This document shows, piece by piece, positions 1-64,000 of a DNA stretch of 64,000 nucleotides (positions are counted from its first letter, which is position 1; every line of letters begins with the position of its first letter). The stretch is from positions 17,833 to 81,832 of the forward strand of contig CAZIZG010000003.1 in assembly GCA_964543815.1 (NCBI GenBank), in the 5' to 3' direction. The notes below the pieces were generated by a model, which made no database searches, was not told where the DNA came from, and worked only from the letters and a program-made list of their open reading frames with translations. The position numbers and the translations under genes were made by a program. This stretch comes from an uncultured Bdellovibrionales bacterium. Its GTDB lineage: Bacteria > Patescibacteriota > Minisyncoccia > Moranbacterales > UBA1568.

Positions 1-599
1 AACAAAATTGTCAGCATGAATAAGCGCCCCTTCATCAAAGCCGTAGGTGATGACTTTCGCTTTGGTTTTTTCTTTCATTTTGAGTGTCCGACTGTCATCA
101 GCATTCAGGATAGCAAAGCCGTCTTCTGGTAAGGTGGCAATGATTCTCCCTTTCTCGCGAGCAATGGCATTAAGCGTTCCGAAATAGGCAATATGGCTTG
201 AGGAAATCTGGGTCACGATACCAATTTTCACCGGTACAAACTGAAGGAGAAAATCCATATCTCCAGGGCGGTCGATACCCATTTCGAGTACCAATACCTG
301 AGGATATTCCGTCGGCACCATGACCAGATACAACCAACGAACAAAAACTCGGAACCAACCAAGGATTGAACCGCCGCCACTTTTGGCGCCGATAATCGTC
401 AGTGGTATACCAATTTCGTTGTTATAATTCCCTTCAGCCTTACGAACCGTATACTCAATTCCCAATACTAGAGCTACTGCCTCCTTGGTAGAGCTCTTCC
501 CCACGGAGCCAGTAATCCCGACAATAATCGGCTGGTACTTTTTGAGCACGACTCGGGACATGAAGCGAAGCAGTCGTTCCAATATTTTTCTTTTGGTCA
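1..599 (-). CDS. murF: Mur ligase (MurF-like UDP-MurNAc-tripeptide--D-Ala-D-Ala ligase). Start codon at 599; the 3' end runs off the window start.
   Basis: Minus-strand translation from the ATG at 599 gives MTKRKILERLL...KYQPIIVGITGSVGKSSTKE...NYNNEIGIPLTIIG...VLEMGIDRPGDMDF...IGIVTQISSSHIAYFGTLNAIAREKGRII. This has the Mur-ligase P-loop and the MurF-type NxNNEIG(V/I)PLT motif. It lies directly downstream of ftsI in a dcw cluster. It is absent from the ORF track because it is incomplete. Confidence 0.6.
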
Positions 600-616
600 T
601 GGGCATAATACTCACT

Positions 617-2407
617 TTAGTGGTTGTTCGTCTCCTCGGTTGGCTTAACCTTGGCGTACTCTAGCAAAAATTTCATAATCTCGCCAAATGTCGGTGCAGC
701 ACTCGATTCGGCCCACTCAACATTTTTTGGATTATCCAGCTTTACCAAAACGACAAATTTTGGATCATCCAGAGGCGCATAGCCCACAAACGAACCAATA
801 CTCTGTCCTTCCTCGTATCCCTTTGCTCCGCTTTTAGCCACCTGGGCAGTCCCGGTCTTTCCGCCGACGAGATATCCCGGAACATCGGCTCGTTTGCCGT
901 GCCCATTCACGACGACACTGCGCAGCATCTTACTAATTGAACGACTGGATTCCTCGCTGATAACCCGCCGTATCTCAACTGGCGCATACTGTACTTCGTT
1001 TCCATCGGCATGAATTATTTTATCAATAACTTTCGGCTTGAGGAGCCTTCCTCCATTCGCGAGCGCCGCATAGGCACTCACCATTTGAATCGGTGTTGCC
1101 GTAATACCCTGCCCAAACGAAGCAGTAAAGAAATTTATCGTAGCCCGTTCATTTTCCAGATTTCGTAAATTACCAGCAAGCTCTGCCGGCAACTCCACCC
1201 CGGAACGTACACCAAACCCAAACCGCTTGAGATAATCTCCGAAAATACGATTTCCAACCAACTTTTCAACAAAAATAACTCCCGTATTAATTGATTGGTC
1301 CAGTACCTTGTACATATCACTTCGCCCATACACCTTGTCTTCAGCGTTACGAATAGTATAGCCCGCCTCAGCCACCAAACCAGTATCAACATATTCGGTA
1401 TTAGGCGATACCTTGCCCTCATCGAGACCGATAGCCATAGTGATAGGCTTCATGATAGAACCCGGTTCATAGGCGGAACTGACTGCCTGATTGAGAAAAA
1501 GCGAATAATCTTCTTCTTTCGAATAATTATTGGGGTCAAACTGCGGCGATGTTGCCATGGCCAAAATATTACCCGTTTTCGGGTCCATCACGATAGCCGT
1601 AGCACGATCAGCGGCATACTTTTCAATTGAATCCTTAAGAATTTTTTCTGTTTCATACTGAATGACCCGATCCAAAGTCAGTACCACGCTATCGCCATTC
1701 TCGGCATGATCAATCGATCGATCAGAAAGTGGGATCCAACGACCACTCGCGTCCTTCTCCTGAGTCAATGTCCCAGTTTCGCCCCGTAATTCACTATCGA
1801 GTGACGCCTCAATACCATACCCACCAGCTCCTCCCTTTTCACCGAGACTAGCAAAACCAATAACCTGAGCTGCCAGCTCACCAGCAGGATAGTATCGGTA
1901 TTTTTCTGGTACCAAATTCACGCCCTTGAGCTTTAACTCCTTAACGCGATTCACTTCATCATCAGTAAGTCGCTTCTTGATAATTTCAAAAGGGTCGTTC
2001 GGGCGGGCCAACTTGTCTCGAATTTCACCGACCTCTATGCCCAGTGCTCGTGAGAGCTCAACGGCCACCATATCTTTTTCTTCGATATCTTTCGGAACAA
2101 CAAATACCATCTGATACTCACGATTGACCGCGAGTGGATAGCGATCCATGTCACCATCATGCATATAAATCTCGCCACGATCAGCAGAAAGCTCGAGCGA
2201 GGCGTTATGCTGCGATTCTGCCAAAGCAACCCATTTATCATGGGATAGAACTTGCAAAAAAAAGAGCCTGACGATAACAGTCAGTCCTACCAGCATCAAA
2301 AAAGAAAGAAGGATCCTGACACGGACAACACTGCCCAAAAGGGCAGTTCCGGGGGCCTTTTTTTTGTTCTGATAGTTTTGTGTATGACGCATATCTCCTG
2401 GTATCAC
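617..2407 (-). CDS. ftsI: Peptidoglycan D,D-transpeptidase FtsI / class B PBP
   Basis: 596 aa with an N-terminal TM segment and the SxxK (SIMKP), SxN (SINTG) and KTG (GGKTGTAQ) motifs. Lies in a dcw cluster after ftsL/rsmH/mraZ. Confidence 0.85.
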   Translation of the reverse strand: MIPGDMRHTQNYQNKKKAPGTALLGSVVRVRILLSFLMLVGLTVIVRLFFLQVLSHDKWVALAESQHNASLELSADRGEIYMHDGDMDRYPLAVNREYQMVFVVPKDIEEKDMVAVELSRALGIEVGEIRDKLARPNDPFEIIKKRLTDDEVNRVKELKLKGVNLVPEKYRYYPAGELAAQVIGFASLGEKGGAGGYGIEASLDSELRGETGTLTQEKDASGRWIPLSDRSIDHAENGDSVVLTLDRVIQYETEKILKDSIEKYAADRATAIVMDPKTGNILAMATSPQFDPNNYSKEEDYSLFLNQAVSSAYEPGSIMKPITMAIGLDEGKVSPNTEYVDTGLVAEAGYTIRNAEDKVYGRSDMYKVLDQSINTGVIFVEKLVGNRIFGDYLKRFGFGVRSGVELPAELAGNLRNLENERATINFFTASFGQGITATPIQMVSAYAALANGGRLLKPKVIDKIIHADGNEVQYAPVEIRRVISEESSRSISKMLRSVVVNGHGKRADVPGYLVGGKTGTAQVAKSGAKGYEEGQSIGSFVGYAPLDDPKFVVLVKLDNPKNVEWAESSAAPTFGEIMKFLLEYAKVKPTEETNNH

Positions 2408-2434
2408 AGAATCACGAGACCCAAGAGTCCTGCA

Positions 2435-2815
2435 TTAGCGGAGCGCTACCGGTACGCCTTGTTCTGAGGCAACCGGCGCAGCGGATTCTCGTTCTTCGAT
2501 GTATTTCACGTTGTCGAGCTTTTGCATTTGGAGTTCTTCTTCAGCGCTCTCGATACGTGATAATGAACGTAAATCAGCCTCTGCGATACGAAGTTCGGCA
2601 TTCTTTTGTTTGAGTGCATCTATCTCTTTTTCCAGGGTCCGCATGTGATAGCCCTGAACCGCACTTTGGTTGACCGCATACAGGTAACCACCACCAGAAA
2701 CAAAGAGGGCGGTCAATACGGCCAACAGGAACATATGGACCGACCCGGGCAACTCGCGTGAAGCCTGTTTCGGGACCCAAGTCGTCATCATTTTTTTACG
2801 ACGTGTCACTGACAT
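2435..2815 (-). CDS. ftsL: Cell division protein FtsL-like (single TM plus coiled coil)
   Basis: Small protein with the TM segment FLLAVLTALFV followed by a coiled coil (EKEIDALKQKNAELRIAEADL), located between rsmH and ftsI. The track ORF starts at TTG 2854; the first ATG (MSVTRRKK) is at 2815. Confidence 0.6.
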   Translation of the reverse strand: MSVTRRKKMMTTWVPKQASRELPGSVHMFLLAVLTALFVSGGGYLYAVNQSAVQGYHMRTLEKEIDALKQKNAELRIAEADLRSLSRIESAEEELQMQKLDNVKYIEERESAAPVASEQGVPVALR

Positions 2816-2857
2816 ATGAATTTGTATTTTTATTTTTCTGCCCAGAGCAGACAATCC

Positions 2858-3838
2858 TCAACTCGGTTTTTCCCCTAACTTCTCTATCACTCGGAGCTTG
2901 GCGCTCCTGGCCCGTGAATTGTCAGCTATTTCTCGTTCGCTCGCCACGATTGGCCGCTTGGTAAGTATTCTAGCCTTTGGTGCTTGACCACAACGACATA
3001 CCGGAAAATTCGGCGGACAGATACAACCCTGAGCTACTTCTCGAAAAAATTGCTTGACCCGGATATCCTCACCAGAATGAAAAGTGATGATAGCAAGTCG
3101 TCCTCCCGGATGAAGAACCTGAAGAGCCTGCTTAAGAAATGATTCCAGGTGATCAAACTCGCGATTGACCGCAATTCGGAGCGCCTGAAAGGTCTTGGTA
3201 GCCGGATGTATCTTCATCGTCATCCGCTTACGCTTTGGGTAGACCTCAGCAATAAGCTCAGCCAATTGATGCGTCGTCTCAATCGGTTGTTCCTCACGCT
3301 CCTTCACGATACCGTGGGCAATCCGCCGATACTCCGTTTCGTCACCGGCGCGCAGCATATCCATGAGCGTCTGCTCAGAGTAAGTATTAACGATGTCGCG
3401 GGCTGTGAGTGTCGTTCGCTGATCGAGTCGCATATCAAGTGGCCCGTTCTGCTGAAAACTCAACCCCCGAGCACCGTCCTCAATCTGATCTGAAGAAAAA
3501 CCCAAATCAGCGAGTATCGCATCCACCGATGGAACGTTCAGTCGTTCCAAGACCGTCATGAGATCCGAATAATTACTCCCCACAAGGACAAGTCTCCCCT
3601 CCTTAGAGGCTTGTGTAAGTGATTCATCGGATGACACAGCGGTCTTGAAACGACTGAGAGCCCTCTCATCAGCATCAAGCCCGATAACGCGTCCGGTTGG
3701 TGATACTTCTGCGAGCATCATCCTTCCATGCCCGCCACCGCCTACGGTTGCGTCTACCACCGTCATTCCTTTTTGAAGGTGCAGCATTTTTCGTACTTCC
3801 TCGTACAACACCGGTACATGCTTCGTCATACAATCCAA
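2858..3838 (-). CDS. rsmH: 16S rRNA (cytosine1402-N4)-methyltransferase RsmH/MraW
   Basis: MTKHVPVLYEEV...DATVGGGGHG... is a typical RsmH N-terminus with the SAM motif. Position after mraZ. Confidence 0.85.
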   Translation of the reverse strand: MDCMTKHVPVLYEEVRKMLHLQKGMTVVDATVGGGGHGRMMLAEVSPTGRVIGLDADERALSRFKTAVSSDESLTQASKEGRLVLVGSNYSDLMTVLERLNVPSVDAILADLGFSSDQIEDGARGLSFQQNGPLDMRLDQRTTLTARDIVNTYSEQTLMDMLRAGDETEYRRIAHGIVKEREEQPIETTHQLAELIAEVYPKRKRMTMKIHPATKTFQALRIAVNREFDHLESFLKQALQVLHPGGRLAIITFHSGEDIRVKQFFREVAQGCICPPNFPVCRCGQAPKARILTKRPIVASEREIADNSRARSAKLRVIEKLGEKPS

Positions 3839-3911
3839 GAATCAAAAATCAAAATGCTCTCCACTCCTTCCTTTCATTTTTTATTTTTGAACTGTATGCG
3901 TACGTTTGGTG

Positions 3912-4346
3912 TTAATAGATACCGAGCTTGCCGAGATCTTCTGCAATCTTGCCCGTATTCTTTTCTGCCTGATTCTTATATTTGTTCCATTTCGTCGTAT
4001 CCCAGATTTCCAATCGATTGAAGAGCCCCACAATCGTCACATCCTTTTTTAGTCCACCGTCCTGTTTGAGATATTCTGGCAAAAGTACCCGTCCCTGACT
4101 ATCAAGCTCTACATCAGCAGCACCAGCAAGCATCACTCGAATAAAACTGCGCGTGCCCGCTTCGCCAACGGGGAGCGTACCGAGTTTGGTGGCCAGCTCC
4201 TCCCATACCTTCATCGGATAGACAAAGAGGCAACTATCGAGACCACGTGTCACCACAACTTTATTCCCAAGTTCACCACGAAACTTCGAAGGAAGCGCCA
4301 GGCGTTTCTTGGGATCAATCGTATGTGCGTATTCTCCGATAAACAT
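3912..4346 (-). CDS. mraZ: Transcriptional regulator MraZ
   Basis: 144 aa starting MFIGEYAHTIDPKKRLALPSKFR, a duplicated MraZ fold, first gene of the dcw cluster. Confidence 0.85.
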   Translation of the reverse strand: MFIGEYAHTIDPKKRLALPSKFRGELGNKVVVTRGLDSCLFVYPMKVWEELATKLGTLPVGEAGTRSFIRVMLAGAADVELDSQGRVLLPEYLKQDGGLKKDVTIVGLFNRLEIWDTTKWNKYKNQAEKNTGKIAEDLGKLGIY

Positions 4347-4374
4347 GCGCGTGAAATATTCTCGGTGTGAAATT

Positions 4375-4390
4375 CCCCACTTTCACCCAC
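4375..4390 (-). promoter_or_regulatory. Candidate MraZ operator: direct GTGGG repeats with 10-nt periodicity
   Basis: The minus strand reads AGTGGGTGAAAGTGGGG between the promoter and the mraZ start. Further degenerate GGGTGG/GTGGAG repeats lie upstream. MraZ is known to bind spaced GTGGG-type repeats in its own promoter. Confidence 0.45.
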
Positions 4391-4409
4391 TTTTGTTCCT
4401 TACCTCCAC

Positions 4410-4438
4410 ATTTTATACCACCCATATTCACCCGTCAA
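4410..4438 (-). promoter_or_regulatory. Sigma-70-like promoter of the mraZ/dcw operon
   Basis: Minus-strand TTGACG, a 17-nt spacer, then TAAAAT, about 60 nt upstream of the mraZ ATG. Confidence 0.5.
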
Positions 4439-4454
4439 CACCGGACTTATACAC

Positions 4455-4486
4455 CAAAAAAACGGCCTTTTCAAGCCGTTTTTTAA
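4455..4486. terminator. Bidirectional rho-independent terminator (after pepA, before the mraZ promoter)
   Basis: Hairpin AACGGC-cttttcaa-GCCGTT flanked by A-run/T-run on both sides (aaaaaaACGGCcttttcaaGCCGTtttttt). Confidence 0.6.
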
Positions 4487-4500
4487 ATGAATAAATGCTT

Positions 4501-5907
4501 TTATTGCGTTTCCAGAACCTTTATCAAAAGTCGCACCGGCGTACCAGCCGAGCCTTTGGCGAGAAATTCGTCAGGCAGCGCAGTCATGCGCGGAGCAATA
4601 TCGAGATGGACCCAGGAGTAAGCACCATCTACGAATTGCTTGAGAAACACCGCCGCGGTGATAGCACCACCATAGCGGGTACGACCGAGATTGGCCACAT
4701 CACCAAATGTTCCTTTCACCTCATCATCATATTCATCCCACAGTGGCAGTGGCCAGACATAGTCACCGCTTTCTTCGCCAAGATGGCGAAGCTTTGTTTC
4801 AAGTGCTTCATCAGCGGTAAACAACGCTGTTGCTCGTTCGCCGAGAGCTCCCATCGCTGCCCCCGTCAGTGTTGCCACATCAATGACGAGTGACGGCCGA
4901 TATCGTTTGGCATAGTGGAGCGCATCAGCGAGGATAATCCGACCCTCAGCATCAGTATTGAGCACCTCGATAGTCTTGCCCGACATGGAATGAAGAATGT
5001 CCCCTGGCCGATAACTCGCGCCCGACATCATGTTCTCCACTGCCGGTACCAAAACCACAATATTTTTTTTCACCCGAAGACGTGCCGCTGCTGCCAACGC
5101 ATGAATAACCGCGGCACCACCCGACATATCCATATTCATACCGAGAACAGCGTCACTCGGTTTCAAATTGATACCACCAGTATCAAACGTCACACCCTTC
5201 CCAACGAGCACGATAGTCTCATTCGAAGCCGAAGATAATGATTTTCCTTTCCTTCCGCCAAAGTATTCAAGAATTATAAAACGTGATGGCGCTGACGATC
5301 CTTTACCAACACCAAGTACACCGCCCATGTTGAGTTTACCCATCTGCTTTTCATCGAGTATCCGCACAGTAATGGGTAGCCCCTTCACTGACGCTCTTGC
5401 ATGACGAGCCAAAATATCAGGCGTCATGGCGCCACCAGGCATGGTAGCAATATGACGGGAACGATTCACTTCCTCTCCGATGATTTTCCCTCGAACGATA
5501 CCAGCCTTCACCATCTTGTCAGAAGTACCGGAGAGGACTATGCTCTCAATCTCTGGAAAGCCACCCTGGGGCTTCGTCAAAAATTCCCGAAAGGAAAATT
5601 CTGCCATGACAAAATTCGTAACGAGGAGTTCTGCCAAATCTCCCGTGGCAATTTTCAAATGAGCAAAGTGAAACTGTCCCAAATCAATGGTTATTTTCGC
5701 ATACTTTTTTGCCAATGCCTCACGCACCACCCGGCGCGCCAAGAGCATGAGTCTCCGCCTCGTCATCTTGTTACGCTCACCAACGACCAGCACCAGGGTT
5801 TCGACGCCATTCTTAATCTCCACCACACCATCTTTTCCTTCTTGTTCCAATCGCACCCGAAGCGCTCCTTTTTTCAACGTCTCTTTTTCGGTAATCTTGA
5901 TGTCCAT
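4501..5907 (-). CDS. pepA: Leucyl aminopeptidase (M17 family)
   Basis: 468 aa with the NTDAEGRI and VGKGVTFDTGG motifs characteristic of M17 aminopeptidases. Confidence 0.85.
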   Translation of the reverse strand: MDIKITEKETLKKGALRVRLEQEGKDGVVEIKNGVETLVLVVGERNKMTRRRLMLLARRVVREALAKKYAKITIDLGQFHFAHLKIATGDLAELLVTNFVMAEFSFREFLTKPQGGFPEIESIVLSGTSDKMVKAGIVRGKIIGEEVNRSRHIATMPGGAMTPDILARHARASVKGLPITVRILDEKQMGKLNMGGVLGVGKGSSAPSRFIILEYFGGRKGKSLSSASNETIVLVGKGVTFDTGGINLKPSDAVLGMNMDMSGGAAVIHALAAAARLRVKKNIVVLVPAVENMMSGASYRPGDILHSMSGKTIEVLNTDAEGRIILADALHYAKRYRPSLVIDVATLTGAAMGALGERATALFTADEALETKLRHLGEESGDYVWPLPLWDEYDDEVKGTFGDVANLGRTRYGGAITAAVFLKQFVDGAYSWVHLDIAPRMTALPDEFLAKGSAGTPVRLLIKVLETQ

Positions 5908-5934
5908 AGAATACTATCCCTTCTCAGTAATTTC

Positions 5935-6408
5935 TTATTGTTTACAGAGCTCCTTTATATCGCTCAATACTTCTTCCGCATGACCATCAGGTTTGACGTC
6001 CTCGTAGACTTTGGCAATCTTTCCTGTCGGATCAATAAGAAACGAAGTCCGGAGAATTCCCATATATTCTCGACCCATAAATTTCTTCTTGGCCCATACC
6101 CCATAGAGCGCCACTACTTTCTTTTCTTCATCGGCCAGCAGTGTGAATGGTAACTCGTATTTCGTAACAAATTTGGCGTGTTTCTTTACTGCATCGACAC
6201 TAATACCAAGTATCACTGCCTTGGACCGTTTGAATTTAGGAAAGTTATCCCGGAACTGACAAGCTTCTACCGTGCACCCCGGGGTATCATCTTTGGGATA
6301 AAAATAGAGTACCACCCACTTCCCAACATATTCTTTAAGCGTATGCATTTTCCCCTCCTGATCAGGCAAAGTAAAATTCTTCGCCTTGGTTCCTTTTTTG
6401 GGCAACAT
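5935..6408 (-). CDS. bcp: Thiol peroxidase / peroxiredoxin Bcp
   Basis: 157 aa containing YFYPKDDTPGCTVEAC, the AhpC/TSA peroxiredoxin motif. Confidence 0.85.
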   Translation of the reverse strand: MLPKKGTKAKNFTLPDQEGKMHTLKEYVGKWVVLYFYPKDDTPGCTVEACQFRDNFPKFKRSKAVILGISVDAVKKHAKFVTKYELPFTLLADEEKKVVALYGVWAKKKFMGREYMGILRTSFLIDPTGKIAKVYEDVKPDGHAEEVLSDIKELCKQ

Positions 6409-6439
6409 ATTTCCTGGTTCGTTATCGATTAGTTTGGAA

Positions 6440-6866
6440 TTTTAGCACAAAAGAAAAAGCCCCGCTACGACGATGCGTAACGAGACAACTATTTGATTCC
6501 TCCTTGGCTCAGTGGGTAGCCGTTCGACCAAGGGCGGCGTTTACCTTCTCGTAAAGACGCCTGACTCCCTTGGAGCGTGTACCACGCACGTGGAGAACCT
6601 TGAGGATGGCCAGGGCATCGCCATGACGCTTCCTCCGATAGAACGCCACGGCGTCACCGAAAAGCTCGTGTGAATTCCTTCGCTCCAGCTTCCTGAAACG
6701 CGGTACGATTCCTGTCTCCGAATGTGGGCAATACTCGCCCGCTCTTTCTTCACTCAACAATTCTCACCTCTGCTCTCTACAAACAAAGAAACTCCTCTCG
6801 CGGAGGGTTTCACGTATCACCTGTCGTTCCAGGCTTTAAGAATAGTAACCTAAAATCCTTATCCCG
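6440..6866 (-). ncRNA. Ambiguous 430-bp GC-rich stretch: candidate structured RNA (RNase P RNA-like motifs) or an 83-aa basic ORF (6509..6760)
   Basis: Long intergenic stretch that is GC-rich relative to its neighbours. The minus strand contains GAAGAAAGAGCGGGCGAGUAUUGCCCA (resembling the RNase P P4/P5 region GAGGAAAGUCCGGGCUCCAUAGGGCA), GGUAAACGCCGCCC and CAAAUAG (both present in E. coli M1 RNA), and a hairpin CCTTGG...CCAAGG. A U-rich 3' end reads GCGGGGCUUUUUCUUUU. The P15-P18 region and a clear 3' P4 strand were not found. Alternatively, a TTG-start ORF with an AGAGGUGAG RBS encodes an R/K-rich 83-aa protein. Confidence 0.3.
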
Positions 6867-8093
6867 TCAAGTCTTGAGGTATTTTCTTTCCTTGAGGCGT
6901 TCCGGAAAGTATTCTTGCTCTGCTTCTTCGGCATTCTTGAAGTCAGGGGTGTACTTATATCCTTTGCCATAGTCAAGCTCTTTCATGAGCTTAGTCGGCG
7001 CATTCCGCAAATGGAGCGGGACCGGTTCGTTCGGAAATTTTCGTACGTCCTCCTTGGCTGCTCCATAAGCAACATAGAGGGCGTTTGATTTTTTGGAGAG
7101 CGCGAGATAGACAACGGCCTGAGCCAAATGGACCTCACACTCCGGCATTCCAAGCATCTGACAAGCCTGAAAAGCCGCCACTGCCTGTGGCAGCGCGAAG
7201 GAATTAGCAATACCGATATCCTCAGACGCAAAACGGACTAGCCGTCGTGCCACGTAGATCGGATCCTCACCCGCTTCGAGCATCCGAGCGAGATAATAGA
7301 GCGAGGCATTCGCGTCGTTCCCCCGCAGTGACTTATGGAGAGCTGAAATGATGTTATAGTGCTCCTCGCCATTTTTGTCATAGAGAAGGTGCGAGCGCTT
7401 CACTATTTGCTCCACAATCTTTGTATCAATATGCGTATGTTTGAGGGCACAGGCCTCGAGCGTGTTAAGCGTCATCCGAGCATCACCTCCCGAAACAGCC
7501 GCGATAAATGAGAGCGCCTCGTCATCTGCTTGTACTTTTCTCCCAAAATATTCCTCACTTTTTTTGAGAGCCCGCTTCATGAGACCAACGAGCGTCTCCT
7601 CGTCATGCTTTTCCAAGACCAAAACTCGCGCTCGCGAGAGGAGGGCAGCATTGACCTCAAAACTCGGGTTCTCCGTCGTCGCTCCGATGAGCGTCACGGT
7701 TCCCCGCTCGACGTGCGGGAGCAGACTATCTTGTTGTGACTTATTAAATCGGTGAATTTCATCGACAAAAAGAATCGTTTTCTTTCCCTGTTTCTTGTTT
7801 TCCTCCGCTTCGGCAAAAACGGCTCGCATATCCTTCACCCCGCTCCCGACAGCCGAGAGCTGGCGAAATTCAGCCTGCGTAGCCTGGGCAATAAGAAGAG
7901 CGAGCGTTGTCTTGCCACTCCCGGGTGGTCCCCAAAAGATGAGTGATGGGACATGGTCAGCCTCAATCGCTTCACGGAGAAACGATCCTTCGCCAAATAC
8001 TTTTTCCTGTCCAAGAAACTCCTCTAGTGTCTGGGGTCGCAATCGTTCAGCGAGTGGAATATACGTGTTGGAATCAGACATACTCTGTTTCAA
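6867..8093 (-). CDS. rarA: Replication-associated recombination protein A (AAA ATPase RarA/MgsA)
   Basis: 408 aa with Walker A GPPGSGKTT, Walker B ILFVDEIHRFNK, and C-terminal MgsA helical domains. Confidence 0.85.
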   Translation of the reverse strand: MKQSMSDSNTYIPLAERLRPQTLEEFLGQEKVFGEGSFLREAIEADHVPSLIFWGPPGSGKTTLALLIAQATQAEFRQLSAVGSGVKDMRAVFAEAEENKKQGKKTILFVDEIHRFNKSQQDSLLPHVERGTVTLIGATTENPSFEVNAALLSRARVLVLEKHDEETLVGLMKRALKKSEEYFGRKVQADDEALSFIAAVSGGDARMTLNTLEACALKHTHIDTKIVEQIVKRSHLLYDKNGEEHYNIISALHKSLRGNDANASLYYLARMLEAGEDPIYVARRLVRFASEDIGIANSFALPQAVAAFQACQMLGMPECEVHLAQAVVYLALSKKSNALYVAYGAAKEDVRKFPNEPVPLHLRNAPTKLMKELDYGKGYKYTPDFKNAEEAEQEYFPERLKERKYLKT

Positions 8094-8892
8094 GTATGAT
8101 TCCTACTGGGCAATGATCCGAACCCATCACCGAAGGCAGAATAAAAGCATCCCGCACCCGATCACGGAGTGAAGCACTGACGAGAAAGTAATCAATCCGC
8201 CAGCCGACGTTTCGTTCTCGAGACTTGGCAAAGTGGGACCACCAAGAGTAGTGTCCATTCCCTTCATGAAAGAGTCGAAAGGTATCCACAAATCCAGCCT
8301 TGATAAAATTTTGAAATCCTTCCCGTTCCTCATCAGTAAATCCATGTTTCCCAACATTCCCCTTGGGATTCGCCAGGTCGTCCTCGGTATGAGCCACGTT
8401 CAAATCACCACAAAAAACAACCGGCTTCTTTTTTTCTAAGCTTTGACAGTAGGCCAAAAAAGCTGGATCCCATTGTTTGTGACGGAGTGGCACGCGACTC
8501 AAATCCTCTTTGGCATTTGGGGTGTACACGGTCACCACATAAAACTGAGCGAACTCTGCCGTAATGACCCGCCCTTCAGCACAGGGATCGCCATAGCCAT
8601 CGGCCAAAAGATTGAATTTTTTAATAATCTGAGCTGGGAAACCATTAGTGACAGAGAGCGGCTTGGTCTTGGTAAAAATCGCTGTTCCGGAGTAACCCTT
8701 TCTCTCGGCCGAGTGCCAGTACTCTTCATACTCTGGCAAATCAATCTCCGCCTGACCCTCGAGAGCCTTTGTTTCCTGAAGACACAAAATATCAGGTTGA
8801 TACTCCTCAATAAATGGCAGAAATAATCCCTTCTTATGGACCGCCCGAATACCATTTACATTCCAGGAAAAAATTTTAAGTGATTGTGACAT
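8074..8892 (-). CDS. xth: Exodeoxyribonuclease III (AP endonuclease Xth)
   Basis: 272 aa beginning MSQSLKIFSWNVNGIRA with ...LCLQETK...GDLNVAH...SDHCPV, the EEP-family motifs. Overlaps the rarA start by 20 nt. Confidence 0.85.
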   Translation of the reverse strand: MSQSLKIFSWNVNGIRAVHKKGLFLPFIEEYQPDILCLQETKALEGQAEIDLPEYEEYWHSAERKGYSGTAIFTKTKPLSVTNGFPAQIIKKFNLLADGYGDPCAEGRVITAEFAQFYVVTVYTPNAKEDLSRVPLRHKQWDPAFLAYCQSLEKKKPVVFCGDLNVAHTEDDLANPKGNVGKHGFTDEEREGFQNFIKAGFVDTFRLFHEGNGHYSWWSHFAKSRERNVGWRIDYFLVSASLRDRVRDAFILPSVMGSDHCPVGIILETEYV

Positions 8893-8991
8893 ACAAACGT
8901 GTTTACTTACCTTTCATCATACCAGGTCTCTTGAAAAAAAGAAAAGTCGCCAAACCTGTTTAGGCTGACGACGAAAGGTGTGGGCGATGCC

Positions 8992-9135
8992 TCACTGATT
9001 GAAGTACGGATGCTCGTGTCGGGGCAAATCGCGATAGTCGTCACAGGGACGACCACGGAGAATGTCCCGAATTTCACGGCACCAATCGATTGAGGTGGCG
9101 ATGTATCCACCCACCTTTTTGAACCATTTGATCAT
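8992..9135 (-). CDS. Small hypothetical protein (47 aa), RBS-supported
   Basis: Minus-strand ORF MIKWFKKVGGYIATSIDWCREIRDILRGRPCDDYRDLPRHEHPYFNQ. AGGAGG lies 5 nt upstream of the ATG, and a hairpin plus U-run follows at about 8925-8965. It falls below the track length cutoff. Confidence 0.35.
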   Translation of the reverse strand: MIKWFKKVGGYIATSIDWCREIRDILRGRPCDDYRDLPRHEHPYFNQ

Positions 9136-9282
9136 GGCAGCCTCCTGAGGCATGGGGGACACGGGAACTTACTTTCCTTATACGCCTCTCGGGTATCATT
9201 GTCAACCAAAAAAGCCCTTATAAATAAAATGAACGCCGCCCGGTACCGTGAGGTAGCGGGCGGACCAACGAAGCCAGAGGGT

Positions 9283-9414
9283 TCAACGAGTACGGCGCAC
9301 CATGCGCGCAAACTCGGCGAAATCGGCGAAATCCCTCTTCATTGCCCGGTGCACTGCCGGGTCAAAAGCGGCGGCCACAGCAGCTGCAGCCAAAAGAACC
9401 CAAAAAATCGACAT
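9283..9414 (-). CDS. Small Ala-rich membrane peptide (43 aa), hypothetical
   Basis: MSIFWVLLAAAAVAAAFDPAVHRAMKRDFADFAEFARMVRRTR, with AGGAGAG 4 nt upstream of the ATG. It lies in a 780-bp non-coding stretch that is locally GC-rich. Weak call. Confidence 0.25.
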   Translation of the reverse strand: MSIFWVLLAAAAVAAAFDPAVHRAMKRDFADFAEFARMVRRTR

Positions 9415-9672
9415 GGAACTCTCCTGCGGATGCCGCAACCACCCCCGTGGTGATTACTTGGTGCCATTATACACCCAAAGACACCCTTTGTCAAGGGTAT
9501 ATCCATTATATATGGCTTTATAAAGCCTTTTTATGAGACTTTCCTAAGGGAAAGAAGCGAGAGTCCGTATTCTACTGCAGTCAAAAAAAATGTAGCTACG
9601 GAATACTCACGCTTCGGCAGACTACCCTCCGAGTAGCCCTTCTCAGCCTTCGTATCCCCCACTTACATTTTT

Positions 9673-10842
9673 TTAATTTCGTGACGAAAGAGACCCCCTC
9701 TTCTTTCCTTTGAACGCTATGGCGTCTAATTCATGAAAACGGCGCTGTTTTTCCTCAATAGCAATATCATCCGCCATTCCCCGAGCGGCAGCGGTCCCTG
9801 GCCGTGGTGAAAACCAGGCAATAAAAGTTTTGGCGAAATCCACTCGCCGAACCAAATCAATCGTATCTTCAAAGTCCGCCCGCGTTTCACCAGGAAAACC
9901 GACGATGATATCGGTAGTAAAGACCATATCAGGAATTTTTTCACGAATTCGATCGATGAGCGTGAGATACTCCTCTCGCGTATACCAACGGTTCATCTTT
10001 TTGAGTACAGCATTACTCCCCGACTGGACCGGGAGATGGAGTGTCCGATCAATTGTTTGGTGCCGCGCCATCACTTCAATGAGGGCGTCTGAGAAATCCC
10101 ATGGGTTCGATGAGATGAATGATACCTTCTTCACACCGGGTAGCTCAGCGATATACTCGAGAAGATAAGGAAACAACGTTGGTATCCGATGACGACTCAA
10201 GTGTTTGACCATGATGGGCGCCACTTTCCTTCCATCGGGCAGTTGGTACTCCTCCCCTTCTTTCAGTTTTTCTTGTAAAAAGTCAGCTCCGTACGAATTG
10301 ACATTCTGACCGAGAAGCACAATTTCCTCAAATCCCTGTTCCAGTGCCTCCTTCGCCTCAACCACGATATCTTCAAAGGAACGGGAACGTTCCTTGCCCC
10401 GAGAGAACGGCACGATACAAAACGCGCAGTAATTATTACACCCATTCGAGATAACAATTGAGGCCGACTTCCCTGGCTTCCGCACTGGAACATGTTCAAA
10501 CCCCACTTCTTCCAGTGGCAAAAATTCCGCCTCAGGCAGCCGCCCCGTGAGACGCTTCATCATCTTACCAGAAGGTTCTCGGGCAGCCGCCCCGACGAGA
10601 CAACCAGTGATAACCATCCGCGGAGCCCGGTCACCCAACTCTTGCTTGAGACTACGAACCAATCCATAGATACGCTCTTCGGCTTTGTCGCGAATGACAC
10701 AGGTATTCAGAATGAGGACATCGGCCTCTTTTTGAGATGATGCTAGCTCAAAACCACGTGAACGATAAAAGCGCTCGATGCGTTCCGAATCGGCTACATT
10801 TTGTTGGCACCCAAACGTTTTGATAAAAAATTTCTCAGTCAT
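9673..10842 (-). CDS. Radical SAM methylthiotransferase, MiaB/RimO family
   Basis: 389 aa with an N-terminal MTTase domain (FGCQQN...NTC) and the radical SAM motif CNNYCAFC. The C-terminal TRAM domain is reduced. Confidence 0.8.
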   Translation of the reverse strand: MTEKFFIKTFGCQQNVADSERIERFYRSRGFELASSQKEADVLILNTCVIRDKAEERIYGLVRSLKQELGDRAPRMVITGCLVGAAAREPSGKMMKRLTGRLPEAEFLPLEEVGFEHVPVRKPGKSASIVISNGCNNYCAFCIVPFSRGKERSRSFEDIVVEAKEALEQGFEEIVLLGQNVNSYGADFLQEKLKEGEEYQLPDGRKVAPIMVKHLSRHRIPTLFPYLLEYIAELPGVKKVSFISSNPWDFSDALIEVMARHQTIDRTLHLPVQSGSNAVLKKMNRWYTREEYLTLIDRIREKIPDMVFTTDIIVGFPGETRADFEDTIDLVRRVDFAKTFIAWFSPRPGTAAARGMADDIAIEEKQRRFHELDAIAFKGKKRGSLSSRN

Positions 10843-10865
10843 AGACGTTCACGTAGCGTACGGTA

Positions 10866-11864
10866 TCATTTCTCCGGCGTCAAGACAGTTTCACCAGTTG
10901 GTAAAAGCGACACCGGAATATCTTGAAATGATAGACCTTTGGTCACCTGATTGAACGTCATCTTCACGAGTAGCCCCTGCCTCGTTGCCTCCTCTTCATA
11001 CTGATCAAAGACCAAGTTCCCCAGGGAATAATAGATGGTTTTTCCTTGATACAGCTCCTTCTCCTGTATCACGTGCGGATGTGAACCAATAATGACGTCT
11101 GCACCGGCATCAATAAATGAATGGGCTAATTCTTTTACCTTTGGTAGGGCCGGGACATATTCGGCTCCCCAGTGCGTATAGAGTACGACGATATCAGCCT
11201 CCTGTTTGGCTCGCGCAATATCAGTCAAAGCTTTTTCTTTCCCCTGAAAAACAAACTCGTTATAGTTAACAAGTGCCACCTTTACTCCCTTGATTTCTCT
11301 CAATAAGATTCGGTTGTCTCCAGAAAGAGGCGATCCGAAATATCCCACGTTTGATTGCTCTAAGTACTGCTTGGTTTGGATTACTCCCGCCTCATTAAAA
11401 TTCAAAATATGATTATTCCCAATATTGACGGCTTCGATATGGAAACGCTTCAGTAACAAAGCAATGGAAGGATCAAAGGTAAAGAAATAGTTGTCCCGAG
11501 CCCCGATGAGACTCGTCTCACTGACTGAAGCGTTATCCGTAATAGGGCCTTCCAGATTAGCCACGACCAGATCTGCCCCAACCAGAACATCTTTGAGGTA
11601 AGCAAGTGGATAATCAATGCCACGTTTGCGCAACACCGTGCGGATATAACGATCAAACATCATATCTCCACCAAAGAGAATCTTCACCTCATCATAACGG
11701 GTCGTTTCTACCGACCTGATCCGGTGTTCCTCATGAGATAAACGATTAAACGTTTGCTGTACCGAGATTTGAATCGGGGTTAATGATAGAAACCAGAGAA
11801 CAAGACCAGCAATAAAAAGAATGGAGGTTGTAAAAATAAGACCAACGCCAATTCGATTCATCAT
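10866..11864 (-). CDS. capA: CapA/PgsA-family metallophosphatase (poly-gamma-glutamate synthesis protein-like)
   Basis: 332 aa with an N-terminal TM segment, GGDMMFDR, NLEGPIT, NIGNNH and GSHPHV motifs of the CapA family. Confidence 0.75.
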   Translation of the reverse strand: MMNRIGVGLIFTTSILFIAGLVLWFLSLTPIQISVQQTFNRLSHEEHRIRSVETTRYDEVKILFGGDMMFDRYIRTVLRKRGIDYPLAYLKDVLVGADLVVANLEGPITDNASVSETSLIGARDNYFFTFDPSIALLLKRFHIEAVNIGNNHILNFNEAGVIQTKQYLEQSNVGYFGSPLSGDNRILLREIKGVKVALVNYNEFVFQGKEKALTDIARAKQEADIVVLYTHWGAEYVPALPKVKELAHSFIDAGADVIIGSHPHVIQEKELYQGKTIYYSLGNLVFDQYEEEATRQGLLVKMTFNQVTKGLSFQDIPVSLLPTGETVLTPEK

Positions 11865-12922
11865 ACTCCTACGTTTTGATCGATATTTTTCTCTACAATC
11901 AACTGACCGCAGGCGGCCGCAATATCATCGCCCATGGTACGACGACGAGTGACAGTCACTCCAGCATCCTCCAAACGCTTCTGAAAATCAGCGAAATCAC
12001 CTGGGAGACTATCCCGATAAACACTCCCTGTGAAATTATAGGGAATGAGATTTATCCGCACCTTGCCCACCTGTCGCGCAAAACGAATGAGAGCCTCAGC
12101 ATGCATCCGAGTATCATTCACCCGAGAAAGCATTACGTATTCAAAAGTAAGGTGACGACGACGACTCTCAAATTTCTCAAAATAACGATTGGTCCACTCG
12201 GCTAAACGATCGAGGAATCCATCGTAAGAACTTGGCATGATAGCCCGACGAGTATCACTGTCCGCACTGTGAAGTGATATCGCAAGACGTACCGCCGGCC
12301 AAGATTGGTCATGCAGAATTTTTTCAAGCATTGGGATGAGTCCCACCGTTGAAACGGTAATTCGAGTCATGCCGATATCAGTATAAGTAAGGAGAAGACG
12401 AAGCGCTTCTTTGACGTGATCGTAGTTGGCCAATGGCTCACCCATACCCATAAAGACGACATTGGAGATACGGCCCTCCAAGTCACTACGCTTCCCTAAA
12501 AATTCACGCCAAAACCGTATCTGATCAACAATTTCATCAGCCAACAAATTACGCGTAAAACCCATCGTACCAGTAGCGCAAAAAGTACACGCCATGGCAC
12601 AGCCCACTTGAGAGGAAACGCACACCGTCCAAGCCCCCCGGGCATTTTTCATAAGTACCGTCTCAACCCGTTTTCCACCTGCCACTTCCACTACCCCCTT
12701 GTAGGTATCTTTTTTAGCACTTTCTAAAATCTGCACTTCCGTGACTGATAGCCATGAGAACTCTCGCCGCAAAACCTCGCGCATGGCAAGCGGTATATTA
12801 GAAATATCAGTAAAATCCTTAAAAAGGGGCGAAAAAAGAGCCTCTTCCATCTGACGGAGGCGAAAGGCTGGAGCTCCAGGAAAAAGAGCTCGAAATTTTT
12901 CTGCACGTGAGAGTGGGGACAT
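11861..12922 (-). CDS. rlmN: Dual-specificity RNA methyltransferase RlmN (radical SAM, 23S rRNA m2A2503 / tRNA m2A37)
   Basis: 353 aa with CAMACTFCATG (Cx3Cx2C) and MGMGEPLAN motifs typical of RlmN/Cfr. Confidence 0.85.
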   Translation of the reverse strand: MSPLSRAEKFRALFPGAPAFRLRQMEEALFSPLFKDFTDISNIPLAMREVLRREFSWLSVTEVQILESAKKDTYKGVVEVAGGKRVETVLMKNARGAWTVCVSSQVGCAMACTFCATGTMGFTRNLLADEIVDQIRFWREFLGKRSDLEGRISNVVFMGMGEPLANYDHVKEALRLLLTYTDIGMTRITVSTVGLIPMLEKILHDQSWPAVRLAISLHSADSDTRRAIMPSSYDGFLDRLAEWTNRYFEKFESRRRHLTFEYVMLSRVNDTRMHAEALIRFARQVGKVRINLIPYNFTGSVYRDSLPGDFADFQKRLEDAGVTVTRRRTMGDDIAAACGQLIVEKNIDQNVGV

Positions 12923-12964
12923 AGTTTGCTATTCTACCCCAAATAAGACTCTTTGTCCATCCCC

Positions 12965-13300
12965 TCACTCAAGTTCGGTCCCAGTAAAAACATTGCGTAC
13001 GAGCTTTGGTTTCTCCTCATGTTCTTCTGAACGACTCTGAAGACCCTTCACCGCCTCGAGAAAAGCTCGTTCCTTAAAAACAGTTTCTTTGAAATGCTGC
13101 TCGAGATAGGCTTTCTTCGTCTCAGGACTCCACTGATACTGGTAGAGATTACCGTACCAGACAGTACCGCCGTAGCCCAAAACGAGAAGGAATCCCAGAA
13201 AAAAGAATGCCTTATAATGACGATACCAAAAAAACATCAGATGCTTTCCGGAAACATATTTCTTGAATTGAGGCACTGATGGAAGACGCATAACGTTCAC
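12965..13300 (-). CDS. Small single-TM protein at the end of the pilus operon, hypothetical
   Basis: 111 aa with the hydrophobic segment FFFLGFLLVLGYGG, co-oriented immediately downstream of pilO. Confidence 0.45.
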   Translation of the reverse strand: MNVMRLPSVPQFKKYVSGKHLMFFWYRHYKAFFFLGFLLVLGYGGTVWYGNLYQYQWSPETKKAYLEQHFKETVFKERAFLEAVKGLQSRSEEHEEKPKLVRNVFTGTELE

Positions 13301-13301
13301 A

Positions 13302-14066
13302 TTATTTACTCACGTAGATGACCGTATCAAATGTTGCCTCGAGCGAACCAGGAATCACCTCTTTTTCTGGCGCAGCAACAGAAACACTTGGTTCAGGAGC
13401 GCTCTGCCCAAAAATCAAGAAGGGGTTCTGACCGGGTCCGGCCGATGGCACACTGACAGCATCCTCGACACTTCGTTCGCGGAATTCAAGCCCGACCACA
13501 TCCAAGGCAAACGGTAACGTTTCCATCCTATGAAGAAATGTCAGTATCTCGGGGTATTCACCAATAATCGAGATATTAACCCGCAAATACCGAGGATATG
13601 GGAGCATATCAATGATACCCTCATCGGTTTTAGTCTTCTTTTTATTATCCAACGCCGTTGACGTATCAGTATTACCATCAGAAGTCTTTTCTGACTTCGC
13701 TGGCTTCTTCTCCTGGATATCACTCCCGTCCTTTGAGGTGATGGCGATATGAACGCCCGATCTCTCTGCTAATCCTTCAAGCGTTTTCACGAGATCAACA
13801 ATCTGCTCCTGCGAAAGCAGGATATCTAACGTATGCTCATTTTCCGAAATAGCCTCAAACTGACTCTGGAGCTCCGGCAATTTGTTAATCTGTCGTTCTC
13901 GATTTTCACGGAAGGCATAGTACTCTTGAATACCGTCCGCCTTTTCACGAATAAACGCATGAAATGGCAAAATTCCAAACCATACGATGAGCCCCATAGC
14001 CACCAGTAACGCTATGAGTACCACAAGCGGCATATATGCTCGGTATTGTTTAAAAAAATGACTCAT
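13302..14066 (-). CDS. pilO: Type IV pilus assembly protein PilO-like
   Basis: 254 aa with an N-terminal TM, coiled coil and C-terminal domain. Positioned after pilM and pilN with 4-nt overlaps. Confidence 0.6.
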   Translation of the reverse strand: MSHFFKQYRAYMPLVVLIALLVAMGLIVWFGILPFHAFIREKADGIQEYYAFRENRERQINKLPELQSQFEAISENEHTLDILLSQEQIVDLVKTLEGLAERSGVHIAITSKDGSDIQEKKPAKSEKTSDGNTDTSTALDNKKKTKTDEGIIDMLPYPRYLRVNISIIGEYPEILTFLHRMETLPFALDVVGLEFRERSVEDAVSVPSAGPGQNPFLIFGQSAPEPSVSVAAPEKEVIPGSLEATFDTVIYVSK

Positions 14067-14626
14067 AGTCCCTTAAGACAATCTGGAGTTATCGAAAAAT
14101 CAGCCTGAAAATCAATATTCTTTTGAGAAAATAAGTTAGAAATCGGGATATCCACATCAGTAATGCACTCACCAGCATTCTTCAGATGATCATCAAAAAG
14201 GAGGAGATCCTCTCGTTTGGCTGCCTTTCCAGTCAACGATATTTTATACTCCTTAGTTACCAGATGGCTGATAGTTACGCCCTCCGGGACCAACGGACCA
14301 AGCAAAGTAAATGCTTTCGTAAAGCGAAGATGGAAACGGTCAATTTTCCCAATAACGTCCACGGTTGAATTAGTATCTTTAAACTTCTTTTCGTACTCAC
14401 TCAAACGCTTTTCGTCATCAAATGAAGCCACTGGTGAGGCCTCACCCAAAGCAGTCAAGCTCTTCAATTGGTAGTCCAGAACCAGAAACGTGCTTATGAG
14501 AATACTGAGGTAAAACAACTCAAGCACAAAGAGAAGAAAGAGTTGCCACAGCAGAAAGCGAAAACGGAGACGCTGCTGAATAGCGTCTTTCTTTTCTTCT
14601 GGTAATAAATTAAGCAAAGTCTTCAT
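14063..14626 (-). CDS. pilN: Type IV pilus assembly protein PilN-like
   Basis: 187 aa bitopic membrane protein immediately downstream of pilM (overlapping gene ends), the typical PilMNO order. Confidence 0.6.
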   Translation of the reverse strand: MKTLLNLLPEEKKDAIQQRLRFRFLLWQLFLLFVLELFYLSILISTFLVLDYQLKSLTALGEASPVASFDDEKRLSEYEKKFKDTNSTVDVIGKIDRFHLRFTKAFTLLGPLVPEGVTISHLVTKEYKISLTGKAAKREDLLLFDDHLKNAGECITDVDIPISNLFSQKNIDFQADFSITPDCLKGL

Positions 14627-15704
14627 ATTCGTCCAAACCTCTTAATGCCAAACCGATGGCGGTAGAATATTGCACGGAGCGTCGTCTATCAATAAGCGGG
14701 ATTTCTCGTCCCAATTTCACATTCACCCAAGGATTACCGGATTCAACTGGTCGACCCAGGCGCTTGGTCATATAGGGTAAAAAGCCATTCATATTGGATC
14801 CACCACCGCAAAGCACGATTGAATCAATCGTTTGAGAGTAGCGTAAACTATTGAGATAGAAATCTATCGAACGCTCTATCTCTACCGCCATACTCTCAAG
14901 TACTGGCTCGGCCGCCTTGAGAACTGGACTTTTCATGGCCAGCGACCCAAGACCATGTTTGATTTTCATGGATTCCGCTTCCTCAAAAGAAATTTTCAGC
15001 TCCTTTGATATCGCCTCTGTTACCATCTGAGACGAAAGAGGCACACTCGAAGTAAAGCACGGCGTACTACCAATAGCGATGAGGAAACTCGTCCGGCGAT
15101 CGCCAATATCGACGATGAGCGTGGTATTCTTGTCATTCTTTTCTGCCAAAAGACTGCGAGCCTGAGCGATGGACTCTGTTTCAAGACCAATTACCTCGAG
15201 TCCGGCACTCTCGAGCACCTCGGCAAACTGATCCACTACGCTGCGCGCCACCGCCACCACGAGCACGCTCATTTTTCCTTTTTCCTGAGCAATATCAAGA
15301 TCAAGAATCTGCCAATCATAGTAGACCTGGTCAAGTGTCAGCGGAATATTGGCCTCGATTTCCCATTTAATGGCCTCCTTTACTTCTTCTTTTCCCATTT
15401 TTGGCAACGCAATGATACGAAGGAAGGCTTTTGTTTCAGGCAACGAACAGATGACTTTCTGAGTTCCAATTTTTTTTGGACCCGCCTTGTCCATAAGATT
15501 GAGGATAGCACTTCTGACTGCCTCCGGATTCATAATTTCTCCATCTACCACATTTCCCAAAGAAAGTGGCACCGATCCAAAACTAGCAATCGAATCATGA
15601 TTGCCGGATCGATCAAGCCAGACCGCTTTGATAGAGAGATCGGACAGATCGAGACCGAAAGAGCTCGGGAACAAGTCAAATATTTTTTTACGCAGGATAT
15701 TCAT
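14610..15704 (-). CDS. pilM: Type IV pilus assembly protein PilM (actin-like ATPase fold)
   Basis: 364 aa beginning LDLSDLSIKAVWL and containing CGGGSNMNGF, a pattern resembling PilM/FtsA-like proteins. Confidence 0.75.
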   Translation of the reverse strand: MNILRKKIFDLFPSSFGLDLSDLSIKAVWLDRSGNHDSIASFGSVPLSLGNVVDGEIMNPEAVRSAILNLMDKAGPKKIGTQKVICSLPETKAFLRIIALPKMGKEEVKEAIKWEIEANIPLTLDQVYYDWQILDLDIAQEKGKMSVLVVAVARSVVDQFAEVLESAGLEVIGLETESIAQARSLLAEKNDKNTTLIVDIGDRRTSFLIAIGSTPCFTSSVPLSSQMVTEAISKELKISFEEAESMKIKHGLGSLAMKSPVLKAAEPVLESMAVEIERSIDFYLNSLRYSQTIDSIVLCGGGSNMNGFLPYMTKRLGRPVESGNPWVNVKLGREIPLIDRRRSVQYSTAIGLALRGLDEYEDFA

Positions 15705-15770
15705 CTTCTGTTTTCTTTTTCTTTTACTCCTATCATATCATATCTCAACATCTGAGGGCGATCATCATAC

Positions 15771-17288
15771 CTATTGCTCCTGCCACAAATCCATCTCATA
15801 TTGAGTCCCCGTTGGAAAATACGGTGGCGGGAAATAGAGTAAGTTATTATCGTAATAAAGATTACGGGTGTTATAGCCCCAGTTTTGAACTCCGTTCGTC
15901 CAGGCAAATCCATACCGCTGATTGGTGGCAATGGCACCCTGAACCGTGATAGAATTTTTGTGGTCGGTTGTTCCGTAATCAGCGCGTCCAACCTTCCCCT
16001 GCTGTGCCAAAAGAGCCCCGTCAATCCGTAAGTCCGTGTCGCTTGATTGTGGTATCGTGATATCCTGCTGACCAATAACTCCCAAAATATCACTTCCTGT
16101 GTAGCTGGAGTAAGTCAAATCATTGGCAATATAAACCGAAGGAGAGGAACCACCAACCAAATCAGCAGCTACTACCGTTACTTTCTTGTTACTAATCTGC
16201 CCTTCAAGCCAGACGTTGTCCTCAACAAATATCACACCGTCAGTGGGAATGGTGTAGTTCTGAAGACAAAGTCCGCTGCAGGTTGAGCAGGTACCCGCCC
16301 CTGACGCCCGGCGGTAACCATTGTTAGTAGCAATATCATAGGTAGGGCCGACACCCGTAATACTGGCAGATGCTACACGACAGGTATCAAACGTCCCATT
16401 CGTCTTCAAAATAATCTTTCGACCGACATCATTCGTGAGATTTGCAAAATACCGACTATTGTTAGTCCCCGCCTGAGCAACCGCCTTCATATTACTCAAA
16501 TCACCCAAAACACCATTAAAATCCACTACCGCTTCTGGAAAAGCACGGCCTGCCATAAACACATCCGTCCGATTTGGCACAGTCGCTGGTGGTGCTTCCG
16601 CAGCACGATACGTGTCATTCACACCTACTCCCGGAGGAGCGTTCACGTGAGTATGGACACCGAACTCTACTCCTCCATTATGATCGGGGTCATCGTAACT
16701 TGATACCGAACTCGATACCACATTGTGAGCAACGCCATCAAAACGGATACCCTGATTAGAATGAATCTTTCCATACACTTCCGTACCTGATCCGAACCGC
16801 ATGACATCATTGGCAAGGACGGCACTTTCACTCCAGGAAGGTCGACGGAAGCGTACTTTGATGACACGGGTAACACTTGGATAACGATAGGTCCAGCCGG
16901 TAGCTTTGACAGTGACGATAGTTGATCCAGTTGCAGGCGCTGTCACCTCGAGACGATACTTGCCAATAGGATCACCACCTGGGTCTTTATACTCCACTTC
17001 ATACGGCGTTGCCACTCCGTACGGATTCCCCGTGGCCCAAAAAGTAGCTATCTGCTGAGCGGTCCGACCCTCTACCTGGTGTGCCAAATACCAGCGATAG
17101 AAATGAATGCCAGATTCAGCAATCTGGAAGGCCTGTTCCCGAGCGTGAGTCTGAAGCGAATACTTCGTCTGATTAGCAATAAAACTAATGATGGACGTCA
17201 TGATGATCGCCATCATAAACATAATGACCAGTCCATAGGCCAGTATCGATCCCTTCAGCATTCGGGGAAACTTATTCATAGTCATTGA
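15771..17288 (-). CDS. Large minor pilin / PilX-GspK-like prepilin-type protein (about 500 aa)
   Basis: N-terminus MNKFPRMLKG|SILAYGLVIMFMMAIIM is a basic leader followed by G and a hydrophobic helix, lacking Glu+5 (a GspK/PilX-like trait). Contains a large Gly/Thr/Asn-rich beta-type domain. Start codon ambiguous (17264-17336). Confidence 0.55.
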   Translation of the reverse strand, partial: SMTMNKFPRMLKGSILAYGLVIMFMMAIIMTSIISFIANQTKYSLQTHAREQAFQIAESGIHFYRWYLAHQVEGRTAQQIATFWATGNPYGVATPYEVEYKDPGGDPIGKYRLEVTAPATGSTIVTVKATGWTYRYPSVTRVIKVRFRRPSWSESAVLANDVMRFGSGTEVYGKIHSNQGIRFDGVAHNVVSSSVSSYDDPDHNGGVEFGVHTHVNAPPGVGVNDTYRAAEAPPATVPNRTDVFMAGRAFPEAVVDFNGVLGDLSNMKAVAQAGTNNSRYFANLTNDVGRKIILKTNGTFDTCRVASASITGVGPTYDIATNNGYRRASGAGTCSTCSGLCLQNYTIPTDGVIFVEDNVWLEGQISNKKVTVVAADLVGGSSPSVYIANDLTYSSYTGSDILGVIGQQDITIPQSSDTDLRIDGALLAQQGKVGRADYGTTDHKNSITVQGAIATNQRYGFAWTNGVQNWGYNTRNLYYDNNLLYFPPPYFPTGTQYEMDLWQEQ

Positions 17289-17913
17289 GGTTACGCAAAT
17301 CCACGAACGATTCAATATTGATATTGTTTGGCGCATGAACCGGATCGATATTAATCAAAAGCTTCACTCGAATCATCTGAATTGTCCCGACACTCGCCGG
17401 AGTAGCTAATGGGTTATTGACGGTATCACCTGGATAATTACTGTTGTAATAATAAAATATTGGGTTATCACTTTCATTTACGACGTAGTTAGTGACAACT
17501 GACACGACACTATCGTTGGCCGGATAGGTAACAGGATTGGTCGCTAACGGATTACTCACTCCCTGCTTTAACTGGTCGTTGGCCTGGTCAAGATAGTAAT
17601 GTACCTTCTCCACCACACCATCGTCATCTATATCGCAGTAAAATACCAGATCAAAACCATCCGCTGACTTGATAGGAAAATCACCATTATCGGCCTGTTG
17701 AACGCCTCGTAACTGGATAACAATTTTATTCGTCGCCCGTGAAGCTGCCGACGAGGCCATTCCCTCTTCTAATACGAATTTATTGTTATCCCACATTTTA
17801 GTAAAGAGCAGCGTCATACCCTCCATAGCAAGAAGGGCTACACCAATAGCAATAAGCATCTCAATGAGAGACATGCCGCGTAATGCTTTCCTGGGAATTG
17901 CCAACATATACAT
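17272..17913 (-). CDS. Type IV (pseudo)pilin with a class III signal peptide
   Basis: MYMLAIPRKALRG|MSLIEMLIAIGVALLA, the canonical prepilin peptidase site G|MSLIE with Glu+5. 213 aa. Confidence 0.75.
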   Translation of the reverse strand: MYMLAIPRKALRGMSLIEMLIAIGVALLAMEGMTLLFTKMWDNNKFVLEEGMASSAASRATNKIVIQLRGVQQADNGDFPIKSADGFDLVFYCDIDDDGVVEKVHYYLDQANDQLKQGVSNPLATNPVTYPANDSVVSVVTNYVVNESDNPIFYYYNSNYPGDTVNNPLATPASVGTIQMIRVKLLINIDPVHAPNNINIESFVDLRNLNDYE

Positions 17914-19280
17914 TAGGGAGTCATGTTGATAGTTTTTGTCTGGAGCGCTCCGTTCACACTGGCCGTCGATGAGGCATTCGAGTAACCCGCCATCGTTACC
18001 TCTATATCATAAGTCCCGTCGGAAAGAGCCGGGAGCGAGGTCGGAAAATAAGCAATACCGTACTGATCCGTATTGACTGTTGCATCGTACCCGAGCGTCG
18101 TGTTCGACACGTGGACACTCGCACCTGATAACACGTTACCACTCCCCTGATCTTGAACGGTTATTTTAAGTGAACCAATTGACTTATCGAGAAGTACCGC
18201 AGTAATGTCTGCCGCAGATCCAGCAATAGCCGTAAAACCATTGGCGACTGGACTCTCTGGAGAGAGCTTGTAAAGGTCGTAGTTCGCATTCGTAATCGTC
18301 ACCGTATACTGCCCCCTGCTTTCATCCGCATAATTCGCTTCACCAGAAGCATTGGTTGTTCCAGATTGTGTAAAACCATATACCGTAGCACTCGTCACAG
18401 GATTGGTACCCAGCACTCGACCACCCGTTATGGTATAGCCAATGTTCGGAATTTCTGTTCCGAAAGGATCCTTGGTCGTCAACGTAATATCCGATGCCCG
18501 ATCCATTACCATAGTTTTTTGATTGAGCACATTGGCTACAACAGAAGCATGGACATCAACCGGATTGTACGCCGTGGTAGGATAGGGCGGAAAAGTTGTT
18601 GCTCCATAGTATCCATTTTTTGAAACAGTTAAGGTGTACTTCTGTGTGCCAGCTGGTGCCCCCGGGAGCGTCAAATTTCCCGTTGAGTCGGTCGTACCAG
18701 TCGTATTGATACCAGATGTCGCATTCACAATATGGACACTCGCCCCACTGACACCTGCTCCACTCCCATCCAAAATATTGATGGACAATACCCCGCCGCC
18801 ACTTGACGTTTCCACCCCTTTTGGTGAAAAGTTTCCAAAAATTACGACCGTCTGATCGGTGCCAAGCTCACCCCAAGAGACCGTAATGCGTACCCGCTTA
18901 TAGTCGGTAGGGATAGTGTCCTTCGAAGCACCAGACCCGCCAGATGTCCCGTCGAAAGTATCATCCACATACTGTACAAACGTATGGACCGTGTATTTCA
19001 CCGTATTGACACTAATCGTTTCGCTTTCCGCCAAACTGCCGGCCGGAATACCCGTGGTTGTACCAATGGCCGCATAGTCAATACTACGAATAATCTCCAT
19101 TTTTTGATTGGCAAGCGCCGTTGCCCCCAATCGATTTTTTGATTCAATAATGAGTCGTGTCCCCACTGAATAGGTCTCCACAAAAACCACACTGATGAGA
19201 GCGAACAAAAACAAAAACACCATCGCCTCAATAAGCGTATAGCCGGAGAGTGTTCGCCGTGACCCAAGATGCAGTTCCAT
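17913..19280 (-). CDS. Large type IV pilin-like protein (455 aa) with two Ig-like/CarboxypepD-reg-like repeats
   Basis: MELHLGSRRTLSG|YTLIEAMVFLFLFALISV, a prepilin signal. An internal duplication is visible (SGAGVSGASVHIVNATSG... and SGNVLSGASVHVSNTTLG...). Confidence 0.7.
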   Translation of the reverse strand: MELHLGSRRTLSGYTLIEAMVFLFLFALISVVFVETYSVGTRLIIESKNRLGATALANQKMEIIRSIDYAAIGTTTGIPAGSLAESETISVNTVKYTVHTFVQYVDDTFDGTSGGSGASKDTIPTDYKRVRITVSWGELGTDQTVVIFGNFSPKGVETSSGGGVLSINILDGSGAGVSGASVHIVNATSGINTTGTTDSTGNLTLPGAPAGTQKYTLTVSKNGYYGATTFPPYPTTAYNPVDVHASVVANVLNQKTMVMDRASDITLTTKDPFGTEIPNIGYTITGGRVLGTNPVTSATVYGFTQSGTTNASGEANYADESRGQYTVTITNANYDLYKLSPESPVANGFTAIAGSAADITAVLLDKSIGSLKITVQDQGSGNVLSGASVHVSNTTLGYDATVNTDQYGIAYFPTSLPALSDGTYDIEVTMAGYSNASSTASVNGALQTKTINMTP

Positions 19281-19285
19281 GACCT

Positions 19286-20506
19286 CTATTTAATATTTTC
19301 CAAAACACTGTACATTGGCTGAAGCATCGCGACCGCAAAAAATCCCACGCCACCACCGATGAGGAGCATGAGGATAGGCTCGATGATTGAGGACATATTT
19401 TTGGTGATTTGTGAAACTTCTTCCTCGTAGAACTCCGCCAAACGCTGGAGTACCACTTCTGTTTTACCCGTCTCCTCACCTACTTCAAGAATCTGGGGCA
19501 CCAAGAGCGGGAAGAGACGCGGGTACCGACTGATGACCATGGAAAGCTCAGTTCCTTTCTGAATCTCGGCAATAGCCGCATTGAGCGCATCCTTATAGTA
19601 CAGATTGGAGAGAGTCTTTGAAATAATAGTGAGAGCGTTCACTACCGACACACCACTCTTGAGTAGCGAGCTATAAATACGGGCGAAGCGGGCGCAGTTT
19701 ACTTTGACCACGATATTTCCCACGATTGGCATCCTGACAAAGACAAACCCAAAAAAACGCTTCCCCGGAATGGTACCCGAAAAAACCTTGGTTCCAATAA
19801 TAAGGGCAAGCGATACTCCGATGGTAATAAAAGCATGGTTCCGCACGAAATCACTGATAGCGATAATAACCAGTGTCGTTGCCGGAAGCTGCACATCCAT
19901 ATCCTGGAATACTCCGGTAATTTTAGGGAGAATGTAGACCAGCATGAGAATAGCGATACCAATCATCGCTACCACGATCACGGCCGGATAAATGAGGGCT
20001 CCACGAACCTTGGAAAGCAAATCGTTTTCCTTTTCGAGCTGCAAAGCTAATATATCAAGCACTTCTTCAAGATTTCCCGATACTTCACCCACGTACACCA
20101 TGTTCACAAAGAGCTCATCAAAAACGGATGGATACTTGCCAAGACCCTCAGAGAGAGTTTTCCCGCCCTGTAGGTCATCATTCACATCATCAAGAATCTT
20201 TTTAAACGTCTTATTTTTAGTCTGAAGCGAAAGATTATGCACTGCCCGAGACACGGTCAGGCCAGATGAAACCATCACCGACAAATTTCGGGTAAACGTC
20301 ATCTTTTCCTTGAGTGGCACTGATTTGAACCGGTCTAAAAATCGCACACTTAAAGACGTCGCTACCTGCTCTTCCTTGAACGAAGTGAGCAGTAGCCCTT
20401 CAGCCCGAAGCTCTTGAGCGAGCGACTTTTCATCTTTGGCTTCACGCTCTCCACCAGAAGTCTCGCCAGTGGAAGAATTTTTTGCAGTATAGAAAAACTT
20501 CGACAT
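19286..20506 (-). CDS. pilC: Type IV pilus platform protein PilC (GspF family)
   Basis: 406 aa with two GspF-type repeats and three TM regions. The C-terminus reads ...EPILMLLIGGGVGFFAVAMLQPMY. Confidence 0.85.
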   Translation of the reverse strand: MSKFFYTAKNSSTGETSGGEREAKDEKSLAQELRAEGLLLTSFKEEQVATSLSVRFLDRFKSVPLKEKMTFTRNLSVMVSSGLTVSRAVHNLSLQTKNKTFKKILDDVNDDLQGGKTLSEGLGKYPSVFDELFVNMVYVGEVSGNLEEVLDILALQLEKENDLLSKVRGALIYPAVIVVAMIGIAILMLVYILPKITGVFQDMDVQLPATTLVIIAISDFVRNHAFITIGVSLALIIGTKVFSGTIPGKRFFGFVFVRMPIVGNIVVKVNCARFARIYSSLLKSGVSVVNALTIISKTLSNLYYKDALNAAIAEIQKGTELSMVISRYPRLFPLLVPQILEVGEETGKTEVVLQRLAEFYEEEVSQITKNMSSIIEPILMLLIGGGVGFFAVAMLQPMYSVLENIK

Positions 20507-20563
20507 GTGGGTATGTGTTTTTGGACTTTCATGTTGAAAGCCTACTCACAGTATACCACAATT

Positions 20564-21484
20564 TCAAACGCTGAGACGCTCTTTAAAACACTGAAACACT
20601 CTCGGGCCACGCGGACGAGGAAGAAACACTAGTGCCTCATCGCTCACCTCGATGAGACTCCCCTCGAGATGAGTTTTTGGATTGGCGGCTATCTTTTTTC
20701 TCTGCCAAGACCTAAGCCAAGACTCAATCATAAACCAATCGCCGATTCGTTCCAATCCATTACGCAAACGCTTGGCCAACGTATTTTCAGATACCAGCCA
20801 CAAGCTCGACAAGACCGTAGGAGCATAGTTTGGTTTGAAATCTCGAATCCAGCGATTTTTGAGCTCAAATATCTGAAAAAGCGGAAACGAGAGAAGTGGG
20901 ATCAGAAAACGATATTCGTGAGCCGAGTAGAGATCCTTCGTAGCAATCTCGAGATGATTATCCGTGACAAAATAGTTGAGACAAGCACGATTGTTGATTT
21001 TTATCCCATGCCGTCTTTTGCCAATACTGTGGAGAAAAGCCGTGAGGATGGTTCGTCCCATCCAGATTCTCCCCGATCGAAGAACCACCAACATATCCCA
21101 GTCGCTACCACGCATACCATGTTTCATCGAGAGACTCCCCGTCGCTCCTATCATTCGGATATACGGTACAAAAGCGAGAATACGAGCCAGCCGTTTCATC
21201 CCCTTCAGTTTTTTCACAGACAGCTTTTCCCGCTCAATCCGTTCTGTTACCAAGTGAGATCGACCTGGTAAAAAATAAAATCCATCCTGTTGTTCTAGTT
21301 TCTTCGTAAGCTGCTCACCATGAAGCAGGTTCCATACTTCGCCTAGCGAAACTGGACCAGACAGTCCATGATCACGATTATATTCAATCAGATGTTTCCA
21401 AATCTCAAACACCGTCAACGGAAAATCCATGACGTCATAGTACGTCACTGTCGCCGCAATATTTTTGCCAAGCTGATAACTCAC
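20564..21484 (-). CDS. Hypothetical protein with a Pol-beta-type nucleotidyltransferase motif
   Basis: 306 aa containing GATGSLSMKHGMRGSDWDMLVV, the [GS]x9-13Dx[DE] NTase signature. Confidence 0.5.
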   Translation of the reverse strand: MSYQLGKNIAATVTYYDVMDFPLTVFEIWKHLIEYNRDHGLSGPVSLGEVWNLLHGEQLTKKLEQQDGFYFLPGRSHLVTERIEREKLSVKKLKGMKRLARILAFVPYIRMIGATGSLSMKHGMRGSDWDMLVVLRSGRIWMGRTILTAFLHSIGKRRHGIKINNRACLNYFVTDNHLEIATKDLYSAHEYRFLIPLLSFPLFQIFELKNRWIRDFKPNYAPTVLSSLWLVSENTLAKRLRNGLERIGDWFMIESWLRSWQRKKIAANPKTHLEGSLIEVSDEALVFLPRPRGPRVFQCFKERLSV

Positions 21485-21632
21485 ACGTAAACTTTAAAGC
21501 TCAATTTTGATTTGACATTATCAGGTTCATTTTACCATTTTCAGAACACTCGTTCACTATTGACGCCCCTCTTTTTCTATGCCTTAATACTTCCAAATAG
21601 CACCCTTCACAATCAACTGCGAAAGGATCCAG

Positions 21633-21881
21633 GTGAAAACTCCTGCCAAGGTTACGCTCATCCTAGTAGGCCTGATGCTCCTCAGTGGAACAACCGCGAT
21701 TGCCATCGGAACCCCGCTCTATTTCGCTGGAGCCGACGTACCGCCATGGGCGAGTTTTCTCTGTCCATTCCTTGTTCTCTGCTACGGATTGATGGCTCTC
21801 TGTTTCATGGTTGCTGCCGTCTACGGCAGTCTCCTGGAACCAGGATACTGGATAACAAACGAACCATCTTCCGACGGATAG
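21633..21881 (+). CDS. Small two-TM membrane protein, hypothetical (GTG start)
   Basis: 82 aa, VKTPAKVTLILVGLMLLSGTTAIAIG...FLVLCYGLMALCFMVAAVYG. GAAAGGA RBS about 6 nt before the GTG. A clean rho-independent terminator follows directly at 21899-21930. Confidence 0.45.
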   Translation: MKTPAKVTLILVGLMLLSGTTAIAIGTPLYFAGADVPPWASFLCPFLVLCYGLMALCFMVAAVYGSLLEPGYWITNEPSSDG

Positions 21882-21898
21882 CATTCCGTACCAAGCAC

Positions 21899-21930
21899 TG
21901 CACCCTCGCTATACAGGGTGTTCTTTTTTT
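21899..21930 (+). terminator. Rho-independent terminator
   Basis: GCACCCT-cgctata-AGGGTGT followed by TCTTTTTTT. Confidence 0.6.
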
Positions 21931-22302
21931 ACTCAAAAAATACTTTAGAGTTGAGTTTCCAAAAAATATCTTCCATTTTCTTACCCTATCATTCCCACCG
22001 AACATCTCTGACTCGCTTCATCGAACAGGGAGCTGTCCTGTACCAGGGTGTCAGTCACGCTCGACTGTTACCGATACGCTCATCAGAGATGTTGCCGCCG
22101 GGAACCGGAGAAAGAAAACGAAAGAATATTTTAGAAAACTTAATGATGTTTCTTTCTCCCAAGAATTCTTTTGGGCGACTTTGTAGCCAAAAGCAGGTCT
22201 TTTCGTTGTGTGAAAAGTTTCGGCGTACAACGTCAGAGAGAATCTCGCTGGGATCCTCTCGGCACAAAAGAGTTGCTTGGGAGTAAGAAATCACCGAAAA
22301 AA

Positions 22303-25170
22303 TCACAGATACTTCGCGGTGAAACTCCGCTTACAGGCTTTCAGTTTTTCCGGCGGGCCCGCAAAGATGAGCTCGCCTCCTTTGGCGCCACCCTCCGGTC
22401 CCATTTCGAGTACCCAGTCCGCCGAAGCAATAACATCAATGTTGTGTTCAACCACGAGTACGCTGTTCCCTTTATCAACGAGTGCCTCGAGTACCTCGAG
22501 GAGACGTCTCACGTCCTCAAAGTGTAATCCAATAGTGGGCTCATCGAGAATATAAAGTGTTTTACCGGTTGATTTACGAGCCAGTTCAGTCGCCAGTTTG
22601 ATACGCTGAGCCTCACCGCCCGAGAGATTGGTAGCACTCTGACCCAAGACCAGATACCCGAGGCCTACCTCCTCCAGAACTCGAAGCTTTTCCTCAATCA
22701 TTGGCTGGTCAAGGAAGAAGTGGCGCGCCTCAGTCACGGTCATCTGAAGAATATGAGCGATATTCTTGCCCCGATATTCGATAGACAGTGTTTTTTGATT
22801 ATAACGAGTCCCCTGACACACTTCACAGGGCACATAAACATCCGGGAGGAGATACATCTCTATTTTCTTGAGCCCGCCACCCTGACAGGTCTCACAGCGA
22901 CCACCCCGCATATTAAACGAAAAGTGACTAGCGGAATATTTCTCCCGTTCTGCCTCGGCCGTCGCGGCAAACAAATCTCGGATAAGACTAAATACCCCAG
23001 TATAGGTCGCGGCGTTTGATCGAGGCGTTCGCCCAATAGGATCCTGAGTTACCGCGATGACCTTGTCGATATTGGATAGTCCTTCGATTTTTTTATGCGC
23101 TCCTGGTTGGGCCTTAGCATGATAAAAATGTTTGGATAAAGCCCGGGACAAGATATCATGAACGAGCGATGATTTACCCGATCCAGAAACACCTGATACA
23201 GCAACGAGCATCCCTAGCGGAATAGTGACATCAACATTCTGGAGATTGTGTTCCGTCGCGCCCGTTATCACAATACTGTCTTTGCCGGGTTTCCGCTTCT
23301 TGTCTTTGATAGAAACACTGCGCTTTCCTGATAGATACTGACCCGTAAGCAATTTTGATTTGAGGAGCTTGTCTGGTGTCCCAGCAAAAATCACTTCACC
23401 ACCTTCAACACCAGCTCCTGGCCCCATATCGATGATATAGTCAGCCCGCTTCATGATAGCAACGTCATGCTCTACCACCACCAAAGAATTATTAGCGGCT
23501 CGCAAATCCTCAAGAGCGTTAATCAGTCGCTCTGTATCACGACTGTGAAGACCCACTGACGGCTCATCCAAAACATAGATGATACCGGATAATCCCGATT
23601 TCATCTGTACCGACAGACGAATGCGCTGAGCCTCACCCCCCGAAAGAGTATCAGCTCCACGCGATAGTTCGAGATACCCGAGACCTACTTTCTCGACCGC
23701 CTGAAGCCGGGTCTCCATTTCACGAAAGAGCGGCTCCACCACGCCTCGTTCACCCTGCTTAACAAGCACTTCTCTGAGCGGTTTCACCAGAGCAAGAAAA
23801 GACTCAACGCTTTGGCTGACCACGTCATCTATCGAAAGGTTATTCACCTTGACCGAAAGACTAATCTGCTTCAAACGCTTACCAGCACACTGCGGACAAA
23901 GCTTCGTGAGCATATAGGCCTCAATTTCTGCCCGAAGATGATCAGACTTTGTCTCTCGATACTTCTGTTCCAAAAGTGCAATAACCCCGGGAAAACCATC
24001 TTCTTGTCCATTTTTTTCACCGTACAGAATAACATCAAAATGTTTGGCAGACATTTTTTTAAGAGGAGTATCCAGCGAAAATTTTTCCCGCTTAGCACAC
24101 TCGCGAAGGAGCGCCATCGGACCAGTCCCAGTATGTCGGTCGCTATTCATTTTACTCCAGGGCCTGATGGCTCCCTCGGCAATTGAGAGACTTTTATTGG
24201 GAATAACGAGCGCCGGATCAAATTCTAGTGTCACCCCAAGACCAGCACACTTCTCACAGGCTCCTTCTGGACTATTAAACGAAAAATGACTCGGGGTAAA
24301 TTCTGGCAGATGAACATCGCAGGCCTCGCAACGATACTCTTCATTGTAAATATGTTCCTCGCCCTGGCCATTGAGGCACAACAAAAACGTTCCCTGCCCT
24401 ACCCGAAAGGCAGTCTGAATATCATCAATGATGCGCTCCTTATCTGGACGCGCCAAATCAAGTACCAACCGATCCACTACCACCCCAATAGGAGATCGTT
24501 CCGTGTGAGAAGCTTGTTCCAGAGCTTGTGCCAGGGCTACAACCTCACCACGAAAACGTACCCGAACATAACCCCAGGCGTTGACGAGAGCAAGTGCCTC
24601 CCGTTCAGTTTTGCCGACTAATTGCGGACTCTCAGCCAAAAAAACGATAGCCATACCATCAGGCAAAGCCAAAATTTCATCAAGAATTTCTCGGACACTT
24701 TTACGCGACAGTACTTTTCCGCAGTGCGGACAATGCGGCACCCCCAACTTAGCATACAGGATACGTAAATAGTCATATACTTCCGTCATCGTTCCGACCG
24801 TCGAACGCGGGCTCCGCGAAACGCTTTTCTGATCAATAGAAATAGCCGGCGACAAATTGCGAATAGCATCCACATCCGGCTTGTCGAAGCCATCCAGAAA
24901 AGTACGCGCATACGAAGAAAGCGACTCGACATAGCGTCGATTCGCTTCTGCAAACAGGGTATCGAAAGCGAGTGATGATTTTCCAGAGCCGGAAAGCCCA
25001 GTGATGACCACGAGGGCATCACGGGGAATATCAACATCGATGTTCTTCAAGTTATTGACTCGGGCGCCTCTGACTTCGATGACCGGCTTTTTCGCTCCCA
25101 TAGGGCGTGAGAGTAGTAAAAAAGTGAGAGAATCGCTTTCCATGCTATCACTTTTTTGAGCGTGGGTCAA
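22303..25170 (-). CDS. uvrA: Excinuclease ABC subunit A
   Basis: 955 aa with duplicated ABC ATPase cassettes ([25 protein letters not shown] signature) and zinc-finger cysteines. The true start is probably an internal Met near 25100. Confidence 0.9.
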
Positions 25171-25185
25171 CTCTGTGTATAACTC

Positions 25186-26433
25186 CTACTCTTTTCCCAA
25201 AAACTCCTTCCCACGCCGCTTCCGATGAAAAGTAAGGGCGAACCGATGCGCCTCGTTATTGACGAGAAGGATCTCTTTTTCAAAGCGACTAATGAGCGAA
25301 GCCGGCCCGATGAGGCGTTCAGGCTGATGACGATTGTCCTTGACGACACCAATCACCGGAATACCCAGTCCCGCCTCACGAATAATTCGTTCCGCTACCT
25401 CATACTGGAGTTTCGCACCATCCACCACTATCATCTCCGGCAACGACCATTCGCTATGCTTCAAACGACGCATAAGCATTTCACCAAGCGCTGAGAGATC
25501 ATTACCACCATGCTTTTCACGTAGCTTAAACTGGCGATACCCCTGTTTATTAGGACGACTTTCTTCCACGACTGTCATGACGCCCACTGAGGCCGTCCCC
25601 ATGAGGTGAGCGACGTCATACCCTTCGATGCGATGAGCATGGCGCTCACGGAGATCATCTTTGATGAGCGCCATATCCTGGATATGTTGTAACCCAAAGA
25701 GCGTGCGCTTGAGTTCACCAGCTCGTTCGAACCGGAGTTCTTTGGCCGCTAACTTCATATCACGCTTGAGCGCCTTCACCACATCGCCCTTGTGCCCCTC
25801 AAAAAAAAGTCGAATATGATTGATGGTTTGCGCATACTCTCGAGCGGTCACTGCTCCAGTACATACGCCCGGACACAGTCCAATCTGGGCATTGAAACAC
25901 GGACGAACACCCCCCGGCTGACACTTGTCCCGGTAGGGAAAGAGCCGCCGCACGATTTTCATCGCCTCGCGAAGCGCTCCTCCCTGAGGGAAGGGACCAA
26001 ACAGGTATTTAACTGGTTCAGTAAATTTTTTTTGCTCAATATCACGACCACGGACGATGAGTACGCGCGGAAACGACTCCTTAGTGATAACGACATGGTT
26101 ATAGCTCTTGTCATCCTTCTGATCAGTATTGTAGGGTGGCTGTTCGGCCTTAATGAGATTGGTTTCAAGAATGAGTGCCTCGAGCACCGATTCTGTTTCT
26201 CGATAAGCTATGGTCACAATCTGCGGCTGCATAAGTTCGATTTTTGGCCCCCGCGTTTCGAGAAGATCCTGAACAAAGTAACTCTTCACTCGATCATGCA
26301 GCGAAGTGGCTTTGCCAATATACAGGAGTGACTCATTGGCATCCAAAAAAAAGTACACTCCCGGTACCTCTGGTAGCGTGTTTTTTTTCTGAAACGCTTG
26401 AAGCGTTACTTTTTTCTCCCACAATGTAGCCAT
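25186..26433 (-). CDS. uvrC: Excinuclease ABC subunit C, short form (415 aa, lacks C-terminal HhH)
   Basis: N-terminal GIY-YIG (GVYFFLDANESLLYIGKAT...Y), Cys-rich UvrBC region and RNase H-like endonuclease region. It ends about 180 aa short of canonical UvrC. Confidence 0.75.
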   Translation of the reverse strand: MATLWEKKVTLQAFQKKNTLPEVPGVYFFLDANESLLYIGKATSLHDRVKSYFVQDLLETRGPKIELMQPQIVTIAYRETESVLEALILETNLIKAEQPPYNTDQKDDKSYNHVVITKESFPRVLIVRGRDIEQKKFTEPVKYLFGPFPQGGALREAMKIVRRLFPYRDKCQPGGVRPCFNAQIGLCPGVCTGAVTAREYAQTINHIRLFFEGHKGDVVKALKRDMKLAAKELRFERAGELKRTLFGLQHIQDMALIKDDLRERHAHRIEGYDVAHLMGTASVGVMTVVEESRPNKQGYRQFKLREKHGGNDLSALGEMLMRRLKHSEWSLPEMIVVDGAKLQYEVAERIIREAGLGIPVIGVVKDNRHQPERLIGPASLISRFEKEILLVNNEAHRFALTFHRKRRGKEFLGKE

Positions 26434-26439
26434 AGTATC

Positions 26440-26468
26440 TTGACTTTTTTACCAAAATAGAGTATAAT
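26440..26468 (+). promoter_or_regulatory. Near-consensus sigma-70 promoter driving the + strand ORF 26524..26904
   Basis: TTGACT (26440-26445), a 17-nt spacer, then TATAAT (26463-26468). A GGAGG RBS lies before the ATG at 26524. Confidence 0.55.
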
Positions 26469-26523
26469 ACACTATTGTAGTTTTAACAACACTTTTCTCC
26501 CCCTGTTCCACCTCGGAGGTTCT

Positions 26524-26904
26524 ATGCCCGCCCTGGTAACACAGCGGTCATCCGCTCTTCCTCTCCCGGTTCCTGACTACGTCAGCATCCTCCTCACAGA
26601 CGTCGTGGTACGTTTGAAGCTACGCCACCCCCGCACCACCGGCTTCGAAAACGATTTCCGGCGAGCATTTGCCGAGGCCGCCCACGCTGTGGGGCTTTAC
26701 CACAGCAAAGAGACTACCACCTACAACTACTTCTACGGCAAGGTACGGGAGCGTATAGAGGGAGAACTCGCCATCCTTCGTGAACAATCCCGCAAACCAC
26801 TGCGGCCCATCGCCACCACACGCCAGACCAAACTTCCTTTTGATGGTCCAATTGCAGGACCGGCCACGGTAGAGTCCTCCATCCCGGCGTACCTCGTTCA
26901 CTAG
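26524..26904 (+). CDS. Hypothetical protein (126 aa)
   Basis: A complete promoter / RBS / ORF / terminator unit on the plus strand. No recognisable family. Confidence 0.45.
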   Translation: MPALVTQRSSALPLPVPDYVSILLTDVVVRLKLRHPRTTGFENDFRRAFAEAAHAVGLYHSKETTTYNYFYGKVRERIEGELAILREQSRKPLRPIATTRQTKLPFDGPIAGPATVESSIPAYLVH

Positions 26905-26920
26905 GTGGCCGCATCATTCG

Positions 26921-26956
26921 CGCCCAAGTCAACTGACTTGAGGCGTTCTTTTTTTA
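26921..26956 (+). terminator. Rho-independent terminator of the + strand ORF
   Basis: CGCC-c-AAGTC-aact-GACTT-ga-GGCG followed by TTCTTTTTTT. Confidence 0.5.
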
Positions 26957-26992
26957 TCAAAAATAAAAAAGGGCTGATGCGTTACATCACCC
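26951..26992 (-). terminator. Rho-independent terminator of the - strand gene 26987..27499 (convergent with the previous one)
   Basis: Minus strand reads GGGUGAUG-uaacg-CAUCAGCCC then UUUUUUAUUUUU. Confidence 0.5.
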
Positions 26993-27499
26993 CTCAGATT
27001 CGAGAATAGACTGAGCCGCCAGGTGCAATGATTGATACACCATCCGATACACCTCTCTCGGATCAAAATAGTAGCAGAGCTCCTCAAATCCAACCGGCAC
27101 CATTTGAGGTGGTGGTACCTTACGAAAAAAACGTCCTTTCTTTCTCACAACGATTTTGTAGGGACCGCTTGACCCTAAACGATACCGTTTGACGCCCATA
27201 CGTCCTTTGATATCACCCAAGAGGAAAGTTATCGGAGATACACTGAGCACTGCTCCGTACATCCGACCCGCATCGCCCATAAAAAGGGCATTCAACTGAG
27301 TTACGATGAGCCTACTCATCGCAAACTGAGACCGCCGCAATTCGCGCGCGATGTACCACGGCGTTCGTGGCAACAAGAGCGCAGGAGGAACACCATGTGG
27401 GGACTCAGACATACGCAGATATGCCTGAGTCACGCCCCGCCTCACATGAGACTCAACGTAACCAGCAGACATACTGCATCCTCTCTTTCTGTTAAACAA
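26987..27499 (-). CDS. Hypothetical protein (about 160-170 aa)
   Basis: ORF with a terminator. The likely start is MSAGYVESHV. No recognisable domain. Confidence 0.4.
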   Translation of the reverse strand: MFNRKRGCSMSAGYVESHVRRGVTQAYLRMSESPHGVPPALLLPRTPWYIARELRRSQFAMSRLIVTQLNALFMGDAGRMYGAVLSVSPITFLLGDIKGRMGVKRYRLGSSGPYKIVVRKKGRFFRKVPPPQMVPVGFEELCYYFDPREVYRMVYQSLHLAAQSILESEG

Positions 27500-27894
27500 C
27501 CGTGATACTCTACTCTACGGTAAAAGATATCCACCGTCAATCGAAGGGTTGATAGAATCATATATTTCGTGTACTATAAAAGCCCGAGTGACGTCGCTCG
27601 GAGACAGTTCTTTTATCCTCTCGATACGGAAGAGTAGAAGTTCGAGAATTTGTCCGCTGGGGAGATATCTGATGAGTTTCCATGAAACTCTGGTCCCATC
27701 TGAGAACCTATTCCCGACCAATTACTCTCCAAGAGGATGTATCATCTTTGACTCGCGAACCACTCGTTCGCCGTCAGCGCAGAACCCTGCTGCCAAAGAT
27801 GTCACATTTCCCTCATCGAGAACAAACAAAAAACCACCCTTCGATATACTCGGGGTGGTTTTTTGTTTCCTTACTTGGACAAACGCCTCGGCAA

Positions 27895-28092
27895 TTACGC
27901 GCGAGCTACGTTAGTCGCAGCAGGACCCTTCGGGCCTTCAGTGATCTCGAAAGAGACAGTGTCGCCTACTTTGAGTTCATCAAAAGTGACCCCAACGAGA
28001 TCCTTGGAATGGAAGAACAAGTCCTTCACTTCGCCTTCGCGAGCAATGAACCCGAATCCTCGGTCCGTCAAGGTTTTGATTGTTCCGGTCAT
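27895..28092 (-). CDS. cspA: Cold shock protein (CspA family)
   Basis: 65 aa, MTGTIKTLTDRGFGFIAREGEVKDLFFHSKDL..., with RNP1/RNP2-like motifs. Confidence 0.9.
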   Translation of the reverse strand: MTGTIKTLTDRGFGFIAREGEVKDLFFHSKDLVGVTFDELKVGDTVSFEITEGPKGPAATNVARA

Positions 28093-28156
28093 GATGTTGT
28101 ATGTGGTAAATTATATCGTGAAACTCGACTCTGTTTCCGCATCTACTACGTCCCCA

Positions 28157-28185
28157 GTATAGCACGAATTCCCCGGCTCTGCAAC
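28157..28185 (-). promoter_or_regulatory. Candidate promoter of the cold-shock gene
   Basis: Minus-strand TTGCAG, a 17-nt spacer, then TATACT, about 60 nt upstream of the csp ATG. Confidence 0.35.
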
Positions 28186-28399
28186 CCCCTCCAACCCCTC
28201 TTCACCTACTTGTCAAGATGGGTCATTTCTCTCATGTTTCACTCATGTGCTATACTTCCAGTGCAAGCCTTCAGAAAGAAGAGGCGATAAATTGAAACCC
28301 ACCTGGATTTTCAGGGAAAAATGTAATTTTTTCCGTTAACTCATTTTTCGGGATTCAGCCGTCACTTCCGCATTGAGGGCTTTTGCTTTTTCATCGGTT

Positions 28400-28888
28400 C
28401 TAAAACCAAATCTTCCAGGCAAAAACAGCTACCATCACCAGAGCCAAAACGAAACTCACTATCGATCCGGCCAAAAACCCAACCAGGCTCCCCACTCCAA
28501 TCCTCAATGCCGCCCGCCAATCCCGACCACCCAAGAACCGTTCTGAAGCAACGGCACCAACAAAAAGACCGAGAAATAAACCTGGCAAATTTAAAAAGAT
28601 AAACCCCAAAATTCCACCGAGCGCCGAGCCGATGACCCCAACTCGGCTTCCACCAAAACGAGCTACCCCGTACATACTCGCAAGCGCGTCAAACGACAGG
28701 GAACAAATGGTTGCCACCCCAAAGAGCACCAGGGTCGTCAACCCCACCGTTTGGATACCAAAAAAAAGCGCGTAGAAAAGGATACCTCCAAACACTAGTA
28801 CCACTCCCGGAATACCGGGAAACAGAGTGCCCACGAGACCAGCAATAAGGAGAAGCCAGGTAAGCGTCACGATAATCCAAGGTTCCAT
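28400..28888 (-). CDS. DUF456-family membrane protein
   Basis: 162 aa, polytopic and Gly-rich (LFPGIPGVVLVFGGILFYALFFG). Confidence 0.6.
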   Translation of the reverse strand: MEPWIIVTLTWLLLIAGLVGTLFPGIPGVVLVFGGILFYALFFGIQTVGLTTLVLFGVATICSLSFDALASMYGVARFGGSRVGVIGSALGGILGFIFLNLPGLFLGLFVGAVASERFLGGRDWRAALRIGVGSLVGFLAGSIVSFVLALVMVAVFAWKIWF

Positions 28889-28898
28889 ATTCGGAAAA

Positions 28899-29432
28899 TT
28901 ACGATTTTACTCCCGGCTTCCGCCACCAAGATGGATACTCGCCGCGTCGAAAACACAGCATATCGTAGATAGCCATAAGAGCAATAAGCCATGGCACAAA
29001 ACTCATAAGCGCATCAGTTGTTGAATGCGACTGACTGTCGATGAAAGAAAAGAGTAACCCGCCCATTCCCACAAACATAAACGTTACTCCCCAACCTCGG
29101 CGAGAAACTGGATAATAGAAAGCAAACCAATGCCAAAAACGAGCTGGTCGAAACCAATAATCCGCTCCTGTCACTCCGGGCGTCTTTTTTTCAACATCCT
29201 TTAGACCGCCACGATTAACAACATTCGTATAGCCCAATTTGATCAATGCTTGACGTGCCCGCTCTGCCCGCCCACCCGAGTGACAGTAAAGCTCAATAGG
29301 AGTCGCCTTGTCCGTATCGGCCAAAATGCCAAGATTGCCGTACAGTATCGCCAATACTGGAAGCGAAATAGCCCCGTCGGCATGACCGGCGGCATATTCT
29401 TCTGGGTTTCTCACGTCAATAAGGAGGGTCAT
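28899..29432 (-). CDS. Rhodanese-domain protein fused to a C-terminal two-TM domain (YgaP-like)
   Basis: N-terminus IDVRNPEEYAAGHADGAISLP...YCHSGGRAERA with a rhodanese active-site Cys, followed by two TM helices. Confidence 0.65.
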   Translation of the reverse strand: MTLLIDVRNPEEYAAGHADGAISLPVLAILYGNLGILADTDKATPIELYCHSGGRAERARQALIKLGYTNVVNRGGLKDVEKKTPGVTGADYWFRPARFWHWFAFYYPVSRRGWGVTFMFVGMGGLLFSFIDSQSHSTTDALMSFVPWLIALMAIYDMLCFRRGEYPSWWRKPGVKS

Positions 29433-29437
29433 AGTAT

Positions 29438-29821
29438 TCAGAGAACTTCACGGACATAATCCACTGCCTTCTGAGGCGTAGTAAGTGACTTGATGAGATA
29501 GAAACGTGTCTCAAATTTTCCAACCTGTTTAAAGGAATCTTCATTATCAATATTCGTGAGCACAATAACGGGAATCCTGGAGAGTTCCTCATCAGCATTG
29601 AGTTCCGTGAGAACCTCTACGCCATTTTTGACCGGCATCTGGAGATCAAGCAGAATAATATCTGGCTTTTTCTCTCGAATCAGCCGCATCCCCTCTTCGC
29701 CATTGACCGCCACCGAAACATCAAACCCCTCCTGATTAAATTTCATGAGGTAAATTTCCCGCAAATCCGAATCATCATCGACGATGCAGACTTTCTTCCG
29801 TTGCCACGTGTCTTCTTCCAT
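29438..29821 (-). CDS. Single-domain response regulator (CheY-like receiver)
   Basis: 127 aa, KVCIVDDDSDLREIY...DIILLDLQMP...VIVLT...K motifs. Confidence 0.75.
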   Translation of the reverse strand: MEEDTWQRKKVCIVDDDSDLREIYLMKFNQEGFDVSVAVNGEEGMRLIREKKPDIILLDLQMPVKNGVEVLTELNADEELSRIPVIVLTNIDNEDSFKQVGKFETRFYLIKSLTTPQKAVDYVREVL

Positions 29822-29839
29822 AGTAAAAAGTATTGAGTA

Positions 29840-30229
29840 TTACCCAAGAAAATCGCGATCCTTATCGAAGCGGGCCTGCCAAGCGATGAGATTGATGAAT
29901 CCGTAAAGGAGCACCGTAATAGTAAGAAGTCCCAAGTGACGCTCATGATTGAGAGCCGCCTGATCAACGAGGAGATAGGTAATAACAAAGGCCAAAAGCG
30001 GCAGCACCACATCTACCCAACCGTTCCCTGGCGCTTCTGATAACCGCACATATTTCTCGAGCAGTTCCCACAACAGAGCCAGGATAAGAGTAGCGACGAA
30101 GGTCAAAAATGTCGGCCAAGAAAAAGAAATAGCCGCAAGCGCCGTCACGATACCAAACATGAAATGCGGCACTGACCACCAATCAAAGAGCTTGTTGGGA
30201 TCGAAAATCTCGTTTTTCTTTTTCTTCAT
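29840..30229 (-). CDS. Hypothetical membrane protein (129 aa)
   Basis: Three or four TM helices. No known motif. Confidence 0.45.
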   Translation of the reverse strand: MKKKKNEIFDPNKLFDWWSVPHFMFGIVTALAAISFSWPTFLTFVATLILALLWELLEKYVRLSEAPGNGWVDVVLPLLAFVITYLLVDQAALNHERHLGLLTITVLLYGFINLIAWQARFDKDRDFLG

Positions 30230-30263
30230 ACTTATCAGTATTCAGCAAATCGCTCAGGATATC

Positions 30264-30674
30264 CTAACGCCACAGCACCCGAGCGAGTGTAAAAAGACTC
30301 GAGGCAACTACTGCATTCGTCACTATTCCCCAGGACATGTCAACCAGAATAAAACGTGTCGTCCAAGCGGTAAGAATAGCTAAGTTGGTGAGATCGAATA
30401 TTCCAAAAGTTACCAGCCCAAATGCACCGCCGTAGAGAATGACTTGTCCCAATGTTGCTGACTGTGGCAAAACAAAGAGCACGGTCCCGAGCGCCATGAA
30501 CAGATAGGCAAGCAGTGCCGCCCAGGTTCTGACCTGCCATTCCCCCGCCCCTGATAAACGTAAGATACTCCCGACTTCAGCCTTGAAAAAATTTCCAGCC
30601 AGCTTAAACCAGATGAAATCTAGTATGACAAACAACACAAAAGCAAAAACAATGAGTACCAAAAACTTTATCAT
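30264..30674 (-). CDS. DUF2177-like membrane protein
   Basis: Polytopic membrane protein. The start is probably MIKFLVLIV at 30674, avoiding overlap with the upstream gene. Confidence 0.45.
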   Translation of the reverse strand: MIKFLVLIVFAFVLFVILDFIWFKLAGNFFKAEVGSILRLSGAGEWQVRTWAALLAYLFMALGTVLFVLPQSATLGQVILYGGAFGLVTFGIFDLTNLAILTAWTTRFILVDMSWGIVTNAVVASSLFTLARVLWR

Positions 30675-30696
30675 AAATATTTTAGGAGAGACGGCA

Positions 30697-30954
30697 TTAC
30701 TTCTTGTATTGTACCACATTACCCCTATCGTTCTCACGAGATACTTCAAATACCTTTCGTTTTCCTGTCATGCCAGCACGCAGTGTCAGATTTGCCAGAG
30801 GTACCCGGAGAAAGAGTGCTAGTACTCTCCGGACGGCGTCATTAGCTCTACTATCAACTGGCATCGCCCGAACCAATATCCGGAAGTGCGTCTCATCGAG
30901 TTGTTCTACACGCTCTTCACGTGCTCGAGTTTTCACGGTGACAAACAATCTCAT
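30697..30954 (-). CDS. DUF167 / YggU-family protein (UPF0235)
   Basis: 85 aa, MRLFVTVKTRAREERVE...RANDAVRRVLALFLRVPLANLTLRAGMTGKRKVFEV matches the YggU pattern. Confidence 0.6.
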   Translation of the reverse strand: MRLFVTVKTRAREERVEQLDETHFRILVRAMPVDSRANDAVRRVLALFLRVPLANLTLRAGMTGKRKVFEVSRENDRGNVVQYKK

Positions 30955-31547
30955 TTTTTTCGCTTCAACCAGAAAAAAAGACTCGTGGCAGCGAGAGCGC
31001 CGAGCGTATCAGCCAACATATCCTTCTGGGCATCCCAGATATCCCCCTGACTACCGAGGTACGCCGCTCCCGCTTCGGGATTCGCCAGAGCCGCATAGAT
31101 CCATTCGATCAGCTCATAGCTCATCGCCACCGTGGCGATAGTAAAGACCGGATACGTAAAAAGAAGGAAACGGTTCGCTACCAACTTGTGACGTGAGAGA
31201 TATTCTGCCAAGGCATACGCATAAAACCCTACTGAGAAATGAGCTATCCGATCAAAATGATTACGAGCAAAACCAAAAAAATCCGTCACCCAATCAAACG
31301 GTACCAAGGCAAAGGTGTAGTGACCACCAATCGTATGCAGATAGACGAGGACAAACATGAGTCCATACGCCAATCGAGAGAAGCGGACTTCGAGCAGATA
31401 CAAACCAAGGATACAAGAAAGAATGATCCACACTGTCAGGTTTTCCACGAACCAGGTCATCCGGTCTATTGGTGCTACCGCAAGCACTGTAAACAGTACC
31501 CCATACACCGCCATGAGCCACCCCAGCCATTTTCCTGATGATTGCAT
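30951..31547 (-). CDS. DUF2238-family membrane protein (YjdF-like)
   Basis: 198 aa polytopic protein with His-rich loops (HTIGGHYTFALVPFDW..., NHFDRIAHFSVGF). Confidence 0.55.
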   Translation of the reverse strand: MQSSGKWLGWLMAVYGVLFTVLAVAPIDRMTWFVENLTVWIILSCILGLYLLEVRFSRLAYGLMFVLVYLHTIGGHYTFALVPFDWVTDFFGFARNHFDRIAHFSVGFYAYALAEYLSRHKLVANRFLLFTYPVFTIATVAMSYELIEWIYAALANPEAGAAYLGSQGDIWDAQKDMLADTLGALAATSLFFWLKRKK

Positions 31548-31548
31548 A

Positions 31549-31965
31549 TTATTCTTTCGCTTGTTCGGCTACCTGCTGTTCATCCATATAAAAAACCTCC
31601 CAGATATGACCATCAGGATCCTGAAAACTGCGGCCATACATAAATCCATGGTCTTGCGGCTCACGAGCTTCCTCCGCTCCTGCCTCAAGAGCCACTGTCA
31701 TCCGCTCGTCTACTTCTTCCCGACTGTCAACGGAGAGAGCAGTGATAACCTCAGTCATCTTAGTCGCATCGACGACCTCCTTCTTGGTGAACGTCTGAAA
31801 AAAATCCTCAACCAACAACATCACAAAAATATTTTCACTCACCATCATACAGGCTCCATTCTCGTTGGTAAAATCCGGATTAAACTGAAAACCGAGTTTA
31901 CTAAAAAATTCCATAGACACCTGAAGATCCTTGACTGGCAGATTCATAAATATCTTGGTCGCCAT
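31549..31965 (-). CDS. VOC/glyoxalase-family protein
   Basis: 138 aa, ...FFSKLGFQFNPDF...DPDGHIWEVFYMDE, a glyoxalase/bleomycin-resistance fold pattern. Confidence 0.6.
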   Translation of the reverse strand: MATKIFMNLPVKDLQVSMEFFSKLGFQFNPDFTNENGACMMVSENIFVMLLVEDFFQTFTKKEVVDATKMTEVITALSVDSREEVDERMTVALEAGAEEAREPQDHGFMYGRSFQDPDGHIWEVFYMDEQQVAEQAKE

Positions 31966-32038
31966 ACATGTTTGATAAAGATTAGACCCTATTACCAGGA
32001 TATCACTCCTACGGGAGAAGGCAAAGATAGGCCCACTG

Positions 32039-34105
32039 TCAATACCGAATAAGAGGAAGAAGGGAGTTCGTCGTATCGGTCCACTGGACCGGGACTACGT
32101 TATCAAGTGAGTGTACGGCCTCCCCGGAAAAAGGAGCTCGTTCAAAAATAGTCTGCTCTTGAGCGAAAACCGCCCATTGGGACTCGAAGTACGGAAAAGG
32201 CGGGTCTAGTTCATGTACGAAGCGTCCGAATAACCCAAGTGCCGTATAGCCAGCAACGACTCGTCCCAAATCAAGATGCCGACTCGAGATATGGATGGCG
32301 AGCAACCCATCGGAAGCAAGCATCTGTTGGTAGAGCGTGGCGGCCTCCAGGGTCAACAAATGAGCCGGGACCGTATCATCAGCATAAGCATCAATGATGA
32401 TGATGTCATACGGTCTACCCCCTTCTCGCCAAGAACGCTCCATACCGATACGCCCATCCTCCACGGCTATCGTCGCATTCGGACAACGATCCAGATACGT
32501 AAAGAAACGCTTAGCAATCTCGACTACCTGGGAATCAATTTCAAAAAATGAGAATTGGTCCCCTGATTGGCAATAGGTCGCCAAAACACCCCCGCCCATA
32601 CCAATAACTGCTACCCGGAGCGGCACATCACCCCGTATCATTCGGAGCGTCTCGATTGTTTTTCCGACCCCACTCCCTGGACCATAGTAGGATGCCGATC
32701 CTCCTGCCGCCTCACCGCTCATGACCTGCAACCCATGATTGGTCAAACCATGGATAAGAGTCCGCACCACTCCTCGCTCTGTTTCATACTCCGTGACCGA
32801 CTTGTGACCAAAAAAATTTCGAGCCTGAAAGATACTCTCATGCATGTTTTTTATGAACGCTCCTCCAGCAAAAAACAGGAGGCCAGAGAGGCTCAGCGCA
32901 AAGACGTACACTCGATAACTTCGAAGGAAAGAAATGGTTTCTCCCCCGCCCTGAACAAACTTCTGATAACTGATAAATATTCCAGCCACCACAAGCATAG
33001 ACACAAATTCAATTGGAATAACCAAAAGATAGAGACTCGAAATCATCACCGTGAGACTTCCCACGATACCTCCCAAAGAAAGTGCCGTATAATATAACGC
33101 GATCCGGGAAACATCTGGCCGTTCCCGATACAGCATCTCATGGCAAAGATGATAGACGGCAAATAATGCACCTAGCACCATAACAATTGCTGGCACTGAC
33201 GGAACAAAAGTGACCGCCAGAGGGAGCAGTCCTAAGAAGCACGCCCCAAGCATGAGCCACTCGACTGTTGTCGTTTTTAAAAAACTCCTCTTCTGAAATG
33301 AAACGATAAAACTGATGAGGTAGAGAGCAATGGGTAACACCCAGAGCAGTGGCAATGGAGCGATATCCGTTGTTAACTGACGCGTCCCCGTTACCATGGC
33401 TGCTACCGGTATGGCAGCAAGCAAAACCCAACGCCAGAACTGACGAACCGATACTGTCATTTCCTTTTGAGGAGTCCTCTCGGTTAATTCATGGCTCTTC
33501 ACAGAAAGCAGACAGACACCACAGAGAAGAAATGTGTAGAGCAGAAACCCATATGTCCAGAAATGACCCTGTGCCGGCGTGGAAAGAAATGGTTCAAACA
33601 CAAACGGATAACTGAGTAGCCCAAGCAAGGACCCCACATTCGAAAGACTGTAGAGTGAGAATGGCTCTTTACCAGAAATATTCCCGTACCACGATTGCAG
33701 GAGCGAACTCGTAGTGGAAAGAAGAAAAAATGGTAAACCAACACTAAAGGTCAATACCGAAAGCAATGCCAGAACAGCATCGTGTGACCACAGACCAATA
33801 CTGTCGTATCGTGGCGTGATAGCAGATGGCCACGTTGCCTCATGGGAAAAAAGAACAAAAAGGGTCACCCCGAGAAGTACACCCTGGACCAATACCTGGA
33901 GAGATTGCCTGAGACGAGAAAGACCGAGGACATACAGATACCCCAGAGCCAGGATCAACATGAAGAAAAACATAGCCACAATCCACACCGCTGAACCTCC
34001 CCCGTACCAAGGAAGCACATGTTTACTCAAAAGTGGTTGGACCTGGAAAAGAAGGAAGGAACTCGTAAAAATAGTTGCTGAAAAAAGAAGGTAAGAAACG
34101 GGCAT
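32039..34105 (-). CDS. Membrane-anchored spermidine/spermine synthase-family protein (polyamine aminopropyltransferase fused to a large N-terminal TM domain)
   Basis: 688 aa. About 12 TM helices are followed by VAVIGMGGGVLATY...DIIIIDAYADDTVPAHL, the SpeE-type SAM/aminopropyl pocket motifs. Confidence 0.65.
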   Translation of the reverse strand: MPVSYLLFSATIFTSSFLLFQVQPLLSKHVLPWYGGGSAVWIVAMFFFMLILALGYLYVLGLSRLRQSLQVLVQGVLLGVTLFVLFSHEATWPSAITPRYDSIGLWSHDAVLALLSVLTFSVGLPFFLLSTTSSLLQSWYGNISGKEPFSLYSLSNVGSLLGLLSYPFVFEPFLSTPAQGHFWTYGFLLYTFLLCGVCLLSVKSHELTERTPQKEMTVSVRQFWRWVLLAAIPVAAMVTGTRQLTTDIAPLPLLWVLPIALYLISFIVSFQKRSFLKTTTVEWLMLGACFLGLLPLAVTFVPSVPAIVMVLGALFAVYHLCHEMLYRERPDVSRIALYYTALSLGGIVGSLTVMISSLYLLVIPIEFVSMLVVAGIFISYQKFVQGGGETISFLRSYRVYVFALSLSGLLFFAGGAFIKNMHESIFQARNFFGHKSVTEYETERGVVRTLIHGLTNHGLQVMSGEAAGGSASYYGPGSGVGKTIETLRMIRGDVPLRVAVIGMGGGVLATYCQSGDQFSFFEIDSQVVEIAKRFFTYLDRCPNATIAVEDGRIGMERSWREGGRPYDIIIIDAYADDTVPAHLLTLEAATLYQQMLASDGLLAIHISSRHLDLGRVVAGYTALGLFGRFVHELDPPFPYFESQWAVFAQEQTIFERAPFSGEAVHSLDNVVPVQWTDTTNSLLPLIRY

Positions 34106-34217
34106 AGCTCCTTGGTTAGGTATGAATGGATGTCTATCCTATTAGTGTACCATTGATTATCGCGGATTTTTCAAAAATGCTATACTACCAACAGTAATAA
34201 TTCCTTATCGACCCCGT

Positions 34218-34520
34218 ATGATTGGTAATCCCATGGAGCAGATTCCTCTTGATTTTGGTTCGGAAGAACCAGTCGCCGAAACCCCGACTTCACCCGAAAT
34301 AAAGCTTGAAACTCTCAGTACAGCAGAGTTAGAGAAGCGGTACCAGGAAGCAGTCGGGTATGATCCCGCTCATCGTTTTCTTGATCGCACCGAAGAAGAA
34401 CGACGGGATATCCTCATCGAAGGCATCAACGATCCAGAGGCCGGCAAGGATCGCCTGCGCCAAGAAGATATGGCTGACGATCAGGCCGCAGCCAATTCAA
34501 GTACTTACTGGAAAAAATAA
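34218..34520 (+). CDS. Hypothetical acidic protein (100 aa)
   Basis: Plus-strand ORF ending 7 nt before a perfect terminator. No known motif. Confidence 0.4.
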   Translation: MIGNPMEQIPLDFGSEEPVAETPTSPEIKLETLSTAELEKRYQEAVGYDPAHRFLDRTEEERRDILIEGINDPEAGKDRLRQEDMADDQAAANSSTYWKK

Positions 34521-34526
34521 CGCCAC

Positions 34527-34556
34527 ACCGCTCCCTTTCGGGAGCGGTTTTCTTTC
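34527..34556. terminator. Strong bidirectional rho-independent terminator
   Basis: ACCGCTCCC-tttc-GGGAGCGGT followed by TTTTCTTTC. Genes converge on it from both sides. Confidence 0.75.
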
Positions 34557-34833
34557 AGTACTGGTCCGCTATCCACAGAAGGAAAGTTATGTTTTGGGCC
34601 ATCAAAAGTGGGATACCGATAAGAAAATACCACTTACGTGTCTTGTGATGAAACACGAGCATCCCAAAAAACACCCCTATACTCCCAAAGGCAGTCGCCA
34701 AGAAAAAGAGAAGACCCTCAGATATTCGCTCTGCCCCGCTTTTTCGTGACTGTACTTTGTCCCACAGCATGATGAGAAAAGACACAGCGTTTATTACGAG
34801 AAAAAAGAGTACGAGCCACTGGTAACCAATCAT
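34555..34833 (-). CDS. DUF1294-family membrane protein
   Basis: 92 aa, ...RKSGAERISEGLLFFLATAFGSIGVFFGMLVFHHKTRKWYF, the DUF1294 signature. Confidence 0.65.
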   Translation of the reverse strand: MIGYQWLVLFFLVINAVSFLIMLWDKVQSRKSGAERISEGLLFFLATAFGSIGVFFGMLVFHHKTRKWYFLIGIPLLMAQNITFLLWIADQY

Positions 34834-34836
34834 AAA

Positions 34837-36057
34837 CTACATCCCTTCATTATCCTTCGGGTGGTTTCCAAATTGATCACCCTGGAGGGGTACTGGAGAC
34901 GAAGTCGGGGTAAGCATACTCGGCGCAAAATTCTGACCAAGTGGTGCGGTCACCGTGTCACAACTCCGACCCGATCCGTGTTCATGCCAAACCGTATTTC
35001 CAACATAATTATTGGCTCTTGTTTCAGGACTCATCGTGAGAGCAAACGTGGCACACAGTTCGAACTCTCCCACTCGGGTCATGCCAACCGTACGCGACGG
35101 AGTGACGACACGGTACTCATAGGGTAGCGCCGTCTCCGGATCCGTCATATAACCAGAACAGTAGCTGTACTGACTCGACTGTTTGAGTTCTGCGAGACTC
35201 TCTGGGAGCATCCCAAGACTATTCGTATACTGTTCGATACAACTTGAGAGGGTACTCAGGTTATCCGCCCGAGTCTGATCAAACGTCCGATTACGCTGTG
35301 AAGAAGGCGAGCCCCCAGCCACAAACCCTAACCCTATCGCAAGAACCACTACCAATGCTACTGCCTTGCCAAAATTCTGAAAGGTACTCCGGGCAATATC
35401 GACATGATACTGAATCTTTTTCCGTTCCAAATAGTAAAAACCAAAGATGGCTCCGGCAATAGCCAGAATAACGAGCGCTTTGAGAAAAAACCGCACGGTG
35501 ATTTCGCCTTGGAGAAACGTAAAAACAATCGCGATAAGATCCCCGACGATAGTGACCGCAGTCACCAAAAGCACCAAGTAGGTCAACCATTTGGACAGTT
35601 TAGATTCAGTCCGTCCTTCATCTTCGCGAAACTTTCGAAACCACAATCGCATCGCAAAAAAATACAGCGGGAACCCGATAAGAAGTGCCGCAATGGAATA
35701 GTGTATCGAACTCATGGCAGCGCTCGTACCGTACCAGTTCGTACTATCAAGCGCATCAGGAAGCTGCAGGTTAATCACCTGAAATAAAAGAGTGCCAAGG
35801 GCGGAGGCAACGATACCAAGAAGAATAAATGAGAAAAAATTAATGACTACATCAACCGTCGAAGCCTTACGAGACAACGTGGCCCGGTTACCCTCACTTG
35901 GAACCGGTGCCCCGAGTGCGACTACAGCTGCCCGATAGGCTTCCTCTGTCTCGTCCTCTGTCCAACCAAGAGCAGTGAGTTCTTCATGCAACTCCGTCTT
36001 GGTTATGCCGGTTCGCATCCGACCAAGCACGTACTCCGACAATGTCTCGGGAATCAT
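34837..36057 (-). CDS. DUF5671-like membrane protein, hypothetical
   Basis: About 400 aa with an N-terminal soluble region, multiple TM helices and a C-terminal Cys-containing domain. The start is probably MIPETLSEY at 36057. Confidence 0.5.
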   Translation of the reverse strand: MIPETLSEYVLGRMRTGITKTELHEELTALGWTEDETEEAYRAAVVALGAPVPSEGNRATLSRKASTVDVVINFFSFILLGIVASALGTLLFQVINLQLPDALDSTNWYGTSAAMSSIHYSIAALLIGFPLYFFAMRLWFRKFREDEGRTESKLSKWLTYLVLLVTAVTIVGDLIAIVFTFLQGEITVRFFLKALVILAIAGAIFGFYYLERKKIQYHVDIARSTFQNFGKAVALVVVLAIGLGFVAGGSPSSQRNRTFDQTRADNLSTLSSCIEQYTNSLGMLPESLAELKQSSQYSYCSGYMTDPETALPYEYRVVTPSRTVGMTRVGEFELCATFALTMSPETRANNYVGNTVWHEHGSGRSCDTVTAPLGQNFAPSMLTPTSSPVPLQGDQFGNHPKDNEGM

Positions 36058-36167
36058 AAAAATGAAGTGAGCAATTACACCTTTATTATAGCACTTCCCA
36101 AATTCGAGCAAAGAAAAACGGGGAGATGAGCATCATCTTCCCCGAAAGCAGTATCCGGAAATCAGGA

Positions 36168-36602
36168 CTACTGCTGCTTGTCTGGGCCAGCCTTCGGCGA
36201 CCTCGTATCGGTGGTGGTTGCAGCCACCGTCTTCACCTTCGGATCACCCTTGGGTGGCAACTTCTTGGCAGCGACCTTCTTGGCCGAAGCCGAAGCAGCG
36301 ACCGGAGCAGGTGAAACAACCACGGCAGCTGGCGAGGGAGCGGGCGGCGGTGTTTCCGCCGCGGGTGCAGGCGAAGGCGACGCTTGCGACCTGACACCAG
36401 CCACATCAGCGGCAGCATCTATGCCCGCGATGTTCGCGCGGCCAGCGGTTGCCATGAGGCTCTGGTTGTTGGGATCATCAGCGCCGGTCAGCTTGGCGGT
36501 CCAGGCCTTGCCGGCATCCACCATGCTCGAAACGGTACCACAACCCGCGAGGGACAGCAGCGAGACGAATGCTCCGAGGAGCACGAAACGACTCTTGTTC
36601 AC
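36168..36602 (-). CDS. Pro/Ala-rich lipoprotein in a high-GC island
   Basis: MNKSRFVLLGAFVSLLSLAGC is a lipobox signal peptide. The region is 65 % GC and Pro/Ala-rich, unlike the backbone. Confidence 0.6.
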   Translation of the reverse strand: MNKSRFVLLGAFVSLLSLAGCGTVSSMVDAGKAWTAKLTGADDPNNQSLMATAGRANIAGIDAAADVAGVRSQASPSPAPAAETPPPAPSPAAVVVSPAPVAASASAKKVAAKKLPPKGDPKVKTVAATTTDTRSPKAGPDKQQ

Positions 36603-36685
36603 GAGAACACTCCTTGAAACACCGAATCACCTATCGGCACCTTCTTTATAGCTTCTTTTGATATTTCCCGCAATACTCCTCTCTC

Positions 36686-36928
36686 TTATTGAGTACACAA
36701 CATAAGTTTTTCAGACCGAGATATTTTTTTGACCCGTGCCTCCTCCTCAGCCGCGCGGGAACGAGTGCGGAAGCGCTTCGTGTAACGAAGCGTCACTGGC
36801 CGCCGACTCCTCGTATACTTAGCGCCCCGCGGAGAAGTATTGTGTTCCTTGAGGCGCCTCGTCACATCAGTCGTGATTCCAGTGTAGAGTGTCCCATCGG
36901 CACACTCGAGTATATAGAGCGTATACAT
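36686..36928 (-). CDS. GIY-YIG nuclease-family protein (UPF0213, YhbQ-like)
   Basis: 80 aa, [30 protein letters not shown]...GAKYTR. Confidence 0.75.
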
Positions 36929-36950
36929 ACAAAAAACTTTACTCCAGCCA

Positions 36951-37628
36951 TCAACTCACCACTCGCCAGAATTTCTCCGCAAGATTAGACAAGCGACCAG
37001 TGTTGCCAGCCAGAGAAAAGAGGATCGCCCCGTAGACCGCGAGATTAATAAGGGTATCATCGGAACGTAACTTGAGCGCACTCCCAAGCGCCTTGTTGGG
37101 AATAAAGGGTGTGCCATGAAAATTAACCGCTGCATACAGCTCATCCAAGACGAGGTGTCCGATATAGCCCGCTATCATCGCCATCCCGAGAATAAACGCC
37201 TCCATATCGGCAAAAGAAAAGTGTCCGGCCAGGAAAAATGTCACCAGTCCCGCGAGTAATGCCGCCGGCAGAGAGTGAGCCATCCCCCGATGACGCGTAA
37301 AACGTTTGAAGAAAAATCCTACCACGAGATACACAAACGCGAACGACCCGACCGACCACTCGATGATTCGCCACACATCATGCGGAGTTTCCTGATGGGC
37401 CGATGATCCCGTCATCACTGCTGCTACGAGCGCAAACGAACCAAATGAAACATGGAACGGGATACCAGAGTCACTGTCCATATCAGGAAGTACTGATCCA
37501 AGGACAGCCGCTACAAACACGACCGAAAGAAAACTCGGCGCATCGAAATACGCGAGTGAGATAAGTCCGGCCGCCCCGAGAATACCTGAGGCGATACCGA
37601 GCGAAACGTGAGATCGAAAACTAGCCAT
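36951..37628 (-). CDS. Membrane-bound metal-dependent hydrolase (YdjM/DUF457 family)
   Basis: Polytopic protein with His-rich motifs (SHVSLG..., [25 protein letters not shown]). Confidence 0.55.
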
Positions 37629-37715
37629 AAGAAAGATACCTTGAGTATACCATTGGCCGGTAATCCCAGACAAAAGAAAAAACCACTCACAGAGATTCTG
37701 AAGAGTGGCGGACGT

Positions 37716-38549
37716 CTACGTCACAGCAGGAAGGGCAAGGAGATTAAGTCGGGCGAACTGATGGGCCAGCATAAGCGCCGGCTTGAGTTGATTCATGAGA
37801 GCGACATGCCGGTTGATGTTCGGGATAACGCGCAGTTCGGCAAGCGCCTCCACATACCTCCGTTCCATCCCAAGCAGTTCATGAAACAAATCGACCGAAT
37901 GGGCGATATTGAGACGTTGGTAGTGTGCTCTGACGACCGCCTTACTGTCATCAGTCAAATCGAAATCCGGCGCCAGACACTGAAGCATCTTGCGAGCCGC
38001 ATGAACCGGAAATGACAGGGCCTTGCCCAGGACGGCAGCGAGTTCGGCGTCACTCATGACGGCGAGACTTTCGAGGGCCCGATCGAAGCTTCCGCACTTA
38101 CGCACCAAGTAACCATGAACCTCTTCGAGGTAGGTCATACGCTTGGGTGCGATATACGACAGCGGGTCCTCTTTGATGATGCCACCGGCACAGGCTGCCC
38201 CACAGAGGTGAGCGTGGTACATCGGGTAGAACGAATGACTCCCCCGCAAAGCGAGTTCACTGTCCACTGCGATGATGCGCAGCGGCACGAATCGGCCAGC
38301 CGCAGCCGAGCGCAGATGTTGCTGGAGCGAGACGATGATCTCCTGCGTCCCGGGGCGATAGATGAGCAAAGCATCGATGTCGCTCCGCTCATCGCAGTCG
38401 CCCCGGAGAGTCGATCCGTAGAGCAATGCCCCGATGACCGCCGGTTCCGCCGCCAGGTCACGCCGCAATTGATTGCTGATATACGAAAATGCTTCAGGAC
38501 GCGGGATAGCATCCGTCCGAAGCTCGTCCCAGGTAAAAACACGGGCCAT
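37716..38549 (-). CDS. Nucleotidyltransferase-domain protein (ANT/KNTase-like), in a high-GC island
   Basis: GALLYGSTLRGDCDERSDIDALLIY is the minimal NTase motif (GSx9-13DxD) plus a C-terminal helical domain. GAGGGGG RBS 7 nt before the ATG at 38549. Confidence 0.6.
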   Translation of the reverse strand: MARVFTWDELRTDAIPRPEAFSYISNQLRRDLAAEPAVIGALLYGSTLRGDCDERSDIDALLIYRPGTQEIIVSLQQHLRSAAAGRFVPLRIIAVDSELALRGSHSFYPMYHAHLCGAACAGGIIKEDPLSYIAPKRMTYLEEVHGYLVRKCGSFDRALESLAVMSDAELAAVLGKALSFPVHAARKMLQCLAPDFDLTDDSKAVVRAHYQRLNIAHSVDLFHELLGMERRYVEALAELRVIPNINRHVALMNQLKPALMLAHQFARLNLLALPAVT

Positions 38550-38671
38550 GGATACCCCCTCATAGTTATGAGTTGTCAAAAAAACGATAGTGCATCGTAG
38601 CGAAAAATTACCTGAAAGTCAACAAAAATCCCCCCTTAGGGGGATCGAGAAAACCAAGAAAGAAAAAATAT

Positions 38672-39925
38672 CTACACTACTCGAATGGCCTCATCAAGAG
38701 TGGTTACGCCGTTCATGACCAAATTGACTGCGTTTTGACGGAGCGTGGTCATCCCAGTTTTTTCGGCATACATCTGAAGTTCATTCATCGAAGCCTTATC
38801 CACAATCATGGCCCGCAGTTCATCGTCAAAGATAAGCACCTCAAACACTCCGGTCCGTCCCCGATATCCGGTATGGTTACACTCGTCACAGCCTGCCCCA
38901 CGCCGATAGTTCACTGACATACCCTGCATCCCGAGGAGGTTGATATACTCAGCACGTGGCGTCTGATCCGGGGCGCTACATGACGGACAAATCTTGCGTA
39001 CCAACCGCTGAGCGATAACGCCGCGGATAGCATACGCGATCATACCGCGTTCGATATTCAAATCAATCAGACGAGCGATAGCACCAATAGTGGTGTTGGC
39101 ATGAAGGGTCGAATACACCATCCGACCGGTGAGTGACGCCTGGAGAGCATGGTCAGCCGTCTCAGCATCACGAATTTCTCCAATCATCATCACGTCCGGA
39201 TCCTGACGGAGAATACTCTTCATGCCCTTGGCAAATGTGAAGCCAATTTCCGGCAAAATCTGACTCTGGCGCATATCATCGATGAACACTTCCACCGGAT
39301 CTTCAAGCGTCATGATATTGCGCTCCTTGCGATTGATTTCCATGAGCATCGAGTACAGCGTCGTTGTCTTGCCGGAACCAGTCGGACCAGTCGTGAGTAT
39401 CATGCCGTAACTTGCCATAGTCAGTTGACGAACCCGCAGACGGATATCCTCATCAAATCCGATATCGTCAAGCGAAATGAGCATATCGGAACGATTGAGG
39501 AGTCGCAGCACTGCCGTCGGACCATTGACCGTCGGAAACATAGACACGCGCACATCGATGATGCGCTCCTTACCATCAGTTTCATCCTGAAACTTCACCG
39601 CGAAATGACCATCTTCTGGTAGCCGCACTGGTCCCACCTCCATATTGGCCAGTACCTTGAGTCGATTGATGACATGCTCATGATCATCCTTCGACAAATG
39701 TTCGTAGGTTTGGAGCACACCATCCACCCGAAAACGCACCAACACTTCATTGGGCATCGCTTCGACGTGGACATCAGAGCTCCCCTGACGAGCCGCTTCA
39801 CGCACCATAGGCGTCACGAGGTCAGCCCCGGTCGCGTCCCGCAGTACGATACTGCCCTCAAGTGGCGTTCCTAATTCGGTAGTCGTATTCATATGAATGG
39901 AGTATATCACACCCATCTTTCCCAT
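38672..39925 (-). CDS. pilB: Type II/IV secretion ATPase, GspE/PilB family (short form)
   Basis: 417 aa with Walker A TGPTGSGKTTTL, Asp box, Walker B and tetracysteine CPSC...CDEC motifs. Confidence 0.85.
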   Translation of the reverse strand: MGKMGVIYSIHMNTTTELGTPLEGSIVLRDATGADLVTPMVREAARQGSSDVHVEAMPNEVLVRFRVDGVLQTYEHLSKDDHEHVINRLKVLANMEVGPVRLPEDGHFAVKFQDETDGKERIIDVRVSMFPTVNGPTAVLRLLNRSDMLISLDDIGFDEDIRLRVRQLTMASYGMILTTGPTGSGKTTTLYSMLMEINRKERNIMTLEDPVEVFIDDMRQSQILPEIGFTFAKGMKSILRQDPDVMMIGEIRDAETADHALQASLTGRMVYSTLHANTTIGAIARLIDLNIERGMIAYAIRGVIAQRLVRKICPSCSAPDQTPRAEYINLLGMQGMSVNYRRGAGCDECNHTGYRGRTGVFEVLIFDDELRAMIVDKASMNELQMYAEKTGMTTLRQNAVNLVMNGVTTLDEAIRVV

Positions 39926-39962
39926 GAAAAAAGAGCCGTGGGGGCTCTTAGAGAGAAGTGAA

Positions 39963-40317
39963 CTAGGTCGCTCGAGCGGCCTTCAGCTTGAGTTCGGCGA
40001 TTGCCCTCTTGAAGCCTGCTTGTCGCTGAAGCACTGGCTTCGGACGGACGAGAAAGTCTGCCGATTCGAGCCGCGCACCACCGGTTTCTTCACGCTTCCA
40101 GTAGTTGATACGGACTCGCTTGTCCTGCTTGCTCATCGCGTAGATGAGCTTCATGTGCTTGAATTCAGGAATCTCGCACACGTTGTGGTTGTTTCCTTGG
40201 GTGTCCTCCTGACCACTCAGCCAGTTCTCCACAACCGCGAGCTGACTCAGGAGCGCGCTCACTCGCTCTACGGCTTCAGGAGTATGTAGCTCAACAAAGT
40301 ATTTCAAGGGTGCCTCC
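39963..40317 (-). CDS. Hypothetical protein (about 118 aa)
   Basis: ORF starting MEAPLKYFVELHTPEAVERV. GC-rich. No known domain. Confidence 0.35.
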
Positions 40318-40440
40318 ATGAGGAATGCGATGGGAACGCTGTCCCACAGTGGACATACGATACCACATCCGAGAAAAAAATCAAGGAATGGATCCGGACA
40401 TTCTTTTCTTGACAATTTGTTCATTTCCGGGGAAAATACT

Positions 40441-41115
40441 ATGTCTGCCTGCCACATGGCGGATTTTTGTCCCTCCCACAACTCCAAGGAGTATCACGTG
40501 CACATCATCATCGCCCCCTGTTTCACCAACGGTGACCTCCCGGGCAACGCCCTGGAACTATGTGAGCTGTTCATGCTCCGCCGTGAAGAAGAGGTGCCGA
40601 TCGAAAGCTACACCATCGTCTACGATGGCAAGGAACACGTGGCTCAGGTCGGCCCCGGCAATCACCAGCCGGCCCTCTTCCTTCTCTACTGCATGACCAA
40701 GTCGGCCGCTCCGGCCTTCGAGTTCACGCCTGAGATGCGCCAGCTCGCCCGAGACTACTTCGGTGACGAGATCATGGCAAGCGCCATCCCCTTCGACACC
40801 CGGTACACGACCGTCCACGCCCTCCACGGCCATACGGTCTACATCCGTCTCACCCTCAAGCCGGGCTATCGCAACTGCATGGCCGCCAGCCGCACGGTCG
40901 AGGAAGTCATTGCGCACGGCTGGGACATGCAGGCAGAACTCGGGCCGCAATCGGAAGCGCCCTTCCTGCGCCTGGCCCTCGAACGGTTCTTCGCAGCCAT
41001 CGAAGCAAGGACGCTGCAAGTGGCCGATACCGAGCGGGGACCCTGGCCGACACCCATGTGGGCTGACCGAGCCACCACGCTGCAGCAACTCCTCGGCCAG
41101 ACCGAGACCACCTAA
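40441..41115 (+). CDS. Hypothetical protein, paralog A of a two-member family in this window
   Basis: About 224 aa. Shares ...LFLLYC..., ...LKPGY..., ...HGW..., LGP.S.AP... blocks with the ORF at 54986..55606. High GC. Followed by a terminator. Confidence 0.5.
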   Translation: MSACHMADFCPSHNSKEYHVHIIIAPCFTNGDLPGNALELCELFMLRREEEVPIESYTIVYDGKEHVAQVGPGNHQPALFLLYCMTKSAAPAFEFTPEMRQLARDYFGDEIMASAIPFDTRYTTVHALHGHTVYIRLTLKPGYRNCMAASRTVEEVIAHGWDMQAELGPQSEAPFLRLALERFFAAIEARTLQVADTERGPWPTPMWADRATTLQQLLGQTETT

Positions 41116-41136
41116 TCCGCAACGCGGAGACATACA

Positions 41137-41162
41137 AGCCCGACTCATGCCGGGCTTTTTAT
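41137..41162 (+). terminator. Rho-independent terminator
   Basis: AGCCCG-actcatgc-CGGGCT followed by TTTTATT. Confidence 0.55.
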
Positions 41163-41198
41163 TATGCAACTCTTGATACATCGCCTCCGAAAGGAAAG

Positions 41199-41414
41199 CT
41201 ATGACTGTTTCGAATCCGTTGATCCAGTCTCGATTTTACACGTAGAAATTCCGAAGAGTGAATACAACGCACAGAAACGCATGACTCCCGTGAGAAAAAC
41301 GACGATACCAACTGCGACAAGCCACCACATCATCGAGAGGGAGCCGTACCCAACCAGGATAGCCCCTAAAACCATGCGCACGAGACGATCCACACCTCCA
41401 ACATTTTGTTTCAT
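41199..41414 (-). CDS. DUF2892-family small membrane protein (YgaP-associated)
   Basis: 71 aa, ...GGVDRLVRMVLGAILVGYG...FLTGVMRFCALYSLFGISTC. Confidence 0.55.
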   Translation of the reverse strand: MKQNVGGVDRLVRMVLGAILVGYGSLSMMWWLVAVGIVVFLTGVMRFCALYSLFGISTCKIETGSTDSKQS

Positions 41415-41450
41415 AACAAAAACGTTACTATTTATATCTGTAGTGTAACA

Positions 41451-41762
41451 CTATTTTTTATTGCACACACTGAGAGAAAAAGTGATTGTATCACGTGCTC
41501 GTATCTGTTCCTTCGTTCTCACACTCGCCTTGAGTGGCAAGAGGTAGCCACCCGAACGCTTGTCGGGAAAAATTGATGTCCGCCAAGTAGTCGTGCCAAT
41601 AGTGACCGAAACCGGGAGCGACCCCCATCCCCGGGAGCGACTTCCGAACTGCTCTTTGATGAGCGTGGATTCTTTTTTTGGCAAGGTGACAAAATGCCAG
41701 CTCGCGATATCTCCAGGATAGAGCCACACCTCACCCTTCATAGTAAACGTATTTCCCGACAT
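41451..41762 (-). CDS. DUF1905-domain protein
   Basis: 103 aa, ...GEVWLYPGDIASWHFVTLPKKES... Confidence 0.5.
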   Translation of the reverse strand: MSGNTFTMKGEVWLYPGDIASWHFVTLPKKESTLIKEQFGSRSRGWGSLPVSVTIGTTTWRTSIFPDKRSGGYLLPLKASVRTKEQIRARDTITFSLSVCNKK

Positions 41763-41767
41763 ACTGA

Positions 41768-42163
41768 TCAGCGATTAAGCACCGTGATGGTGAGTTGCAA
41801 AATTGTAGCAAATGACACCCAGAGGAGATATGGGATTTGAGCATAGGCAATGAGACGAGCGTGAGGAAAGATAGCCATCATCGCCCAGACAATAGTCCCC
41901 AGTACGAGCAGGATATCGATCGAGGCCAAGAGATTATTTTTCAGTCCAAACTGAATCCAGGTAAAAGAAAAATTGAAGACGAGATTAAGCACGAACGGCA
42001 GCGCCACCACGAGTGGTATCTGCCCCTGCCAAGCCAGGAAGAAAACCCGACCAAACGTGAGTGCGATGATGACGTAAAGCACCGACCAGACCGGACCAAA
42101 CACCCAAGCTGGTGGTGACCAGGTGGGTTTGATAAGCATGGCGTACTCAGTGAAATTATTCAT
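41768..42163 (-). CDS. tspO: TspO/MBR-family protein (tryptophan-rich sensory protein), N-terminally short
   Basis: 131 aa, WSPPAWVFGPVWSVLYVIIALTFG... and the W-rich TM pattern typical of TspO. Confidence 0.6.
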   Translation of the reverse strand: MNNFTEYAMLIKPTWSPPAWVFGPVWSVLYVIIALTFGRVFFLAWQGQIPLVVALPFVLNLVFNFSFTWIQFGLKNNLLASIDILLVLGTIVWAMMAIFPHARLIAYAQIPYLLWVSFATILQLTITVLNR

Positions 42164-42167
42164 AGCC

Positions 42168-42341
42168 TTATATCCCCCGTGCGAGCAGAAAATCCACCAG
42201 GCTCGGTACCCACATGTCCCGTGTCACGATGAGACCGAGTCCGAGCGCGATGAGCAGAAGCAAAAATATCTGTACCGCTCGAAGCCACGGACTACGACAG
42301 CAATTCCCCTGTTCATTTTTTCCACATGCGCACTGCCACAT
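42168..42341 (-). CDS. Small Cys-rich membrane peptide (57 aa), hypothetical
   Basis: MWQCACGKNEQGNCCRSPWLRAVQIFLLLLIALGLGLIVT... Its stop overlaps the tspO start. Confidence 0.25.
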   Translation of the reverse strand: MWQCACGKNEQGNCCRSPWLRAVQIFLLLLIALGLGLIVTRDMWVPSLVDFLLARGI

Positions 42342-42430
42342 AATTGATAAGTATAAATAATTCTCTTTCAGTATAGCACTGAAAAAAGAAAAAACCGGAG
42401 AGGAATACCTCCCGGCTTGGAACGTGCACG

Positions 42431-42892
42431 CTACAGCGCGCCCTGGGTGGCCAGATGGAGACTCTCCATGAGACCAAAGATGTCTACCAGTGCCAGACGT
42501 TGCTCACCGGTATCAACCGTCGCCATGATGTGCGTGAGCGTATCCGGGTGAGGATGCCCATCCACCAGTCGCACTTGATCTGCGGTGATGTCAAGCACTT
42601 CGGAAACACCATCGACGACGACGCCGATGATGCGGCCAGAAAGGTTCAACACCACGACCACCGTCAGCGGACCGAGACTGCTCTCACAACCCGCCACGAT
42701 GCGCAAATCGATGATGGGGATAGTGACCCCGCGAAGATTGAACACTCCCCTGAGAAACGCTGGCGCCCCATCGATGTGACTCGGCTGCTCGTAGGAGCGG
42801 ATTTCCTGAGCGAGCAGGATATTGAGTCCGTAGTACTCGCCACCGAGACGAAATACCAGGTACTCCCCAGCCAAAGAAGCAGCTTCGGTCAT
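42431..42892 (-). CDS. cheW: Chemotaxis coupling protein CheW (orphan)
   Basis: 153 aa, EYLVFRLGGEYYGLNILLAQEI...VFNLRGVTIPIIDLR... is the CheW-domain pattern. High GC. Confidence 0.8.
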   Translation of the reverse strand: MTEAASLAGEYLVFRLGGEYYGLNILLAQEIRSYEQPSHIDGAPAFLRGVFNLRGVTIPIIDLRIVAGCESSLGPLTVVVVLNLSGRIIGVVVDGVSEVLDITADQVRLVDGHPHPDTLTHIMATVDTGEQRLALVDIFGLMESLHLATQGAL

Positions 42893-43167
42893 GCTGCCCT
42901 CCTTCGGCGCGACTTGGGAGGCAACTCGTGCAACCTGCTGAGCGCGATGCGCGCCTCACGAGCCGTCACTTCCAGAGTGACCAGCGCCTCGTACGAAAAA
43001 GCGCCAATCACCTTGCCCGAACCAGGTCGATAGAGCACGGCCACACTGCCGCTCGGATTGTCCCGAGCAAAGACGACCGCTTTCATCGGAAACTTGGTCC
43101 TGACACCATCAGCCGTTGTCCCCTGACAACGGAGCTTTTCGCGACGCGTGTTCATCGAAACACCCAT
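42889..43167 (-). CDS. Hypothetical protein downstream of cheW
   Basis: About 90 aa (MGVSMNTRREKL...). Overlaps the cheW start by 4 nt. Confidence 0.3.
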   Translation of the reverse strand: MGVSMNTRREKLRCQGTTADGVRTKFPMKAVVFARDNPSGSVAVLYRPGSGKVIGAFSYEALVTLEVTAREARIALSRLHELPPKSRRRRAA

Positions 43168-43291
43168 GTTGCATACCTCACTGTGGTACGCCCAGGCCCG
43201 GGATGGGCCTGCTAGCGACATCGACCCACCCTGTGAGTCGATGAAATATCATCCCCTATTTCAAAATCCCTGTCAACTCCTTCTCGTTTCA

Positions 43292-43330
43292 TATAAAAAG
43301 CGAAAGGTCCCGGCAAAACGCGTTTGCACG
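43292..43330 (-). terminator. Near-perfect 30-bp palindrome functioning as a minus-strand terminator
   Basis: GGTCCCGGCAAAACGCGTTTGCACGGGACC. On the minus strand it is followed by UUUCGCUUUUUAUAU. Confidence 0.5.
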
Positions 43331-43622
43331 GGACCAGTCCTTTCAGACAACTGAGCGGGGCGAGGCTTTTGGGGCCACAAGACCGCTTCATTGTGTAACC
43401 CGGACAGGGCTACGTTAGTCGATGAAGGCTTACGCTCCCTAGGGGGAACAACCTTTCTTCGAACTCGGTGGAATCACACCGAGGGTTTACTGCAGCGGAC
43501 GTGGTTTCCCGTGGGACTCCTCATCCAGTTTCTCCTCGTTTTGGTTGATGACTCTGGTGGTACTCTCTCGAGTATACACCCTTGAGGGATCTCCGCGGCC
43601 GTATCTTCGCGACCGCAGTGCG

Positions 43623-43823
43623 TCAGCTCACCGGCTTCGGAGGCACGGTACCGACGCTGTTCAGCAGGAACCCCGGGTAGGACTCGGGTCCCTTGCCGAA
43701 CAGACCCTGGCATGCGAGCCGGAAACCCATTCGCGCGACCTGCAGCAGATGTACCGTGAAGGTAAACGCTGCGGCCAGAACGGGAACCCGAATCCAGGCG
43801 GCCAGGGCATGCACGAGGCTCAT
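43623..43823 (-). CDS. Small hydrophobic protein (66 aa), RBS-supported
   Basis: MSLVHALAAWIRVPVLAAAFTFTVHLLQVARMGF..., with AAGGGAGG 5 nt before the ATG. Confidence 0.4.
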   Translation of the reverse strand: MSLVHALAAWIRVPVLAAAFTFTVHLLQVARMGFRLACQGLFGKGPESYPGFLLNSVGTVPPKPVS

Positions 43824-43872
43824 GGAGCCTCCCTTCAGTGGGCGCCGAAGCGTCAGGCCAGCGTGGCCAGAC

Positions 43873-44160
43873 GCACGGGCGCGGCCACCGGGTCGCGCAG
43901 CACCGAGGTGCCGGCGCCGTGGCGGCCGTTCTTCAGGTCGACGAAGTTCGAGAGCACGCCGATCACGTTCACGGCGCACCCACCAGGCCCGAGGCGGGGC
44001 CGGCGGCCAGCGGCAGCAGGTTGGTTTCCTGGGAAGCGAACACGCCGGAACGCGCCAGGGACACGCTGCCGAAGCCCGAGTCGAAGAGGCCGATCTTGCC
44101 GGTGCCTTCGCCGCCGCTGCCTTGCAACACACTCACCTTGCCGGTGGTGGGGTCTTTCAT
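43873..44160 (-). pseudogene. Frameshifted gene for a Gly-rich hypothetical protein (about 100 aa)
   Basis: AAGGAGA RBS, then ATG at 44160 giving MKDPTTGKVSVLQGSGGEGTGKIGLFDSGFGSV...GLVGAP, then stop. The +2 frame continues as VNVIGVLSNFVDLKNGRHGAGTSVLRDPVAAPVRLATLA. A 1-nt loss in ccg(g)tg is implied. Confidence 0.4.
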
Positions 44161-44401
44161 TAGGATCTCCTTGATCAAGTTGCGGGAACTCCGCTCGACA
44201 ACCAAGAGGTTGAACGAGCGGATAATTGAAGCCTAGTCATAAGCCACAAGTATCCGCTCGCTCGAAACTATTTCACTGCAAAAATTGAAAGAACTTTCCT
44301 ATCGATAGTACCAAAAAGTTTACTACCGTTCAAGCCAAAAGCCCGAAAGAAAACTCTACGCCATATATCTATTTCTGTCAACCCCTAGAACCACAAAAAA
44401 G

Positions 44402-44457
44402 AAATCCCCCGGTCCGCGGTACGGAACGGGGGTATGGGGCCTCAGTGAGGCGTTGGA
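44402..44457. repeat. 56-bp direct repeat, copy 1 (terminator module)
   Basis: AAATCCCCCGGTCCGCGGTACGGAACGGGGGTATGGGGCCTCAGTGAGGCGTTGGA is identical to 45161..45216. It contains hairpins CCCCCG...CGGGGG and GCCTCA-g-TGAGGC. On the minus strand it is followed by a U-run. Confidence 0.8.
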
Positions 44458-44464
44458 AATCAGA

Positions 44465-45043
44465 CTAGCGGTACGTCATGTACGTCGCAGCGTAGCTCAC
44501 TTCCTCGAAAGAGAGGTACCCGACCTCATGGAGGTAGTATGTCGTACCACCATGAAATCGCGGGTTAACCTTGCGGACCGTGCGACAGCCCGTCACAAAG
44601 AAGTCACGGTAACCGAGCAGCATGGCAAGTAGGTCAACAGCCTCTTCCTTGTCCCACAACGGGTGATGCATGGCATCAATAAGCGGGTGGCAAAGTTCAT
44701 GAGCCATAGCGATGACCGTCGCATCAAACGTGGCCTTGGCCAGAAATGGCTTCCTGATGAAGACCGTCACCTCCGTTTGCCGGAATGCCTCGGATCCAAA
44801 AATTGGCATAACGTCAGGCCTGACCACCCACGCCGGCGCCTGGGGGTTACAACCACCAGAATTCACCAGTCCGAGCCGGACCCGGCAATCGAGATGGAGA
44901 CTCTCCTTGACGCGGTACATCATCCGACCGAACTCACCGGCGTCATACAGAGCACGCAGCTCTTCTTCTGAAACCAGTGGCCGCAGTGGCCCAAAGCTCG
45001 CCCGAAGTTGCTGGACATAAGACTGAATAAGTGCTTGGCGCAT
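44465..45043 (-). CDS. Putative zinc metallopeptidase-like protein (HExxH)
   Basis: 192 aa with IAMAHELCHPLIDAMHHPLWD. Flanked by the two copies of the 56-bp repeat. Confidence 0.45.
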   Translation of the reverse strand: MRQALIQSYVQQLRASFGPLRPLVSEEELRALYDAGEFGRMMYRVKESLHLDCRVRLGLVNSGGCNPQAPAWVVRPDVMPIFGSEAFRQTEVTVFIRKPFLAKATFDATVIAMAHELCHPLIDAMHHPLWDKEEAVDLLAMLLGYRDFFVTGCRTVRKVNPRFHGGTTYYLHEVGYLSFEEVSYAATYMTYR

Positions 45044-45160
45044 GGCACCCTCCTTTGCATACGTTGCAATTGATAAAAGACTCGAAAGGAACTACGAACA
45101 CTCCTTTATAGCATAAAAATACATTTTTGTCAATATGAGAAAACATCCGCAAAAAATAAA

Positions 45161-45216
45161 AAATCCCCCGGTCCGCGGTACGGAACGGGGGTATGGGGCC
45201 TCAGTGAGGCGTTGGA
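45161..45216. repeat. 56-bp direct repeat, copy 2 (terminator module)
   Basis: Identical to 44402..44457. Lies just downstream (minus strand) of gene 45228..45602. Confidence 0.8.
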
Positions 45217-45227
45217 GTGGCCGTGGC

Positions 45228-45602
45228 CTACTGCTGGCCGCTGGCGCCGGCGTCCTGCTGGCTGAACAGCTTCAGGCCTTCGGCGGCGGCGACGGCCATC
45301 TCGCGCACGGCCTGGTGCGACATGATGCCGATCACGCGGTTGTCGCCGTCGATGAACTTGATCGCGGCCGGCTTCTTGCCCTTGGCCGGGAGCAGCTTGC
45401 CGGACCAGGAGTTGACCTCGCCGCCGTCCGGGGCCGTGCCATGGAACTTGATGTAGCCCGACGTGTCGGTGACGATGGCCTTGTCCTGGCGGCGCTTGCG
45501 CTGCTGCTGGCCGGAACCGATGCCGATCGACTGATCGCTCGCCAGCGAGCCGAGGGCGGCAGCCAGACCAGCCATCAGGGCGTTCACGTGATGCTTCTGC
45601 AT
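45228..45602 (-). CDS. Secreted hypothetical protein (about 124 aa)
   Basis: GGAGA RBS, then MQKHHVNALMAGLAAALGSLASDQ, a signal-peptide-like N-terminus. High GC. The longer overlapping ORFs in other frames are GC artefacts. Confidence 0.45.
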   Translation of the reverse strand: MQKHHVNALMAGLAAALGSLASDQSIGIGSGQQQRKRRQDKAIVTDTSGYIKFHGTAPDGGEVNSWSGKLLPAKGKKPAAIKFIDGDNRVIGIMSHQAVREMAVAAAEGLKLFSQQDAGASGQQ

Positions 45603-45747
45603 GGGAATCTCCGAGGGTTGCAGTTGATGCTTCAAGAGCCCGACACGGGTCTTGTAAAGCAAAGATCGACCATAGAGGCCGACAAAAGAGGAGTGTACAG
45701 CAAATACCCTCCCCTGTCAAGGGTGGTTATCCACAAAAAATCAATAT

Positions 45748-45915
45748 GCTATTTGAAGAAGTAGGGATGAACAGCTAGACCCAAGTAGTAGGGCCACAAG
45801 AGCACGGCGAGCACCCCCTGCCAAAAACTCAGGTGCAAAAAGCCGATAGTAAATATCCAAGCCGCCATCCACAGGCCACCAGAAAAAAGATGGTTTTCAA
45901 TTTTTACCTTTTCCA
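45748..45915 (-). CDS. Small two-TM membrane peptide (55 aa), hypothetical
   Basis: MEKVKIENHLFSGGLWMAAWIFTIGFLHLSFWQGVLAVLLWPYYLGLAVHPYFFK. Immediately upstream of pspC on the same strand. Confidence 0.3.
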
Positions 45916-45930
45916 TAAAATTGTTTTCCC

Positions 45931-46161
45931 TCAGACCGAGAGAGGCTTTTCTTCTCGCGGAAGTGGGACGATAAAAATAGCGATGATGTAGACCAGAATC
46001 CCCGGAGCAAAGCCAGTAAAGACCGTGAGGAAAACCCAGAGCAATCGAAACAAAACCGGATCAATACTCCAGTACTCCCCGAGTCCCCCGCAAATGCCAG
46101 CCAGGGTCTGATTGGTGCGGCTGCGAAAGAGATGACGCATCGGTGTATCTGTCATAGTCAT
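45931..46161 (-). CDS. pspC: PspC-domain protein (phage-shock protein C family)
   Basis: 76 aa, ...RSRTNQTLAGICGGLGEYWSIDPVLFRLLWVFLTVF... is the PspC signature. Confidence 0.75.
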   Translation of the reverse strand: MTMTDTPMRHLFRSRTNQTLAGICGGLGEYWSIDPVLFRLLWVFLTVFTGFAPGILVYIIAIFIVPLPREEKPLSV

Positions 46162-46216
46162 ATCTTACTGATTACACCTCCAGTATACTCTTTCTCCCTC
46201 GAGAATAACAGGTTGT

Positions 46217-46615
46217 CTATCTACTCTTTTTCTTTTTATTCTGAGCGACTGTAAGCTTGGTTTCCTTGACGCGGAAACGGACGATTTTGGTGATGAGGGC
46301 AAGCGGCAGTGGTTTCCCGATAGGAAACTGGATAGCACCCTTGGAATACTGGTAGCGTTTGGCGATTTCTGCTTCGAACTGTTTCACTCCGGAAGGTGCC
46401 GGATAAAAACCGTAGTGATTTTTCTGTACCGCGAAGTGGACGAGATTTTTACCATTGAAGCGTATCGTCGGCATCCCGTACCGTATCGCTTCTTCGCCCT
46501 CCGGCACGAGCTCACGAAGGAGTAGCCAGAGACGCTTCGCCTCCCCCTGCGCGTCCCGCGGCACTTGCTTCAAATATTCCCCGACTGTTTCGTACGTTTG
46601 CATAGTAAGTATCAA
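46217..46615 (-). CDS. DUF1801 (YdhG-like) domain protein
   Basis: 132 aa, ...EAIRYGMPTIRFNGKNLVHFAVQKNHYGFYP... Confidence 0.55.
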   Translation of the reverse strand: MILTMQTYETVGEYLKQVPRDAQGEAKRLWLLLRELVPEGEEAIRYGMPTIRFNGKNLVHFAVQKNHYGFYPAPSGVKQFEAEIAKRYQYSKGAIQFPIGKPLPLALITKIVRFRVKETKLTVAQNKKKKSR

Positions 46616-46694
46616 AAATCATTTTCATCCGTAGTATATATGACATTTTTAAAAAGAAAAACGGCTTCGGTAAACCTACCAAAGCCGCGAAAAA

Positions 46695-47063
46695 CTACCA
46701 GCTCAAGACCCGCCCGATGACCTCGATCAGCTTGTTCGGATCAAACGGCTTCACGAGCCAGCCCGTTGCACCGGCAGCCTTGCCCTTCATCTTCATCGCG
46801 TCACTCGACTCGGTGGTGAGGAAAAGAATGGGCGTCTTCGGGAAACGGGGATCCGCGCGCATCTTCTCGGTCAGCGTGAGACCGTCCATGCGTGGCATGT
46901 TCTGGTCGAGGAGCACGAGGTCAAACTTCGCGCCCCGCTCGATCTGCTCCCACGCATCCTGACCGTCCACCGCGAGGAGCACCTCGTAGCCGGCGTTCCT
47001 AAGCGTGAACGACACCATCTGGCGCATCGACGCGCTGTCATCAACCACAAATATCGTCTGCAT
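46695..47063 (-). CDS. cheY: Chemotaxis-type response regulator CheY (orphan)
   Basis: 122 aa, IFVVDDSASMRQMV...DLVLLDQNMPRMDG...LTTE...K...GWLVKPF. High GC. Confidence 0.8.
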   Translation of the reverse strand: MQTIFVVDDSASMRQMVSFTLRNAGYEVLLAVDGQDAWEQIERGAKFDLVLLDQNMPRMDGLTLTEKMRADPRFPKTPILFLTTESSDAMKMKGKAAGATGWLVKPFDPNKLIEVIGRVLSW

Positions 47064-47167
47064 GAATCATGCCTCCTTCGTCAAACAACTACTCCGCTAC
47101 AAAACCGACACCGCAGTAAATCATCGAATCCCTCCCCTGTCAACCAGTCATGAGAGACTAAGTCATC

Positions 47168-47560
47168 TCAGGCATGAGGAATCTGCTCCACGAGGAGCGC
47201 CTGACCCGAACTATCGAGGTAAGTACAAGTCATCGCCTCCATGTCGACTCGCCACCTCTCTACTCCGGCTCGGGCTGCATCCTGACAAAAAGTGAAGTAG
47301 TCACTCCCTCCAGCCTGGTGACGAGCGAGGTCAGCCCGAAACGCGGCCGCATCTCCCATGGTTGCCACCTGAAGCGGCGCATAGATCGGTTCACTCTGAA
47401 GTACAGCATCTTCTCCCCCGACGTATTCCGCATGACCGTCCACGACAAAGACATCATACCTTCGCACGCCGAGAGCAATGAGCGCCTGTACGTAGGCAGG
47501 AAAATCCGCTCCACTTTTCACAACACTATGAGCCGCCGCAATCTGTTCCAAAGTAAACAT
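47168..47560 (-). CDS. DUF1398-family protein
   Basis: 130 aa beginning MFTLEQIAAAHSVVKSGADFPAYVQALIALGV. High GC. Confidence 0.55.
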   Translation of the reverse strand: MFTLEQIAAAHSVVKSGADFPAYVQALIALGVRRYDVFVVDGHAEYVGGEDAVLQSEPIYAPLQVATMGDAAAFRADLARHQAGGSDYFTFCQDAARAGVERWRVDMEAMTCTYLDSSGQALLVEQIPHA

Positions 47561-47598
47561 ATGGTTTCAAACAATCATTGTTCTAATTTTTTTATTCC

Positions 47599-47829
47599 TC
47601 AACAATTTTTTCTCAGGATGGCCAGGCACTCTTCATACGCGTCAGCGAGACCACCGAAATATTCATTACGACCAAAAACTTCTATGTCCTCACTTTCACA
47701 AAGTTCTTCCCGCCAAACCTCTCGAAATTTTTTTGCCAAAACCTCTATCTCTACTTCGCTTCGATGAGACATCATAATTAAATGGAATAATTTTGATCCC
47801 ATTTTTGATCGAAGCAGCAGAACTGTCAA
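47599..47829 (-). CDS. Small hypothetical protein downstream of res (low-GC island)
   Basis: 76-aa ORF. The likely start is MGSKLFHLIMMSHRSEVEIEVLAKKF... Weak call. Confidence 0.25.
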   Translation of the reverse strand: MTVLLLRSKMGSKLFHLIMMSHRSEVEIEVLAKKFREVWREELCESEDIEVFGRNEYFGGLADAYEECLAILRKNC

Positions 47830-47975
47830 ATAACCCCTCCTATCCCTTCAAAAACTTCTCGAGATATTTTTTAAAAACACTAAAAAGAATAATCACTCCC
47901 AATGCTAATCCCAAATATTTTATAGTTGTCGGACTAAAGAATGCTTTCAATAGTTCTAATAGGTTTAAATGCATA

Positions 47976-50633
47976 TCACATAATATCAATTAAATCTTCC
48001 TTCGTTGCCACCTTAAAATTCTCAAATCCGATCGCTCTAAAATGTTTCTCTCCACAGAAAATCTTCTGCTGCTCAACCAATGGTAGTTCAGCAGTCAAAT
48101 CCTCATATCCAAATTTTGTTTCCCGTACAAGATATAATTTTTCTCCCTCACTCGTATTCCATACAATTGCCCAGTCCGGAATATATCCCCCAAGCGGAGT
48201 ATCCACCACAAACCCGCGCGGAAGCTTTGTATACACCCGGACGTTTTGACTTTGTTCCAAATGCTCAGCAAATAATTTTTCGCCTTTACTATCAAACGCT
48301 ACACGATCAAATACCGACTTATCACTCTCAATACTCTTACTTGGCAACACTTCGAAATCCTTAAAAAGTACATCAACCTCCCAATAATCACCCGTTGGAA
48401 TATACTTCAATCCTTCATTGATCAATAAATCATTCAGACACCCATTCAAAATCACAACGACACTCCGAATGTACTCTTCTGGATTATCAAGCAGCAAATC
48501 AAGATTCTCTACACGAGACAAAGCATCGAAAACGGTCCTCCTCGTTAACCCAGTTTCACGCGCAATGCGATCAACCACATTCTGCAAAAATACCTTCCGA
48601 TCCAACTTTGCCCCAGCGGACTGGCCAGCATATACCGTCTGTATTTTGTTTCTTTCATCGAAATAGACATTAACCTTCTCAACCGTCACGATCAAATTCG
48701 AGATATTCCGCTCGTTGATCTTTTCGACAGCATTCCCGATCAATTTTTCTGTTTGGACTTCGATATTGAACTTCGTCCGCTGGCTAATTCTCTTCCAAAG
48801 CTCCTTAAAATCATCTTCGCCAATATACTTGGTCGGCCGCACCAACACCTTCTTTTCCTTGGCATCTGTCATTTCTACTTGTTCTGTATAACCAGCCTCG
48901 GTAAATTCCGCCTGCAACTGCCCGACATACTCCCGATAGCTCTCATTTGCCACTACCGTCAGAGTATTTATTCGGGGATCATACACGCGATTACCATTCA
49001 CATCCACAGCCAAGCGCAAACCGCGGCCGATTTCTTGCCGCTTTTTCATGAGAGAATTCGTCTCGCGCAAAGTACAAATCTGAAAAATATTCGGGTTATC
49101 CCATCCCTCCTTCAAAGCAGAGTGCGAAAAGATAAACGAAACAGGCTCAGAGAAAGAAAGCAATCGTTCCTTATCCTTCATGATCAAATCATAGGCCTCC
49201 TTGTCTATCTTGGAATCACCACGCGTATCCTGAAAAACCACCTGCCCCTTCTCTTTCTTACTGGCAAAATATCCTTTGTGAACAGTCTGTACATCGGCAT
49301 CCTTGAACTGATCATAATTCCCCTTCAATCTCTCAAATTCCTCAACAAAAATCTTCCGAATCAAACTCTCTTCGTGGGTATAATTATCAACTCGATCAAT
49401 GAAAAACAATGACAAAACTTTGATACCCATTCCAAGCTCTTCTTGTTTATCAAAATGCGCTTTGATCGTCTCGCGAATCTGCGTGCGAAATACGGCTTCT
49501 TTATTCTCACTCCCCTCATCCAAGCGATAATACTTTCCATCCGAAAGCTCGACGCGATTGTGTTGCGCATTAACGTCGTTCACTTGTAGTCCAGCATATG
49601 CCGCATTCTTGGTCTTTCGCGCCACATCATCCCCTGCCTTCAAGACAATTTCTTTTCGGACAAACTCATCATTGGCATTTTTTATTTCTACTAAAACCTT
49701 TGCCTTTGGGGACTCCCCTTTCTTCGTTTCAATACTCCGCACCCTGAAAACCAATGCATTCGAATCATCATCCTTCACACCAAATACCGATATCTTTTTG
49801 ACTAACCCTTTCTTATAAGCATCAATCGGCGTCAGGCGATAGACAAGATTATGGATCTCTTTGTGCGTCGCGCTATATCGTAACTTGAAAAGCGGAGCCA
49901 AATCAGCAATGGCCGCCTTCGAAAGTTCTGACTCCATATTCTGCGGCTCATCCATGATCACCACTGGTCGAGTTGCTGCCACGAGACTGATCGGACTTTC
50001 ACCATTGAAGCGATCCGGCGTCGAGCGCATGATATTAGTATCACTATTGAACGACTGAATCGTCATCACCATGATTTGAATGTCCAGCCCTTGTGCGAAA
50101 TCACGCACGCGCGAAAGTTTACTAGAATCGTATGCAAAGTATCCATACCCCACACCATACAAATCTCGAAAGTGCTCTTTGGTTTGTTCGAGTGTTTTCA
50201 AAACGCCCTCACGGATGGCCACGCTCGGAACAAGAATGATAAACTTCTTCAATCCATATTTCTTGTTGAGTTCAAAGATTGTCCGAAGATAAACATAGGT
50301 CTTTCCAGTACCCGTTTCCATTTCAATGGAAAAATCGAAACCACTCAACTTTTTATCTGGTTCACCACCAAACACATATTCCCCAAATGCACCAGCAAAC
50401 TCGCTAATATCATCTACTTTTTCAAAAAGGGAATTTCTTTTCTGTATAGAAAATAAGTTTTTTAAAATTCTATCCTGTTCAATCTCCAACTCATTTTTTA
50501 TTACAGAAACAGCCGAGCGCAACTCAAAAGACTCTTCACTTCTTACAAAGTTTCTTCCAGTATCAAAGATATCCACGATCGCATCGACCGCTTCCAGCTG
50601 ATACCCTAGATCTTTTGAGAATTTAAATTTCAT
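47976..50633 (-). CDS. res: Type III restriction enzyme, Res subunit (SF2 helicase-like endonuclease)
   Basis: 885 aa with Walker A METGTGKTY, DEAH-like VIMDEPQN, helicase motif VI-like IGRGLR, and a C-terminal endonuclease region. Last gene of the operon. Confidence 0.85.
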   Translation of the reverse strand: MKFKFSKDLGYQLEAVDAIVDIFDTGRNFVRSEESFELRSAVSVIKNELEIEQDRILKNLFSIQKRNSLFEKVDDISEFAGAFGEYVFGGEPDKKLSGFDFSIEMETGTGKTYVYLRTIFELNKKYGLKKFIILVPSVAIREGVLKTLEQTKEHFRDLYGVGYGYFAYDSSKLSRVRDFAQGLDIQIMVMTIQSFNSDTNIMRSTPDRFNGESPISLVAATRPVVIMDEPQNMESELSKAAIADLAPLFKLRYSATHKEIHNLVYRLTPIDAYKKGLVKKISVFGVKDDDSNALVFRVRSIETKKGESPKAKVLVEIKNANDEFVRKEIVLKAGDDVARKTKNAAYAGLQVNDVNAQHNRVELSDGKYYRLDEGSENKEAVFRTQIRETIKAHFDKQEELGMGIKVLSLFFIDRVDNYTHEESLIRKIFVEEFERLKGNYDQFKDADVQTVHKGYFASKKEKGQVVFQDTRGDSKIDKEAYDLIMKDKERLLSFSEPVSFIFSHSALKEGWDNPNIFQICTLRETNSLMKKRQEIGRGLRLAVDVNGNRVYDPRINTLTVVANESYREYVGQLQAEFTEAGYTEQVEMTDAKEKKVLVRPTKYIGEDDFKELWKRISQRTKFNIEVQTEKLIGNAVEKINERNISNLIVTVEKVNVYFDERNKIQTVYAGQSAGAKLDRKVFLQNVVDRIARETGLTRRTVFDALSRVENLDLLLDNPEEYIRSVVVILNGCLNDLLINEGLKYIPTGDYWEVDVLFKDFEVLPSKSIESDKSVFDRVAFDSKGEKLFAEHLEQSQNVRVYTKLPRGFVVDTPLGGYIPDWAIVWNTSEGEKLYLVRETKFGYEDLTAELPLVEQQKIFCGEKHFRAIGFENFKVATKEDLIDIM

Positions 50634-50637
50634 CCTT

Positions 50638-51381
50638 TTAACTAATGTTGTTATCCAAAGAAAACATTTTCACAAAAAACTTCCCCTTATCTGTTAGAGT
50701 TATATCCTTATTCTTATTAGAGAACTCTATTAATCCATTTGTATGTGAATATGCCATGACCCCCTTAGGAATGCCACGCTCCGTATAATCCCCAACAGTC
50801 CACCTGATACTACCCTCATACTGATATACAGATTCAATAAGAAAATTAAAGTCATTATAATATTCAGACTTTTTAAATGATTCATACTCTTCATTCCAGC
50901 TAACCGTCGGATCAATATTTCTGATTGCCTTTTCTTTCTTTACTTTTTCTTCAAGAACAACCAGCTTTTCAGTCTCAGCTTCTTCAAATCTCTTTTCGGC
51001 ATCGCTTAATTTCCTTTGTTCATCTATCCTTATTTTTCTTTTCTTTGTTCTATCTTCTTCATCTTTTTTAAAGGCTGGAATTAAAAACCAATCCGGAAAC
51101 TTCCAAATAACAAAGTACGTCAAAATAAATGGCATTATCCATGAAATCCAAAAATAAGGATCACTCACATTAAAAAATTCCTGGCTTAAATAATCACTCT
51201 TAAGTAATTGTTTTGACTTCCAAATTCTATCTTCGCTCACCAAAAAGACAGTGACGAGTAATTTCCAATGAAAAACTGACCACCAAATAGAAAACACACC
51301 ATAGATAGGAGTATTTACCTTTTCTTTCCAAGACTCGCTTATTGAGTCAGTAATTTCATTACTAACTTTTGGAATTTTCAT
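50638..51381 (-). CDS. Unknown 2-TM membrane protein embedded between mod and res (protein Y, 247 aa)
   Basis: Two TM helices (IYGVFSIWWSVFHWKLLVTVFLV; FWISWIMPFILTYFVIWKF), a highly charged coiled coil (KKDEEDRTKKRKIRIDEQRKLSDAEKRFEEAETEK...) and a C-terminal domain of about 90 aa. There is a 4-nt gap to res and an 11-nt gap to the upstream gene. Confidence 0.6.
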   Translation of the reverse strand: MKIPKVSNEITDSISESWKEKVNTPIYGVFSIWWSVFHWKLLVTVFLVSEDRIWKSKQLLKSDYLSQEFFNVSDPYFWISWIMPFILTYFVIWKFPDWFLIPAFKKDEEDRTKKRKIRIDEQRKLSDAEKRFEEAETEKLVVLEEKVKKEKAIRNIDPTVSWNEEYESFKKSEYYNDFNFLIESVYQYEGSIRWTVGDYTERGIPKGVMAYSHTNGLIEFSNKNKDITLTDKGKFFVKMFSLDNNIS

Positions 51382-51392
51382 AACACTCCAAG

Positions 51393-52379
51393 TTATTTAT
51401 CAGATTTAGTTAACTCAATAACTTGTCTCACTGGGTTTCCGGGATTACTTATGGTTTTTAAATAGCCCGTGTCCTTGGTATCAAAAATTGCTCTAGTTAA
51501 CTCAGCAAGCATTGCGTTGGCCGTCTCCTTATCATTTTCGCTTTCGGTCGGACGAATAGAATTTAATAGTGCTTGATGGGAATCAAGAGCATTCTGACGC
51601 TGGGTATTTACATAATAGAGGTGTTTTTCAGCAGAATAATTTCTATTGAAATGAGCAATAGCGAAACCTCCAATTGAAAGAATCAAAAACTTTAGCAATA
51701 ACCCCTGATGAAAAATCTCGGTTAGAACTTGACTAGTATTTTGATTCTGGACTCTTACAAACCAATCGGTATCCCCTGCAAGCAAAAGAATAGCAATAAT
51801 CAGTGTCACTCCAGCGCTCAAAGCCATATATGTCTGAGCGTTTTTTGCCGCTTGGTCATTTTTATCAGCACAATCCCCAAAAAACCTTCCATACTTTATA
51901 GCCTCAATCTTCTGGGCCTCATTCTGAACAGTACTGAGTAAAGACTGTGCTTTTGTAATCTGTGCCTCAAACTCCCCTATCTTACCCTGAGCGTCGATAA
52001 TCTGCCTCTTAAACTCCTCATTTTTAGCAGGATCTTTCAAAACAAGGAACGTGTAAAATGGTCCCATGCTTTGATGTAACTCAAACTCTTTATTTCTTAT
52101 GGTATCAAGCCATTGTTGTCTCTCGTTAATATTCTGAAAACCAAGAATTTGATTTTTCAGCTGCAAGAATTGCTGTAAATGAGTACGGATACTGTTTAAA
52201 AACTGTGGCGGAAAATTTTCAAGATCCGCATGATTAAAAATCGTATCAAAAACTTCCCTTATCCCCTCAAAAGAGGGCTTCGACTCTTCAAGGCTATAAG
52301 AACCCAGGTCCTTTCTTAACAAAGAAGTCCAATCTAAGCTTCTATATTGTTCTATAGAATCGCGAAGTTGCTGATCCAT
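51393..52379 (-). CDS. Unknown protein with an N-terminal helical domain and a 2-TM hairpin, embedded between mod and res (protein X, 328 aa)
   Basis: A soluble helical N-terminus of about 190 aa, then TYMALSAGVTLIIAILLLAG and LLLKFLILSIGGFAIAHF TM helices, then a C-terminal tail of about 70 aa. Lies 5 nt after the mod stop. Confidence 0.6.
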   Translation of the reverse strand: MDQQLRDSIEQYRSLDWTSLLRKDLGSYSLEESKPSFEGIREVFDTIFNHADLENFPPQFLNSIRTHLQQFLQLKNQILGFQNINERQQWLDTIRNKEFELHQSMGPFYTFLVLKDPAKNEEFKRQIIDAQGKIGEFEAQITKAQSLLSTVQNEAQKIEAIKYGRFFGDCADKNDQAAKNAQTYMALSAGVTLIIAILLLAGDTDWFVRVQNQNTSQVLTEIFHQGLLLKFLILSIGGFAIAHFNRNYSAEKHLYYVNTQRQNALDSHQALLNSIRPTESENDKETANAMLAELTRAIFDTKDTGYLKTISNPGNPVRQVIELTKSDK

Positions 52380-52384
52380 ACGGA

Positions 52385-54271
52385 TTAAATCACTTTCAAA
52401 ATTACATTCTTCGAAATATTCACTTTTGTTGTGTCATCAAGCGCAGAATCGAGACACACAAAAATATCTTCTAGTTTGAGACCGAGAGACTCGACTTGCT
52501 CTTTAGAAATTTTTTCCACAAATGTTACAGCAAGCTTTTTATTGTCATCAATAACAACCCAAGAATTAAGATCATCCTTTTCCTGTGTAACCTTAGCATT
52601 TAAACTAAAACCTTCTTTAACAAGAATTTCGTATACGACCGCACGCTCATCGTAACCGTCAACAAGTGGATACTCGAGAAAAAGTTTAGACTGAGCCAAG
52701 AGCTTTTCTTGATCATCATTTTCGGTCAAAACACTCCACTGTCGATAATTTGATTTTTGAAGTACAAAAGTCTTGAAGCCCGTATCTCCTTTATCAACTT
52801 TCTCTCCTGCGCGCCGGATACGCTCTCGAGAAATATCAGCAATGGTCTTGTATCCAGCTTTGTATGCCTCACTTTTCTCATCCGTCGCTTCTGGCAACTG
52901 CACACAGATCCACTTCCGATTCCCATCATCCTCATCGTTCAAATCCATCACTGCATGCGCTGTCGTTCCGGAGCCAGCAAAAAAATCAAGCACCAAATCA
53001 TCTTTTCTTGTGCCAACAGTCAAACACTTTTTTATCAAATCGATTGACTTAGGAAAATCAAAATAAGAACTACCCTCAAAAAGCTCTCTGAATATTTCCT
53101 TACCGAACTCGTTATTTATTTCACTTTCGATCCAAAGCGCCTTTTGTTTTGTAGTTGCTAACTCGCCACTTTCATCATGCAAATAGTCTTTTCTATATAC
53201 TCTCCAGGCCCCCGTATTTACTTCTTTAGCCAAGAGATTGCTTATATTTTCTGCAACTTTTTTCTGACCCCAGGTCCAACAACCCTCTACTCCTTTTGAA
53301 TTAAGTGGCATTGCCTCAACAATAAAGCCTTCATCCCTCTTTAAAGAAACCTCGTTGGTTTTTGGATTTACATAGATAGGGTAAAAAAGATTCGGGCGAT
53401 TTGAACGATTAAAGACCGGGTTTCGATTCCTTAATTCTAACAATCGAAATTTTCCATTCTTATCTTCTTTATTATACTCAGAAATCTTTTCTTCACTTTT
53501 CACAATTTCATACAGACCACCGTCTTCTATATTTTTAGCATATACCAAAATATACTCATGTGTTTTAGCAAAGTACCTATCAAGAGTACGTCCTCGAGGA
53601 TTTAATTGAACAATAATTTGAGCCACAAAATTCTCCTCACCGAAAACCTCATCCATGATGAGATGAAGATTGGCGGCTTCGTTATCATCGATAGAGATAA
53701 AAATCACACCATCTTCACGAAGAAGATTTTTTGCCAAAAACAGTCGCGGATACATCATGGTAAGCCAGTCACTATGAAAACGACCGTTCTTCTCGGTATT
53801 GGCAGTCATTTTGATCCCGCCTTCTGTCTGACCGGTCTGCTCATAATAATCAGCGACGCTCTGCGCGAAATTATCCTTATATACAAAATCATGCCCCGTA
53901 TTATACGGTGGGTCAATATAAATCATCTTAATCTGTTCGCGATATTTCTTCTGGAGCAATTTCAATACCTCGAGATTATCTCCTTCGATAAAAACATTCT
54001 CGGTCTTGTCCCAATTCTTGCTCTCATCTTCCTGAGGAAACAGAGTTCCTTTGGCTGTCTCACGAATCAGCCGAAAGGCATTACTTTTTCCAGCCCAGTT
54101 CAAACCATACTTTTCTTCTCTGCCAGCAATTCCCTCTGCGTCAAAAAACTTCTTGAGCGCATCAAAATCAACCGAGCCATCTTTTACAAACTGCGGAAAT
54201 ACCCTCCGAAGCTTCTCCAGATTCTCATTCTGTATGTTTTCAGATGTTGTAGAAACTTTTTCAATAGTCAT
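52385..54271 (-). CDS. mod: Type III R-M DNA methyltransferase, Mod subunit (N6-adenine, beta class)
   Basis: 628 aa with IYIDPPYNTGHDF (DPPY motif) and FDFFAGSGTTAHA (SAM motif I). Confidence 0.85.
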   Translation of the reverse strand: MTIEKVSTTSENIQNENLEKLRRVFPQFVKDGSVDFDALKKFFDAEGIAGREEKYGLNWAGKSNAFRLIRETAKGTLFPQEDESKNWDKTENVFIEGDNLEVLKLLQKKYREQIKMIYIDPPYNTGHDFVYKDNFAQSVADYYEQTGQTEGGIKMTANTEKNGRFHSDWLTMMYPRLFLAKNLLREDGVIFISIDDNEAANLHLIMDEVFGEENFVAQIIVQLNPRGRTLDRYFAKTHEYILVYAKNIEDGGLYEIVKSEEKISEYNKEDKNGKFRLLELRNRNPVFNRSNRPNLFYPIYVNPKTNEVSLKRDEGFIVEAMPLNSKGVEGCWTWGQKKVAENISNLLAKEVNTGAWRVYRKDYLHDESGELATTKQKALWIESEINNEFGKEIFRELFEGSSYFDFPKSIDLIKKCLTVGTRKDDLVLDFFAGSGTTAHAVMDLNDEDDGNRKWICVQLPEATDEKSEAYKAGYKTIADISRERIRRAGEKVDKGDTGFKTFVLQKSNYRQWSVLTENDDQEKLLAQSKLFLEYPLVDGYDERAVVYEILVKEGFSLNAKVTQEKDDLNSWVVIDDNKKLAVTFVEKISKEQVESLGLKLEDIFVCLDSALDDTTKVNISKNVILKVI

Positions 54272-54275
54272 ATCT

Positions 54276-54452
54276 TTATTTCTTCCAATCCTTAACCATC
54301 AATCCACCGCGAGTTCTTTTGACGACTACCTTTTGCTTTTCTTTCCATCCAAGCTCTCGAACGAGTTCGATCGGGAGCGTGAGGCCGATGGATTTACCAC
54401 CAAGTTTGGTCAGTTTTCTGACTTCTTTTTCGTTAGTCGCTTTGTTTGCCAT
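54276..54452 (-). CDS. AbrB/SpoVT-like small DNA-binding protein, possible controller of the R-M operon
   Basis: 58 aa, MANKATNEKEVRKLTKLGGKSIGLTLPIELVRELGWKEKQKVVVKRTRGGLMVKDWKK, a swapped-hairpin-type motif. Its stop is 4 nt before the mod ATG. Confidence 0.5.
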   Translation of the reverse strand: MANKATNEKEVRKLTKLGGKSIGLTLPIELVRELGWKEKQKVVVKRTRGGLMVKDWKK

Positions 54453-54470
54453 ACTCGAAAAATACGTAAT

Positions 54471-54725
54471 TTACCCTGTCAAATACGATTTGAGTCTATT
54501 TTTTAAAAACATTTTTCCATGGTAAGTTTTTAGATACTTTTCCCTATGCGTTGCATCTTGTTGATTGAGACACGCTTCATAGTACGCCAATTCAAGTGGT
54601 CGTCTATCTTTGGTTGATTCTACGTGCCCCTTTTTATGTTCCTCAAATCGTAATTTCAAATCCTTCGTATATCCAGTATAGAACTTCCCATCTTTTGCAG
54701 ATTTAAGTACGTAGGTATAGTACAT
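54471..54725 (-). CDS. GIY-YIG nuclease-family protein (UPF0213), second divergent copy
   Basis: 84 aa, MYYTYVLKSAKDGKFYTGYTKDLKLRFEEHKKG... Heads the low-GC R-M island. Confidence 0.75.
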   Translation of the reverse strand: MYYTYVLKSAKDGKFYTGYTKDLKLRFEEHKKGHVESTKDRRPLELAYYEACLNQQDATHREKYLKTYHGKMFLKNRLKSYLTG

Positions 54726-54985
54726 AACCTGACAGATTTGAAATTATTTAACAGGGTGAATTACGTAACTCCATTATACTCCCCTCCAAAAAACAAGCAA
54801 AAACCGGCCAAAAAGCCGGTTTCTGGAATATACTCATCTATATACTCTACCCCTCCGCCAGGACTTCAAAGCCACCGTAGGCGACGTATCCCTTGACTTT
54901 CCCGAAAAATCACGCAAACATGGGAGCTATCTGTTGCGCCCCTGTAACAGTCTCTTGTTCTTCCCCGAAAACCAGTGAGGTATCC

Positions 54986-55606
54986 ATGGATAACACCGCC
55001 CCGATTGTGCCGACGTTCAATGGTGAGCTCGCACATGGCGCCGCCACCCTCTGCGATTTCTTCCTCGTTCCTACCGAGGACCAAGTCCCGGTGACCAAGG
55101 TCACCATCCTGGTCGATGGAGACAAACACAAGTTTGCCGTTGGGAACGGCAAGTACCGGTCGACCCTCTTCCTCCTCTACTGCGCGGTGCTCAAGCAGAG
55201 CACGTCGTTCACCTTCGATGCCGAGCTCAAGGCCATGCTCGTGCCCTACTTCAGCGCCGAGCTCGTCGACCAAGCCAAGCTCCCCGAAACCGAGCATGTC
55301 GCGCTCGGGCACCTGGTCATCGGCAAAAGCATCCAGGTGAACCTGGTCCTCAAGCCCGGCTACGAACTACCGAAGAATCCCGGCCGGTCCCTGCGCAAGC
55401 TCATCGAGCACGGCTGGAATCAGCGTAAGCAGCTGGGACCGAACTCGGCCGCACCACTCATCCGGCAAGCCGTCCAGCAATTCATCGAAGGCGAACGCAG
55501 TGGTGCCATCCGTGTCCACAACAGTCGTCGCCAGGATGTGTGGCCTGACTACGACTGGGTAGACAATGTTCGGTCTCTCCGTCGTCTGCTCGCTGTTTCG
55601 CTGTAA
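54986..55606 (+). CDS. Hypothetical protein, paralog B of 40441..41115
   Basis: About 207 aa sharing the LFLLYC / LKPGY / HGW / LGPxSxAP blocks with paralog A. High GC. Followed by a terminator. Confidence 0.5.
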   Translation: MDNTAPIVPTFNGELAHGAATLCDFFLVPTEDQVPVTKVTILVDGDKHKFAVGNGKYRSTLFLLYCAVLKQSTSFTFDAELKAMLVPYFSAELVDQAKLPETEHVALGHLVIGKSIQVNLVLKPGYELPKNPGRSLRKLIEHGWNQRKQLGPNSAAPLIRQAVQQFIEGERSGAIRVHNSRRQDVWPDYDWVDNVRSLRRLLAVSL

Positions 55607-55645
55607 TCACAGCAGCGAAAAAGCAAGTAGCGCCGATGCCAACAA

Positions 55646-55676
55646 CCCGACACTCACCGAGTGCCGGGTTTTTTCT
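55646..55676 (+). terminator. Rho-independent terminator
   Basis: CCCGACACTC-acc-GAGTGCCGGG (one mismatch) followed by TTTTTTCTT. Confidence 0.55.
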
Positions 55677-55682
55677 TGTACC

Positions 55683-56054
55683 CTAGCCCTCTACCAAGAC
55701 TTCGAAGCCGCCGTAGGCCACGCGCTTCGGATCAAACGGCATTGGTCCCTTGAAGTTTTCTGGAGCCATAAGCGGATCATTCATCACCTTGGCATTGACC
55801 TGGTCACGATGCTTGCGTGATTTGAAAACGATATAGGAAAACACGACTACTTCACCTTTCTTCAAATTGGTCATCTTGGGAAAAAGTGGCGCCATCCCCA
55901 TCGACTTGGAGCGGATATCCTCACTCACGCATTCTTTGTAATCAAGTGCCCCACATTTTTTCCACACCTTGGCCCCGAGCTTGGCCATCTTTTTGTAATC
56001 ACCCAAGTTTTTCTCCGGCATCACAATCACAAATCCGTCCACATACTTCGCCAT
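55683..56054 (-). CDS. DUF1428-family protein
   Basis: 123 aa beginning MAKYVDGFVIVMPEKNLGDYKKMA... Confidence 0.6.
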   Translation of the reverse strand: MAKYVDGFVIVMPEKNLGDYKKMAKLGAKVWKKCGALDYKECVSEDIRSKSMGMAPLFPKMTNLKKGEVVVFSYIVFKSRKHRDQVNAKVMNDPLMAPENFKGPMPFDPKRVAYGGFEVLVEG

Positions 56055-56086
56055 ACTCGTACAATAAAAAGTTAGCTGTTACTTAT

Positions 56087-56437
56087 TTAAAAACTTTTTC
56101 CATCAAATTTCTCCGAGTGAAGGGTCGAGAGATCTATCCCTTCAAGACAGCGAACGTTCACCATCACCGTCGCATTGCCCGATGGGTCGGTACCGCGACC
56201 GAATGACTGAACTCCGCAGACCTTGCAAAAGAGATGAGCAATTTTTTTGGTATTGAACCGGTACTCAGTGAGCACGTCTTCACCAGAGAGGAGAGTGAAA
56301 TCCGCTGCCGGAACAAAAGCGAGGATAAATCCCTTGGCTTCGCAGTGTGAACAGTTACAGACAAATGTCTGTGCCAAATCCGTCGTCACTTCGTACCGTA
56401 CCGCCCGACAATGACAGCCACCCGTGTATTTCGCCAT
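56087..56437 (-). CDS. GFA-family protein (glutathione-dependent formaldehyde-activating / CENP-V-like Zn domain)
   Basis: MAKYTGGCHCRAVRYEV...CNCSHC...CKVCG, the Cys-rich GFA signature. AGGAAA RBS. Confidence 0.65.
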   Translation of the reverse strand: MAKYTGGCHCRAVRYEVTTDLAQTFVCNCSHCEAKGFILAFVPAADFTLLSGEDVLTEYRFNTKKIAHLFCKVCGVQSFGRGTDPSGNATVMVNVRCLEGIDLSTLHSEKFDGKSF

Positions 56438-56564
56438 AAGCATTTTCCTGTTAATAATCCTCCCCATTTTACACCTATCACTCGGTATGCCAAAATCACC
56501 CTCGTCTCCAGGAGAAAAATAAAAGTCGGCCTTGTGGCCGACAATACGGAAAATATGTAAACCA

Positions 56565-56783
56565 CTAGAGTTTCTCAAGCTCCTTCAAATCCTTATCCGG
56601 GAGATAAAGAATAGCGAAACCAACAATGATACCGGCTACCGCTGTGTACAGACGATTACCATCAAAGACAGTCGTATCTACGATATCAAGCAGATGCCAA
56701 ATACCCCGCCAGACCAACACCAATCCAACGACTATAGCCAAATTATGGGCGAAATAGGCAACTAAATTTCCTTTCTTCATCAT
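56565..56783 (-). CDS. Small two-TM membrane protein, hypothetical
   Basis: 72 aa, ...LAIVVGLVLVWRGIW...AVAGIIVGFAILYLPD... Confidence 0.4.
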   Translation of the reverse strand: MMKKGNLVAYFAHNLAIVVGLVLVWRGIWHLLDIVDTTVFDGNRLYTAVAGIIVGFAILYLPDKDLKELEKL

Positions 56784-56816
56784 AAGGTTGTGTAAGTATG
56801 ACTTTAGTATATCACG

Positions 56817-57353
56817 TCAAAACAGCCACCAGACAATTCCAAAGAAAACTGTCGCGAGAAGCACGAGTTCAAACGCCAGTTTGAGATTGGGTTTCAGATA
56901 CTGCTCCTCAAGCCAGTAGGGATTACCATGCTGCGCTGCTACTACCCGCTGCTCCTCACGATTGCGAAAGTACCGCTTGGGACTATACGACGCAAGCGTA
57001 AAGTAGCCACGGGAGAACGGGTGAAGCCACTGAATCCCCCAACCGCCATCGAGCGTGTCATGGATAAAATGAGCGAGCGTCCCCATCCCCCACACGAGAC
57101 CATAGGCCGGATAGAAACTCCCGATAAGGAGAGCGCCGCCGACACCGACAATAAGCGGGAGATGAAACAAATCACGATGCTCGTGAGCAAACTGGTTGGA
57201 ACGAAAACGGTTTCGGATGAGCCATACGATAAAGTCTATGTCCGGCGCCAAGGTCGCGAACACCGCAAAGAGCATGAGCACTACCATATCGCCACCACTC
57301 CCGAGTGCCACAAAAAATCCGATGACCAGTCCTACCGCAATATCGATATACAT
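56817..57353 (-). CDS. Membrane-bound metal-dependent hydrolase (YdjM/DUF457-like), second copy
   Basis: 178 aa, ...FATLAPDIDFIVW...HEHRDLFHLP...HFIHDTLDGGWG... Confidence 0.55.
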   Translation of the reverse strand: MYIDIAVGLVIGFFVALGSGGDMVVLMLFAVFATLAPDIDFIVWLIRNRFRSNQFAHEHRDLFHLPLIVGVGGALLIGSFYPAYGLVWGMGTLAHFIHDTLDGGWGIQWLHPFSRGYFTLASYSPKRYFRNREEQRVVAAQHGNPYWLEEQYLKPNLKLAFELVLLATVFFGIVWWLF

Positions 57354-57362
57354 AGAAAAATA

Positions 57363-58967
57363 TTACACTGATGCGAGACCAAGTTTTTTGAGCCGGGAAC
57401 GGATAGCGCCCGGTTTTCGTCCGAGCTTTTCCGCCATCTCTTTCATTTGCTTGCCTCGCTCAAACATTTTTTTGAGCTTTGCTTCCTCATCGGCCGTCCA
57501 TGCTCGATAGGCCTGAGGATGTATGGCTCGTATCTCGCCGAAAGCCTCTGCTGATTCCTCGTTCTTCTTCGTTTTTTTTCTCTTCGGTTCCTTCTTTGCT
57601 TTTTTCTCCTTGCCACCACAGATCACGATAAAGTTGTGTTCCATCTCGGCGATACGTTCCGGGGTGAGACGGGCGTAATCCTCTTCGGCCCGTTCGGATG
57701 CTGCCCGCAAACGAATATCTTCTTCAAGCACTACTGGGTGCACCTCGAAAGCTCGAGCGTTGACCCCAAGGAGATGAACACCGGAAAGTGTGCGTACCCG
57801 AGAGAGCGCCACATAGCCCTGACCGTATTCAAACGTCTGCGAAAGATCCATCACCGCCGCATCAAGCGACACCCCCTGACTCTTATGAATAGTCATCGCC
57901 CAGGCAAGACGAAGCGGTATCTGAGTAATTTTGGCAAACACCTCATCTCCTTCGGCGATAGTCCACTCCATTGGCTCGGTCTCTACCTTCAATCCGTCGG
58001 TAGTCCGAACGATGGGATATTTTTTGTCTGCCGTAAATCCGATGACAGTGCCGAGCGTTCCGTTGACATAACCGGCACCGGGATTGTTTTTGGTAAACAT
58101 GACCGCCGCTCCTACTTTGAGCTCGAGCCGCTCTGGTGAGAGACAGCCACGCACGAGAGCACTGGTGAGTGCCTCTGGACCACGGAGCGCCATCGTATAG
58201 GCATGCGTTTTGCCAGACAACTTCTTCAATTCAGCATTGTTCAAACTATCGACGTTGGCATTGTGAGCATAGAGTCTGGTCATGTCGTCCGGTGCTTCCG
58301 ATGGTTCGACGATTCGGTCCCGGACCGTTTCAAAATGACTCTCATCAAATTCGTTGCGTCGGATAGCAGAAAGAACGCCGAGAAATATCTCATCCTCCTG
58401 ACGATGCTGCTCGGTGAGATAGCACACTGTCGGCCGAAGAGCACTCCAGACTTCGGATTCAAACGCAAATTCGACCGGTCCCTTTTCTTTCCCCTGGACC
58501 GGTGGCAACTGAAAGAAGTCCCCGACCAACACCACCTGTAATCCTCCGAACGGTAGCTGCGTTCGCCGCACCCGCCGACACACCCGCTCCACCATCATGA
58601 GCACTCGCCCATCGAGCATCGAGACCTCATCAATGATCAGTACCTTGGCCCGTTTGATTCGTTTACTGACATACCCGTTTTCGGCGATGTGCTTGAGTGA
58701 CTCATCATCAAGCGACGACTGCACCCCGATACCGCTCCACGAATGAATAGTCATGCCGTGGATATGGGTAGCAGCGATGCCGGTCGACGCTGTCACAGCA
58801 AAGTCTATCTCGTGTTCACGGAGATAGTCGGTATAGGCACGGATGGTGTGGGTCTTGCCGGAACCGGCCTCCCCGGTCAAAAACACGTGGGCACCGGTCT
58901 TCAAAATAGCGAGGGCTTGGTCTTGGGTCATATTCCCCATCCTACCATCCCCCATCCCTCGGAGCAA
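57363..58967 (-). CDS. ATP-dependent DNA helicase, Pif1/RecD-like, with a C-terminal basic HTH tail
   Basis: 534 aa with Walker A GEAGSGKTH, Walker B LIIDEVSM and a helicase C-terminal region. Ends with a KK-rich segment and a sigma-70 region-4-like helix. Confidence 0.75.
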   Translation of the reverse strand: MLRGMGDGRMGNMTQDQALAILKTGAHVFLTGEAGSGKTHTIRAYTDYLREHEIDFAVTASTGIAATHIHGMTIHSWSGIGVQSSLDDESLKHIAENGYVSKRIKRAKVLIIDEVSMLDGRVLMMVERVCRRVRRTQLPFGGLQVVLVGDFFQLPPVQGKEKGPVEFAFESEVWSALRPTVCYLTEQHRQEDEIFLGVLSAIRRNEFDESHFETVRDRIVEPSEAPDDMTRLYAHNANVDSLNNAELKKLSGKTHAYTMALRGPEALTSALVRGCLSPERLELKVGAAVMFTKNNPGAGYVNGTLGTVIGFTADKKYPIVRTTDGLKVETEPMEWTIAEGDEVFAKITQIPLRLAWAMTIHKSQGVSLDAAVMDLSQTFEYGQGYVALSRVRTLSGVHLLGVNARAFEVHPVVLEEDIRLRAASERAEEDYARLTPERIAEMEHNFIVICGGKEKKAKKEPKRKKTKKNEESAEAFGEIRAIHPQAYRAWTADEEAKLKKMFERGKQMKEMAEKLGRKPGAIRSRLKKLGLASV

Positions 58968-58981
58968 AAACCCTCTCAGGG

Positions 58982-59668
58982 TTACAGCACATCAATGATA
59001 CGGAGTGCCCGTTCCGTGAAAACATAGAGTTTGGCAGGACGACTCGGACCATCGCGCCGCACTTTTCCTGTCTCCTTTACCAATTGAATTTCGTGTATCT
59101 TTTTACGAAAGTTTCTTTTATCAAGCGTTCTCCCCAAAAGAATTTCGTACAGTGATTGCAATTCCGACAGAGTAAATTCTTTCGGCATAAGTCCAAAGGC
59201 GATATTGGAGTACCCTAATTTGCTCACGAGACGCTTGCGACCGAAACGCACTATCTCGGCGTGATCAAAAGCAAGCTTCGGGAGATGATCAACGTCTTTC
59301 CAACCAATGTCCGCATAGTACTCTGTCACTTTAGGCAGAAACATATCATCTCGAACCAAAGCAAAGTAGGCCACCGATACACTCCGGCTACGCACGTCCC
59401 GATTGGGTTCACCAAAGGTAGCGAGTTGTTCTAGGTACATACCGTCCACCCCGGCCTTTTCCGAAAGCACCCGGAGTGCCGCCTCTTCAAGAGACTCATC
59501 CACGCGCACCAATCCACCAGGAAGTGCCCACATATCAGCGTAGGCATCGCCGGCAATCTTTACGAGTAGCACCTTGAGCTTACCGTGACTGACCGTAAAG
59601 ATGAGGGTGTCAACCGCCACTTTGATATGAGCAGACTGCTTCTTTTTTGATAATTTTGAGCGAACCAT
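58982..59668 (-). CDS. nrtR: Nudix hydrolase with a C-terminal winged-helix domain (NrtR-like regulator of NAD metabolism)
   Basis: 228 aa with Nudix box ALPGGLVRVDESLEEAALRVLSEKAGV and a C-terminal wHTH-like domain. Last gene of the pnuC-nadR operon. Confidence 0.55.
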   Translation of the reverse strand: MVRSKLSKKKQSAHIKVAVDTLIFTVSHGKLKVLLVKIAGDAYADMWALPGGLVRVDESLEEAALRVLSEKAGVDGMYLEQLATFGEPNRDVRSRSVSVAYFALVRDDMFLPKVTEYYADIGWKDVDHLPKLAFDHAEIVRFGRKRLVSKLGYSNIAFGLMPKEFTLSELQSLYEILLGRTLDKRNFRKKIHEIQLVKETGKVRRDGPSRPAKLYVFTERALRIIDVL

Positions 59669-59683
59669 AGAGTTTGTTCTTTT

Positions 59684-60724
59684 CTAACTTAGCTGTTCCC
59701 TCCTCATAGTGTCAATTATACACCCGAAAGATTCTTCTCGTGGGAAACGCTGGAACACGTCACTCCCCGATACGAGCAGACGTTCACACGCTCGAACAGC
59801 TTGAGCCAAGCGTTCTTCCGGCGTCCCAGAAACAACCAGGTGCGGAATATCTTCTGTGGTCAAAAGTTCCTGAAAACGCTTCTGCATCGTATGGCGGATA
59901 TATTCTCCATCACGCATGCCATCATCGACAAACGGTATCTCATCCCCCGTAAGAATCACCAGATCATAGCGTCGGCCCTTGGCGACCTGATCAACCTCGG
60001 CGCTCAGAGTTCCCCGATACCGCTCATGCCACAAACGAGTAGCCCAGGCATTGGTGTCACAAAAGAGCACTTTGTTCGCCAAACGCGCATAGGCATCTTC
60101 GACACGATTCTGAGTGTTGGCGATAAAGACAAACTCGTCACTCTGCCAGGCCGTTTGTGATGGCAGCTTTCCTTCGCTGTAGAGTCGTCCAAATTCGGGC
60201 ACCCACACGGTCTCGAAGTATTCTGCCAAGGACCGAGAAAGTGTCGTCGTCCCAGTTGATTCAGCTCCCACCAGAGCCACTCGCCGAACTAGGGCCGCTC
60301 GAGCACTCGCTCCCAAGTACTGCCACGACGTGTAGGGATTTTCACGAATACGAGTACCAGAAATGGGAACTTCGTGACGCTCCCGATCTACGAGTATGTG
60401 CTCCGCACCTAAATAACGAGCATAGGCATCGCCATAGTCCTCAGAAGTAAAGACTCGGTCCGGAGCATATCCCAGAAAATTTATCGTGTACTCCGCCCAA
60501 CGCTTGGAGTTATCATCATCCATGATGTCACGCATGACTCGCACCTCGATATCGGGAAACATCTCCCGAATCCATACTGCCCGCTCTGCCCCAGTAAAGG
60601 ACTGATCAGACCGATCACAGACGATGACAGTCAGCTGGTCCGACTGCTCCCGTGCGACAGATATGAGATAGGCATGTCCAGCATGAAAGGGATAAAACTT
60701 ACCAATAACCAATCCGCGCTTCAT
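59684..60724 (-). CDS. nadR: Bifunctional NMN adenylyltransferase / ribosylnicotinamide kinase NadR
   Basis: MKRGLVIGKFYPFHAGHAYLI (HxGH nucleotidyltransferase) and GAESTGTTTLSRSLA (P-loop kinase). The start at 60724 overlaps the pnuC stop (ATGA). The longer track ORF includes out-of-frame upstream sequence. Confidence 0.8.
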   Translation of the reverse strand: MKRGLVIGKFYPFHAGHAYLISVAREQSDQLTVIVCDRSDQSFTGAERAVWIREMFPDIEVRVMRDIMDDDNSKRWAEYTINFLGYAPDRVFTSEDYGDAYARYLGAEHILVDRERHEVPISGTRIRENPYTSWQYLGASARAALVRRVALVGAESTGTTTLSRSLAEYFETVWVPEFGRLYSEGKLPSQTAWQSDEFVFIANTQNRVEDAYARLANKVLFCDTNAWATRLWHERYRGTLSAEVDQVAKGRRYDLVILTGDEIPFVDDGMRDGEYIRHTMQKRFQELLTTEDIPHLVVSGTPEERLAQAVRACERLLVSGSDVFQRFPREESFGCIIDTMRREQLS

Positions 60725-61425
60725 AAGACAGCCACCTCCTCTCTCTTTGTTCCCTTGATTCCCGAGATAGCCTGTTTCTTCCATTCGGCATGCCAACGGT
60801 AAAGCCCGCTGAGAGCCAAAAGAAGAAAAATCGCGTAGAGCACAGAGACAAACTTTACCTCCTTCGTGTAGTAGAGCCACACTCCGATGATATCGACCAC
60901 AATCCAGAGATACCAATTTTCCAATCGTTGACGAACCAGAAGAATCTGTGCGATGAAACTCGCCACCGTCGTAAAGGCATCGAGATAGGGAAATGATGCT
61001 GCCTCTGGAAACCATAGTGGAAACAACACGTGTATCCGAGCGATGAACGCGCCGAGGATAATTGTCCCCACAATAAGGACAAAGGTCCATCGTATATTTT
61101 CATATTTTGTATTATGACTGATGGTCTCCTGCGTCGGAGATTTCCCCTGCTCTTTCTTGAGACGAAGCCACATCCACCAGCCCCAAAAGCCAGTGACAAA
61201 GTAATAGATCTGTTCGAGAAAATCAGAGTACAGACGAATCTGATAAAAGAGCACCGCAAACAGTATCACCGCCCCGATGCCGATGGGCCAGTTCCAAATA
61301 CTTTTTCTGGCGCACAGCCACACGGTTATGAGATTGAGAATCGTACCACAAAACTCGAGGTAGCTCATGGGATAGTCCCAGAGCGTAAAGAAAACATTGT
61401 TGATATCGAAGAATGAAGCAATCAT
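60721..61425 (-). CDS. pnuC: Nicotinamide riboside transporter PnuC
   Basis: 234 aa polytopic protein with a W-rich N-terminus (...GWWMWLRLKKEQ...) typical of PnuC. Confidence 0.75.
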   Translation of the reverse strand: MIASFFDINNVFFTLWDYPMSYLEFCGTILNLITVWLCARKSIWNWPIGIGAVILFAVLFYQIRLYSDFLEQIYYFVTGFWGWWMWLRLKKEQGKSPTQETISHNTKYENIRWTFVLIVGTIILGAFIARIHVLFPLWFPEAASFPYLDAFTTVASFIAQILLVRQRLENWYLWIVVDIIGVWLYYTKEVKFVSVLYAIFLLLALSGLYRWHAEWKKQAISGIKGTKREEVAVL

Positions 61426-61468
61426 ACTTTTGTTCGTTTAACCAAATTAATCCCCCCCCGCTATTTAT

Positions 61469-61481
61469 TGTATATATTACA
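61469..61481. promoter_or_regulatory. Palindromic box TGTATATATTACA upstream of pnuC (candidate NrtR operator, site 1)
   Basis: TGTA-tatat-TACA palindrome 44 nt upstream of the pnuC ATG. It repeats (13 of 13 with one change) at 61532..61544. Confidence 0.4.
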
Positions 61482-61531
61482 CTAATTACCCGATAGAAAA
61501 CGCGTCGACCACGCGTTCTTTCATTACTTAG

Positions 61532-61544
61532 TGTCTATATTACA
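61532..61544. promoter_or_regulatory. Second copy of the box (TGTCTATATTACA, within the TAGTGT-ctatatt-ACACTA palindrome)
   Basis: Direct repeat of site 1 with an extended inverted repeat TAGTGT...ACACTA. Lies between the PurM-like terminator and the pnuC promoter region. Confidence 0.4.
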
Positions 61545-61571
61545 CTATATTAAAATCCTGTCAAGACTTCC

Positions 61572-61613
61572 TAAAAGAAAAAACGGATGAACGTTCGTAA
61601 ACATTCATCCGTT
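61572..61613 (-). terminator. Rho-independent terminator of the PurM-like gene
   Basis: AACGGATGAA-cgttcgtaaaca-TTCATCCGTT. On the minus strand it is followed by UUUUCUUUU. Confidence 0.65.
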
Positions 61614-61630
61614 ATAGCAGCGCCCGGCTG

Positions 61631-62764
61631 CTACGGGTAAATCACCCGGGTGCCGTCGAAGCGCGAGGTGAGCCCGACCGTATAGCCCCGATAGGGCACG
61701 ATACGTCCCGCCACCCGCATATCGACCTCACACAGTTTGGCGAGCTCCTGAACCAAGCTGAGCTCTGGTTCATCAATCACGATAAGTGCTCCCTGGCCGC
61801 CGTTCCAGGTCTCGTAGCACTGCTCCGAATTCATGCCGCGCCATTCGGCACACTGGCGCATGATGAACGGCGGATCGAACAAGTTGTCGAGTTCTGCCGT
61901 CAGACCGAGACGGTGCAGCACGCTCCCGAACTTGCCCTTGAAGGCACCCCCCGAGAGATGTGTCACCAGATGGAGCCGGACCGTAGGCCGGAGCAGCGGG
62001 TCGAACCAACCATGGAGGCGGTTGAGCATGCGGTCATACTGGACGGAAGGGACAGCACAGCGCAGGATGGCATCGGTCGCCTTGGTGTTCTTCCACCACT
62101 CGTCCCCGAATTCCTTGGCGAGCGCCTTGCGCACCGAACTGATACCGTTGCTCCGGAAGGTATCGCCGAACACCACGATGATCTGGCCCGGCTTCACGCT
62201 GTCACCAAGGATCATCTTGTCAGGATGGTAGACACCGGTCATCGAGCCGCCCCAGTTGAAGCGCACCAATGCGTCCGGGTTTTCCGAACCGACACAGACG
62301 CCGAGTTCGGCCGTCTCGCCGGTGAGCAGCACGTACTTGTGCTGATCAGCCAGTTCTGCAAGGCCAATCATGATCTCCTGACAATGCCGGTAGGTTTCAG
62401 AACCAACCTCACCAAGAGAGCTGACATCGAAGATGTTCTGGAACACGAGCGGCAGACCGCCGTAGCGCGTGATGTCCATGGCACACATGGCCACCACGTC
62501 GTTCGCGGCATCGCCATAGGTACGAGCAGCATCGATGAGCACCACTTTGGTGCCGATGCCGTCCATGGCACCGGTGAGCAGACACTCGTCCGGCAAATCA
62601 ACCGGTCGCCAGCCACGCGGCCCTCGGAAATCACCCCTGGACAGATCGGTGACCTGCACAAAGCGTGAATTGCCATAACTCTCCCGGCACAGCTGCCCGA
62701 CGAAAGCACTGAAGGCATCGCCGGCAGGAATGTTGACGCCGTCTTGCTTGTAGAGATCAGTCAC
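61631..62764 (-). CDS. AIR synthase-related protein (PurM-like), high GC
   Basis: AAGGAG RBS, then GTG at 62764. VTDLYKQDGVNIPAGDAF...GAMDGIGTKV...ETAEL matches the PurM N-domain pattern (YKDAGVDIDAG...DGVGTKL). 377 aa. Confidence 0.6.
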   Translation of the reverse strand: MTDLYKQDGVNIPAGDAFSAFVGQLCRESYGNSRFVQVTDLSRGDFRGPRGWRPVDLPDECLLTGAMDGIGTKVVLIDAARTYGDAANDVVAMCAMDITRYGGLPLVFQNIFDVSSLGEVGSETYRHCQEIMIGLAELADQHKYVLLTGETAELGVCVGSENPDALVRFNWGGSMTGVYHPDKMILGDSVKPGQIIVVFGDTFRSNGISSVRKALAKEFGDEWWKNTKATDAILRCAVPSVQYDRMLNRLHGWFDPLLRPTVRLHLVTHLSGGAFKGKFGSVLHRLGLTAELDNLFDPPFIMRQCAEWRGMNSEQCYETWNGGQGALIVIDEPELSLVQELAKLCEVDMRVAGRIVPYRGYTVGLTSRFDGTRVIYP

Positions 62765-62904
62765 GGTTGGCTCCTTGTGTGACAACGCTTGGAAAATCTG
62801 CCAAGCCAGAAAAAAACCACTTTCTTGTTTTTTTAATGAACGTTTCAGTATGCCCTGACCTGCCTTTTTTGTAAAGTTACCGGTCACTTTTCATCATCCT
62901 CACC

Positions 62905-62948
62905 ACTGAAAATCAAAAACCCACCGAAAGCGGGATCCGCTTGGTGGG
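62905..62948 (-). terminator. Rho-independent terminator after gene 62951..63211
   Basis: CCCACC(g)AAGCGG-atc-CCGCTTtcGGTGGG. On the minus strand it is followed by UUUUUGAUUUUC. Confidence 0.5.
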
Positions 62949-62950
62949 TA

Positions 62951-63211
62951 TCAGTGCTGCGAGAAAGTGCCGGCGCTCAGGGCGTGCGCCGAAGTTTCGA
63001 TGCCGTTGAACGGAGCGGTCCGGACATGGTGCCCGGACCAGCCATATTCGGCCATGAACGCAATCTTGCACAGCTCTTCAGCTCGAGCCCGAATCTCGGG
63101 TCCCGTGAGGGGCCGCTCGAAGTGAACCACCGTACACGTGTGATCGGGCTGGCCATCTCTCATGGCCATGAGCGAATAGCCCGCGGCCGTAAATCTTTCA
63201 TCCATCATCAT
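62951..63211 (-). CDS. Hypothetical protein (about 85 aa)
   Basis: GAGGAG RBS, then MMMDERFTAAGYSLMAMRDGQPDHTCTVVHFERPL... High GC. The long overlapping ORF 62951..63613 is an Arg-rich frame artefact upstream of this start. Confidence 0.4.
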   Translation of the reverse strand: MMMDERFTAAGYSLMAMRDGQPDHTCTVVHFERPLTGPEIRARAEELCKIAFMAEYGWSGHHVRTAPFNGIETSAHALSAGTFSQH

Positions 63212-63221
63212 CTCCTCTCGA

Positions 63222-63701
63222 CTACTCGAGCCAGTGCGCCACTGCGAGCAGGGATTCGATGTTGGGGTTAGTGCGCAAGTGCCAGCGCTGATCCTTGAGA
63301 ACCGCCGGATTGAACTGGTGCATGCGGATGGCCACCACCACGGCAATCGCCTCGTTCCACAACCGATTCGGACACGACGACGCGTAGGCGAGGTAGAAAT
63401 CGTAGGCATGGACCGCCACCGCCGTACTGGCGCCATCGCCCATCCAACGACTGCTCGTGAGCCTGTCATGCGACAGAAGCCAGTGCAGCTGAGCCCCGGC
63501 TTGACGCTGAAACTCGCTGGTAATTTCCGGAGTGAGCGGCGCTGTGCGAAAGCCCAAGACGGGAGCGCCGTTCTTGGCCATGACCGTACACCAGCCATCG
63601 ACCTCATCGTCAAACAGACTGGCTGCCTTGCCGAGATCGATCACACGACTGGTCGTCCGTACGATGCGGGCCAAGTATTCACCATTCGCCGGAATAGACA
63701 T
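63222..63701 (-). CDS. Hypothetical protein (159 aa)
   Basis: GGGGG RBS, then MSIPANGEYLARIVRTTSRVIDLGKAASLFDDEVDGW... High GC. No known motif. Confidence 0.4.
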   Translation of the reverse strand: MSIPANGEYLARIVRTTSRVIDLGKAASLFDDEVDGWCTVMAKNGAPVLGFRTAPLTPEITSEFQRQAGAQLHWLLSHDRLTSSRWMGDGASTAVAVHAYDFYLAYASSCPNRLWNEAIAVVVAIRMHQFNPAVLKDQRWHLRTNPNIESLLAVAHWLE

Positions 63702-63872
63702 GGGATTCCCCCTTTCGAAGAGAATTGAAGAACTCGCCCTTGCATGGAAGGACCACGTACCATACCACACCCTCCCCTTTCTGTCCACCCTACACTCCGC
63801 CCCATACTCAACTTACTTTATTTCCCCTCTTTCCTAATTCCTCACTTTTTCACGGTCGTAAGAAAGTGAGGA

Positions 63873-63906
63873 GAAAGAAAAAAGCCGAAGGGGTATTTCC
63901 TTCGGC
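63873..63906 (-). terminator. Rho-independent terminator
   Basis: GCCGAAGG-ggtattt-CCTTCGGC. On the minus strand it is followed by UUUUUUCUUUCU. Confidence 0.6.
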
Positions 63907-63937
63907 GAGGTTACTCATCTGTCAGAGATCGCTGGCA

Positions 63938-64000
63938 TCACGGATAGCGCATGGCTTGAAACGCCTGAAGCGACACGCCCGTCAGCCGCTCGACGATACG
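63938..64000 (-). CDS. 3' end of a gene entering from beyond the window (...RIVERLTGVSLQAFQAMRYP*)
   Basis: The reading frame is open to the window edge on the minus strand. The stop at 63938 is followed by a terminator. Confidence 0.3.
   Translation of the reverse strand, partial: RIVERLTGVSLQAFQAMRYP

Follow-up and report, generated by a model that had tools for sequence, protein, structure and literature searches.

P4 is the most conserved part of the RNase P RNA. Functional TPR domains usually contain at least three repeats, and the leaders of bacterial mRNAs are known to carry 5′-terminal stabilising stem-loops, such as the 5′ hairpin of ompA, as well as attenuators of the terminator type. 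In bacteria of the candidate phyla radiation, RNase P RNAs can be diverged, lack some helices and score below the Rfam cut-offs, and such diverged RNAs were recovered after the thresholds had been lowered (PMC8172020).

The gap between rarA and bcp analysed here shares features with each of these systems. It resembles RNase P RNA (RF00010/RF00011) in a few short strings and in being GC-richer than its surroundings, but no covariance model matches it, P4 pairing and RNA-level conservation are lacking, and it contains a reading frame that is presumably translated. The protein encoded by this frame differs from described TPR proteins (designed CTPR2, PDB 1na3; TPR1 of HOP, 1elw; CHIP; Tah1; MamA) in having 1.5 repeats in 83 residues, in matching no Pfam TPR model at threshold, and in carrying a family-specific disordered N-terminal motif, GDYC(P/R)HSETG(V/I)(I/L)P. 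As in stabilised or attenuated leaders, one hairpin lies 1-3 nt from the inferred 5′ end, and the interval from the promoter to the ribosome-binding site also holds a second one with a U-rich run; the two hairpins are conserved with covariation. Unlike the described attenuators, this leader has no antiterminator alternative, no Rfam match and a predicted 5′ end, and its motif is limited to one gene in one lineage.

The window, which is the whole 64-kb stretch of DNA analysed, belongs to a member of Candidatus Moraniibacteriota (Patescibacteria / candidate phyla radiation) as judged from the relatives of its RarA, which is 92, 83, 82, 79, and 77% identical to that of the closest genome contigs. 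The genes around the gap and the features of the reading frame are as follows.

8074-8892, minus strand: exonuclease III gene
6867-8093, minus strand: rarA
6409-6866: rarA-bcp gap, 458 nt
6764-6770, minus strand: Shine-Dalgarno sequence GAGGUGA, read directly
6509-6760, minus strand: coding sequence of 83 aa, TTG start codon at 6760-6758, TGA stop codon at 6511-6509
5935-6408, minus strand: bcp, start codon at 6408
4501-5907, minus strand: leucyl aminopeptidase gene

The gap between bcp and rarA had been pointed out in an earlier note on this DNA, and it exists. It had been described there as an unusually long non-coding stretch, which does not hold, as 252 of its 458 nt are coding and the remainder consists of 106 nt with a promoter and a leader and 100 nt with a terminator and the next promoter. 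The elevated GC content was real and modest (0.52 at 6440-6866 and 0.567 in the ORF versus 0.486 in the 64-kb window), and it is attributed to the Arg, Gly, and Ala codons. Gene callers left the ORF uncalled on three long ENA contigs bearing the identical sequence. The gap contains an ordinary, lineage-specific, unannotated small protein gene.

The small gene and its protein family

The reading frame of 83 aa with a TTG start and a GAGGTGA Shine-Dalgarno sequence (6770-6764) had been offered in the earlier note as one of three readings, with no strong preference among them, and it proved to be the correct one, with a dN/dS of 0.12, a conserved family, and a confidently predicted fold. Between the window and its 83%-identical relative (L004), the dN/dS was 0.117 (Nei-Gojobori), the differences at codon positions 1, 2, and 3 numbered 12, 3, and 28, and both indels inside the ORF in the DNA alignment were exactly 3 nt long. 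Four other ORF pairs gave dN/dS values of 0.21-0.56. Substitutions in the ORF thus follow codons, not base pairs as an RNase P RNA would need, and this pattern indicates that the ORF is under protein-level selection.

When 5.8 bn proteins were searched with the 83-aa ORF, the only matches were the identical protein and one with 83% identity (P0002), whose locus (L004) has the same exoIII-rarA-ORF-bcp arrangement. With tblastn, L007 (E 5e-7) and L009 proved to carry the ORF behind rarA, with an identity of about 30%. Among the closest genomes read, a small same-strand ORF follows rarA in L004, L005, L007, L008, and L009, and no copy was seen after rarA in the available sequence of L006 and L010, which for L006 ends about 570 nt downstream of rarA. 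A profile built from the small ORFs recovered 17 clusters among the 5.8 bn proteins, and an exhaustive HMMER run over 1.84 bn representatives yielded 53 matches at E≤1e-3. The short matches (74-119 aa) have both the motif and the helices and are clear family members; the five long matches checked against Pfam were mostly multi-TPR proteins. The family comprises some 30 small proteins or clusters of 67-119 aa, in which the reading frame is retained down to 20-30% identity. At every locus with readable neighbours, on Moraniibacteriota-like contigs, the order is rarA, small ORF, and bcp or pepA, and every relative has a purine-rich GAGG/AGGA site before the start codon. Neither Pfam nor NCBIfam had a match for the ORF, nor for three ORFs that overlap it in another frame or on the opposite strand.

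Structural analysis divided the protein into two parts. The N-terminus is disordered and carries the motif E-E-R-x-G-[DE]-Y-C-P-H-S-E-T-G-I-V-P; the consensus of the family is E-E-R-x-G-D-Y-C-(P/R)-H-S-E-T-G-(V/I)-(I/L)-P, followed by a variable linker, and L-F..A.......G..G.A-L-A-x-L-K-V-(L/I)-G-x-R....P-x-G-F..L...V...I-G in the C-terminal part. The AlphaFold2 model, calculated from a 17-sequence alignment, had a mean pLDDT of 80.7, with residues 1-29 non-helical and of low score and three helices at residues 30-42, 46-58, and 64-77 (pLDDT 88-96). These three helices correspond to 1.5 TPR-like repeats, and they form antiparallel pairs with the packing geometry of the TPR-like clan (CL0020); the three or more tandem repeats that form a ligand groove are lacking.

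The window protein had no Pfam match at E≤10. Among 17 members, three matched TPR_16 and three matched TPR_19, all below threshold, with best E values of 0.026 and 0.093. The family profile matched multi-TPR proteins at E values from 6e-17 to 1e-3. Foldseek against the PDB gave nothing significant (E≥0.48), and a profile search of the PDB gave only weak matches to RagB/SusD-like and DNAJC3 TPR regions. Since the Pfam TPR matches were below threshold and the PDB profile matches were weak, the protein is called TPR-like and not a curated member of the TPR families. The fold class is already known, and the family is new to Pfam, as the leader motif described below is to Rfam.

For a classical peptide-binding groove, 1.5 TPR repeats do not suffice. 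From the predicted fold and the conserved linear motif, the likeliest role of the protein would be that of a small adaptor or regulator acting through protein-protein contacts, by dimerising or by docking on a partner, with the N-terminal Cys-x-His-Ser-Glu-Thr-Gly motif most likely serving as a recognised or recognising peptide. The Arg/Lys richness remarked on in the earlier note is true of the window protein (pI 10.6) and not of the family (pI 4.7-10.6), and nucleic-acid binding through bulk positive charge was rejected as a family trait on this ground. Tryptic digestion of the protein is expected to give AGEYCPHSETGIVPR, HGDALAILK, and a peptide containing LYEK.

Some genomes carry two copies of the gene. 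Two tandem paralogues were seen in L005, L085, and L094, where the motif of the first is changed to GFCPKVVETFF and the second is a 67-aa protein without the N-terminal motif. Tandem paralogues overlap (ATGA) behind one leader in L005 (about 2033-2560), L085, L094 (3663-4204), and L095-L097, and at such loci hairpin H2 of the leader bears a branched insertion of about 40 nt. In L090, one ORF was seen together with a larger H2 insertion of about 50 nt.

Promoter, leader and terminator

The non-coding parts of the gap contain the following elements.

6842-6870, minus strand: putative sigma-70-type promoter, -35 TTGACG at 6870-6865, 17-nt spacer, -10 TACTAT at 6847-6842
6819-6834, minus strand: leader hairpin H1, GCCUG-GAACGA-CAGGU, 1-3 nt after the inferred 5′ end
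6811-6788, minus strand: leader hairpin H2, GAAACCCUCC-GCGA-GAGGAGUUUC
6791-6779, minus strand: U-rich tract UUUCUUUGUUUGU, its first bases being the end of the 3′ arm of H2
6499-6505, minus strand: Shine-Dalgarno-like AAGGAGG, past the stop codon and ahead of the terminator
6448-6486, minus strand: intrinsic terminator of the small gene, 11-bp stem at 6486-6459, tail UUUUUCUUUUG at 6458-6448
6439-6447, minus strand: extended -10 element TGCTAAAAT, by consensus only

The -35 hexamer of the putative promoter overlaps the stop codon of rarA (6869-6867). With 9 of 12 consensus matches, TTGACG-17-TACTAT was the sole promoter-like site in the scan of 6300-7000, and the pattern TTGAC[AG]-N17-TA[CT]N[ACT]T is retained in the loci read, where most of the spacer is variable. 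Transcription would start at about 6837-6835. The leader of about 75 nt would then consist of H1, a conserved single-stranded linker (GUGAAUNCGUG in most relatives), H2, and the U-rich tract, followed by GAGGUGA.

Eleven leaders were folded separately, and all of them, including those of L007 and L008 with divergent sequences, formed two hairpins and a U-rich run. The 5′-proximal hairpin differs in sequence in the distant L007, L008, L099, and L101, and H2 with the U tract is absent in L099 and L101, which are distant family members. Covariation was scored on an N-padded, hand-registered alignment of 12 leaders (A6), which replaced the MAFFT alignments A4 and A5, in which the hairpins were out of register. 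In A6, 17 pairs were 100% paired, a percentage that is inflated because the alignment was fitted by hand to the structure. Five of the 10 pairs of H2 change on both sides (12 cells), and the covariation score in this hand-fitted alignment was 0.227, compared with 0.115 ± 0.016 for shuffled and at most 0.055 for slid partners. Compensatory changes are visible in the raw sequences too, such as CCUC/GAGG to CCGG/CCGG and GAAAC/GUUUC to AGAAC/GUUCU. The seven pairs of H1, likewise 100% paired in A6, showed only changes from G-C to G-U and from U-A to U-G and no double compensatory change in this alignment; these changes keep the pairing on the ORF strand and not on the opposite strand.

A covariance model of the leader, built from A6, matched the window once, at 47.4 bits, the next best score being 9.5. 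Among the loci it gave 14 strong matches, and each one checked against the ORF coordinates lay directly upstream of a small ORF; matches at 13.8-20.8 bits elsewhere in the loci were taken to be generic hairpin-plus-U sites. A strict DNA pattern of the leader, run against 241 M metagenome records, found three real instances, all with the small gene. The other three of the six metagenome matches (L086-L088) were rejected as chance matches inside unrelated sequence. A short upstream ORF from a UUG in the U tract was also rejected, since it is not conserved among relatives.

H1, at the extreme 5′ end, is most likely a protective stem-loop. H2 resembles a terminator and could therefore be a weak attenuator; it would be no more than a leaky terminator or a stem bound by protein. 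The short forms have a ΔG of -7.5 to -12 kcal/mol, with a bulged stem and an interrupted U tract, compared with -14 to -20 kcal/mol and U5 or more for the 3′ terminators, and the tip of H2 tolerates insertions of about 40-50 nt (L005, L085, L090). A role as attenuator is a guess, because H2 is weaker than true terminators, was unflagged by a simple terminator scan, and showed no antiterminator pairing: the MFE folds of the 11 leaders gave only H1 and H2, and inspection found no complement of the 5′ arm of H2. No Rfam aptamer family matched the leader at E≤10.

At the other end of the gap, the terminator scan found a GC-rich stem of 11 pairs (6 G-C) followed immediately by a U run (tail TTTTTCTTTT; ΔG -14.1 kcal/mol), and this terminator is conserved in the relatives. 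An extended -10-like element, TG[CAGT]TA[AG]AAT, stands right after the terminator in L004, L005, L007, L009, L085, L090, L102, L103, and L104, where it precedes bcp or pepA, and TGCTAAAAT is accordingly read as a probable promoter element of bcp. With blastn, the leader and the terminator were found in L005 and L009 and the ORF was not; the ends of the gap are found without its middle because of these conserved flanking elements.

The AAGGAGG downstream of the stop codon has counterparts (GAAAGGAGG or a close variant) at the same position in L004, L007, L009, L098, L102, L103, and L104, and it is complementary to the 3′ tail of 16S rRNA. No consistent start codon follows it among the loci with the element, and a mini-ORF seen in the window and L004 (TTG-TCT-CGT-TAC-GCA-TCG-TCG-TAG) was rejected as it is absent in the other loci. 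This element may be a relic of the ribosome-binding site of a second paralogue, or a stabiliser that acts by binding ribosomes.

Readings of the gap

With high probability, the gap holds a complete transcription unit for a single gene, read from the minus strand, and not a ribozyme. The sigma-70-type promoter abutting the rarA stop codon would produce a transcript of about 390 nt, in which the leader (roughly the first 75 nt) would fold into H1 and H2. H1 would most likely protect the 5′ end, and H2 with the U-rich run may act as a weak terminator that passes only part of the transcripts. Translation from the TTG start behind the GAGGUGA site would yield the 83-residue protein, with its flexible N-terminal peptide (Cys-x-His-Ser-Glu-Thr-Gly) and three-helix C-terminal module, and the strong intrinsic terminator would close the unit just before the bcp promoter. 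Use of the promoter, the transcript ends, and translation are predicted here from sequence, and the start of transcription, a regulatory role of H1 and H2, and the function of the protein are likewise proposed by inference.

One alternative that the earlier note had put beside the ORF was a reduced or unusual RNase P RNA on the minus strand, supported by short strings resembling P4/P5 and other segments of rnpB in the correct order. All of the quoted strings exist on the minus strand:

6751-6725, minus strand: GAAGAAAGAGCGGGCGAGTATTGCCCA, the ‘P4’ string
6589-6572, minus strand: GTGCGTGGTACACGCTCC
6545-6532, minus strand: GGTAAACGCCGCCC
6495-6489, minus strand: CAAATAG
6533-6528 and 6507-6502, minus strand: CCTTGG and CCAAGG, the arms of a hairpin
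6458-6448, minus strand: U-rich end

The resemblance to P4/P5 is backed by no covariance-model score. In the search with the RNase P, tmRNA, 6S, and SRP models that had been proposed in the note, none matched at E≤10 with permissive filters on either strand of 6300-7000 (701 nt), where the only Rfam matches at that level were three at chance level (ctRNA_p42d, sR60, and Xist_exon1); that to ctRNA_p42d (14.9 bits, E 4.4) covers only the terminator hairpin and the U tail. Across the whole 64-kb window, Rfam cmscan gave zero matches at the gathering score and ARAGORN found no tRNA or tmRNA gene. Diverged RNase P RNAs of this radiation can score below the Rfam cut-offs, and no other rnpB was found in the window at the gathering score, both of which speak for a hidden RNase P RNA here; the null result at E≤10 nevertheless carries weight, because these diverged RNAs are recoverable at lowered thresholds (PMC8172020). 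Moreover, four of the five ‘RNase P’ strings sit within the coding sequence, which is under purifying selection, and the ‘P4’ string corresponds to ORF codons 4-12 and encodes SEERAGEYCP of the conserved protein motif. In L007 and L009, at about 30% protein identity, this peptide motif is kept and the ‘P4’ nucleotides are not. The 3′ strand of P4 was found neither by the earlier reader, who had missed P15-P18 as well, nor in the present analysis, and the folding of the entire gap is ordinary (MFE z = -1.45, with 7 of 100 shuffles equally good). A reduced or diverged RNase P RNA is thus refuted, its remaining probability being close to nil. The note's broader suggestion of another structured RNA survives for the 5′ leader of about 75 nt with its two conserved hairpins and for the terminator, and fails for the body of the region.

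That the ORF is an open frame arisen by chance in a spacer, or a pseudogene in decay, with only the rarA terminator and the bcp promoter conserved, is also very improbable. The empty gap left by the gene callers on three contigs, the lack of a curated family, and the two relatives without a copy after rarA (L006, ending about 570 nt past it, and L010) would fit such a view, but it is contradicted by the substitution pattern, and the retention of the frame across the family, the confident three-helix model, the conserved ribosome-binding site, and the tandem paralogues in some genomes also argue against it. An unlikely reading, though a less remote one, makes the leader the main product, as a two-hairpin small RNA of about 55-60 nt that ends at H2 and the U tract, with the ORF expressed only by read-through or regulated antitermination, in the manner of an attenuator or a riboswitch. 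Among closer relatives, the leader DNA is indeed more conserved than the ORF (blastn, L005 and L009), the single-stranded linker GUGAAUNCGUG is retained, H2 with its compensatory changes is followed by UUUCUUUGUUUGU, and the motif is tied to the small gene only. Part of this DNA conservation, however, belongs to the promoter and the start-site region, H2 is weak, bulged, and missed by the terminator scan, with an interrupted U tract, neither an antiterminator alternative nor an Rfam aptamer match at E≤10 was seen, and the leaders of distant family members differ and are without H2.

There is a small chance that the leader, with H1, GUGAAUNCGUG, H2, and the U tract, represents a cis-regulatory RNA that is new and specific to the Moraniibacteriota lineage. 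It would be an attenuator or a leader bound by a protein, which might be the small protein itself. It would then control a mini-TPR protein whose N-terminal Cys-x-His-Ser-Glu-Thr-Gly peptide has an undescribed function in these reduced-genome bacteria, for example as a switch that depends on redox state or metal, encoded next to the thiol peroxidase gene.

The main value of the analysis is a correction: an apparent structured-RNA gap is a missed small protein gene in a reduced genome of the candidate phyla radiation. Small lineage-specific proteins are under-annotated in these bacteria, and the gene missed on three contigs is an example. The family, with some 30 clusters and no Pfam model, and the leader motif, with no Rfam model, are candidates for the databases. 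The result has no bearing on a long-standing question and leaves the knowledge of RNase P in these lineages unchanged; the remaining novelty lies in the possible regulatory leader and the N-terminal motif.

Repeats and insertions near the locus

Several relatives have a dispersed repeat of about 130 nt, bounded by terminal inverted repeats (CTCCCAAA...TTTGGGAG), in the interval from rarA to the promoter of the small gene, and both orientations occur. Copies in one orientation relative to the small gene lie in L091 (2743-2870), L092 (35-159), L094 (3454-3578), and L085 (3258-3350, a partial copy of about 94 nt), and copies in the other orientation lie in L009 (4226-4355) and L103 (229-352). The window has a copy at 22156-22283 on the plus strand, with 80.6% identity over 129 nt (E 6e-28). 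Its fold is a long branched hairpin with -56.3 kcal/mol and a z of -5.79. No Rfam family matched the repeat at E≤1, and it probably belongs to the MITE- or REP-like repeats of the lineage.

The L001 and L002 contigs, which carry identical bcp genes, differ in their calls of rsmH (Methyltransf_5) downstream of mraZ, at 5580-6474 in both: one ENA contig has it as two pieces of 122 aa and 191+ aa, the other as a single gene of 323+ aa. In the window, the corresponding stretch lies upstream of about 4400 (minus strand), and the split call probably reflects a frameshift or an assembly difference between samples.

Small insertions were seen at the promoter of the small gene. L104 contains a 140-nt insertion (1252-1391) with 18-nt terminal inverted repeats (CCCCGCACCTTTTGCGCC...) that is absent in L105; it sits exactly at the -35 TTGAC of the promoter, with TTGAC on both sides. 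L102 has similar GC-rich inverted repeats ending in ...GCGGGGTTGAC, and L098 has a short GC-rich hairpin with the same end. This site beside the promoter appears to be a preferred target of small palindromic insertions that restore the -35 hexamer.

Follow-up and report, generated by a model that had tools for sequence, protein, structure and literature searches.

Hundreds of genomic islands, as well as restriction-modification (R-M) islands and transfers that are mostly intra-phylum, have been described in Patescibacteria (Gios et al. 2025, mSystems, PMC12455944). The classical islands of Proteobacteria are linked to tRNA genes, carry an integrase, and lie between direct repeats (Juhas et al. 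2009, FEMS Microbiol Rev, PMC2704930). We analyzed a 64,000-nt stretch (the window) from the genome of a CPR bacterium of the Candidatus Moranbacteria lineage, with a GC content of about 48%. The stretch from ~36 to beyond 64 kb is very probably a genome plasticity zone, a gene-insertion hotspot that has collected separately acquired units. As genomic islands are already described in Patescibacteria, this zone adds one more case to a known class of features and does not define a new class.

Like the patescibacterial islands (PMC12455944), the zone consists of atypical blocks in a small CPR genome with a cargo rich in hypothetical and R-M genes, its donors are probably Patescibacteria for the most part and occasionally other phyla, and it has assembly-independent support. 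In contrast to these islands, it can be resolved gene by gene into single-gene promoter-SD-CDS-terminator units, almost all co-oriented; SD-rich units stand out from an SD-poor backbone, two putative recombination scars are visible, and the R-M system is of type III instead of type I. With the islands of Proteobacteria (PMC2704930), it shares atypical GC and codon usage, an accessory cargo, presence/absence variation between relatives, and short direct repeats at some boundaries. Unlike them, it has no tRNA, integrase, or mobility genes and forms a patchwork of inserts ranging in GC from 0.32 to 0.72, and its direct repeats are a gene end and a terminator, each present twice, and not att sites.

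All named homologs of the backbone UvrC belong to Candidatus Moranbacteria or Moraniibacteriota, in agreement with the CPR-like backbone proposed in the initial annotation. Pfam confirmed the CheW, Response_reg, PspC, TspO, DUF1398, DUF1428, GFA, DUF1905, and AIRS domains, as well as PnuC, NadR, DUF5671, a short UvrC, and a YgaP-like TM protein (previously named DUF2892). We compared the window with seven related species (L013–L019), each examined over ±10 kb; absence from the relatives refers to this syntenic neighborhood, not to the whole genome. PilB is 84–89% identical in the seven species, YgaP-like TM, DUF1905, and TspO 61–88%, DUF1428 69–81%, GFA 75%, orf72 69%, and PIF1 81–83%. DUF1801 is 79–83% identical in L014 and L019 but positioned elsewhere, and PspC and orf55 have no counterpart within the ±10 kb. 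Because they are 61–88% conserved at or near the same position in relatives, TspO, DUF1905, DUF2892, DUF1428, GFA, and DUF1801 are native; the first five, all mid-GC, had been taken for island cargo, an assignment that we reject.

The compositional heterogeneity of the zone is real and far beyond chance, although its amplitude and the genes assigned to it had been overstated. Segments previously put at 60–65% GC measure 53–61%: 0.61 (36120–36650), 0.573 (37700–38580), 0.581 (40000–41160), 0.583 (42400–45700), 0.565 (46690–47560), 0.532 (54860–56450), and 0.578 (61630–64000). In the sixth, only parB (54986–55606) is high, DUF1428 and GFA being at 0.49–0.50. The R-M block (47560–54730) has a GC of 0.391 instead of the claimed 33% or so, its lowest gene being orf247 (0.32), and the backbone (1–36000) one of 0.477. 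The domain names of the listed island genes hold, but TspO, DUF1905, YgaP_TM (DUF2892), PspC, DUF1428, and GFA are not GC-rich (0.48–0.52, as is DUF1801). The standard deviation of 300-nt GC is 0.083 at 36–64 kb versus 0.033 at 1–36 kb and 0.043–0.048 in the less heterogeneous syntenic regions of the relatives. GC3 reaches 0.64–0.95 in ~15 genes, compared with 0.480 ± 0.030 in the backbone (n = 29), with z-scores from +8.4 to −3.8. Correlation of GC-normalized tetranucleotide usage with that of the backbone is weaker for the high-GC genes (r = 0.55) and the R-M block (r = 0.79) than for equal-sized backbone chunks (0.92 ± 0.02). The ribosome-binding sites of the high-GC genes also differ from those of the backbone, as had been noticed: an SD match of at least 5 nt precedes 10 of 13 high-GC3 genes versus 3 of 37 others (Fisher p = 6e-6).

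Table 1. Coordinates and composition of features in the plasticity zone (window positions; z-scores relative to backbone GC3)
Feature	Position	Strand	GC	GC3 (z)	Description
lipo144	36168–36602	−	0.64	0.68 (+3.8)	Lipoprotein: signal peptide, lipobox LAGC, Ala/Pro-rich tail
Nucleotidyltransferase-domain protein	37716–38549	−	0.57	0.65	277 aa; Pfam Polbeta/NTP_transf_2, weak
PilB/T2SSE pilus ATPase	38672–39925	−			Backbone anchor; Pfam T2SSE 7e-113
parA	40498–41115	+ (opposite strand)		about 0.74–0.8	205 aa; parB paralog
YgaP-like TM, DUF1905, TspO	41199–42163	−		0.53–0.58	Left anchor of accessory block; Pfam
CheW-orf92	42431–43167	−	0.58–0.60		Two-gene unit, overlapping stop/start; strong SD sites; Pfam CheW 2e-26
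ORF-free 336-nt stretch	43290–43625	−			Tail of 455-nt gap 43168–43622, downstream of orf66; ends in terminator
orf63-orf39-orf66	43623–44160	−	0.64–0.72	0.76–0.95 (orf63 0.86, orf39 0.95, orf66 0.76)	Three-gene operon; promoter TTGACA at 44381
orf192 cassette	44465–45043	−			HExxH-like motif (AHELCH); weak DUF4344 metallopeptidase match
orf124	45228–45602	−	0.68	0.94 (+8.4)	Orphan; most extreme composition
orf55-PspC and DUF1801	45749–46603	−			Mid-GC small genes within accessory block; Pfam
CheY	46695–47063	−	0.60	0.84 (+6.6)	Single-domain response regulator; SD AAGGAGG; Pfam Response_reg 5e-29
DUF1398 protein	47168–47560	−	0.56	0.52 (ordinary)	Pfam 1.7e-34
Type III R-M operon	47599–54452	−	0.32–0.42	0.31–0.45 (orf247/orf328/Mod 0.31–0.36, z about −3.5)	
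GIY-YIG_b	54463–54767	−	0.35		84 aa; Pfam GIY-YIG 1.6e-14
DUF1428 relic	54798–54886	−			3' end of second DUF1428 allele + terminator; encodes VAYGGFEVLAEG*
parB	54986–55606	+ (opposite strand)		0.77	206 aa; parA paralog, convergent with DUF1428
DUF1428, GFA, orf72, YdjM_b, PIF1 helicase, NrtR, NadR, PnuC	55683–61425	−			Mid-GC right-hand backbone; Pfam
AIRS/PurM-like, orf85, orf159	61631–64000	−	0.58–0.61	0.71–0.76 (AIRS-like 0.74, z +6.6; orf159 0.74)	AIRS/PurM-like: 377 aa, 61631–62764

In L014, L015, and L019, TspO directly neighbors DUF1428, and in L013 orf92 alone lies between the two genes. In the window they are 13.5 kb apart, with CheW-orf92, the three-gene operon, orf192, orf124, CheY, DUF1398, the type III R-M operon, and GIY-YIG_b between them. 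Within ±10 kb in the seven relatives, we found no counterpart of lipo144, orf164, orf63/39/66, orf192, orf124, CheY, DUF1398, the R-M operon, or GIY-YIG_b. This pattern supports, in part, the earlier proposal of massive recent horizontal gene transfer. Nearly all genes of this genome share one strand, and of the 14 accessory transcription units counted on the gene map, 12 run in the same direction as the backbone (binomial p = 0.0065).

Several units are self-contained. lipo144, which comes with an SD (AAGGAG) and a terminator of its own and has no Pfam, NCBIfam, or PHROG match, was probably inserted as a single gene between GIY-YIG_a and DUF5671, as ~90 nt separate these genes in L013 and L015 and lipo144 is missing from L013–L019. 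Counterparts of the nucleotidyltransferase-domain protein are only 32–33% identical (L016, L019), with none in L013 or L015. parA has its own TTGACA promoter, AAGGAG SD, and terminator (41136–41157). Homologs of CheW (45–50%) and orf92 (38–72%) occur at other positions in the L013, L018, and L019 neighborhoods, and the relatives of CheW-orf92 in JGI metagenomes are at most 49% identical. The genes of the orf63-orf39-orf66 operon have no Pfam match but are predicted in independent contigs too. orf124 has its own promoter (45720) and a shared terminator module, and a strong terminator (46688–46661) follows CheY.

The alternative of a chimeric assembly, in which high- and low-GC pieces of other organisms were stitched onto a CPR contig, had been raised at the outset and is refuted; we give it virtually no credence. 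Large GC jumps do fall at gene boundaries, contigs from three samples break at 40973–40978 inside parA, from both sides and with a few diverging terminal bases, and Logan contigs end inside the 63-nt repeat at 45187. However, 28 contigs of other assemblies, from at least 15 runs or analyses, are colinear with positions 26686–64000 at ≥99.9% identity, free of rearrangements and long indels, with 0–3 mismatches and no gap other than a single 1-nt one (L112). At least two contigs cross every junction, and L001 and the window itself both traverse 40973. The contig names follow three styles (SPAdes-style NODE, MEGAHIT-style k141, and Logan), which suggests three assemblers, and small SNP differences show them to be more than copies of a single assembly. 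Within one sample, the coverage read from contig names is similar for an accessory (4.2x) and a backbone (5.0x) contig. Furthermore, the intergenic DNA around the GC-rich CDSs is AT-rich like that of the backbone and bears promoters. The patchwork is thus correctly assembled and comes from one real genome.

The origins are mixed, and proteobacterial-style islands are too simple a description of the high-GC segments. CheY is of Burkholderiales type: its named homologs are all Aquabacterium, Burkholderiaceae, or Burkholderiales (71–73% identity), and its best plasmid match is from a Comamonadaceae plasmid (61%). By contrast, the AIRS/PurM-like gene, with sub-threshold Pfam AIRS and NCBIfam purM matches, has its best named homologs in Moraniibacteriota (62%) and Parcubacteria/Patescibacteria (54–57%) and is CPR-restricted. 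Its block extends past the end of the window, where a SAICAR-synthase-like gene and one of 111 aa follow (seen in L098). parA and parB share 33% identity (BLASTP E 8e-42), and parB shows only weak similarity to THDPS_N_2/the dapD N-terminus. Their family, which counts just 38 cluster representatives among 1.84e9 proteins and whose only named member is from Candidatus Moranbacteria, is restricted to that lineage; the AF2 model of parA (pLDDT 93) has no convincing fold match in the PDB. No donors were found for the most extreme genes, orf124 and orf63/39/66, and searches of PLSDB, JGI metagenomes, and IMG/VR revealed no relatives of orf124.

Could the GC-rich genes instead be old residents whose composition and SD sites are kept by selection, acting for instance on expression level or mRNA stability? 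We consider this unlikely, although some data favor it. The AIRS-like homologs are CPR-wide and the ortholog in a relative with 49% GC has a likewise raised GC3 of 0.65, so some of the heterogeneity may be of long standing or be upheld by selection. GC3 is 0.63 for the L015 homolog of the Moranbacteria-specific parA/parB family and 0.70–0.71 for the CheW homologs of L018 and L019. The closest CheY matches (75–78%) lie in other contexts on 48–51% GC contigs and themselves have a GC3 of 0.70–0.75, and a simple scenario of recent import followed by amelioration therefore fits poorly. However, the syntenic region of the seven relatives lacks counterparts of most GC-rich genes, the betaproteobacterial affinity is clear for CheY and not for backbone genes, the scars point to physical insertion, the tetranucleotide signature deviates even after GC normalization, and long residence leaves the low-GC R-M block unexplained. 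An integrated mobile element, whether a prophage, an ICE, or an integron-like cassette array, is more doubtful still. The many small orphan genes of the block, the R-M system, the GIY-YIG gene with inverted repeats, the 63-nt module repeated after two consecutive cassettes, and the direct repeats flanking cassettes would fit such an element. Nevertheless, Pfam, PHROGs, and PADLOC searches revealed no integrase, recombinase, transposase, conjugation, capsid, terminase, or portal domain, and a tRNA search no tRNA target. orf124, orf192, and parA have no relatives in IMG/VR, the repeat is a terminator hairpin without integron attC features by eye, and the block is itself a mosaic (GC 0.32–0.72), not one element.

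A hotspot with successive insertions would best account for the patchwork. Units of one to five genes, each carrying a promoter, ribosome-binding site, and terminator of its own, would have been inserted one by one between the anchors DUF5671, GIY-YIG_a, PilB, TspO, DUF1428, and PIF1. They would come from different gene pools: GC-rich SD-bearing genes, at least one of Burkholderiales type, several orphans, and several from other, probably GC-richer, Patescibacteria; the GC-poor type III R-M operon; and a GC-poor GIY-YIG mini-element. As the block has neither an integrase or transposase gene nor a tRNA gene to mark it, we infer the integration route from two scars only: DNA uptake, then recombination anchored on one homologous flank. 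DNA uptake in CPR bacteria is thought to rely on type IV pili and DprA/ComEC; pilus genes are present in the window, and DprA in a relative. Such homology-facilitated illegitimate recombination during natural transformation is described in Acinetobacter and Streptococcus pneumoniae, where foreign DNA joins at a single homologous anchor and leaves a truncated or duplicated anchor copy. Single-flank recombination would leave the two candidate scars seen here, both around single-gene cassettes. The DUF1428 relic forms with 55679–55722 a 44-nt direct repeat (82%, E 1.6e-4) bracketing the parB cassette, and resembles such an anchor copy. orf192 is bracketed by a 63–67-nt terminator module (44392–44457 and 45150–45216, 97% identical, E 5e-23). 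Unlike in those two organisms, the process would be recorded here in sequence scars only. Selection would then retain mainly inserts co-oriented with the backbone.

The R-M operon encodes, in order, an AbrB/MazE-like protein of 58 aa (54276–54452; MazE_antitoxin 2.8e-7), Mod (52385–54271; PADLOC MTase_III 6.5e-183, Pfam N6_N4_Mtase), orf328, orf247, Res (47976–50633; PADLOC REase_III 3e-225, Pfam ResIII and RE_endonuc), and orf76. As in EcoP15I-like type III systems, the predicted Mod and Res, the latter with a ResIII helicase and a C-terminal endonuclease, share one operon. Unlike in those systems, genes of 328 and 247 aa split Mod and Res, and the 58-aa gene precedes Mod. Adjacent to the operon, GIY-YIG_b is flanked by 23-nt inverted repeats (54463–54485 and 54745–54767) matching at 21 of 23 positions, with 0.01 expected by chance. 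Its identity with the native GIY-YIG_a, a gene that lacks these repeats, is only 39%, and it is possibly a small selfish element. Finally, the 336-nt stretch at 43290–43625, without a plausible ORF or an Rfam match, has an MFE z-score of −3.76 and is possibly a structured 3' UTR or a small RNA.

A change of compositional regime at about 36 kb is visible in sliding-window GC. The first 36 kb are homogeneous (47.7% GC, sd 0.033 across 300-nt windows), and from 36 to 64 kb the same windows range from 31% to 72% GC (sd 0.083). The initial annotation described this part as a mosaic of seven high-GC segments of 60-65% GC and an R-M block of about 33%. The coordinates are confirmed, whereas the amplitudes were overstated: the segments average 53-61% and the R-M block 39%. 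The contrast is sharper per gene than per window. Relative to a backbone GC3 of 0.480 +/- 0.030 (n = 29 genes), gene z-scores span +8.4 to -3.8. Orf39 (0.95), orf124 (0.94), orf63 (0.86), and CheY (0.84) show the highest values, followed by parB (0.77), orf66 (0.76), parA, the PurM-like gene and orf159 (0.74 each), and by lipo144, NTase, CheW, orf92, and orf192 (0.64-0.68); the R-M genes lie at 0.31-0.45. The GC-normalized tetranucleotide usage of the pooled GC-rich genes and of the R-M block correlates with that of the backbone at r = 0.55 and 0.79, respectively, versus 0.92 +/- 0.02 for equal-sized backbone chunks. By GC3 and by tetranucleotide usage, the region therefore has the deviant composition of genomic islands. 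Pfam supported the domains initially assigned: CheW, Response_reg, PspC, TspO, DUF1398, DUF1428, GFA, DUF1905, AIRS, the YgaP-like TM domain, PnuC, NadR, NrtR, PIF1, DUF5671, and the short UvrC, as well as the pilus genes PilM, PilC, and PilB. Beyond the window end, on the matching contig L098 (1-7425), the mosaic carries on with a high-GC block adding a SAICAR-synthase-like gene (GC3 0.76) and a 111-aa gene, then a CHAP-domain gene at backbone GC and three genes with GC3 of 0.27-0.33.

A chimeric assembly had been proposed as one explanation of this composition. By exact-protein look-ups, we gathered 28 contigs from other assemblies: ENA analyses ERZ27282xxx/ERZ27283xxx (k141_ names), ERZ3756520 and ERZ1798xxxx (NODE_ names), and Logan assemblies of SRR6837564-583. 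All align colinearly with window positions 26686-64000 at 99.9-100% identity, without any rearrangement and with a sole gap of 1 nt, in contig L112. As differences of 1-3 nt are scattered among them, they are not copies of one assembly. Each junction named in the initial annotation is crossed by 2-10 independent contigs (>=99.9% identity), which excludes a chimera. Within one sample, the coverage given in the contig names is similar for an accessory (4.2x) and a backbone contig (5.0x). The CPR contig is trustworthy, and its odd composition is biology, not misassembly. Contigs repeatedly break at two points, one in a 63-nt repeat and one in parA. At the latter, contigs from three samples stop, approaching from both sides, and two end with a few bases diverging from the window, which suggests a strain variant; the window and the independent contig L001 both cross this fork. 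The site is probably a population variant or a recombination breakpoint within the parA cassette.

Every named homologue of the backbone UvrC belongs to Candidatus Moranbacteria or Moraniibacteriota (67-80% identity), so the proposal of a CPR-like backbone holds. The AIRS-like (PurM-like) gene agrees with UvrC on this affinity, and DUF5671 is also found. The closest backbone proteins thus place the window, which contains no rRNA or ribosomal-protein genes, among the CPR (Candidatus Moranbacteria). The seven closest species-level genomes (L013-L019; GTDB species representatives CAZBFG01, CAZCNN01, CAZPXK01, CAYUIR01, CAYNNJ01, CAZHDL01, and CAYWLN01), with PilB 84-89% identical, are labeled "uncultured Bdellovibrionales". 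We rejected this taxonomy on the consistently Moranbacteria protein homologues: with UvrC, the AIRS-like gene, and the parA family grouping with Candidatus Moranbacteria, the label is probably wrong.

The seven relatives share the order UvrC ... DUF5671, GIY-YIG_a, (YdjM, NTase), PilB, (YgaP, DUF1905), TspO, DUF1428 ... DUF1801, orf72, PIF1. TspO adjoins DUF1428 in L014, L015, and L019, and only orf92 lies between them in a fourth relative; in the window, 13.5 kb separate the two. Within +/-10 kb in the seven species, we found no counterpart of lipo144, orf164, the orf63/39/66 operon, orf192, orf124, orf55-PspC, CheY, DUF1398, the R-M operon, or GIY-YIG_b. Most of the cargo is thus absent from the same site in relatives, as expected for a genomic island. 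TspO, DUF1905, YgaP_TM, DUF1428, GFA, and DUF1801, initially counted as island cargo, are mid-GC and 61-88% identical in relatives and are therefore native to the lineage. The syntenic regions of the relatives are mildly heterogeneous (sd 0.043-0.048), with an occasional GC3-rich gene. The region is a true plasticity zone of a Moranbacteria genome and is correctly assembled. Several separate acquisitions from different sources formed it, alongside some native genes that had been mistaken for cargo.

Features of the region, in window positions
Feature	Position	Strand	Remark
ORF, 126 aa, GC 0.59	26524-26904	+	between UvrC and the next gene
Cold-shock (CspA-like) gene, 65 aa	27894-28091	-	long conserved leader
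Conserved element, ~125 nt	28265-28391	+	-10-like TATACT just upstream; terminator-like end
GIY-YIG_a	36686-36928		native paralogue
parA	40498-41115	+	
Minus-strand ORF	40558-41181	-	rejected
Recurrent contig break	40973-40978		inside parA
Perfect TTGACA promoter elements	47829, 45720, 44381, 43276	-	sequence reading
ORF-free GC-rich stretch, 336 nt	43290-43625	-	between orf66 and terminator
Recurrent contig break	45187		inside 63-nt repeat
AbrB/MazE-like gene, 58 aa			in front of type III R-M operon
Two genes, 247 and 328 aa, GC 0.32-0.38	50638-52379	-	between Mod and Res
GIY-YIG_b, 84 aa, low GC	54463-54767		
Copy of DUF1428 end, then terminator	54798-54886		44-nt copy, 82% identical
Minus-strand ORF	54866-55312	-	rejected
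parB	54986-55606	+	
Real DUF1428 gene end	55679-55722		
PurM-like (AIRS-like) gene, 377 aa	61631-62764		

The GC-rich genes had been regarded as proteobacterial islands. This fits CheY, whose named homologues are all from Aquabacterium, Burkholderiaceae, or Burkholderiales (71-73%) and whose best plasmid match is on a Comamonadaceae plasmid. Its closest matches (75-78%) lie in unrelated contexts on contigs of 48-51% GC, where GC3 is raised too (0.70-0.75). As the CheY flanks are not conserved between the window and these closest homologues, there is no evidence that a promoter-to-terminator unit moved as a block. Conversely, the best named homologues of the GC3-rich PurM-like gene are from Moraniibacteriota (62%) and other Parcubacteria/Patescibacteria (54-57%), and GC3 is raised as well in the orthologue from a 49% GC relative. 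In homologue searches, CheY thus matches Burkholderiales, whereas the AIRS-like gene and parA/parB match CPR/Moranbacteria. For orf124, the most extreme gene, no relatives were detected in PLSDB, JGI metagenomes, or IMG/VR, and viral searches with orf192 and parA found nothing. A metagenome scan with CheW retrieved only relatives of <=49% identity, on contigs of 38-64% GC, and is uninformative on the donor. PHROGs, PADLOC, and NCBIfam provided no function for lipo144, orf164, parA/parB, orf92, orf192, orf124, orf247, orf328, or orf159. Given these mixed origins, the proteobacterial reading applies to just one tested gene. Others suggest intra-Patescibacteria transfer or heterogeneity of long standing. 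This agrees with published work, where the donors of most transfers into Patescibacteria were Patescibacteria themselves (PMC12455944).

Every GC-rich gene or mini-operon is set in AT-rich intergenic DNA with its own sigma-70-like promoter, strong SD, and hairpin terminator, the minus strand being read by sequence. With start codons taken from the gene calls on the independent contigs, we found an SD match (>=5 nt, 3-12 nt upstream) in 10 of the 13 genes with GC3 >= 0.64 versus 3 of 37 other genes (Fisher p = 6e-6; Spearman rho = 0.54). A start-agnostic version gave 11/15 versus 11/48. The translation signals of the imports thus came with them into a genome that is largely SD-poor. According to the gene map, 12 of 14 accessory transcription units are oriented as the backbone (binomial p = 0.0065). 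These cassettes might represent a distinct circulating gene pool, GC-rich, SD-bearing, and single-gene, captured directionally by a largely SD-poor Moranbacterium from its host or neighbors; CheY, and perhaps the lipoprotein and the orphans, would then indicate a Burkholderiales host, and the imported CheW and CheY would be coupled to the type IV pilus. We consider this scenario unlikely. If true, the compositional and SD signature could reveal host identity and host-derived functions from CPR genomes.

Two scars record physical insertion. The last 12 codons of DUF1428 occur in a second copy that, with the real gene end, brackets the parB cassette, and a terminator module of 63-67 nt (97% identity) brackets the orf192 cassette. 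Recombination of related-strain DNA through one homologous anchor would be expected to leave such a diverged DUF1428 relic. The 63-nt module, present in just two copies, reads as a terminator hairpin. Pfam and PHROGs identified no integrase, transposase, phage, or conjugation gene, and ARAGORN no tRNA in the 64 kb. The mobility genes, tRNA site, and att repeats of genomic islands are thus absent, the only repeats being the gene-end relic and the terminator module. Nor is this an integron, as there is no integrase and the cassettes carry their own promoters. We therefore infer that DNA would have been taken up and integrated by homology-facilitated illegitimate recombination, with selection then favoring co-oriented inserts.

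The low-GC block corresponds to a type III R-M operon (PADLOC REase_III 3e-225, MTase_III 6.5e-183; Pfam domains), with adjacent genes for a predicted Mod methyltransferase and Res helicase-nuclease as in type III systems. The two genes separating Mod and Res had no Pfam or PADLOC match. Inverted repeats of 23 nt, identical at 21/23 positions (0.01 expected by chance), enclose GIY-YIG_b and pair its 5' leader with its 3' end. No such repeats surround GIY-YIG_a. GIY-YIG_b may be a miniature selfish element, or the repeats may form a long-range mRNA stem.

Published work already describes genomic islands and R-M islands in Patescibacteria, as well as gene transfer mainly within the phylum (PMC12455944). 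The phenomenon is known, the example is new, and current understanding is unchanged. The region is a well-resolved case of how a streamlined, probably host-dependent bacterium acquires accessory genes, namely as small and self-contained units that are co-oriented and lie between conserved genes. Other Patescibacteria are among the sources, as is at least one lineage of Proteobacteria. The most useful details of the region are its SD dichotomy, its two scars, and a CheY of Burkholderiales type; an SD-poor backbone versus SD-rich imports, plus the two scars, could be used as markers for acquired genes and possible host links in other CPR genomes.

The islands at 40.0-41.2 and 54.9-55.6 kb are not minus-strand genes and correspond to the plus-strand paralogues parA and parB (33% identity, E 8e-42), the only clear opposite-strand genes in the region. 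We rejected the minus-strand ORFs, as only the plus-strand frames are conserved as paralogues. The family comprises 38 cluster representatives among 1.84 billion, and its sole named member is from Candidatus Moranbacteria; on these sequence matches, parA/parB are predicted to be Moranbacteria-specific. The AlphaFold model of parA is confident (pLDDT 93) and has no convincing PDB counterpart, with similarity over only ~70-100 residues to the N-terminal domain of DapD-like proteins and to VPA0580. The 126-aa ORF next to UvrC, 58% identical in L014, is another conserved GC-rich opposite-strand small gene, in an otherwise uniform backbone.

Rfam detected no known RNA, either at the gathering threshold in the whole window or in E-value mode in 43100-44500 and 27400-28450. 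The ORF-free GC-rich stretch downstream of orf66 is more stably folded than shuffled controls (z = -3.76) and lacks a counterpart in relatives; as it matches nothing in Rfam or ARAGORN, it is not a known structured RNA. An apparent conserved noncoding region of ~600 nt at 27.5-28.2 kb turned out to be the CspA-like gene and its leader, which account for the 82-87% nucleotide conservation with relatives. A 202-aa antisense ORF masks this gene, hence its omission from the ORF lists. The ~125-nt element, without an Rfam match, is 91-93% identical in L013, L014, and L019 and 84% in a more distant Moranbacterium (L114, L115), far above neighboring protein genes. Its orientation relative to flanking genes varies between species, and it is a candidate novel small RNA.

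Follow-up and report, generated by a model that had tools for sequence, protein, structure and literature searches.

Two Patescibacteria paralogs that keep a DapD-like helical module without the catalytic part may encode abundant binding proteins

DapD, the 2,3,4,5-tetrahydropyridine-2,6-dicarboxylate N-succinyltransferase (EC 2.3.1.117; TIGR00965), is a lysine-pathway enzyme in which a beta-helix of hexapeptide repeats builds both the trimer and the groove of the active site, and the C-terminal domain contributes to CoA/substrate binding. Long-form DapD, represented by C. jejuni 2RIJ and P. aeruginosa 3R5A, has in addition a large N-terminal globular domain. At the RNA level, 5'-terminal stem-loops stabilise bacterial mRNAs, as in the E. 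coli ompA leader and the B. subtilis aprE/ermC leaders. Here, we describe two genes, copies A and B, in a 64-kb stretch of DNA (the window, i.e., the whole stretch analysed) and compare them with these systems. We show that the C-terminal ~75 aa of both proteins are the helical domain found at the N-terminus of DapD (PF14805, THDPS_N_2), and that the N-terminal ~125 aa form an alpha/beta domain that Pfam does not contain. Residues ~130-205 align with the helical N-domain of E. coli-type DapD (3BXY, 1KGQ, 3TK8), keeping the conserved ...IExxW..R..L.P....P.(I/L)R.A... and W..(W) positions. In contrast to that type, copies A and B stop where the beta-helix would start, carry the extra ~125-aa domain ahead of the helical one, and have neither hexapeptide repeats nor the active-site-bearing C-terminal domain.

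The original prediction held that the two ORFs are paralogous, quoted collinear blocks between them, and proposed a pairwise alignment, a structure search, and a search for homologues and their neighbourhoods. BLASTP aligned copy A with copy B over 197 aa at 34% identity and 56% positives (E = 1e-42), a significant similarity that bears out the paralogy, and the quoted blocks are present in this alignment. Their description as plus-strand genes in a minus-dominated region also holds, as nearly all other credible genes of the window lie on the minus strand. Such opposition to the dominant gene orientation is unusual for highly expressed genes. Copies A and B are real genes. Both proteins (~205 aa) are soluble, with no signal peptide or membrane segment, their AF2 models reach a pLDDT of 92 and 88, and dN/dS between orthologues is 0.23-0.58. 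The start of copy A is more likely GTG 40498 than ATG 40441, 57 nt upstream, because AAGGAG precedes the GTG, A-type homologues have their start at the corresponding point (M[QR][IT][IM]I[AH]P), and the promoter-like -10 ends at 40437; the upstream ATG would, moreover, put the conserved leader hairpin inside the coding region. The coordinates of all features are collected in Table 1.

Table 1 Features of the two gene copies, in window coordinates
Copy	Feature	Position	Strand	Description
A	Promoter-like site	40409..40437	+	TTGACA 40409-40414, 17-nt spacer, GAAAAT 40432-40437; 10/12 consensus matches
A	Leader hairpin	40443..40464	+	UCUGCC-N8-GGCGGA then UUUUUG; R1 44.7 bits
A	Shine-Dalgarno	40486..40491	+	AAGGAG, 6 nt before GTG 40498; read from sequence
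A	CDS	40498..41115	+	A-type paralog, 205 aa, pI 5.1
A	N-domain	~40498-40869	+	
A	DapD-N-like helical domain	~40879-41112	+	
A	Intrinsic terminator	41136..41162	+	AAGCCCG-N8-CGGGCUU + U-tract; 7-bp perfect stem 41136-41157
B	Promoter-like site	54893..54921	+	TTGACT 54893-54898, 17-nt spacer, AAACAT 54916-54921
B	Leader hairpin	54931..54950	+	CUGUUGC-N6-GUAACAG then pyrimidine-rich tract; R1 52.2 bits
B	Shine-Dalgarno	54975..54980	+	GTGAGG, 5 nt before ATG 54986; read from sequence
B	CDS	54986..55606	+	B-type paralog, 206 aa, pI 8.9
B	N-domain	~54986-55363	+	
B	DapD-N-like domain	~55373-55603	+	
B	Intrinsic terminator	55644..55676	+	11-bp stem 55644-55670, one A.C mismatch, + U6

The assignment of the C-domain draws on several comparisons. 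PF14805 scores 27.5 bits in copy B, above the cut-off of 25, and 17 bits in copy A, below it; the family profile aligns residues 131-203 with PDB DapD chains (E = 3.6e-5), and Foldseek matches the C-domain to DapD with a probability of 0.97-0.99 at 27-31% identity. The family had been called unrecognised, which is correct insofar as none of the curated libraries searched with both proteins (Pfam, NCBIfam, PHROGs, PADLOC) has a full-length model, but not for the C-terminal third, which is the DapD N-terminal helical domain. The proposed structure search was likewise informative for the C-domain, but not for the N-domain, for which Foldseek found no PDB match and Pfam no match even at E < 10. 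Neither Hexapep nor Hexapep_2 matches either protein at E < 1, the AF2 secondary structure contains no beta-helix, with the chains ending at residue 205/206, TIGR00965 scores only 19.9 and 12.9 bits in the two proteins against a cut-off of 375.4, and a stop codon, then a terminator, directly closes each ORF. Copies A and B lack the catalytic left-handed beta-helix and the DapD C-terminal domain, and therefore are not tetrahydrodipicolinate succinyltransferases.

The N-domain also occurs alone, as a ~125-aa protein in CPR genomes. These stand-alone proteins are HMM matches at E = 1e-21 to 1e-10, and hhalign relates the two families over 124 columns (A3 vs A1, probability 99.95, E = 1.9e-37). 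A comparison of 16 stand-alone N-domain proteins with Pfam at E < 10 gave nothing consistent, and a Pfam scan of the longer family hits gave no informative fusion except one protein cluster, P0105, in which the N-domain is fused ahead of a complete DapD.

The search for homologues and their neighbourhoods revealed a rare family with conserved chromosomal synteny. Only 92 matches were recovered in 1.84 billion (1.84e9) representatives, and all named records belong to Patescibacteria/CPR (Moraniibacteriota and Paceibacterota); a contig scan for extra metagenome sequences yielded three fragments only. The members fall into three paralog types, A, B, and C, with 30-37% identity between types and 45-97% within them, and they follow one another in a conserved order (A-C-B) and orientation. 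By sequence, these types are evidently ancient. Genomes carry 2-3 divergent paralogs that differ in charge: B-type proteins have a pI of 7.8-9.5 and a C-domain pI of ~10-11 (~11 in copy B), three of the four A-type homologues besides copy A are acidic (pI 5.0-6.2), the fourth being P0015 (pI 9.3), and the C-type of locus L009 has a pI of 4.8. The window copies differ in sequence motifs as well, in that the GxGK[YH][KR]S loop and the (D/E)T.H motif are retained in B but lost from A. Other ~200-aa ORFs with no Pfam match were considered as hidden paralogs, namely 43545-44174 (+), 45135-45764 (+), and 45130-45720 (-) in the window and L015:5622-6308 and L020:721-1344 in relatives, and all were rejected (hhalign probability <1%). 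Small plus-strand L009/L010 genes with similar terminators were also rejected as degenerate copies (tblastn E > 0.1).

Each copy is an autonomous monocistronic cassette, conserved since the duplication. A consensus -35 and a leader that is pyrimidine/CA-rich and carries a covarying hairpin are followed by a strong SD, the CDS with its codon bias of the ribosomal-protein kind, and an intrinsic terminator. A TTGAC[AT] -35 lies at the same relative position ahead of all 12 family genes compared; the promoter-like site of copy B was read from the sequence and aligned orthologous upstream regions, as the consensus scan missed its weak -10. The claim of a perfect terminator behind both genes needs a small correction, in that both have intrinsic terminators and the stem is perfect in copy A, but that of copy B contains an A.C mismatch. 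The terminator of copy A (dG -11.5 kcal/mol, z -3.7) lies 20 nt past the stop in an 83-nt gap shared with a convergent YgaP-like gene, and that of copy B (dG -15.4 kcal/mol, z -2.5) lies 37 nt past the stop in a 76-nt gap shared with a convergent DUF1428 gene. The motif CCGGGYTTTTT occurs in the 64 kb at just these two terminator sites (0.11 expected), and the terminators are conserved in orthologues, that of copy B being near-identical in L009B, L011, L015, and L017.

The leader helix comprises seven pairs, with 94% of cells paired and compensatory double changes in 4 of the 7 pairs (alignment A2). Its covariation score, computed from 12 related sequences, was reached by 0 of 500 shuffles, and slid controls were 25-52% paired. 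A covariance model of the hairpin (R1) matched family leaders only in 148 kb. Rfam gave no match, neither in the whole window with gathering thresholds nor in the surroundings of the two genes with the limit relaxed to E < 1, and the hairpin is not shared by the stand-alone N-domain genes examined (L022, L023). From the predicted start, given by the TTGAC[AT]-17-nt -10-like spacing, we infer that the mRNA begins with the hairpin, which would act there to stabilise the transcript. Alternatively, the inverted repeat might be regulatory, either as a transcription attenuator made of the hairpin and a U-tract or as a repressor's DNA operator overlapping the transcription start. Both hairpins of the window do pass a terminator-like scan, L007 and L010 carry UCUUUUUGUU 3' of the stem, and the outer CTG...CAG never varies, which would suit a motif recognised by a protein. 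However, loops of 6-8 nt and arms that differ between copies of the same genome fit poorly to a single dimeric DNA-binding protein; the predicted start leaves no room upstream for an alternative anti-terminator structure, and most orthologues have a poor U-tract, with short stems (6-9 bp). We consider a regulatory repeat unlikely, and favour a stabilising leader.

The two genes had been described as lying in GC-rich islands. GC is indeed raised (0.63 in A and 0.60 in B vs 0.486 in the window), but the rise is limited to the ~620-bp CDS, so that "island" overstates it. At third positions, GC is 0.81 in A and 0.77 in B, compared with a mean of 0.53 (sd 0.10) over 66 window ORFs, and all 12 family genes range from 0.72 to 0.90. 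Every orthologue examined shows raised GC, in flanks of 0.46 to 0.58. NNC values in the window are 0.82 (A) and 0.71 (B) vs 0.29 in 17 other genes. Since the window holds no ribosomal-protein genes, the comparison with such genes was made in the related locus L007, where the family gene resembles the r-protein/NusG/SecE set rather than the other genes in both NNC (0.61, 0.60, and 0.40, respectively) and CTC/Leu (0.70, 0.67, and 0.45). The high GC of copies A and B is a synonymous-site codon bias and not a mobile island, and it probably reflects codon optimisation for strong expression. The picture of a GC island plus terminator is explained by the cassette together with the codon bias.

On balance, we think it reasonably probable that copies A and B represent two of three ancient paralog types of enzyme-less, DapD-module proteins, abundant and acting by binding, each encoded in an autonomous cassette. 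The family might be an orphaned accessory module of DapD, and its most likely role, as far as sequence can tell, is that of an abundant non-catalytic binding protein. Abundance here is suggested by codon usage and cassette features alone, and the proteins would act by binding a ligand or partner protein rather than by catalysis. Acidic A and C types may form a hetero-oligomer with the basic B type, an idea based on complementary pI and co-occurrence alone. The basic A-type homologue P0015 counts against it. The loci showed no operon partner hinting at function.

It could be argued that copies A and B are instead one half, the N-terminal one, of a tetrahydrodipicolinate N-succinyltransferase split in two, and would assemble into the enzyme with a beta-helix subunit from another gene. 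In DapD, the region homologous to the C-domain packs against the beta-helix, and a fusion of the N-domain with a full DapD exists in P0105. Nevertheless, no hexapeptide-repeat gene lies beside any of ~12 family loci examined, every family gene examined has its own terminator, and in most loci the gene faces opposite to its neighbours. The presence of 2-3 divergent, differently charged paralogs in a genome, as well as stand-alone N-domain versions that lack even the helical domain, also speak against a split enzyme, and CPR bacteria usually lack amino-acid biosynthesis. We therefore regard it as very unlikely.

Another reading, after a possibility raised in the original prediction, is horizontally acquired GC-rich island cargo, such as a mobile-element passenger or an immunity/defence-associated gene. 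Deviant composition, the duplication, a moderately high dN/dS (0.2-0.6), and the position of copy B next to a type III R-M system with MazE-like and GIY-YIG genes are all in line with such an origin. However, the third-position GC excess persists in orthologues that are only 45-60% identical to the window copies, in genomes of different GC, and it fits the codon profile of the ribosomal genes in the relative L007. A gene transferred long ago would have ameliorated. Gene order is conserved with DUF5671, T2SSE, YgaP, DUF1905, TspO, DUF1428, and similar genes, the chromosomal small-gene neighbours recurring across L009, L015, L017, L018, and L020, and related loci with the family gene have no R-M block. 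Neither protein matched a PADLOC defence family (0 matches) or any PHROGs entry below E = 0.36, no relatives were found in viral contigs, GenBank phages, or plasmids, and no integrase, transposase, or tRNA lies near A or B, the 64-kb window being free of tRNAs. With codon bias behind the GC, conserved synteny, and no phage, plasmid, or PADLOC match, the cargo interpretation does not stand, and we judge it highly improbable. If any DNA near copy B is a true island by composition, it is the low-GC type III R-M block next to it, missing in the relatives examined.

That both are spurious ORFs in non-coding GC-rich DNA, open by chance in several frames, has a negligible probability, as the long minus-strand ORFs overlapping them (40558..41181 and 54866..55312) are rejected as genes, being codon-aligned by-products of TTA, CTA, and TCA avoidance (0, 1, and 0 uses per gene), and the sense-frame proteins are conserved (E = 1e-42), confidently modelled (pLDDT 88-92), and under purifying selection in orthologues.

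A broader reading, held tentatively and in our view doubtful, is that of a CPR-specific, very abundant non-enzymatic system exapted from the DapD accessory module, with an opposite-charge hetero-oligomer in a new cellular role. Such a system could serve as a scaffold, as a nucleic-acid- or partner-enzyme-binding factor, or as a sensor of a host-obtained DAP/lysine-related metabolite, and its expression would be under the control of an RNA element in the 5' leader that is specific to the family and not described before.

CPR/Patescibacteria genomes are small and contain many unannotated genes, among which abundant lineage-specific proteins are good candidates for unusual host-dependent biology. 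Unknown genes of these genomes that are likely to be highly expressed can be spotted by a codon bias like that of a relative's ribosomal-protein genes, and such expression-type codon bias can be mistaken for horizontal transfer. In this family, the non-catalytic accessory module of DapD apparently outlasted the loss of the catalytic part, gave rise to three lineages by duplication, and underwent heavy optimisation, and a small leader hairpin specific to the family accompanies the gene. Furthermore, the never-explained N-terminal domain of long-form DapD would be linked to a free-standing family, in which its role could be studied in isolation.

The N-domain of copies A and B may resemble the domain that opens long-form DapD (2RIJ). 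This putative correspondence between domains comes with an identity of just 9-10% and no sequence-level match to the N-domain, and the long forms, unlike copies A and B, are full enzymes. The N-domain may also resemble the Vibrio parahaemolyticus protein VPA0580 (PDB 2QHQ), a structure from structural genomics with 7-10% identity and no detectable sequence relationship, which gives no functional lead. A literature search on 2QHQ/VPA0580 and PF14805 returned no paper mentioning VPA0580 and nothing useful beyond the description of the P. aeruginosa DapD structure 3R5A (PMC3281039). The closest architecture is that of P0105, a 422-aa metagenomic protein known from a single cluster on one 1.6-kb contig, whose first ~120 residues fall in the A/B N-domain family (hhalign probability 99.4, E = 5e-21). 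It shares with copies A and B the order of N-domain, then DapD helical region, but differs in that it keeps the beta-helix and C-terminal domain (E = 1.8e-60 vs E. coli-type DapD structures). As in the ompA and aprE/ermC leaders, the hairpin of copies A and B lies a few nt from the predicted transcription start, in genes that show further signs of high expression, and what compensatory changes have kept in this putative stabilising stem-loop is its structure and not its sequence.

The plus-strand ORFs originally predicted at 40441..41115 and 54986..55606, hereafter copies A and B, are both present in the ORF lists, and their paralogy holds: BLASTP aligned them over 197 residues with 34% identity and 56% positives (E = 1e-42), and the alignment contains all the motif blocks by which they had been paired (LFLLYC, LKPGY and HGW...LGP.S.AP). 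The first of these ORFs is real, although its start needs revision. GTG 40498 is more likely than ATG 40441 to be the true start, because AAGGAG lies 6 nt upstream, the corresponding residue is where A-type homologues start (M[QR][IT][IM]I[AH]P), a promoter-like site (TTGACA-17-GAAAAT) ends at 40437, and a conserved leader hairpin (40443-40464) would otherwise be coding. The longest form of a minus-strand ORF lacking a Pfam match (39963-40487, with its own terminator at 39931-39949) overlaps this promoter and leader; its real start is therefore probably further downstream, e.g., at ATG 40319. As had been noted, essentially every other credible gene in the window is on the minus strand, including those for FtsI, RsmH, PepA, MgsA, a MiaB-like protein, PilM, PilC, PilB, UvrA, UvrC, NrtR and Pif1. 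Long antisense ORFs over A (40558-41181, 207 aa) and B (54866-55312, 148 aa) were rejected as genes; they are codon-aligned by-products of sense genes that hardly use the codons TTA, CTA and TCA.

Pairwise identities sort the family into three orthologous types, with 45-97% identity inside a type and 30-37% across types. Type A comprises copy A and its counterparts at related loci on other contigs (L009A, L018, L020 and L012), type B comprises copy B, L009B, L011, L007, L010, L015 and L017, and type C comprises L009C and a partial copy in L011. On L009, a 12-kb contig, the order along one strand is A, C, B, and on L011 C is followed by B; the duplications are therefore older than the split between these genomes. 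In the window, neither a C-type copy nor a remnant of one was found. Several neighbours are shared across loci, namely a YgaP-like TM protein after A, DUF1428 near B, and DUF1905, TspO, DUF1398, NUDIX, DUF1801, GIY-YIG, T2SSE and DUF5671. In most loci the family gene is a lone gene oriented opposite to its neighbours, and it has its own terminator in every locus examined.

Coordinates of terminators, the restriction-modification (R-M) block and family copies on two related contigs
Feature	Position	Strand	Details
Terminator of A	stem 41136-41157	+	perfect 7 bp; dG -11.5 kcal/mol; z -3.7; 20 nt past stop
Terminator of B	stem 55644-55670	+	11 bp, one mismatch, then U6; dG -15.4 kcal/mol; z -2.5; 37 nt past stop
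Res (type III-like R-M)	47976-50633	-	
ORF between Res and Mod	50638-51381	-	no Pfam match
ORF between Res and Mod	51393-52379	-	no Pfam match
Mod (type III-like R-M)	52385-54271	-	
MazE-like ORF	54276-54452	-	
GIY-YIG ORF	54471-54725	-	
Family copies, L009	172-777, 3282-3914, 7808-8434	same strand	
Family copies, L011	2-466, 3552-4172	same strand	

Copies A and B are GC-rich (0.63 and 0.60; window 0.486), with GC3 of 0.81 and 0.77, whereas 66 ORFs average 0.53 (sd 0.10), and in a 200-bp profile the rise is limited to the coding sequence. GC3 reaches 0.72-0.90 in all 12 family genes, with surrounding DNA at 0.46 to 0.58 GC, and the GC excess at synonymous sites is thus a family trait. Within the window, the NNC fraction is 0.82 for A and 0.71 for B, compared to 0.29 for 17 other genes. 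At L007, where the family gene adjoins secE-nusG-rplK-rplA, its NNC/(NNC+NNT), CTC/Leu and NNG/(NNG+NNA) fractions (0.61, 0.70 and 0.71) sit beside those of these four genes (0.60, 0.67 and 0.76); other genes there show 0.40, 0.45 and 0.58. The simplest reading of these codon counts is translational selection on highly expressed genes. Foreign origin is disfavoured, since DNA transferred long ago would have ameliorated in orthologues that share no more than 45-60% identity with A and B. The same C/G-ending codon bias occurs in a CheY-like single-domain response-regulator receiver gene (46695-47063, minus strand, GC3 0.84; a CheW gene lies nearby at 42431-42892), which is probably highly expressed too. 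Separately, two tracts at 43300-44300 and 45100-45800 have a GC of 0.61-0.66 and several frames open on both strands; their translations are Arg/Ala/Pro-rich with no Pfam match, no ORF is convincing, and the only repeat present is a trivial tandem one. They could be non-coding, or represent a gene that is unusual or frameshifted.

The suggestion that the two genes are island cargo, a mobile-element passenger or immunity-like does not survive the family-wide synonymous GC bias, the recurring neighbours and the lack of any mobility or defence match. No integrases, transposases or tRNAs were found near family genes, no relatives in viral contigs, phages or plasmids, and PADLOC returned no match for either protein; membership of a described defence or mobile family was rejected. 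The compositional island of the region is not copy B but the low-GC block adjoining it (47976-54725, minus strand; GC 0.32-0.42, NNC fraction 0.17 vs. 0.29 in other genes). Because this R-M block is missing from the related loci examined (L009, L015 and L017), it is the likely acquired island. Between the GIY-YIG gene and copy B lies a strong, terminator-like minus-strand hairpin (54798-54825, 12 pairs and a T-tract), with no obvious minus-strand gene ending there; it could keep antisense transcription from reading through copy B, or mark the R-M insertion edge.

Upstream regions of 12 family genes of all three types share TTGAC[AT], a 17-18-nt spacer and a weak -10-like hexamer (GAAAAT, GAGAAT, CACAGT and similar), followed 6-9 nt later by a hairpin that opens with CUG and closes with CAG, then a pyrimidine-rich tract, a CAACAACC-like motif and a strong SD. 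RNAalifold predicted a 7-bp leader helix with 94% of cells paired and double compensatory changes in 4 of 7 pairs; neither the covariation score nor the percentage paired was reached by any of 500 shuffles, and sliding the partner columns lowered pairing to 25-52%. Drawn from 12 related sequences, this covariation lends support but is not conclusive. Run against 148 kb comprising the window and the loci, a leader covariance model picked out family leaders alone (42-73 bits); the best score elsewhere was 16.6 bits. The hairpin was absent from the two examined genes that encode a stand-alone copy of the family's N-terminal domain (L022 and L023), and no Rfam match was found. In single-sequence folds it was the 5'-most element of all eight leaders folded, and we interpret it as a 5'-terminal stabilising stem-loop, the transcript start being a predicted one. 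An attenuator or operator is a live rival, although stem sequence and loop length vary between copies of one genome, which favours an RNA structure and argues against a fixed-spacing DNA operator. The hairpin is a small new candidate cis-RNA element.

Both genes are closed by a terminator hairpin as originally predicted, but the stem is perfect only in A. CCGGGYTTTTT occurs just twice in the 64-kb window, at these two terminators (0.11 expected), and the terminators are conserved among orthologues and alike among paralogs (CCCGAC...CCGGG[CT]TTTT). Near-identical terminators (CCCGACAC..GTGCCGGGTTTTT) also close unrelated small plus-strand genes just upstream of family genes, at L009 ~3130-3160 (gene 2833-3081) and L010 ~7840-7880 (gene 7283-7825). 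Hairpins of this type may terminate a class of genes throughout the lineage and not be specific to the family.

Searched exhaustively with a profile, 1.84 billion representatives yielded only 92 proteins at E<=1e-3, about 20 of them full-length (~200 aa) and about 60 consisting of the N-domain alone (~120-140 aa). The latter are clearly homologous to the N-domain of the window family (hhalign probability 99.95, E = 2e-37). One such gene, in a lower-GC relative (L023, 6013-6420), is situated between a superoxide dismutase gene with an unassigned ORF and clpB, which hints faintly at a stress context; its GC3 (0.43) again exceeds that of its neighbours (0.28-0.42). The named members come from MAGs of Candidatus Moraniibacteriota (L011) and Candidatus Paceibacterota, and the genes present in the window (among them DUF5671, type IV pilus genes and NMN transporter/NrtR) fit an organism of this kind.

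The proteins are folded, conserved and non-catalytic, with two domains. dN/dS between orthologues (0.23-0.58) indicates purifying but not tight selection, and codon bias has probably lowered dS. B-type proteins are basic (pI 7.8-9.5; C-terminal domain ~10-11), copy A (5.1) and the single C-type protein tested (4.8) are acidic, and so are three of the four other A-type homologues (5.0-6.2), the fourth, P0015, being basic (9.3). A GxGK[YH][KR]S strand-loop-helix motif is kept in B-type, stand-alone N-domain and other A-type proteins, and (D/E)T.H in most of them; of the A-types, only copy A has replaced the two (GPGNHQP, DTRY). We infer that A and B are abundant in the cytosol, where they would serve in binding or as scaffolds, and that they derive from an accessory module of the enzyme tetrahydrodipicolinate N-succinyltransferase (DapD). 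Oppositely charged paralogs might act as hetero-oligomers, and recognition of a partner or ligand related to DapD may have been retained. Neither an operon partner nor a fusion nor the literature narrows their role further. The pair cleanly illustrates the exaptation of an enzyme module and shows how, in a CPR genome, codon bias can pass for an island.

The description of the family as unrecognised was largely right, in that Pfam, NCBIfam, PHROGs and PADLOC hold no full-length model, but the last ~75 residues correspond to the DapD N-terminal helical domain (PF14805; B 27.5 bits, A 17 bits, cut-off 25). A family profile of 17 sequences matched DapD chains alone in the PDB (E = 3.6e-5; profile 131-203 onto the first ~70 residues), and Foldseek placed the same region on DapD (27-31% identity, probability 0.97-0.99). 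The predicted structures (B, pLDDT 92.2 and pTM 0.88; A, pLDDT 87.9) comprise an alpha/beta N-domain (strands ~36-43, 46-51, 74-76 and 116-122, with helices alongside) and a three-helix C-domain. Neither protein is DapD itself, since tests showed two of the three parts that define this enzyme to be missing. Hexapeptide repeats gave no Pfam match, TIGR00965 scored 13-20 bits against a required 375, and the ORFs end where the DapD beta-helix would start, so that A and B represent the DapD accessory front end without the enzyme. A 422-aa metagenomic homologue (P0105) carries the N-domain (hhalign probability 99.4, E = 5e-21) ahead of a complete E. coli-type DapD (E = 1.8e-60), a Rosetta-stone-like link between orphan domain and enzyme in a single protein cluster (Logan contig of 1641 bp). 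In its modelled fold the N-domain resembles the N-terminal domain of long-form DapDs and VPA0580, to which it may be structurally related; the distal N-terminal subdomain of PaDapD, a helix-flanked, four-stranded antiparallel sheet outside the active site, is consistent with the prediction (PMC3281039). Copies A and B thus share PF14805 with DapD and combine this known domain with a previously undescribed N-domain.

Follow-up and report, generated by a model that had tools for sequence, protein, structure and literature searches.

Background

Repeated sequence on both sides of a bacterial gene recalls several described systems. Attachment-site (attL/attR) elements and long target-site duplications place direct repeats around inserted DNA, and the target-site duplications of transposons measure 2-15 bp, which makes a repeat of 56 bp far longer. 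REP and MITE elements are short, structured units of intergenic DNA, and phage "morons" are foreign genes that bring a promoter and a terminator of their own into a series of resident transcription units. An arrangement with a terminator duplicated on both sides of a gene has been built in the engineered SPbeta::spc, where the gene is a marker (PMC8880864). In the literature we found no paper on natural terminator duplication, the engineered example being the only one, nor did any paper mention the sample accessions.

Here we analyze a 64-kb stretch of bacterial DNA (the window) in which two identical 56-bp terminator modules bracket a gene for an HExxH peptidase-like protein. We propose, with a probability of roughly 0.7, that the terminator of the upstream gene, which encodes 124 aa, was duplicated once and locally in the event that inserted a foreign, promoter-bearing HExxH gene before the promoter of the next operon.

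Results

A perfect 56-bp repeat in independent assemblies

An exact search of the 64-kb window located the 56-mer AAATCCCCCGGTCCGCGGTACGGAACGGGGGTATGGGGCCTCAGTGAGGCGTTGGA, as read on the plus strand, at two positions with no mismatches (copies A and B, Table 1), whereas 100 shuffles gave no match. Extension of the pair without gaps reaches 63 nt with two mismatches (44395-44457 and 45154-45216). The first-pass annotation had reported this identical direct repeat around an HExxH peptidase-like gene in a region with no other redundancy, and both statements were confirmed, as the pair is the sole strong repeat in the window. The remaining direct repeats of at least 22 nt show 71-91% identity and look like chance matches, and no diverged third copy was returned by a short-word BLAST of the window. 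The minus strand carries all genes near the locus and almost all of those in the window; copy A begins 11 nt past the stop codon of the 124-aa gene and copy B 7 nt past that of the 192-aa HExxH gene.

Table 1 Features of the locus (positions in the window)
Feature	Position	Strand	Remarks
124-aa gene, original owner of the terminator	45228-45602	-	GC 0.68, GC3 0.94
Promoter of the 124-aa gene	45692-45720	-	TTGACA-17-TACACT
DnaA-box sequence TTATCCACA	45727-45735	+	perfect; just upstream of the -35 of the 124-aa promoter
Copy A, native terminator module of the 124-aa gene	45161-45216	-	orthologous two-hairpin terminator behind every 124-aa orthologue
Copy A, stem-loop 1	45198-45210	-	GCCTC-ACT-GAGGC
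Copy A, terminator hairpin	45165-45191	-	
Copy A, U-run ATTTTTTATTTTTT	45151-45164	-	begins within the repeat and runs on beyond it
Unique segment between the repeats	44458-45160	-	703 bp, GC 0.52; lineage-specific insertion
HExxH promoter-like site	45105-45133	-	TTGACA, 17 nt, TATAAA, TG at extended -10; read from sequence
HExxH protein	44465-45043	-	192 aa; HELCH at residues 115-119; minimal zincin/SprT-like metallopeptidase fold
Copy B, duplicated terminator module now serving the HExxH gene	44402-44457	-	
Copy B, stem-loop 1	44439-44451	-	
Copy B, terminator hairpin	44406-44432	-	
Copy B, U-run ATTTCTTTTTT	44395-44405	-	
Downstream neighbor: promoter (44353-44381), leader of ~190 nt, mini-operon of 63, 39 and 66 aa	43635-44381	-	high GC; L026 1619-2409, 82% identity

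Two identical modules could in principle come from an assembly or chimera artefact, or from convergence or gene conversion between unrelated terminators, and some short contigs do end inside the repeat. Logan contigs break 30 nt into it from either side (at 45187 and about 44431), which is consistent with an assembly break at a repeat. The same arrangement recurs across several samples and with each of the assemblers SPAdes, megahit k141 and Logan. Look-ups by exact protein sequence yielded contigs that agree with the window at 99.9-100%, drawn from several samples and three assembly methods, and both copies occur with the same flanks in six fetched loci from five contigs. Both copies lie, with identical flanks, within SPAdes and k=141 megahit contigs that derive from different samples; because the k-mer of the megahit contigs is longer than the repeat that these contigs bridge, the arrangement is not an assembly artefact. 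The assembly duplication that had been named beforehand as a possible refutation was not seen, given that independent assemblies reproduce both copies. Convergence is made unlikely by the 56/56 identity, which includes loops and spacer that function does not constrain. Ongoing gene conversion is made unlikely by a strain variant (L003) with A>G at repeat position 53 in copy B alone, from which it follows that the copies evolve independently and without ongoing homogenisation. We consider this whole group of explanations scarcely credible.

A synthetic construct, suggested by near-consensus promoters and modular units, was ruled out as well, as the locus occurs in many environmental assemblies and has diverged orthologues.

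Both copies have the anatomy of an intrinsic terminator

At the RNA level each copy folds as (((((...))))) and ((((((.(((((...))))).)))))), followed by a U-run. Stem-loop 1 is a 5-bp stem in both (GCCUC-ACU-GAGGC), and the main hairpin is a G+C-rich stem of 11 bp with one internal mismatch (CCCCCG.UCCGU-ACC-GCGGA.CGGGGG), with a U-rich tract directly 3' of the stem (AUUUUUUAUUUUUU at copy A, AUUUCUUUUUU at copy B). Minimum free energies in contexts of 86-91 nt are -32.8 and -29.4 kcal/mol, with z-scores of -2.4 and -2.8. Read from sequence, each copy thus has the anatomy of an intrinsic (Rho-independent) terminator right 3' of a gene. The first-pass annotation had placed each copy immediately behind a minus-strand gene with two hairpins and a U-run, and the fold computed for both agrees; its further claim that each acts as an intrinsic terminator holds for the anatomy of both copies, while termination itself is predicted from the fold. 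Rfam returned no match, either at gathering thresholds over the whole window or at E ≤ 1 over 43400-45800.

The stem of GCCTC-loop-GAGGC is invariant in all relatives while its surroundings diverge, and stem-loop 1 is not needed for intrinsic termination. Elsewhere in the window, the terminator screen scored a palindromic, apparently bidirectional terminator on both strands at 27828-27860 (AAAAAACCACCC...GGGTGGTTTTTT).

Copy A is the ancestral copy

For the 124-aa protein, nine homologues at 61-100% identity were found, of which the orthologues in loci L021-L036 show 61-75%. The homologue contigs come from related genomes, and their common neighbors are DUF1801, PspC, DUF2238, CheW and TspO. 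When terminator architecture was compared across six distinct relatives, every 124-aa orthologue was followed by GCCTCnnn(n)GAGGC, a short C-rich spacer, CCC(C/T)AGGTTCGCAYYGCGCGCCT(G/A)GGG and a T-run. The second stem carries a compensatory change from C-G to U-A, with CCCTAGG/CCTAGGG in L021 and L036 as opposed to CCCCAGG/CCTGGGG elsewhere. To the left of copy A lies an 11-nt spacer, gccacggccac, which is kept as gccgcggccac in L026 and L033. BLAST against the loci of the relatives delimited a block of homology from 45739, in the promoter region, to 45165, exactly the end of the hairpin, with the promoter and DnaA-box stretch (45692-45735) forming its left edge. On the strength of the orthologous terminator in all relatives and of this shared block, copy A is the vertically inherited, native terminator of the 124-aa gene. 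Since copy A is native and the HExxH gene is absent behind it in relatives, copy B is a one-off duplicate.

Protein-guided searches for the 124-aa family recovered no loci in GTDB representatives and only two short loci in JGI metagenomes, one of them duplicating L024. The protein has no Pfam or NCBIfam match, and its structure model is of low confidence (pLDDT 58). In related loci L021 and L029 a DUF2238 gene lies directly upstream of the 124-aa unit; in the window DUF2238 is found at 30951-31547. GC3 values of 0.76-0.95 are found for small minus-strand genes at 45228-45602, 43853-44160 and 43635-43835, against 48.6% GC for the genome. The 124-aa gene has orthologues (61-75% protein identity) that also look GC-rich in the stretches read, and the high GC3 is therefore not suggestive of a simple, un-ameliorated recent transfer.

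The DnaA box reads TGTGGATAA on the strand of the 124-aa gene and may mark DnaA-dependent regulation of that gene. At this promoter, GTGGATAAC is conserved in L021, L026, L029, L033, L034 and L036, whatever lies upstream. The window shows no sign of an origin of replication, and its GC skew is monotonic.

The HExxH gene is a lineage-specific insertion

In the 703-bp segment between the repeats, a T-rich stretch lies upstream of a promoter and 5' UTR, which are followed by the HExxH coding sequence and by the 7 nt after its stop codon. The promoter was missed by the consensus promoter scan because its -10 hexamer ends in A. In the encoded protein the HExxH motif lies on the active-site helix within a zincin fold. 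The best Pfam match is DUF4344 at 18.9 bits, below the cut-off of 29.6 bits, and there is no NCBIfam match and no curated family membership. Close homologues number only 17 (51-61% identity), and those examined have unrelated neighborhoods and unrelated terminators. DNA similarity of the segment to the fetched loci of relatives is confined to the coding sequence and the ribosome-binding-site region, and is to distant HExxH homologues. A profile search returned 846 cluster representatives, so the family is unannotated but not rare; phage, plasmid and IMG/VR collections gave no match.

In all relatives examined, the HExxH gene is absent behind the orthologous terminator. The slot is occupied instead by an unannotated 74-aa ORF in L021-25, by a reverse 66-aa gene and DUF1428 in L026, by TfoX_N in L029 and by a 95-aa gene in L034. 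L026 is the closest relative with sequence through the slot, and the different insertion found there has no flanking repeat or duplication. Relatives have an orthologous terminator and other genes in the slot, which answers the question of the first-pass annotation whether the HExxH gene and one repeat are missing from related genomes; its suggestion of recombination scars around the HExxH gene fits, as the relatives retain the upstream gene and its terminator. It had also supposed that a lack of other copies together with conserved synteny would mean a simple local duplication. The first half stands in the sequences searched, with no other copies found there and a local duplication, whereas synteny at the HExxH slot is not conserved, which ties the duplication to the insertion.

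The right flank of copy B, CTAGGGGTTGACAGAAAT, has its homologue in the 63/39/66-aa operon promoter of L026 and is by this homology native to the next operon. An empty site, in which the 124-aa gene and its terminator module (T) are followed directly by the 63-aa operon, was not found in any genome examined, and exact look-ups of the 63-aa protein and of CheW (18 and 7 contigs read) revealed no strain without the insertion. The ancestral empty state is thus a reconstruction from sequence.

Two side observations concern this slot. DUF1428, which stands in the HExxH slot of L026, is found in the window at 55683-56054. The leader of the downstream operon (~190 nt, 44161-44353, minus strand) contains a strong inverted repeat (44212-44235 and 44240-44263) and is ~82% conserved at L026 1640-1846; it is a possible cis-regulatory RNA, and Rfam gave no match to it even at E ≤ 1.

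The repeat does not behave as a mobile element

The perfect repetition of a compact, highly structured intergenic unit had suggested a mobile REP/MITE-like terminator cassette, of which A and B would be two among many dispersed genomic copies. Copy number speaks against this. Only two copies occur in 64 kb, with no diverged ones, and the 27-nt hairpin core had no exact match in three public collections (GTDB representative genomes, IMG/VR and JGI metagenomes); as far as the window and these collections reach, the recommended search for further copies came back negative. Terminator-like sites were also compared over about 130 kb, comprising the window and eight related-genome loci, and the pair in the window was the only high-scoring pair within one genome, the others being orthologues between genomes. 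Structure and descent are equally unfavorable. The unit lacks terminal inverted repeats: its ends, TCCAACGC and GGGGATTT, do not form an inverted repeat, and TCCAACGC... does not pair with ...GGGGGATTT. Neither copy is flanked by a target-site duplication, the two having no short duplicated sequence in common at their borders, and copy A corresponds by orthology to the terminator that follows the 124-aa gene in every relative. The claim of a mobile cassette is accordingly not supported, and we regard dispersal of this kind as very improbable.

A different possibility is that a 759-bp cassette of promoter, HExxH gene and T was mobilised in trans and recombined at the resident terminator, leaving attL/attR-like repeats of 56 bp. 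The perfect repeats do bracket the expression unit tightly, leaving 7 nt beyond the stop codon and about 27 nt ahead of the -35, and the surroundings are an array of single-gene units whose neighbors differ between relatives. The only hint of a second case is in L034, where a 372-aa gene is bracketed by two similar, diverged terminators. Against this, a Pfam scan of about 50 window ORFs identified no integrase, transposase or recombinase domain, the insert encodes the HExxH protein alone, and the 27-nt core has no other occurrence in the three collections. HExxH homologues elsewhere are not followed by anything like T, a search of phage, plasmid and IMG/VR collections did not turn up the family, and the insertion in the same slot of L026 lacks a flanking repeat. 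The window is ordinary housekeeping chromosome (MraW, PBP, UvrA, UvrC and type IV pilus genes), and no tRNA genes were found as integration sites. Every contig that reaches the slot carries the insertion; neither a precise empty site, as an att element would leave, nor an alternative context was found in any contig. An integron cassette fares no better. No GTTRRRY core site of the attC type is present at the 3' boundary, the 5' 7-mers (TTCCAAC and CTCCAAC) do not begin with a purine, and the unit forms two separate local hairpins, not one long imperfect palindrome. The HExxH unit also has its own TTGACA-17-TATAAA promoter, and no integrase was found among the roughly 50 window ORFs scanned. 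We consider a trans-mobilised cassette unlikely.

More doubtful still is the general form of this idea, in which promoter-bearing single-gene cassettes would integrate at intrinsic terminators, used as attachment or priming sites, and duplicate about 56 bp on each occasion. If true, this would be an undescribed route of gene addition in the lineage and would explain the array of shuffled one-gene units, with the L034 pair as an older instance.

A sequence motif, TTTTTTGYGG, was considered as a recombination motif at cassette boundaries and set aside. Three of its six matches in the window lie inside ORFs, and in the 124-aa unit the T-run and GTGG overlap the conserved DnaA-box-like GTGGATAAC by the promoter.

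Gene content around the locus

At about 41000-47600 in the window, and in L021-L036, co-oriented one-gene units form an array, each with a TTGACA-type promoter, and the order and content of these units differ between related genomes. In L034, diverged but similar terminators at 1390-1440 and 2679-2730 (CCCCGAG...CCCGGGGCTCTTTTTTTA, with different inner stems) bracket a promoter and the 372-aa gene; on the same strand, an ORF upstream of them stops shortly ahead of the first terminator, and the architecture is as in the window. This pair may be an older instance of the window arrangement. In L029 (7072-7115, 7926-7952 and 10221-10281), paralogous reverse-strand genes of 210 and 201 aa have flanking sequence in common, with a 27-nt terminator-like repeat at 96% identity as part of it; here a gene was duplicated in the ordinary way together with its flanks.

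A low-GC island (32-44% GC) on the minus strand at 47976-54271 carries a type III-like restriction-modification set made up of an N6_N4 methyltransferase of 628 aa, two unknown proteins and a ResIII/RE_endonuc protein of 885 aa. In matching contigs the island is adjoined by small GIY-YIG and MazE-like genes. The segment 40300-41180 has 61-65% GC and long overlapping ORFs on both strands with no Pfam match. The long contigs L001 and L002 end inside it, at about 40976, which suggests an assembly-breaking or variable spot. Other gene content of the window includes DUF5671, Pif1, YdjM and type IV pilus genes, and by this gene content the lineage looks Patescibacteria-like.

Discussion

Origin of the duplication

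In the insertion that we propose, the HExxH gene would have arrived as a self-contained unit in the manner of a phage moron and taken its terminator from its neighbor, producing the order gene - T - [promoter - HExxH] - T - next operon. Copy A would still end the 124-aa transcript and shield the HExxH promoter from read-through, and copy B would end the HExxH transcript and shield the downstream operon. The outcome would be three consecutive units, each with its own promoter and terminator.

As to the route, we favor one duplicative insertion at the hairpin-rich terminator, through template switching or microhomology-mediated repair; next in rank comes Campbell-type integration, with the same 56 bp carried on a small circle. 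The left junction lies within T-runs (GGGGGATTT/TTTATTTTTT, which can also be read as GGGGGATTT/TTTATTTTTTGCGG), and microhomology at the right junction is 1-2 nt at most. These junctions fit template switching or microhomology-mediated repair, though homology this minimal does not discriminate between mechanisms. The end product would be no different had a circle integrated, or had a tandem duplication been followed by replacement.

The latter requires two steps. T, or the 124-aa gene together with T, would have been duplicated in tandem, and the HExxH unit would later have replaced or filled the intervening DNA. Tandem duplications are common in bacteria, and a similar T-run with GYGG after both copies (TTTTTTGCGG and TTTTTTGTGG) could be what is left of a longer, decayed duplication. 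Two independent events would be needed at one spot, however, and the 703-bp insert has no similarity to the 124-aa blocks of relatives, which in BLAST match 45739-45165 only. There are also three differences in the 16 nt after the repeat as opposed to none in its 56 nt, a distribution with a probability of about 0.01 ((16/72)^3, our own estimate, which assumes one uniformly ageing duplication) unless the T-run mutates faster. Finally, TTTTTTGTGG also occurs before the 124-aa promoter in relatives, with no hairpin there, so the motif looks promoter-associated. We judge a two-step history to be improbable, and retain duplication and insertion in one event as the preferred reading.

Significance

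The repeat pair marks the HExxH gene as a probably recent acquisition, which is useful for annotation and for the history of genome change, and the 56-bp repeat should not be counted as a mobile-element family. Under the proposed origin, copying the terminator of its neighbor would have turned an acquired gene into a fully insulated transcription unit. Through homologous recombination between its 56-bp direct repeats the HExxH gene could also be lost, a possible source of variation between strains; such recombination would leave 124-aa gene - T - CTTTTTTGTGGTTCTAGGGG. Should more cases come to light, terminators might prove to be where small, strand-biased genomes preferentially take up new genes, a generalization for which one case is insufficient.

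Comparison with known systems

The module of this locus is similar to an ordinary intrinsic terminator in having a G+C-rich hairpin and a U-run a few nucleotides past the stop codon, and in keeping its structure at orthologous positions through compensatory change. It differs in the small extra stem-loop, GCCUC...GAGGC, that precedes the hairpin, and in its presence as two identical copies on consecutive genes. Shortness, structure and an intergenic position after genes are features held in common with REP and MITE elements, but here two copies were found, terminal inverted repeats are absent and one copy is vertically inherited. Like attL/attR or a long target-site duplication, the repeats are identical, direct and bracket inserted DNA; unlike an attL/attR element, the locus has no recombinase, element ends or evidence of excision, and its cargo is one gene. 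The closest natural parallel in layout is the phage moron, a foreign gene with a sigma-70-like promoter and a factor-independent terminator set between resident units that remain undisturbed, although the context here is chromosomal housekeeping DNA, not prophage, and the terminator was copied from the upstream neighbor. SPbeta::spc (PMC8880864) has the same order of terminator, inserted gene and terminator, with the insert insulated from its neighbors; in that case the order was deliberately designed and made through homologous recombination, whereas the origin of the present locus is natural.
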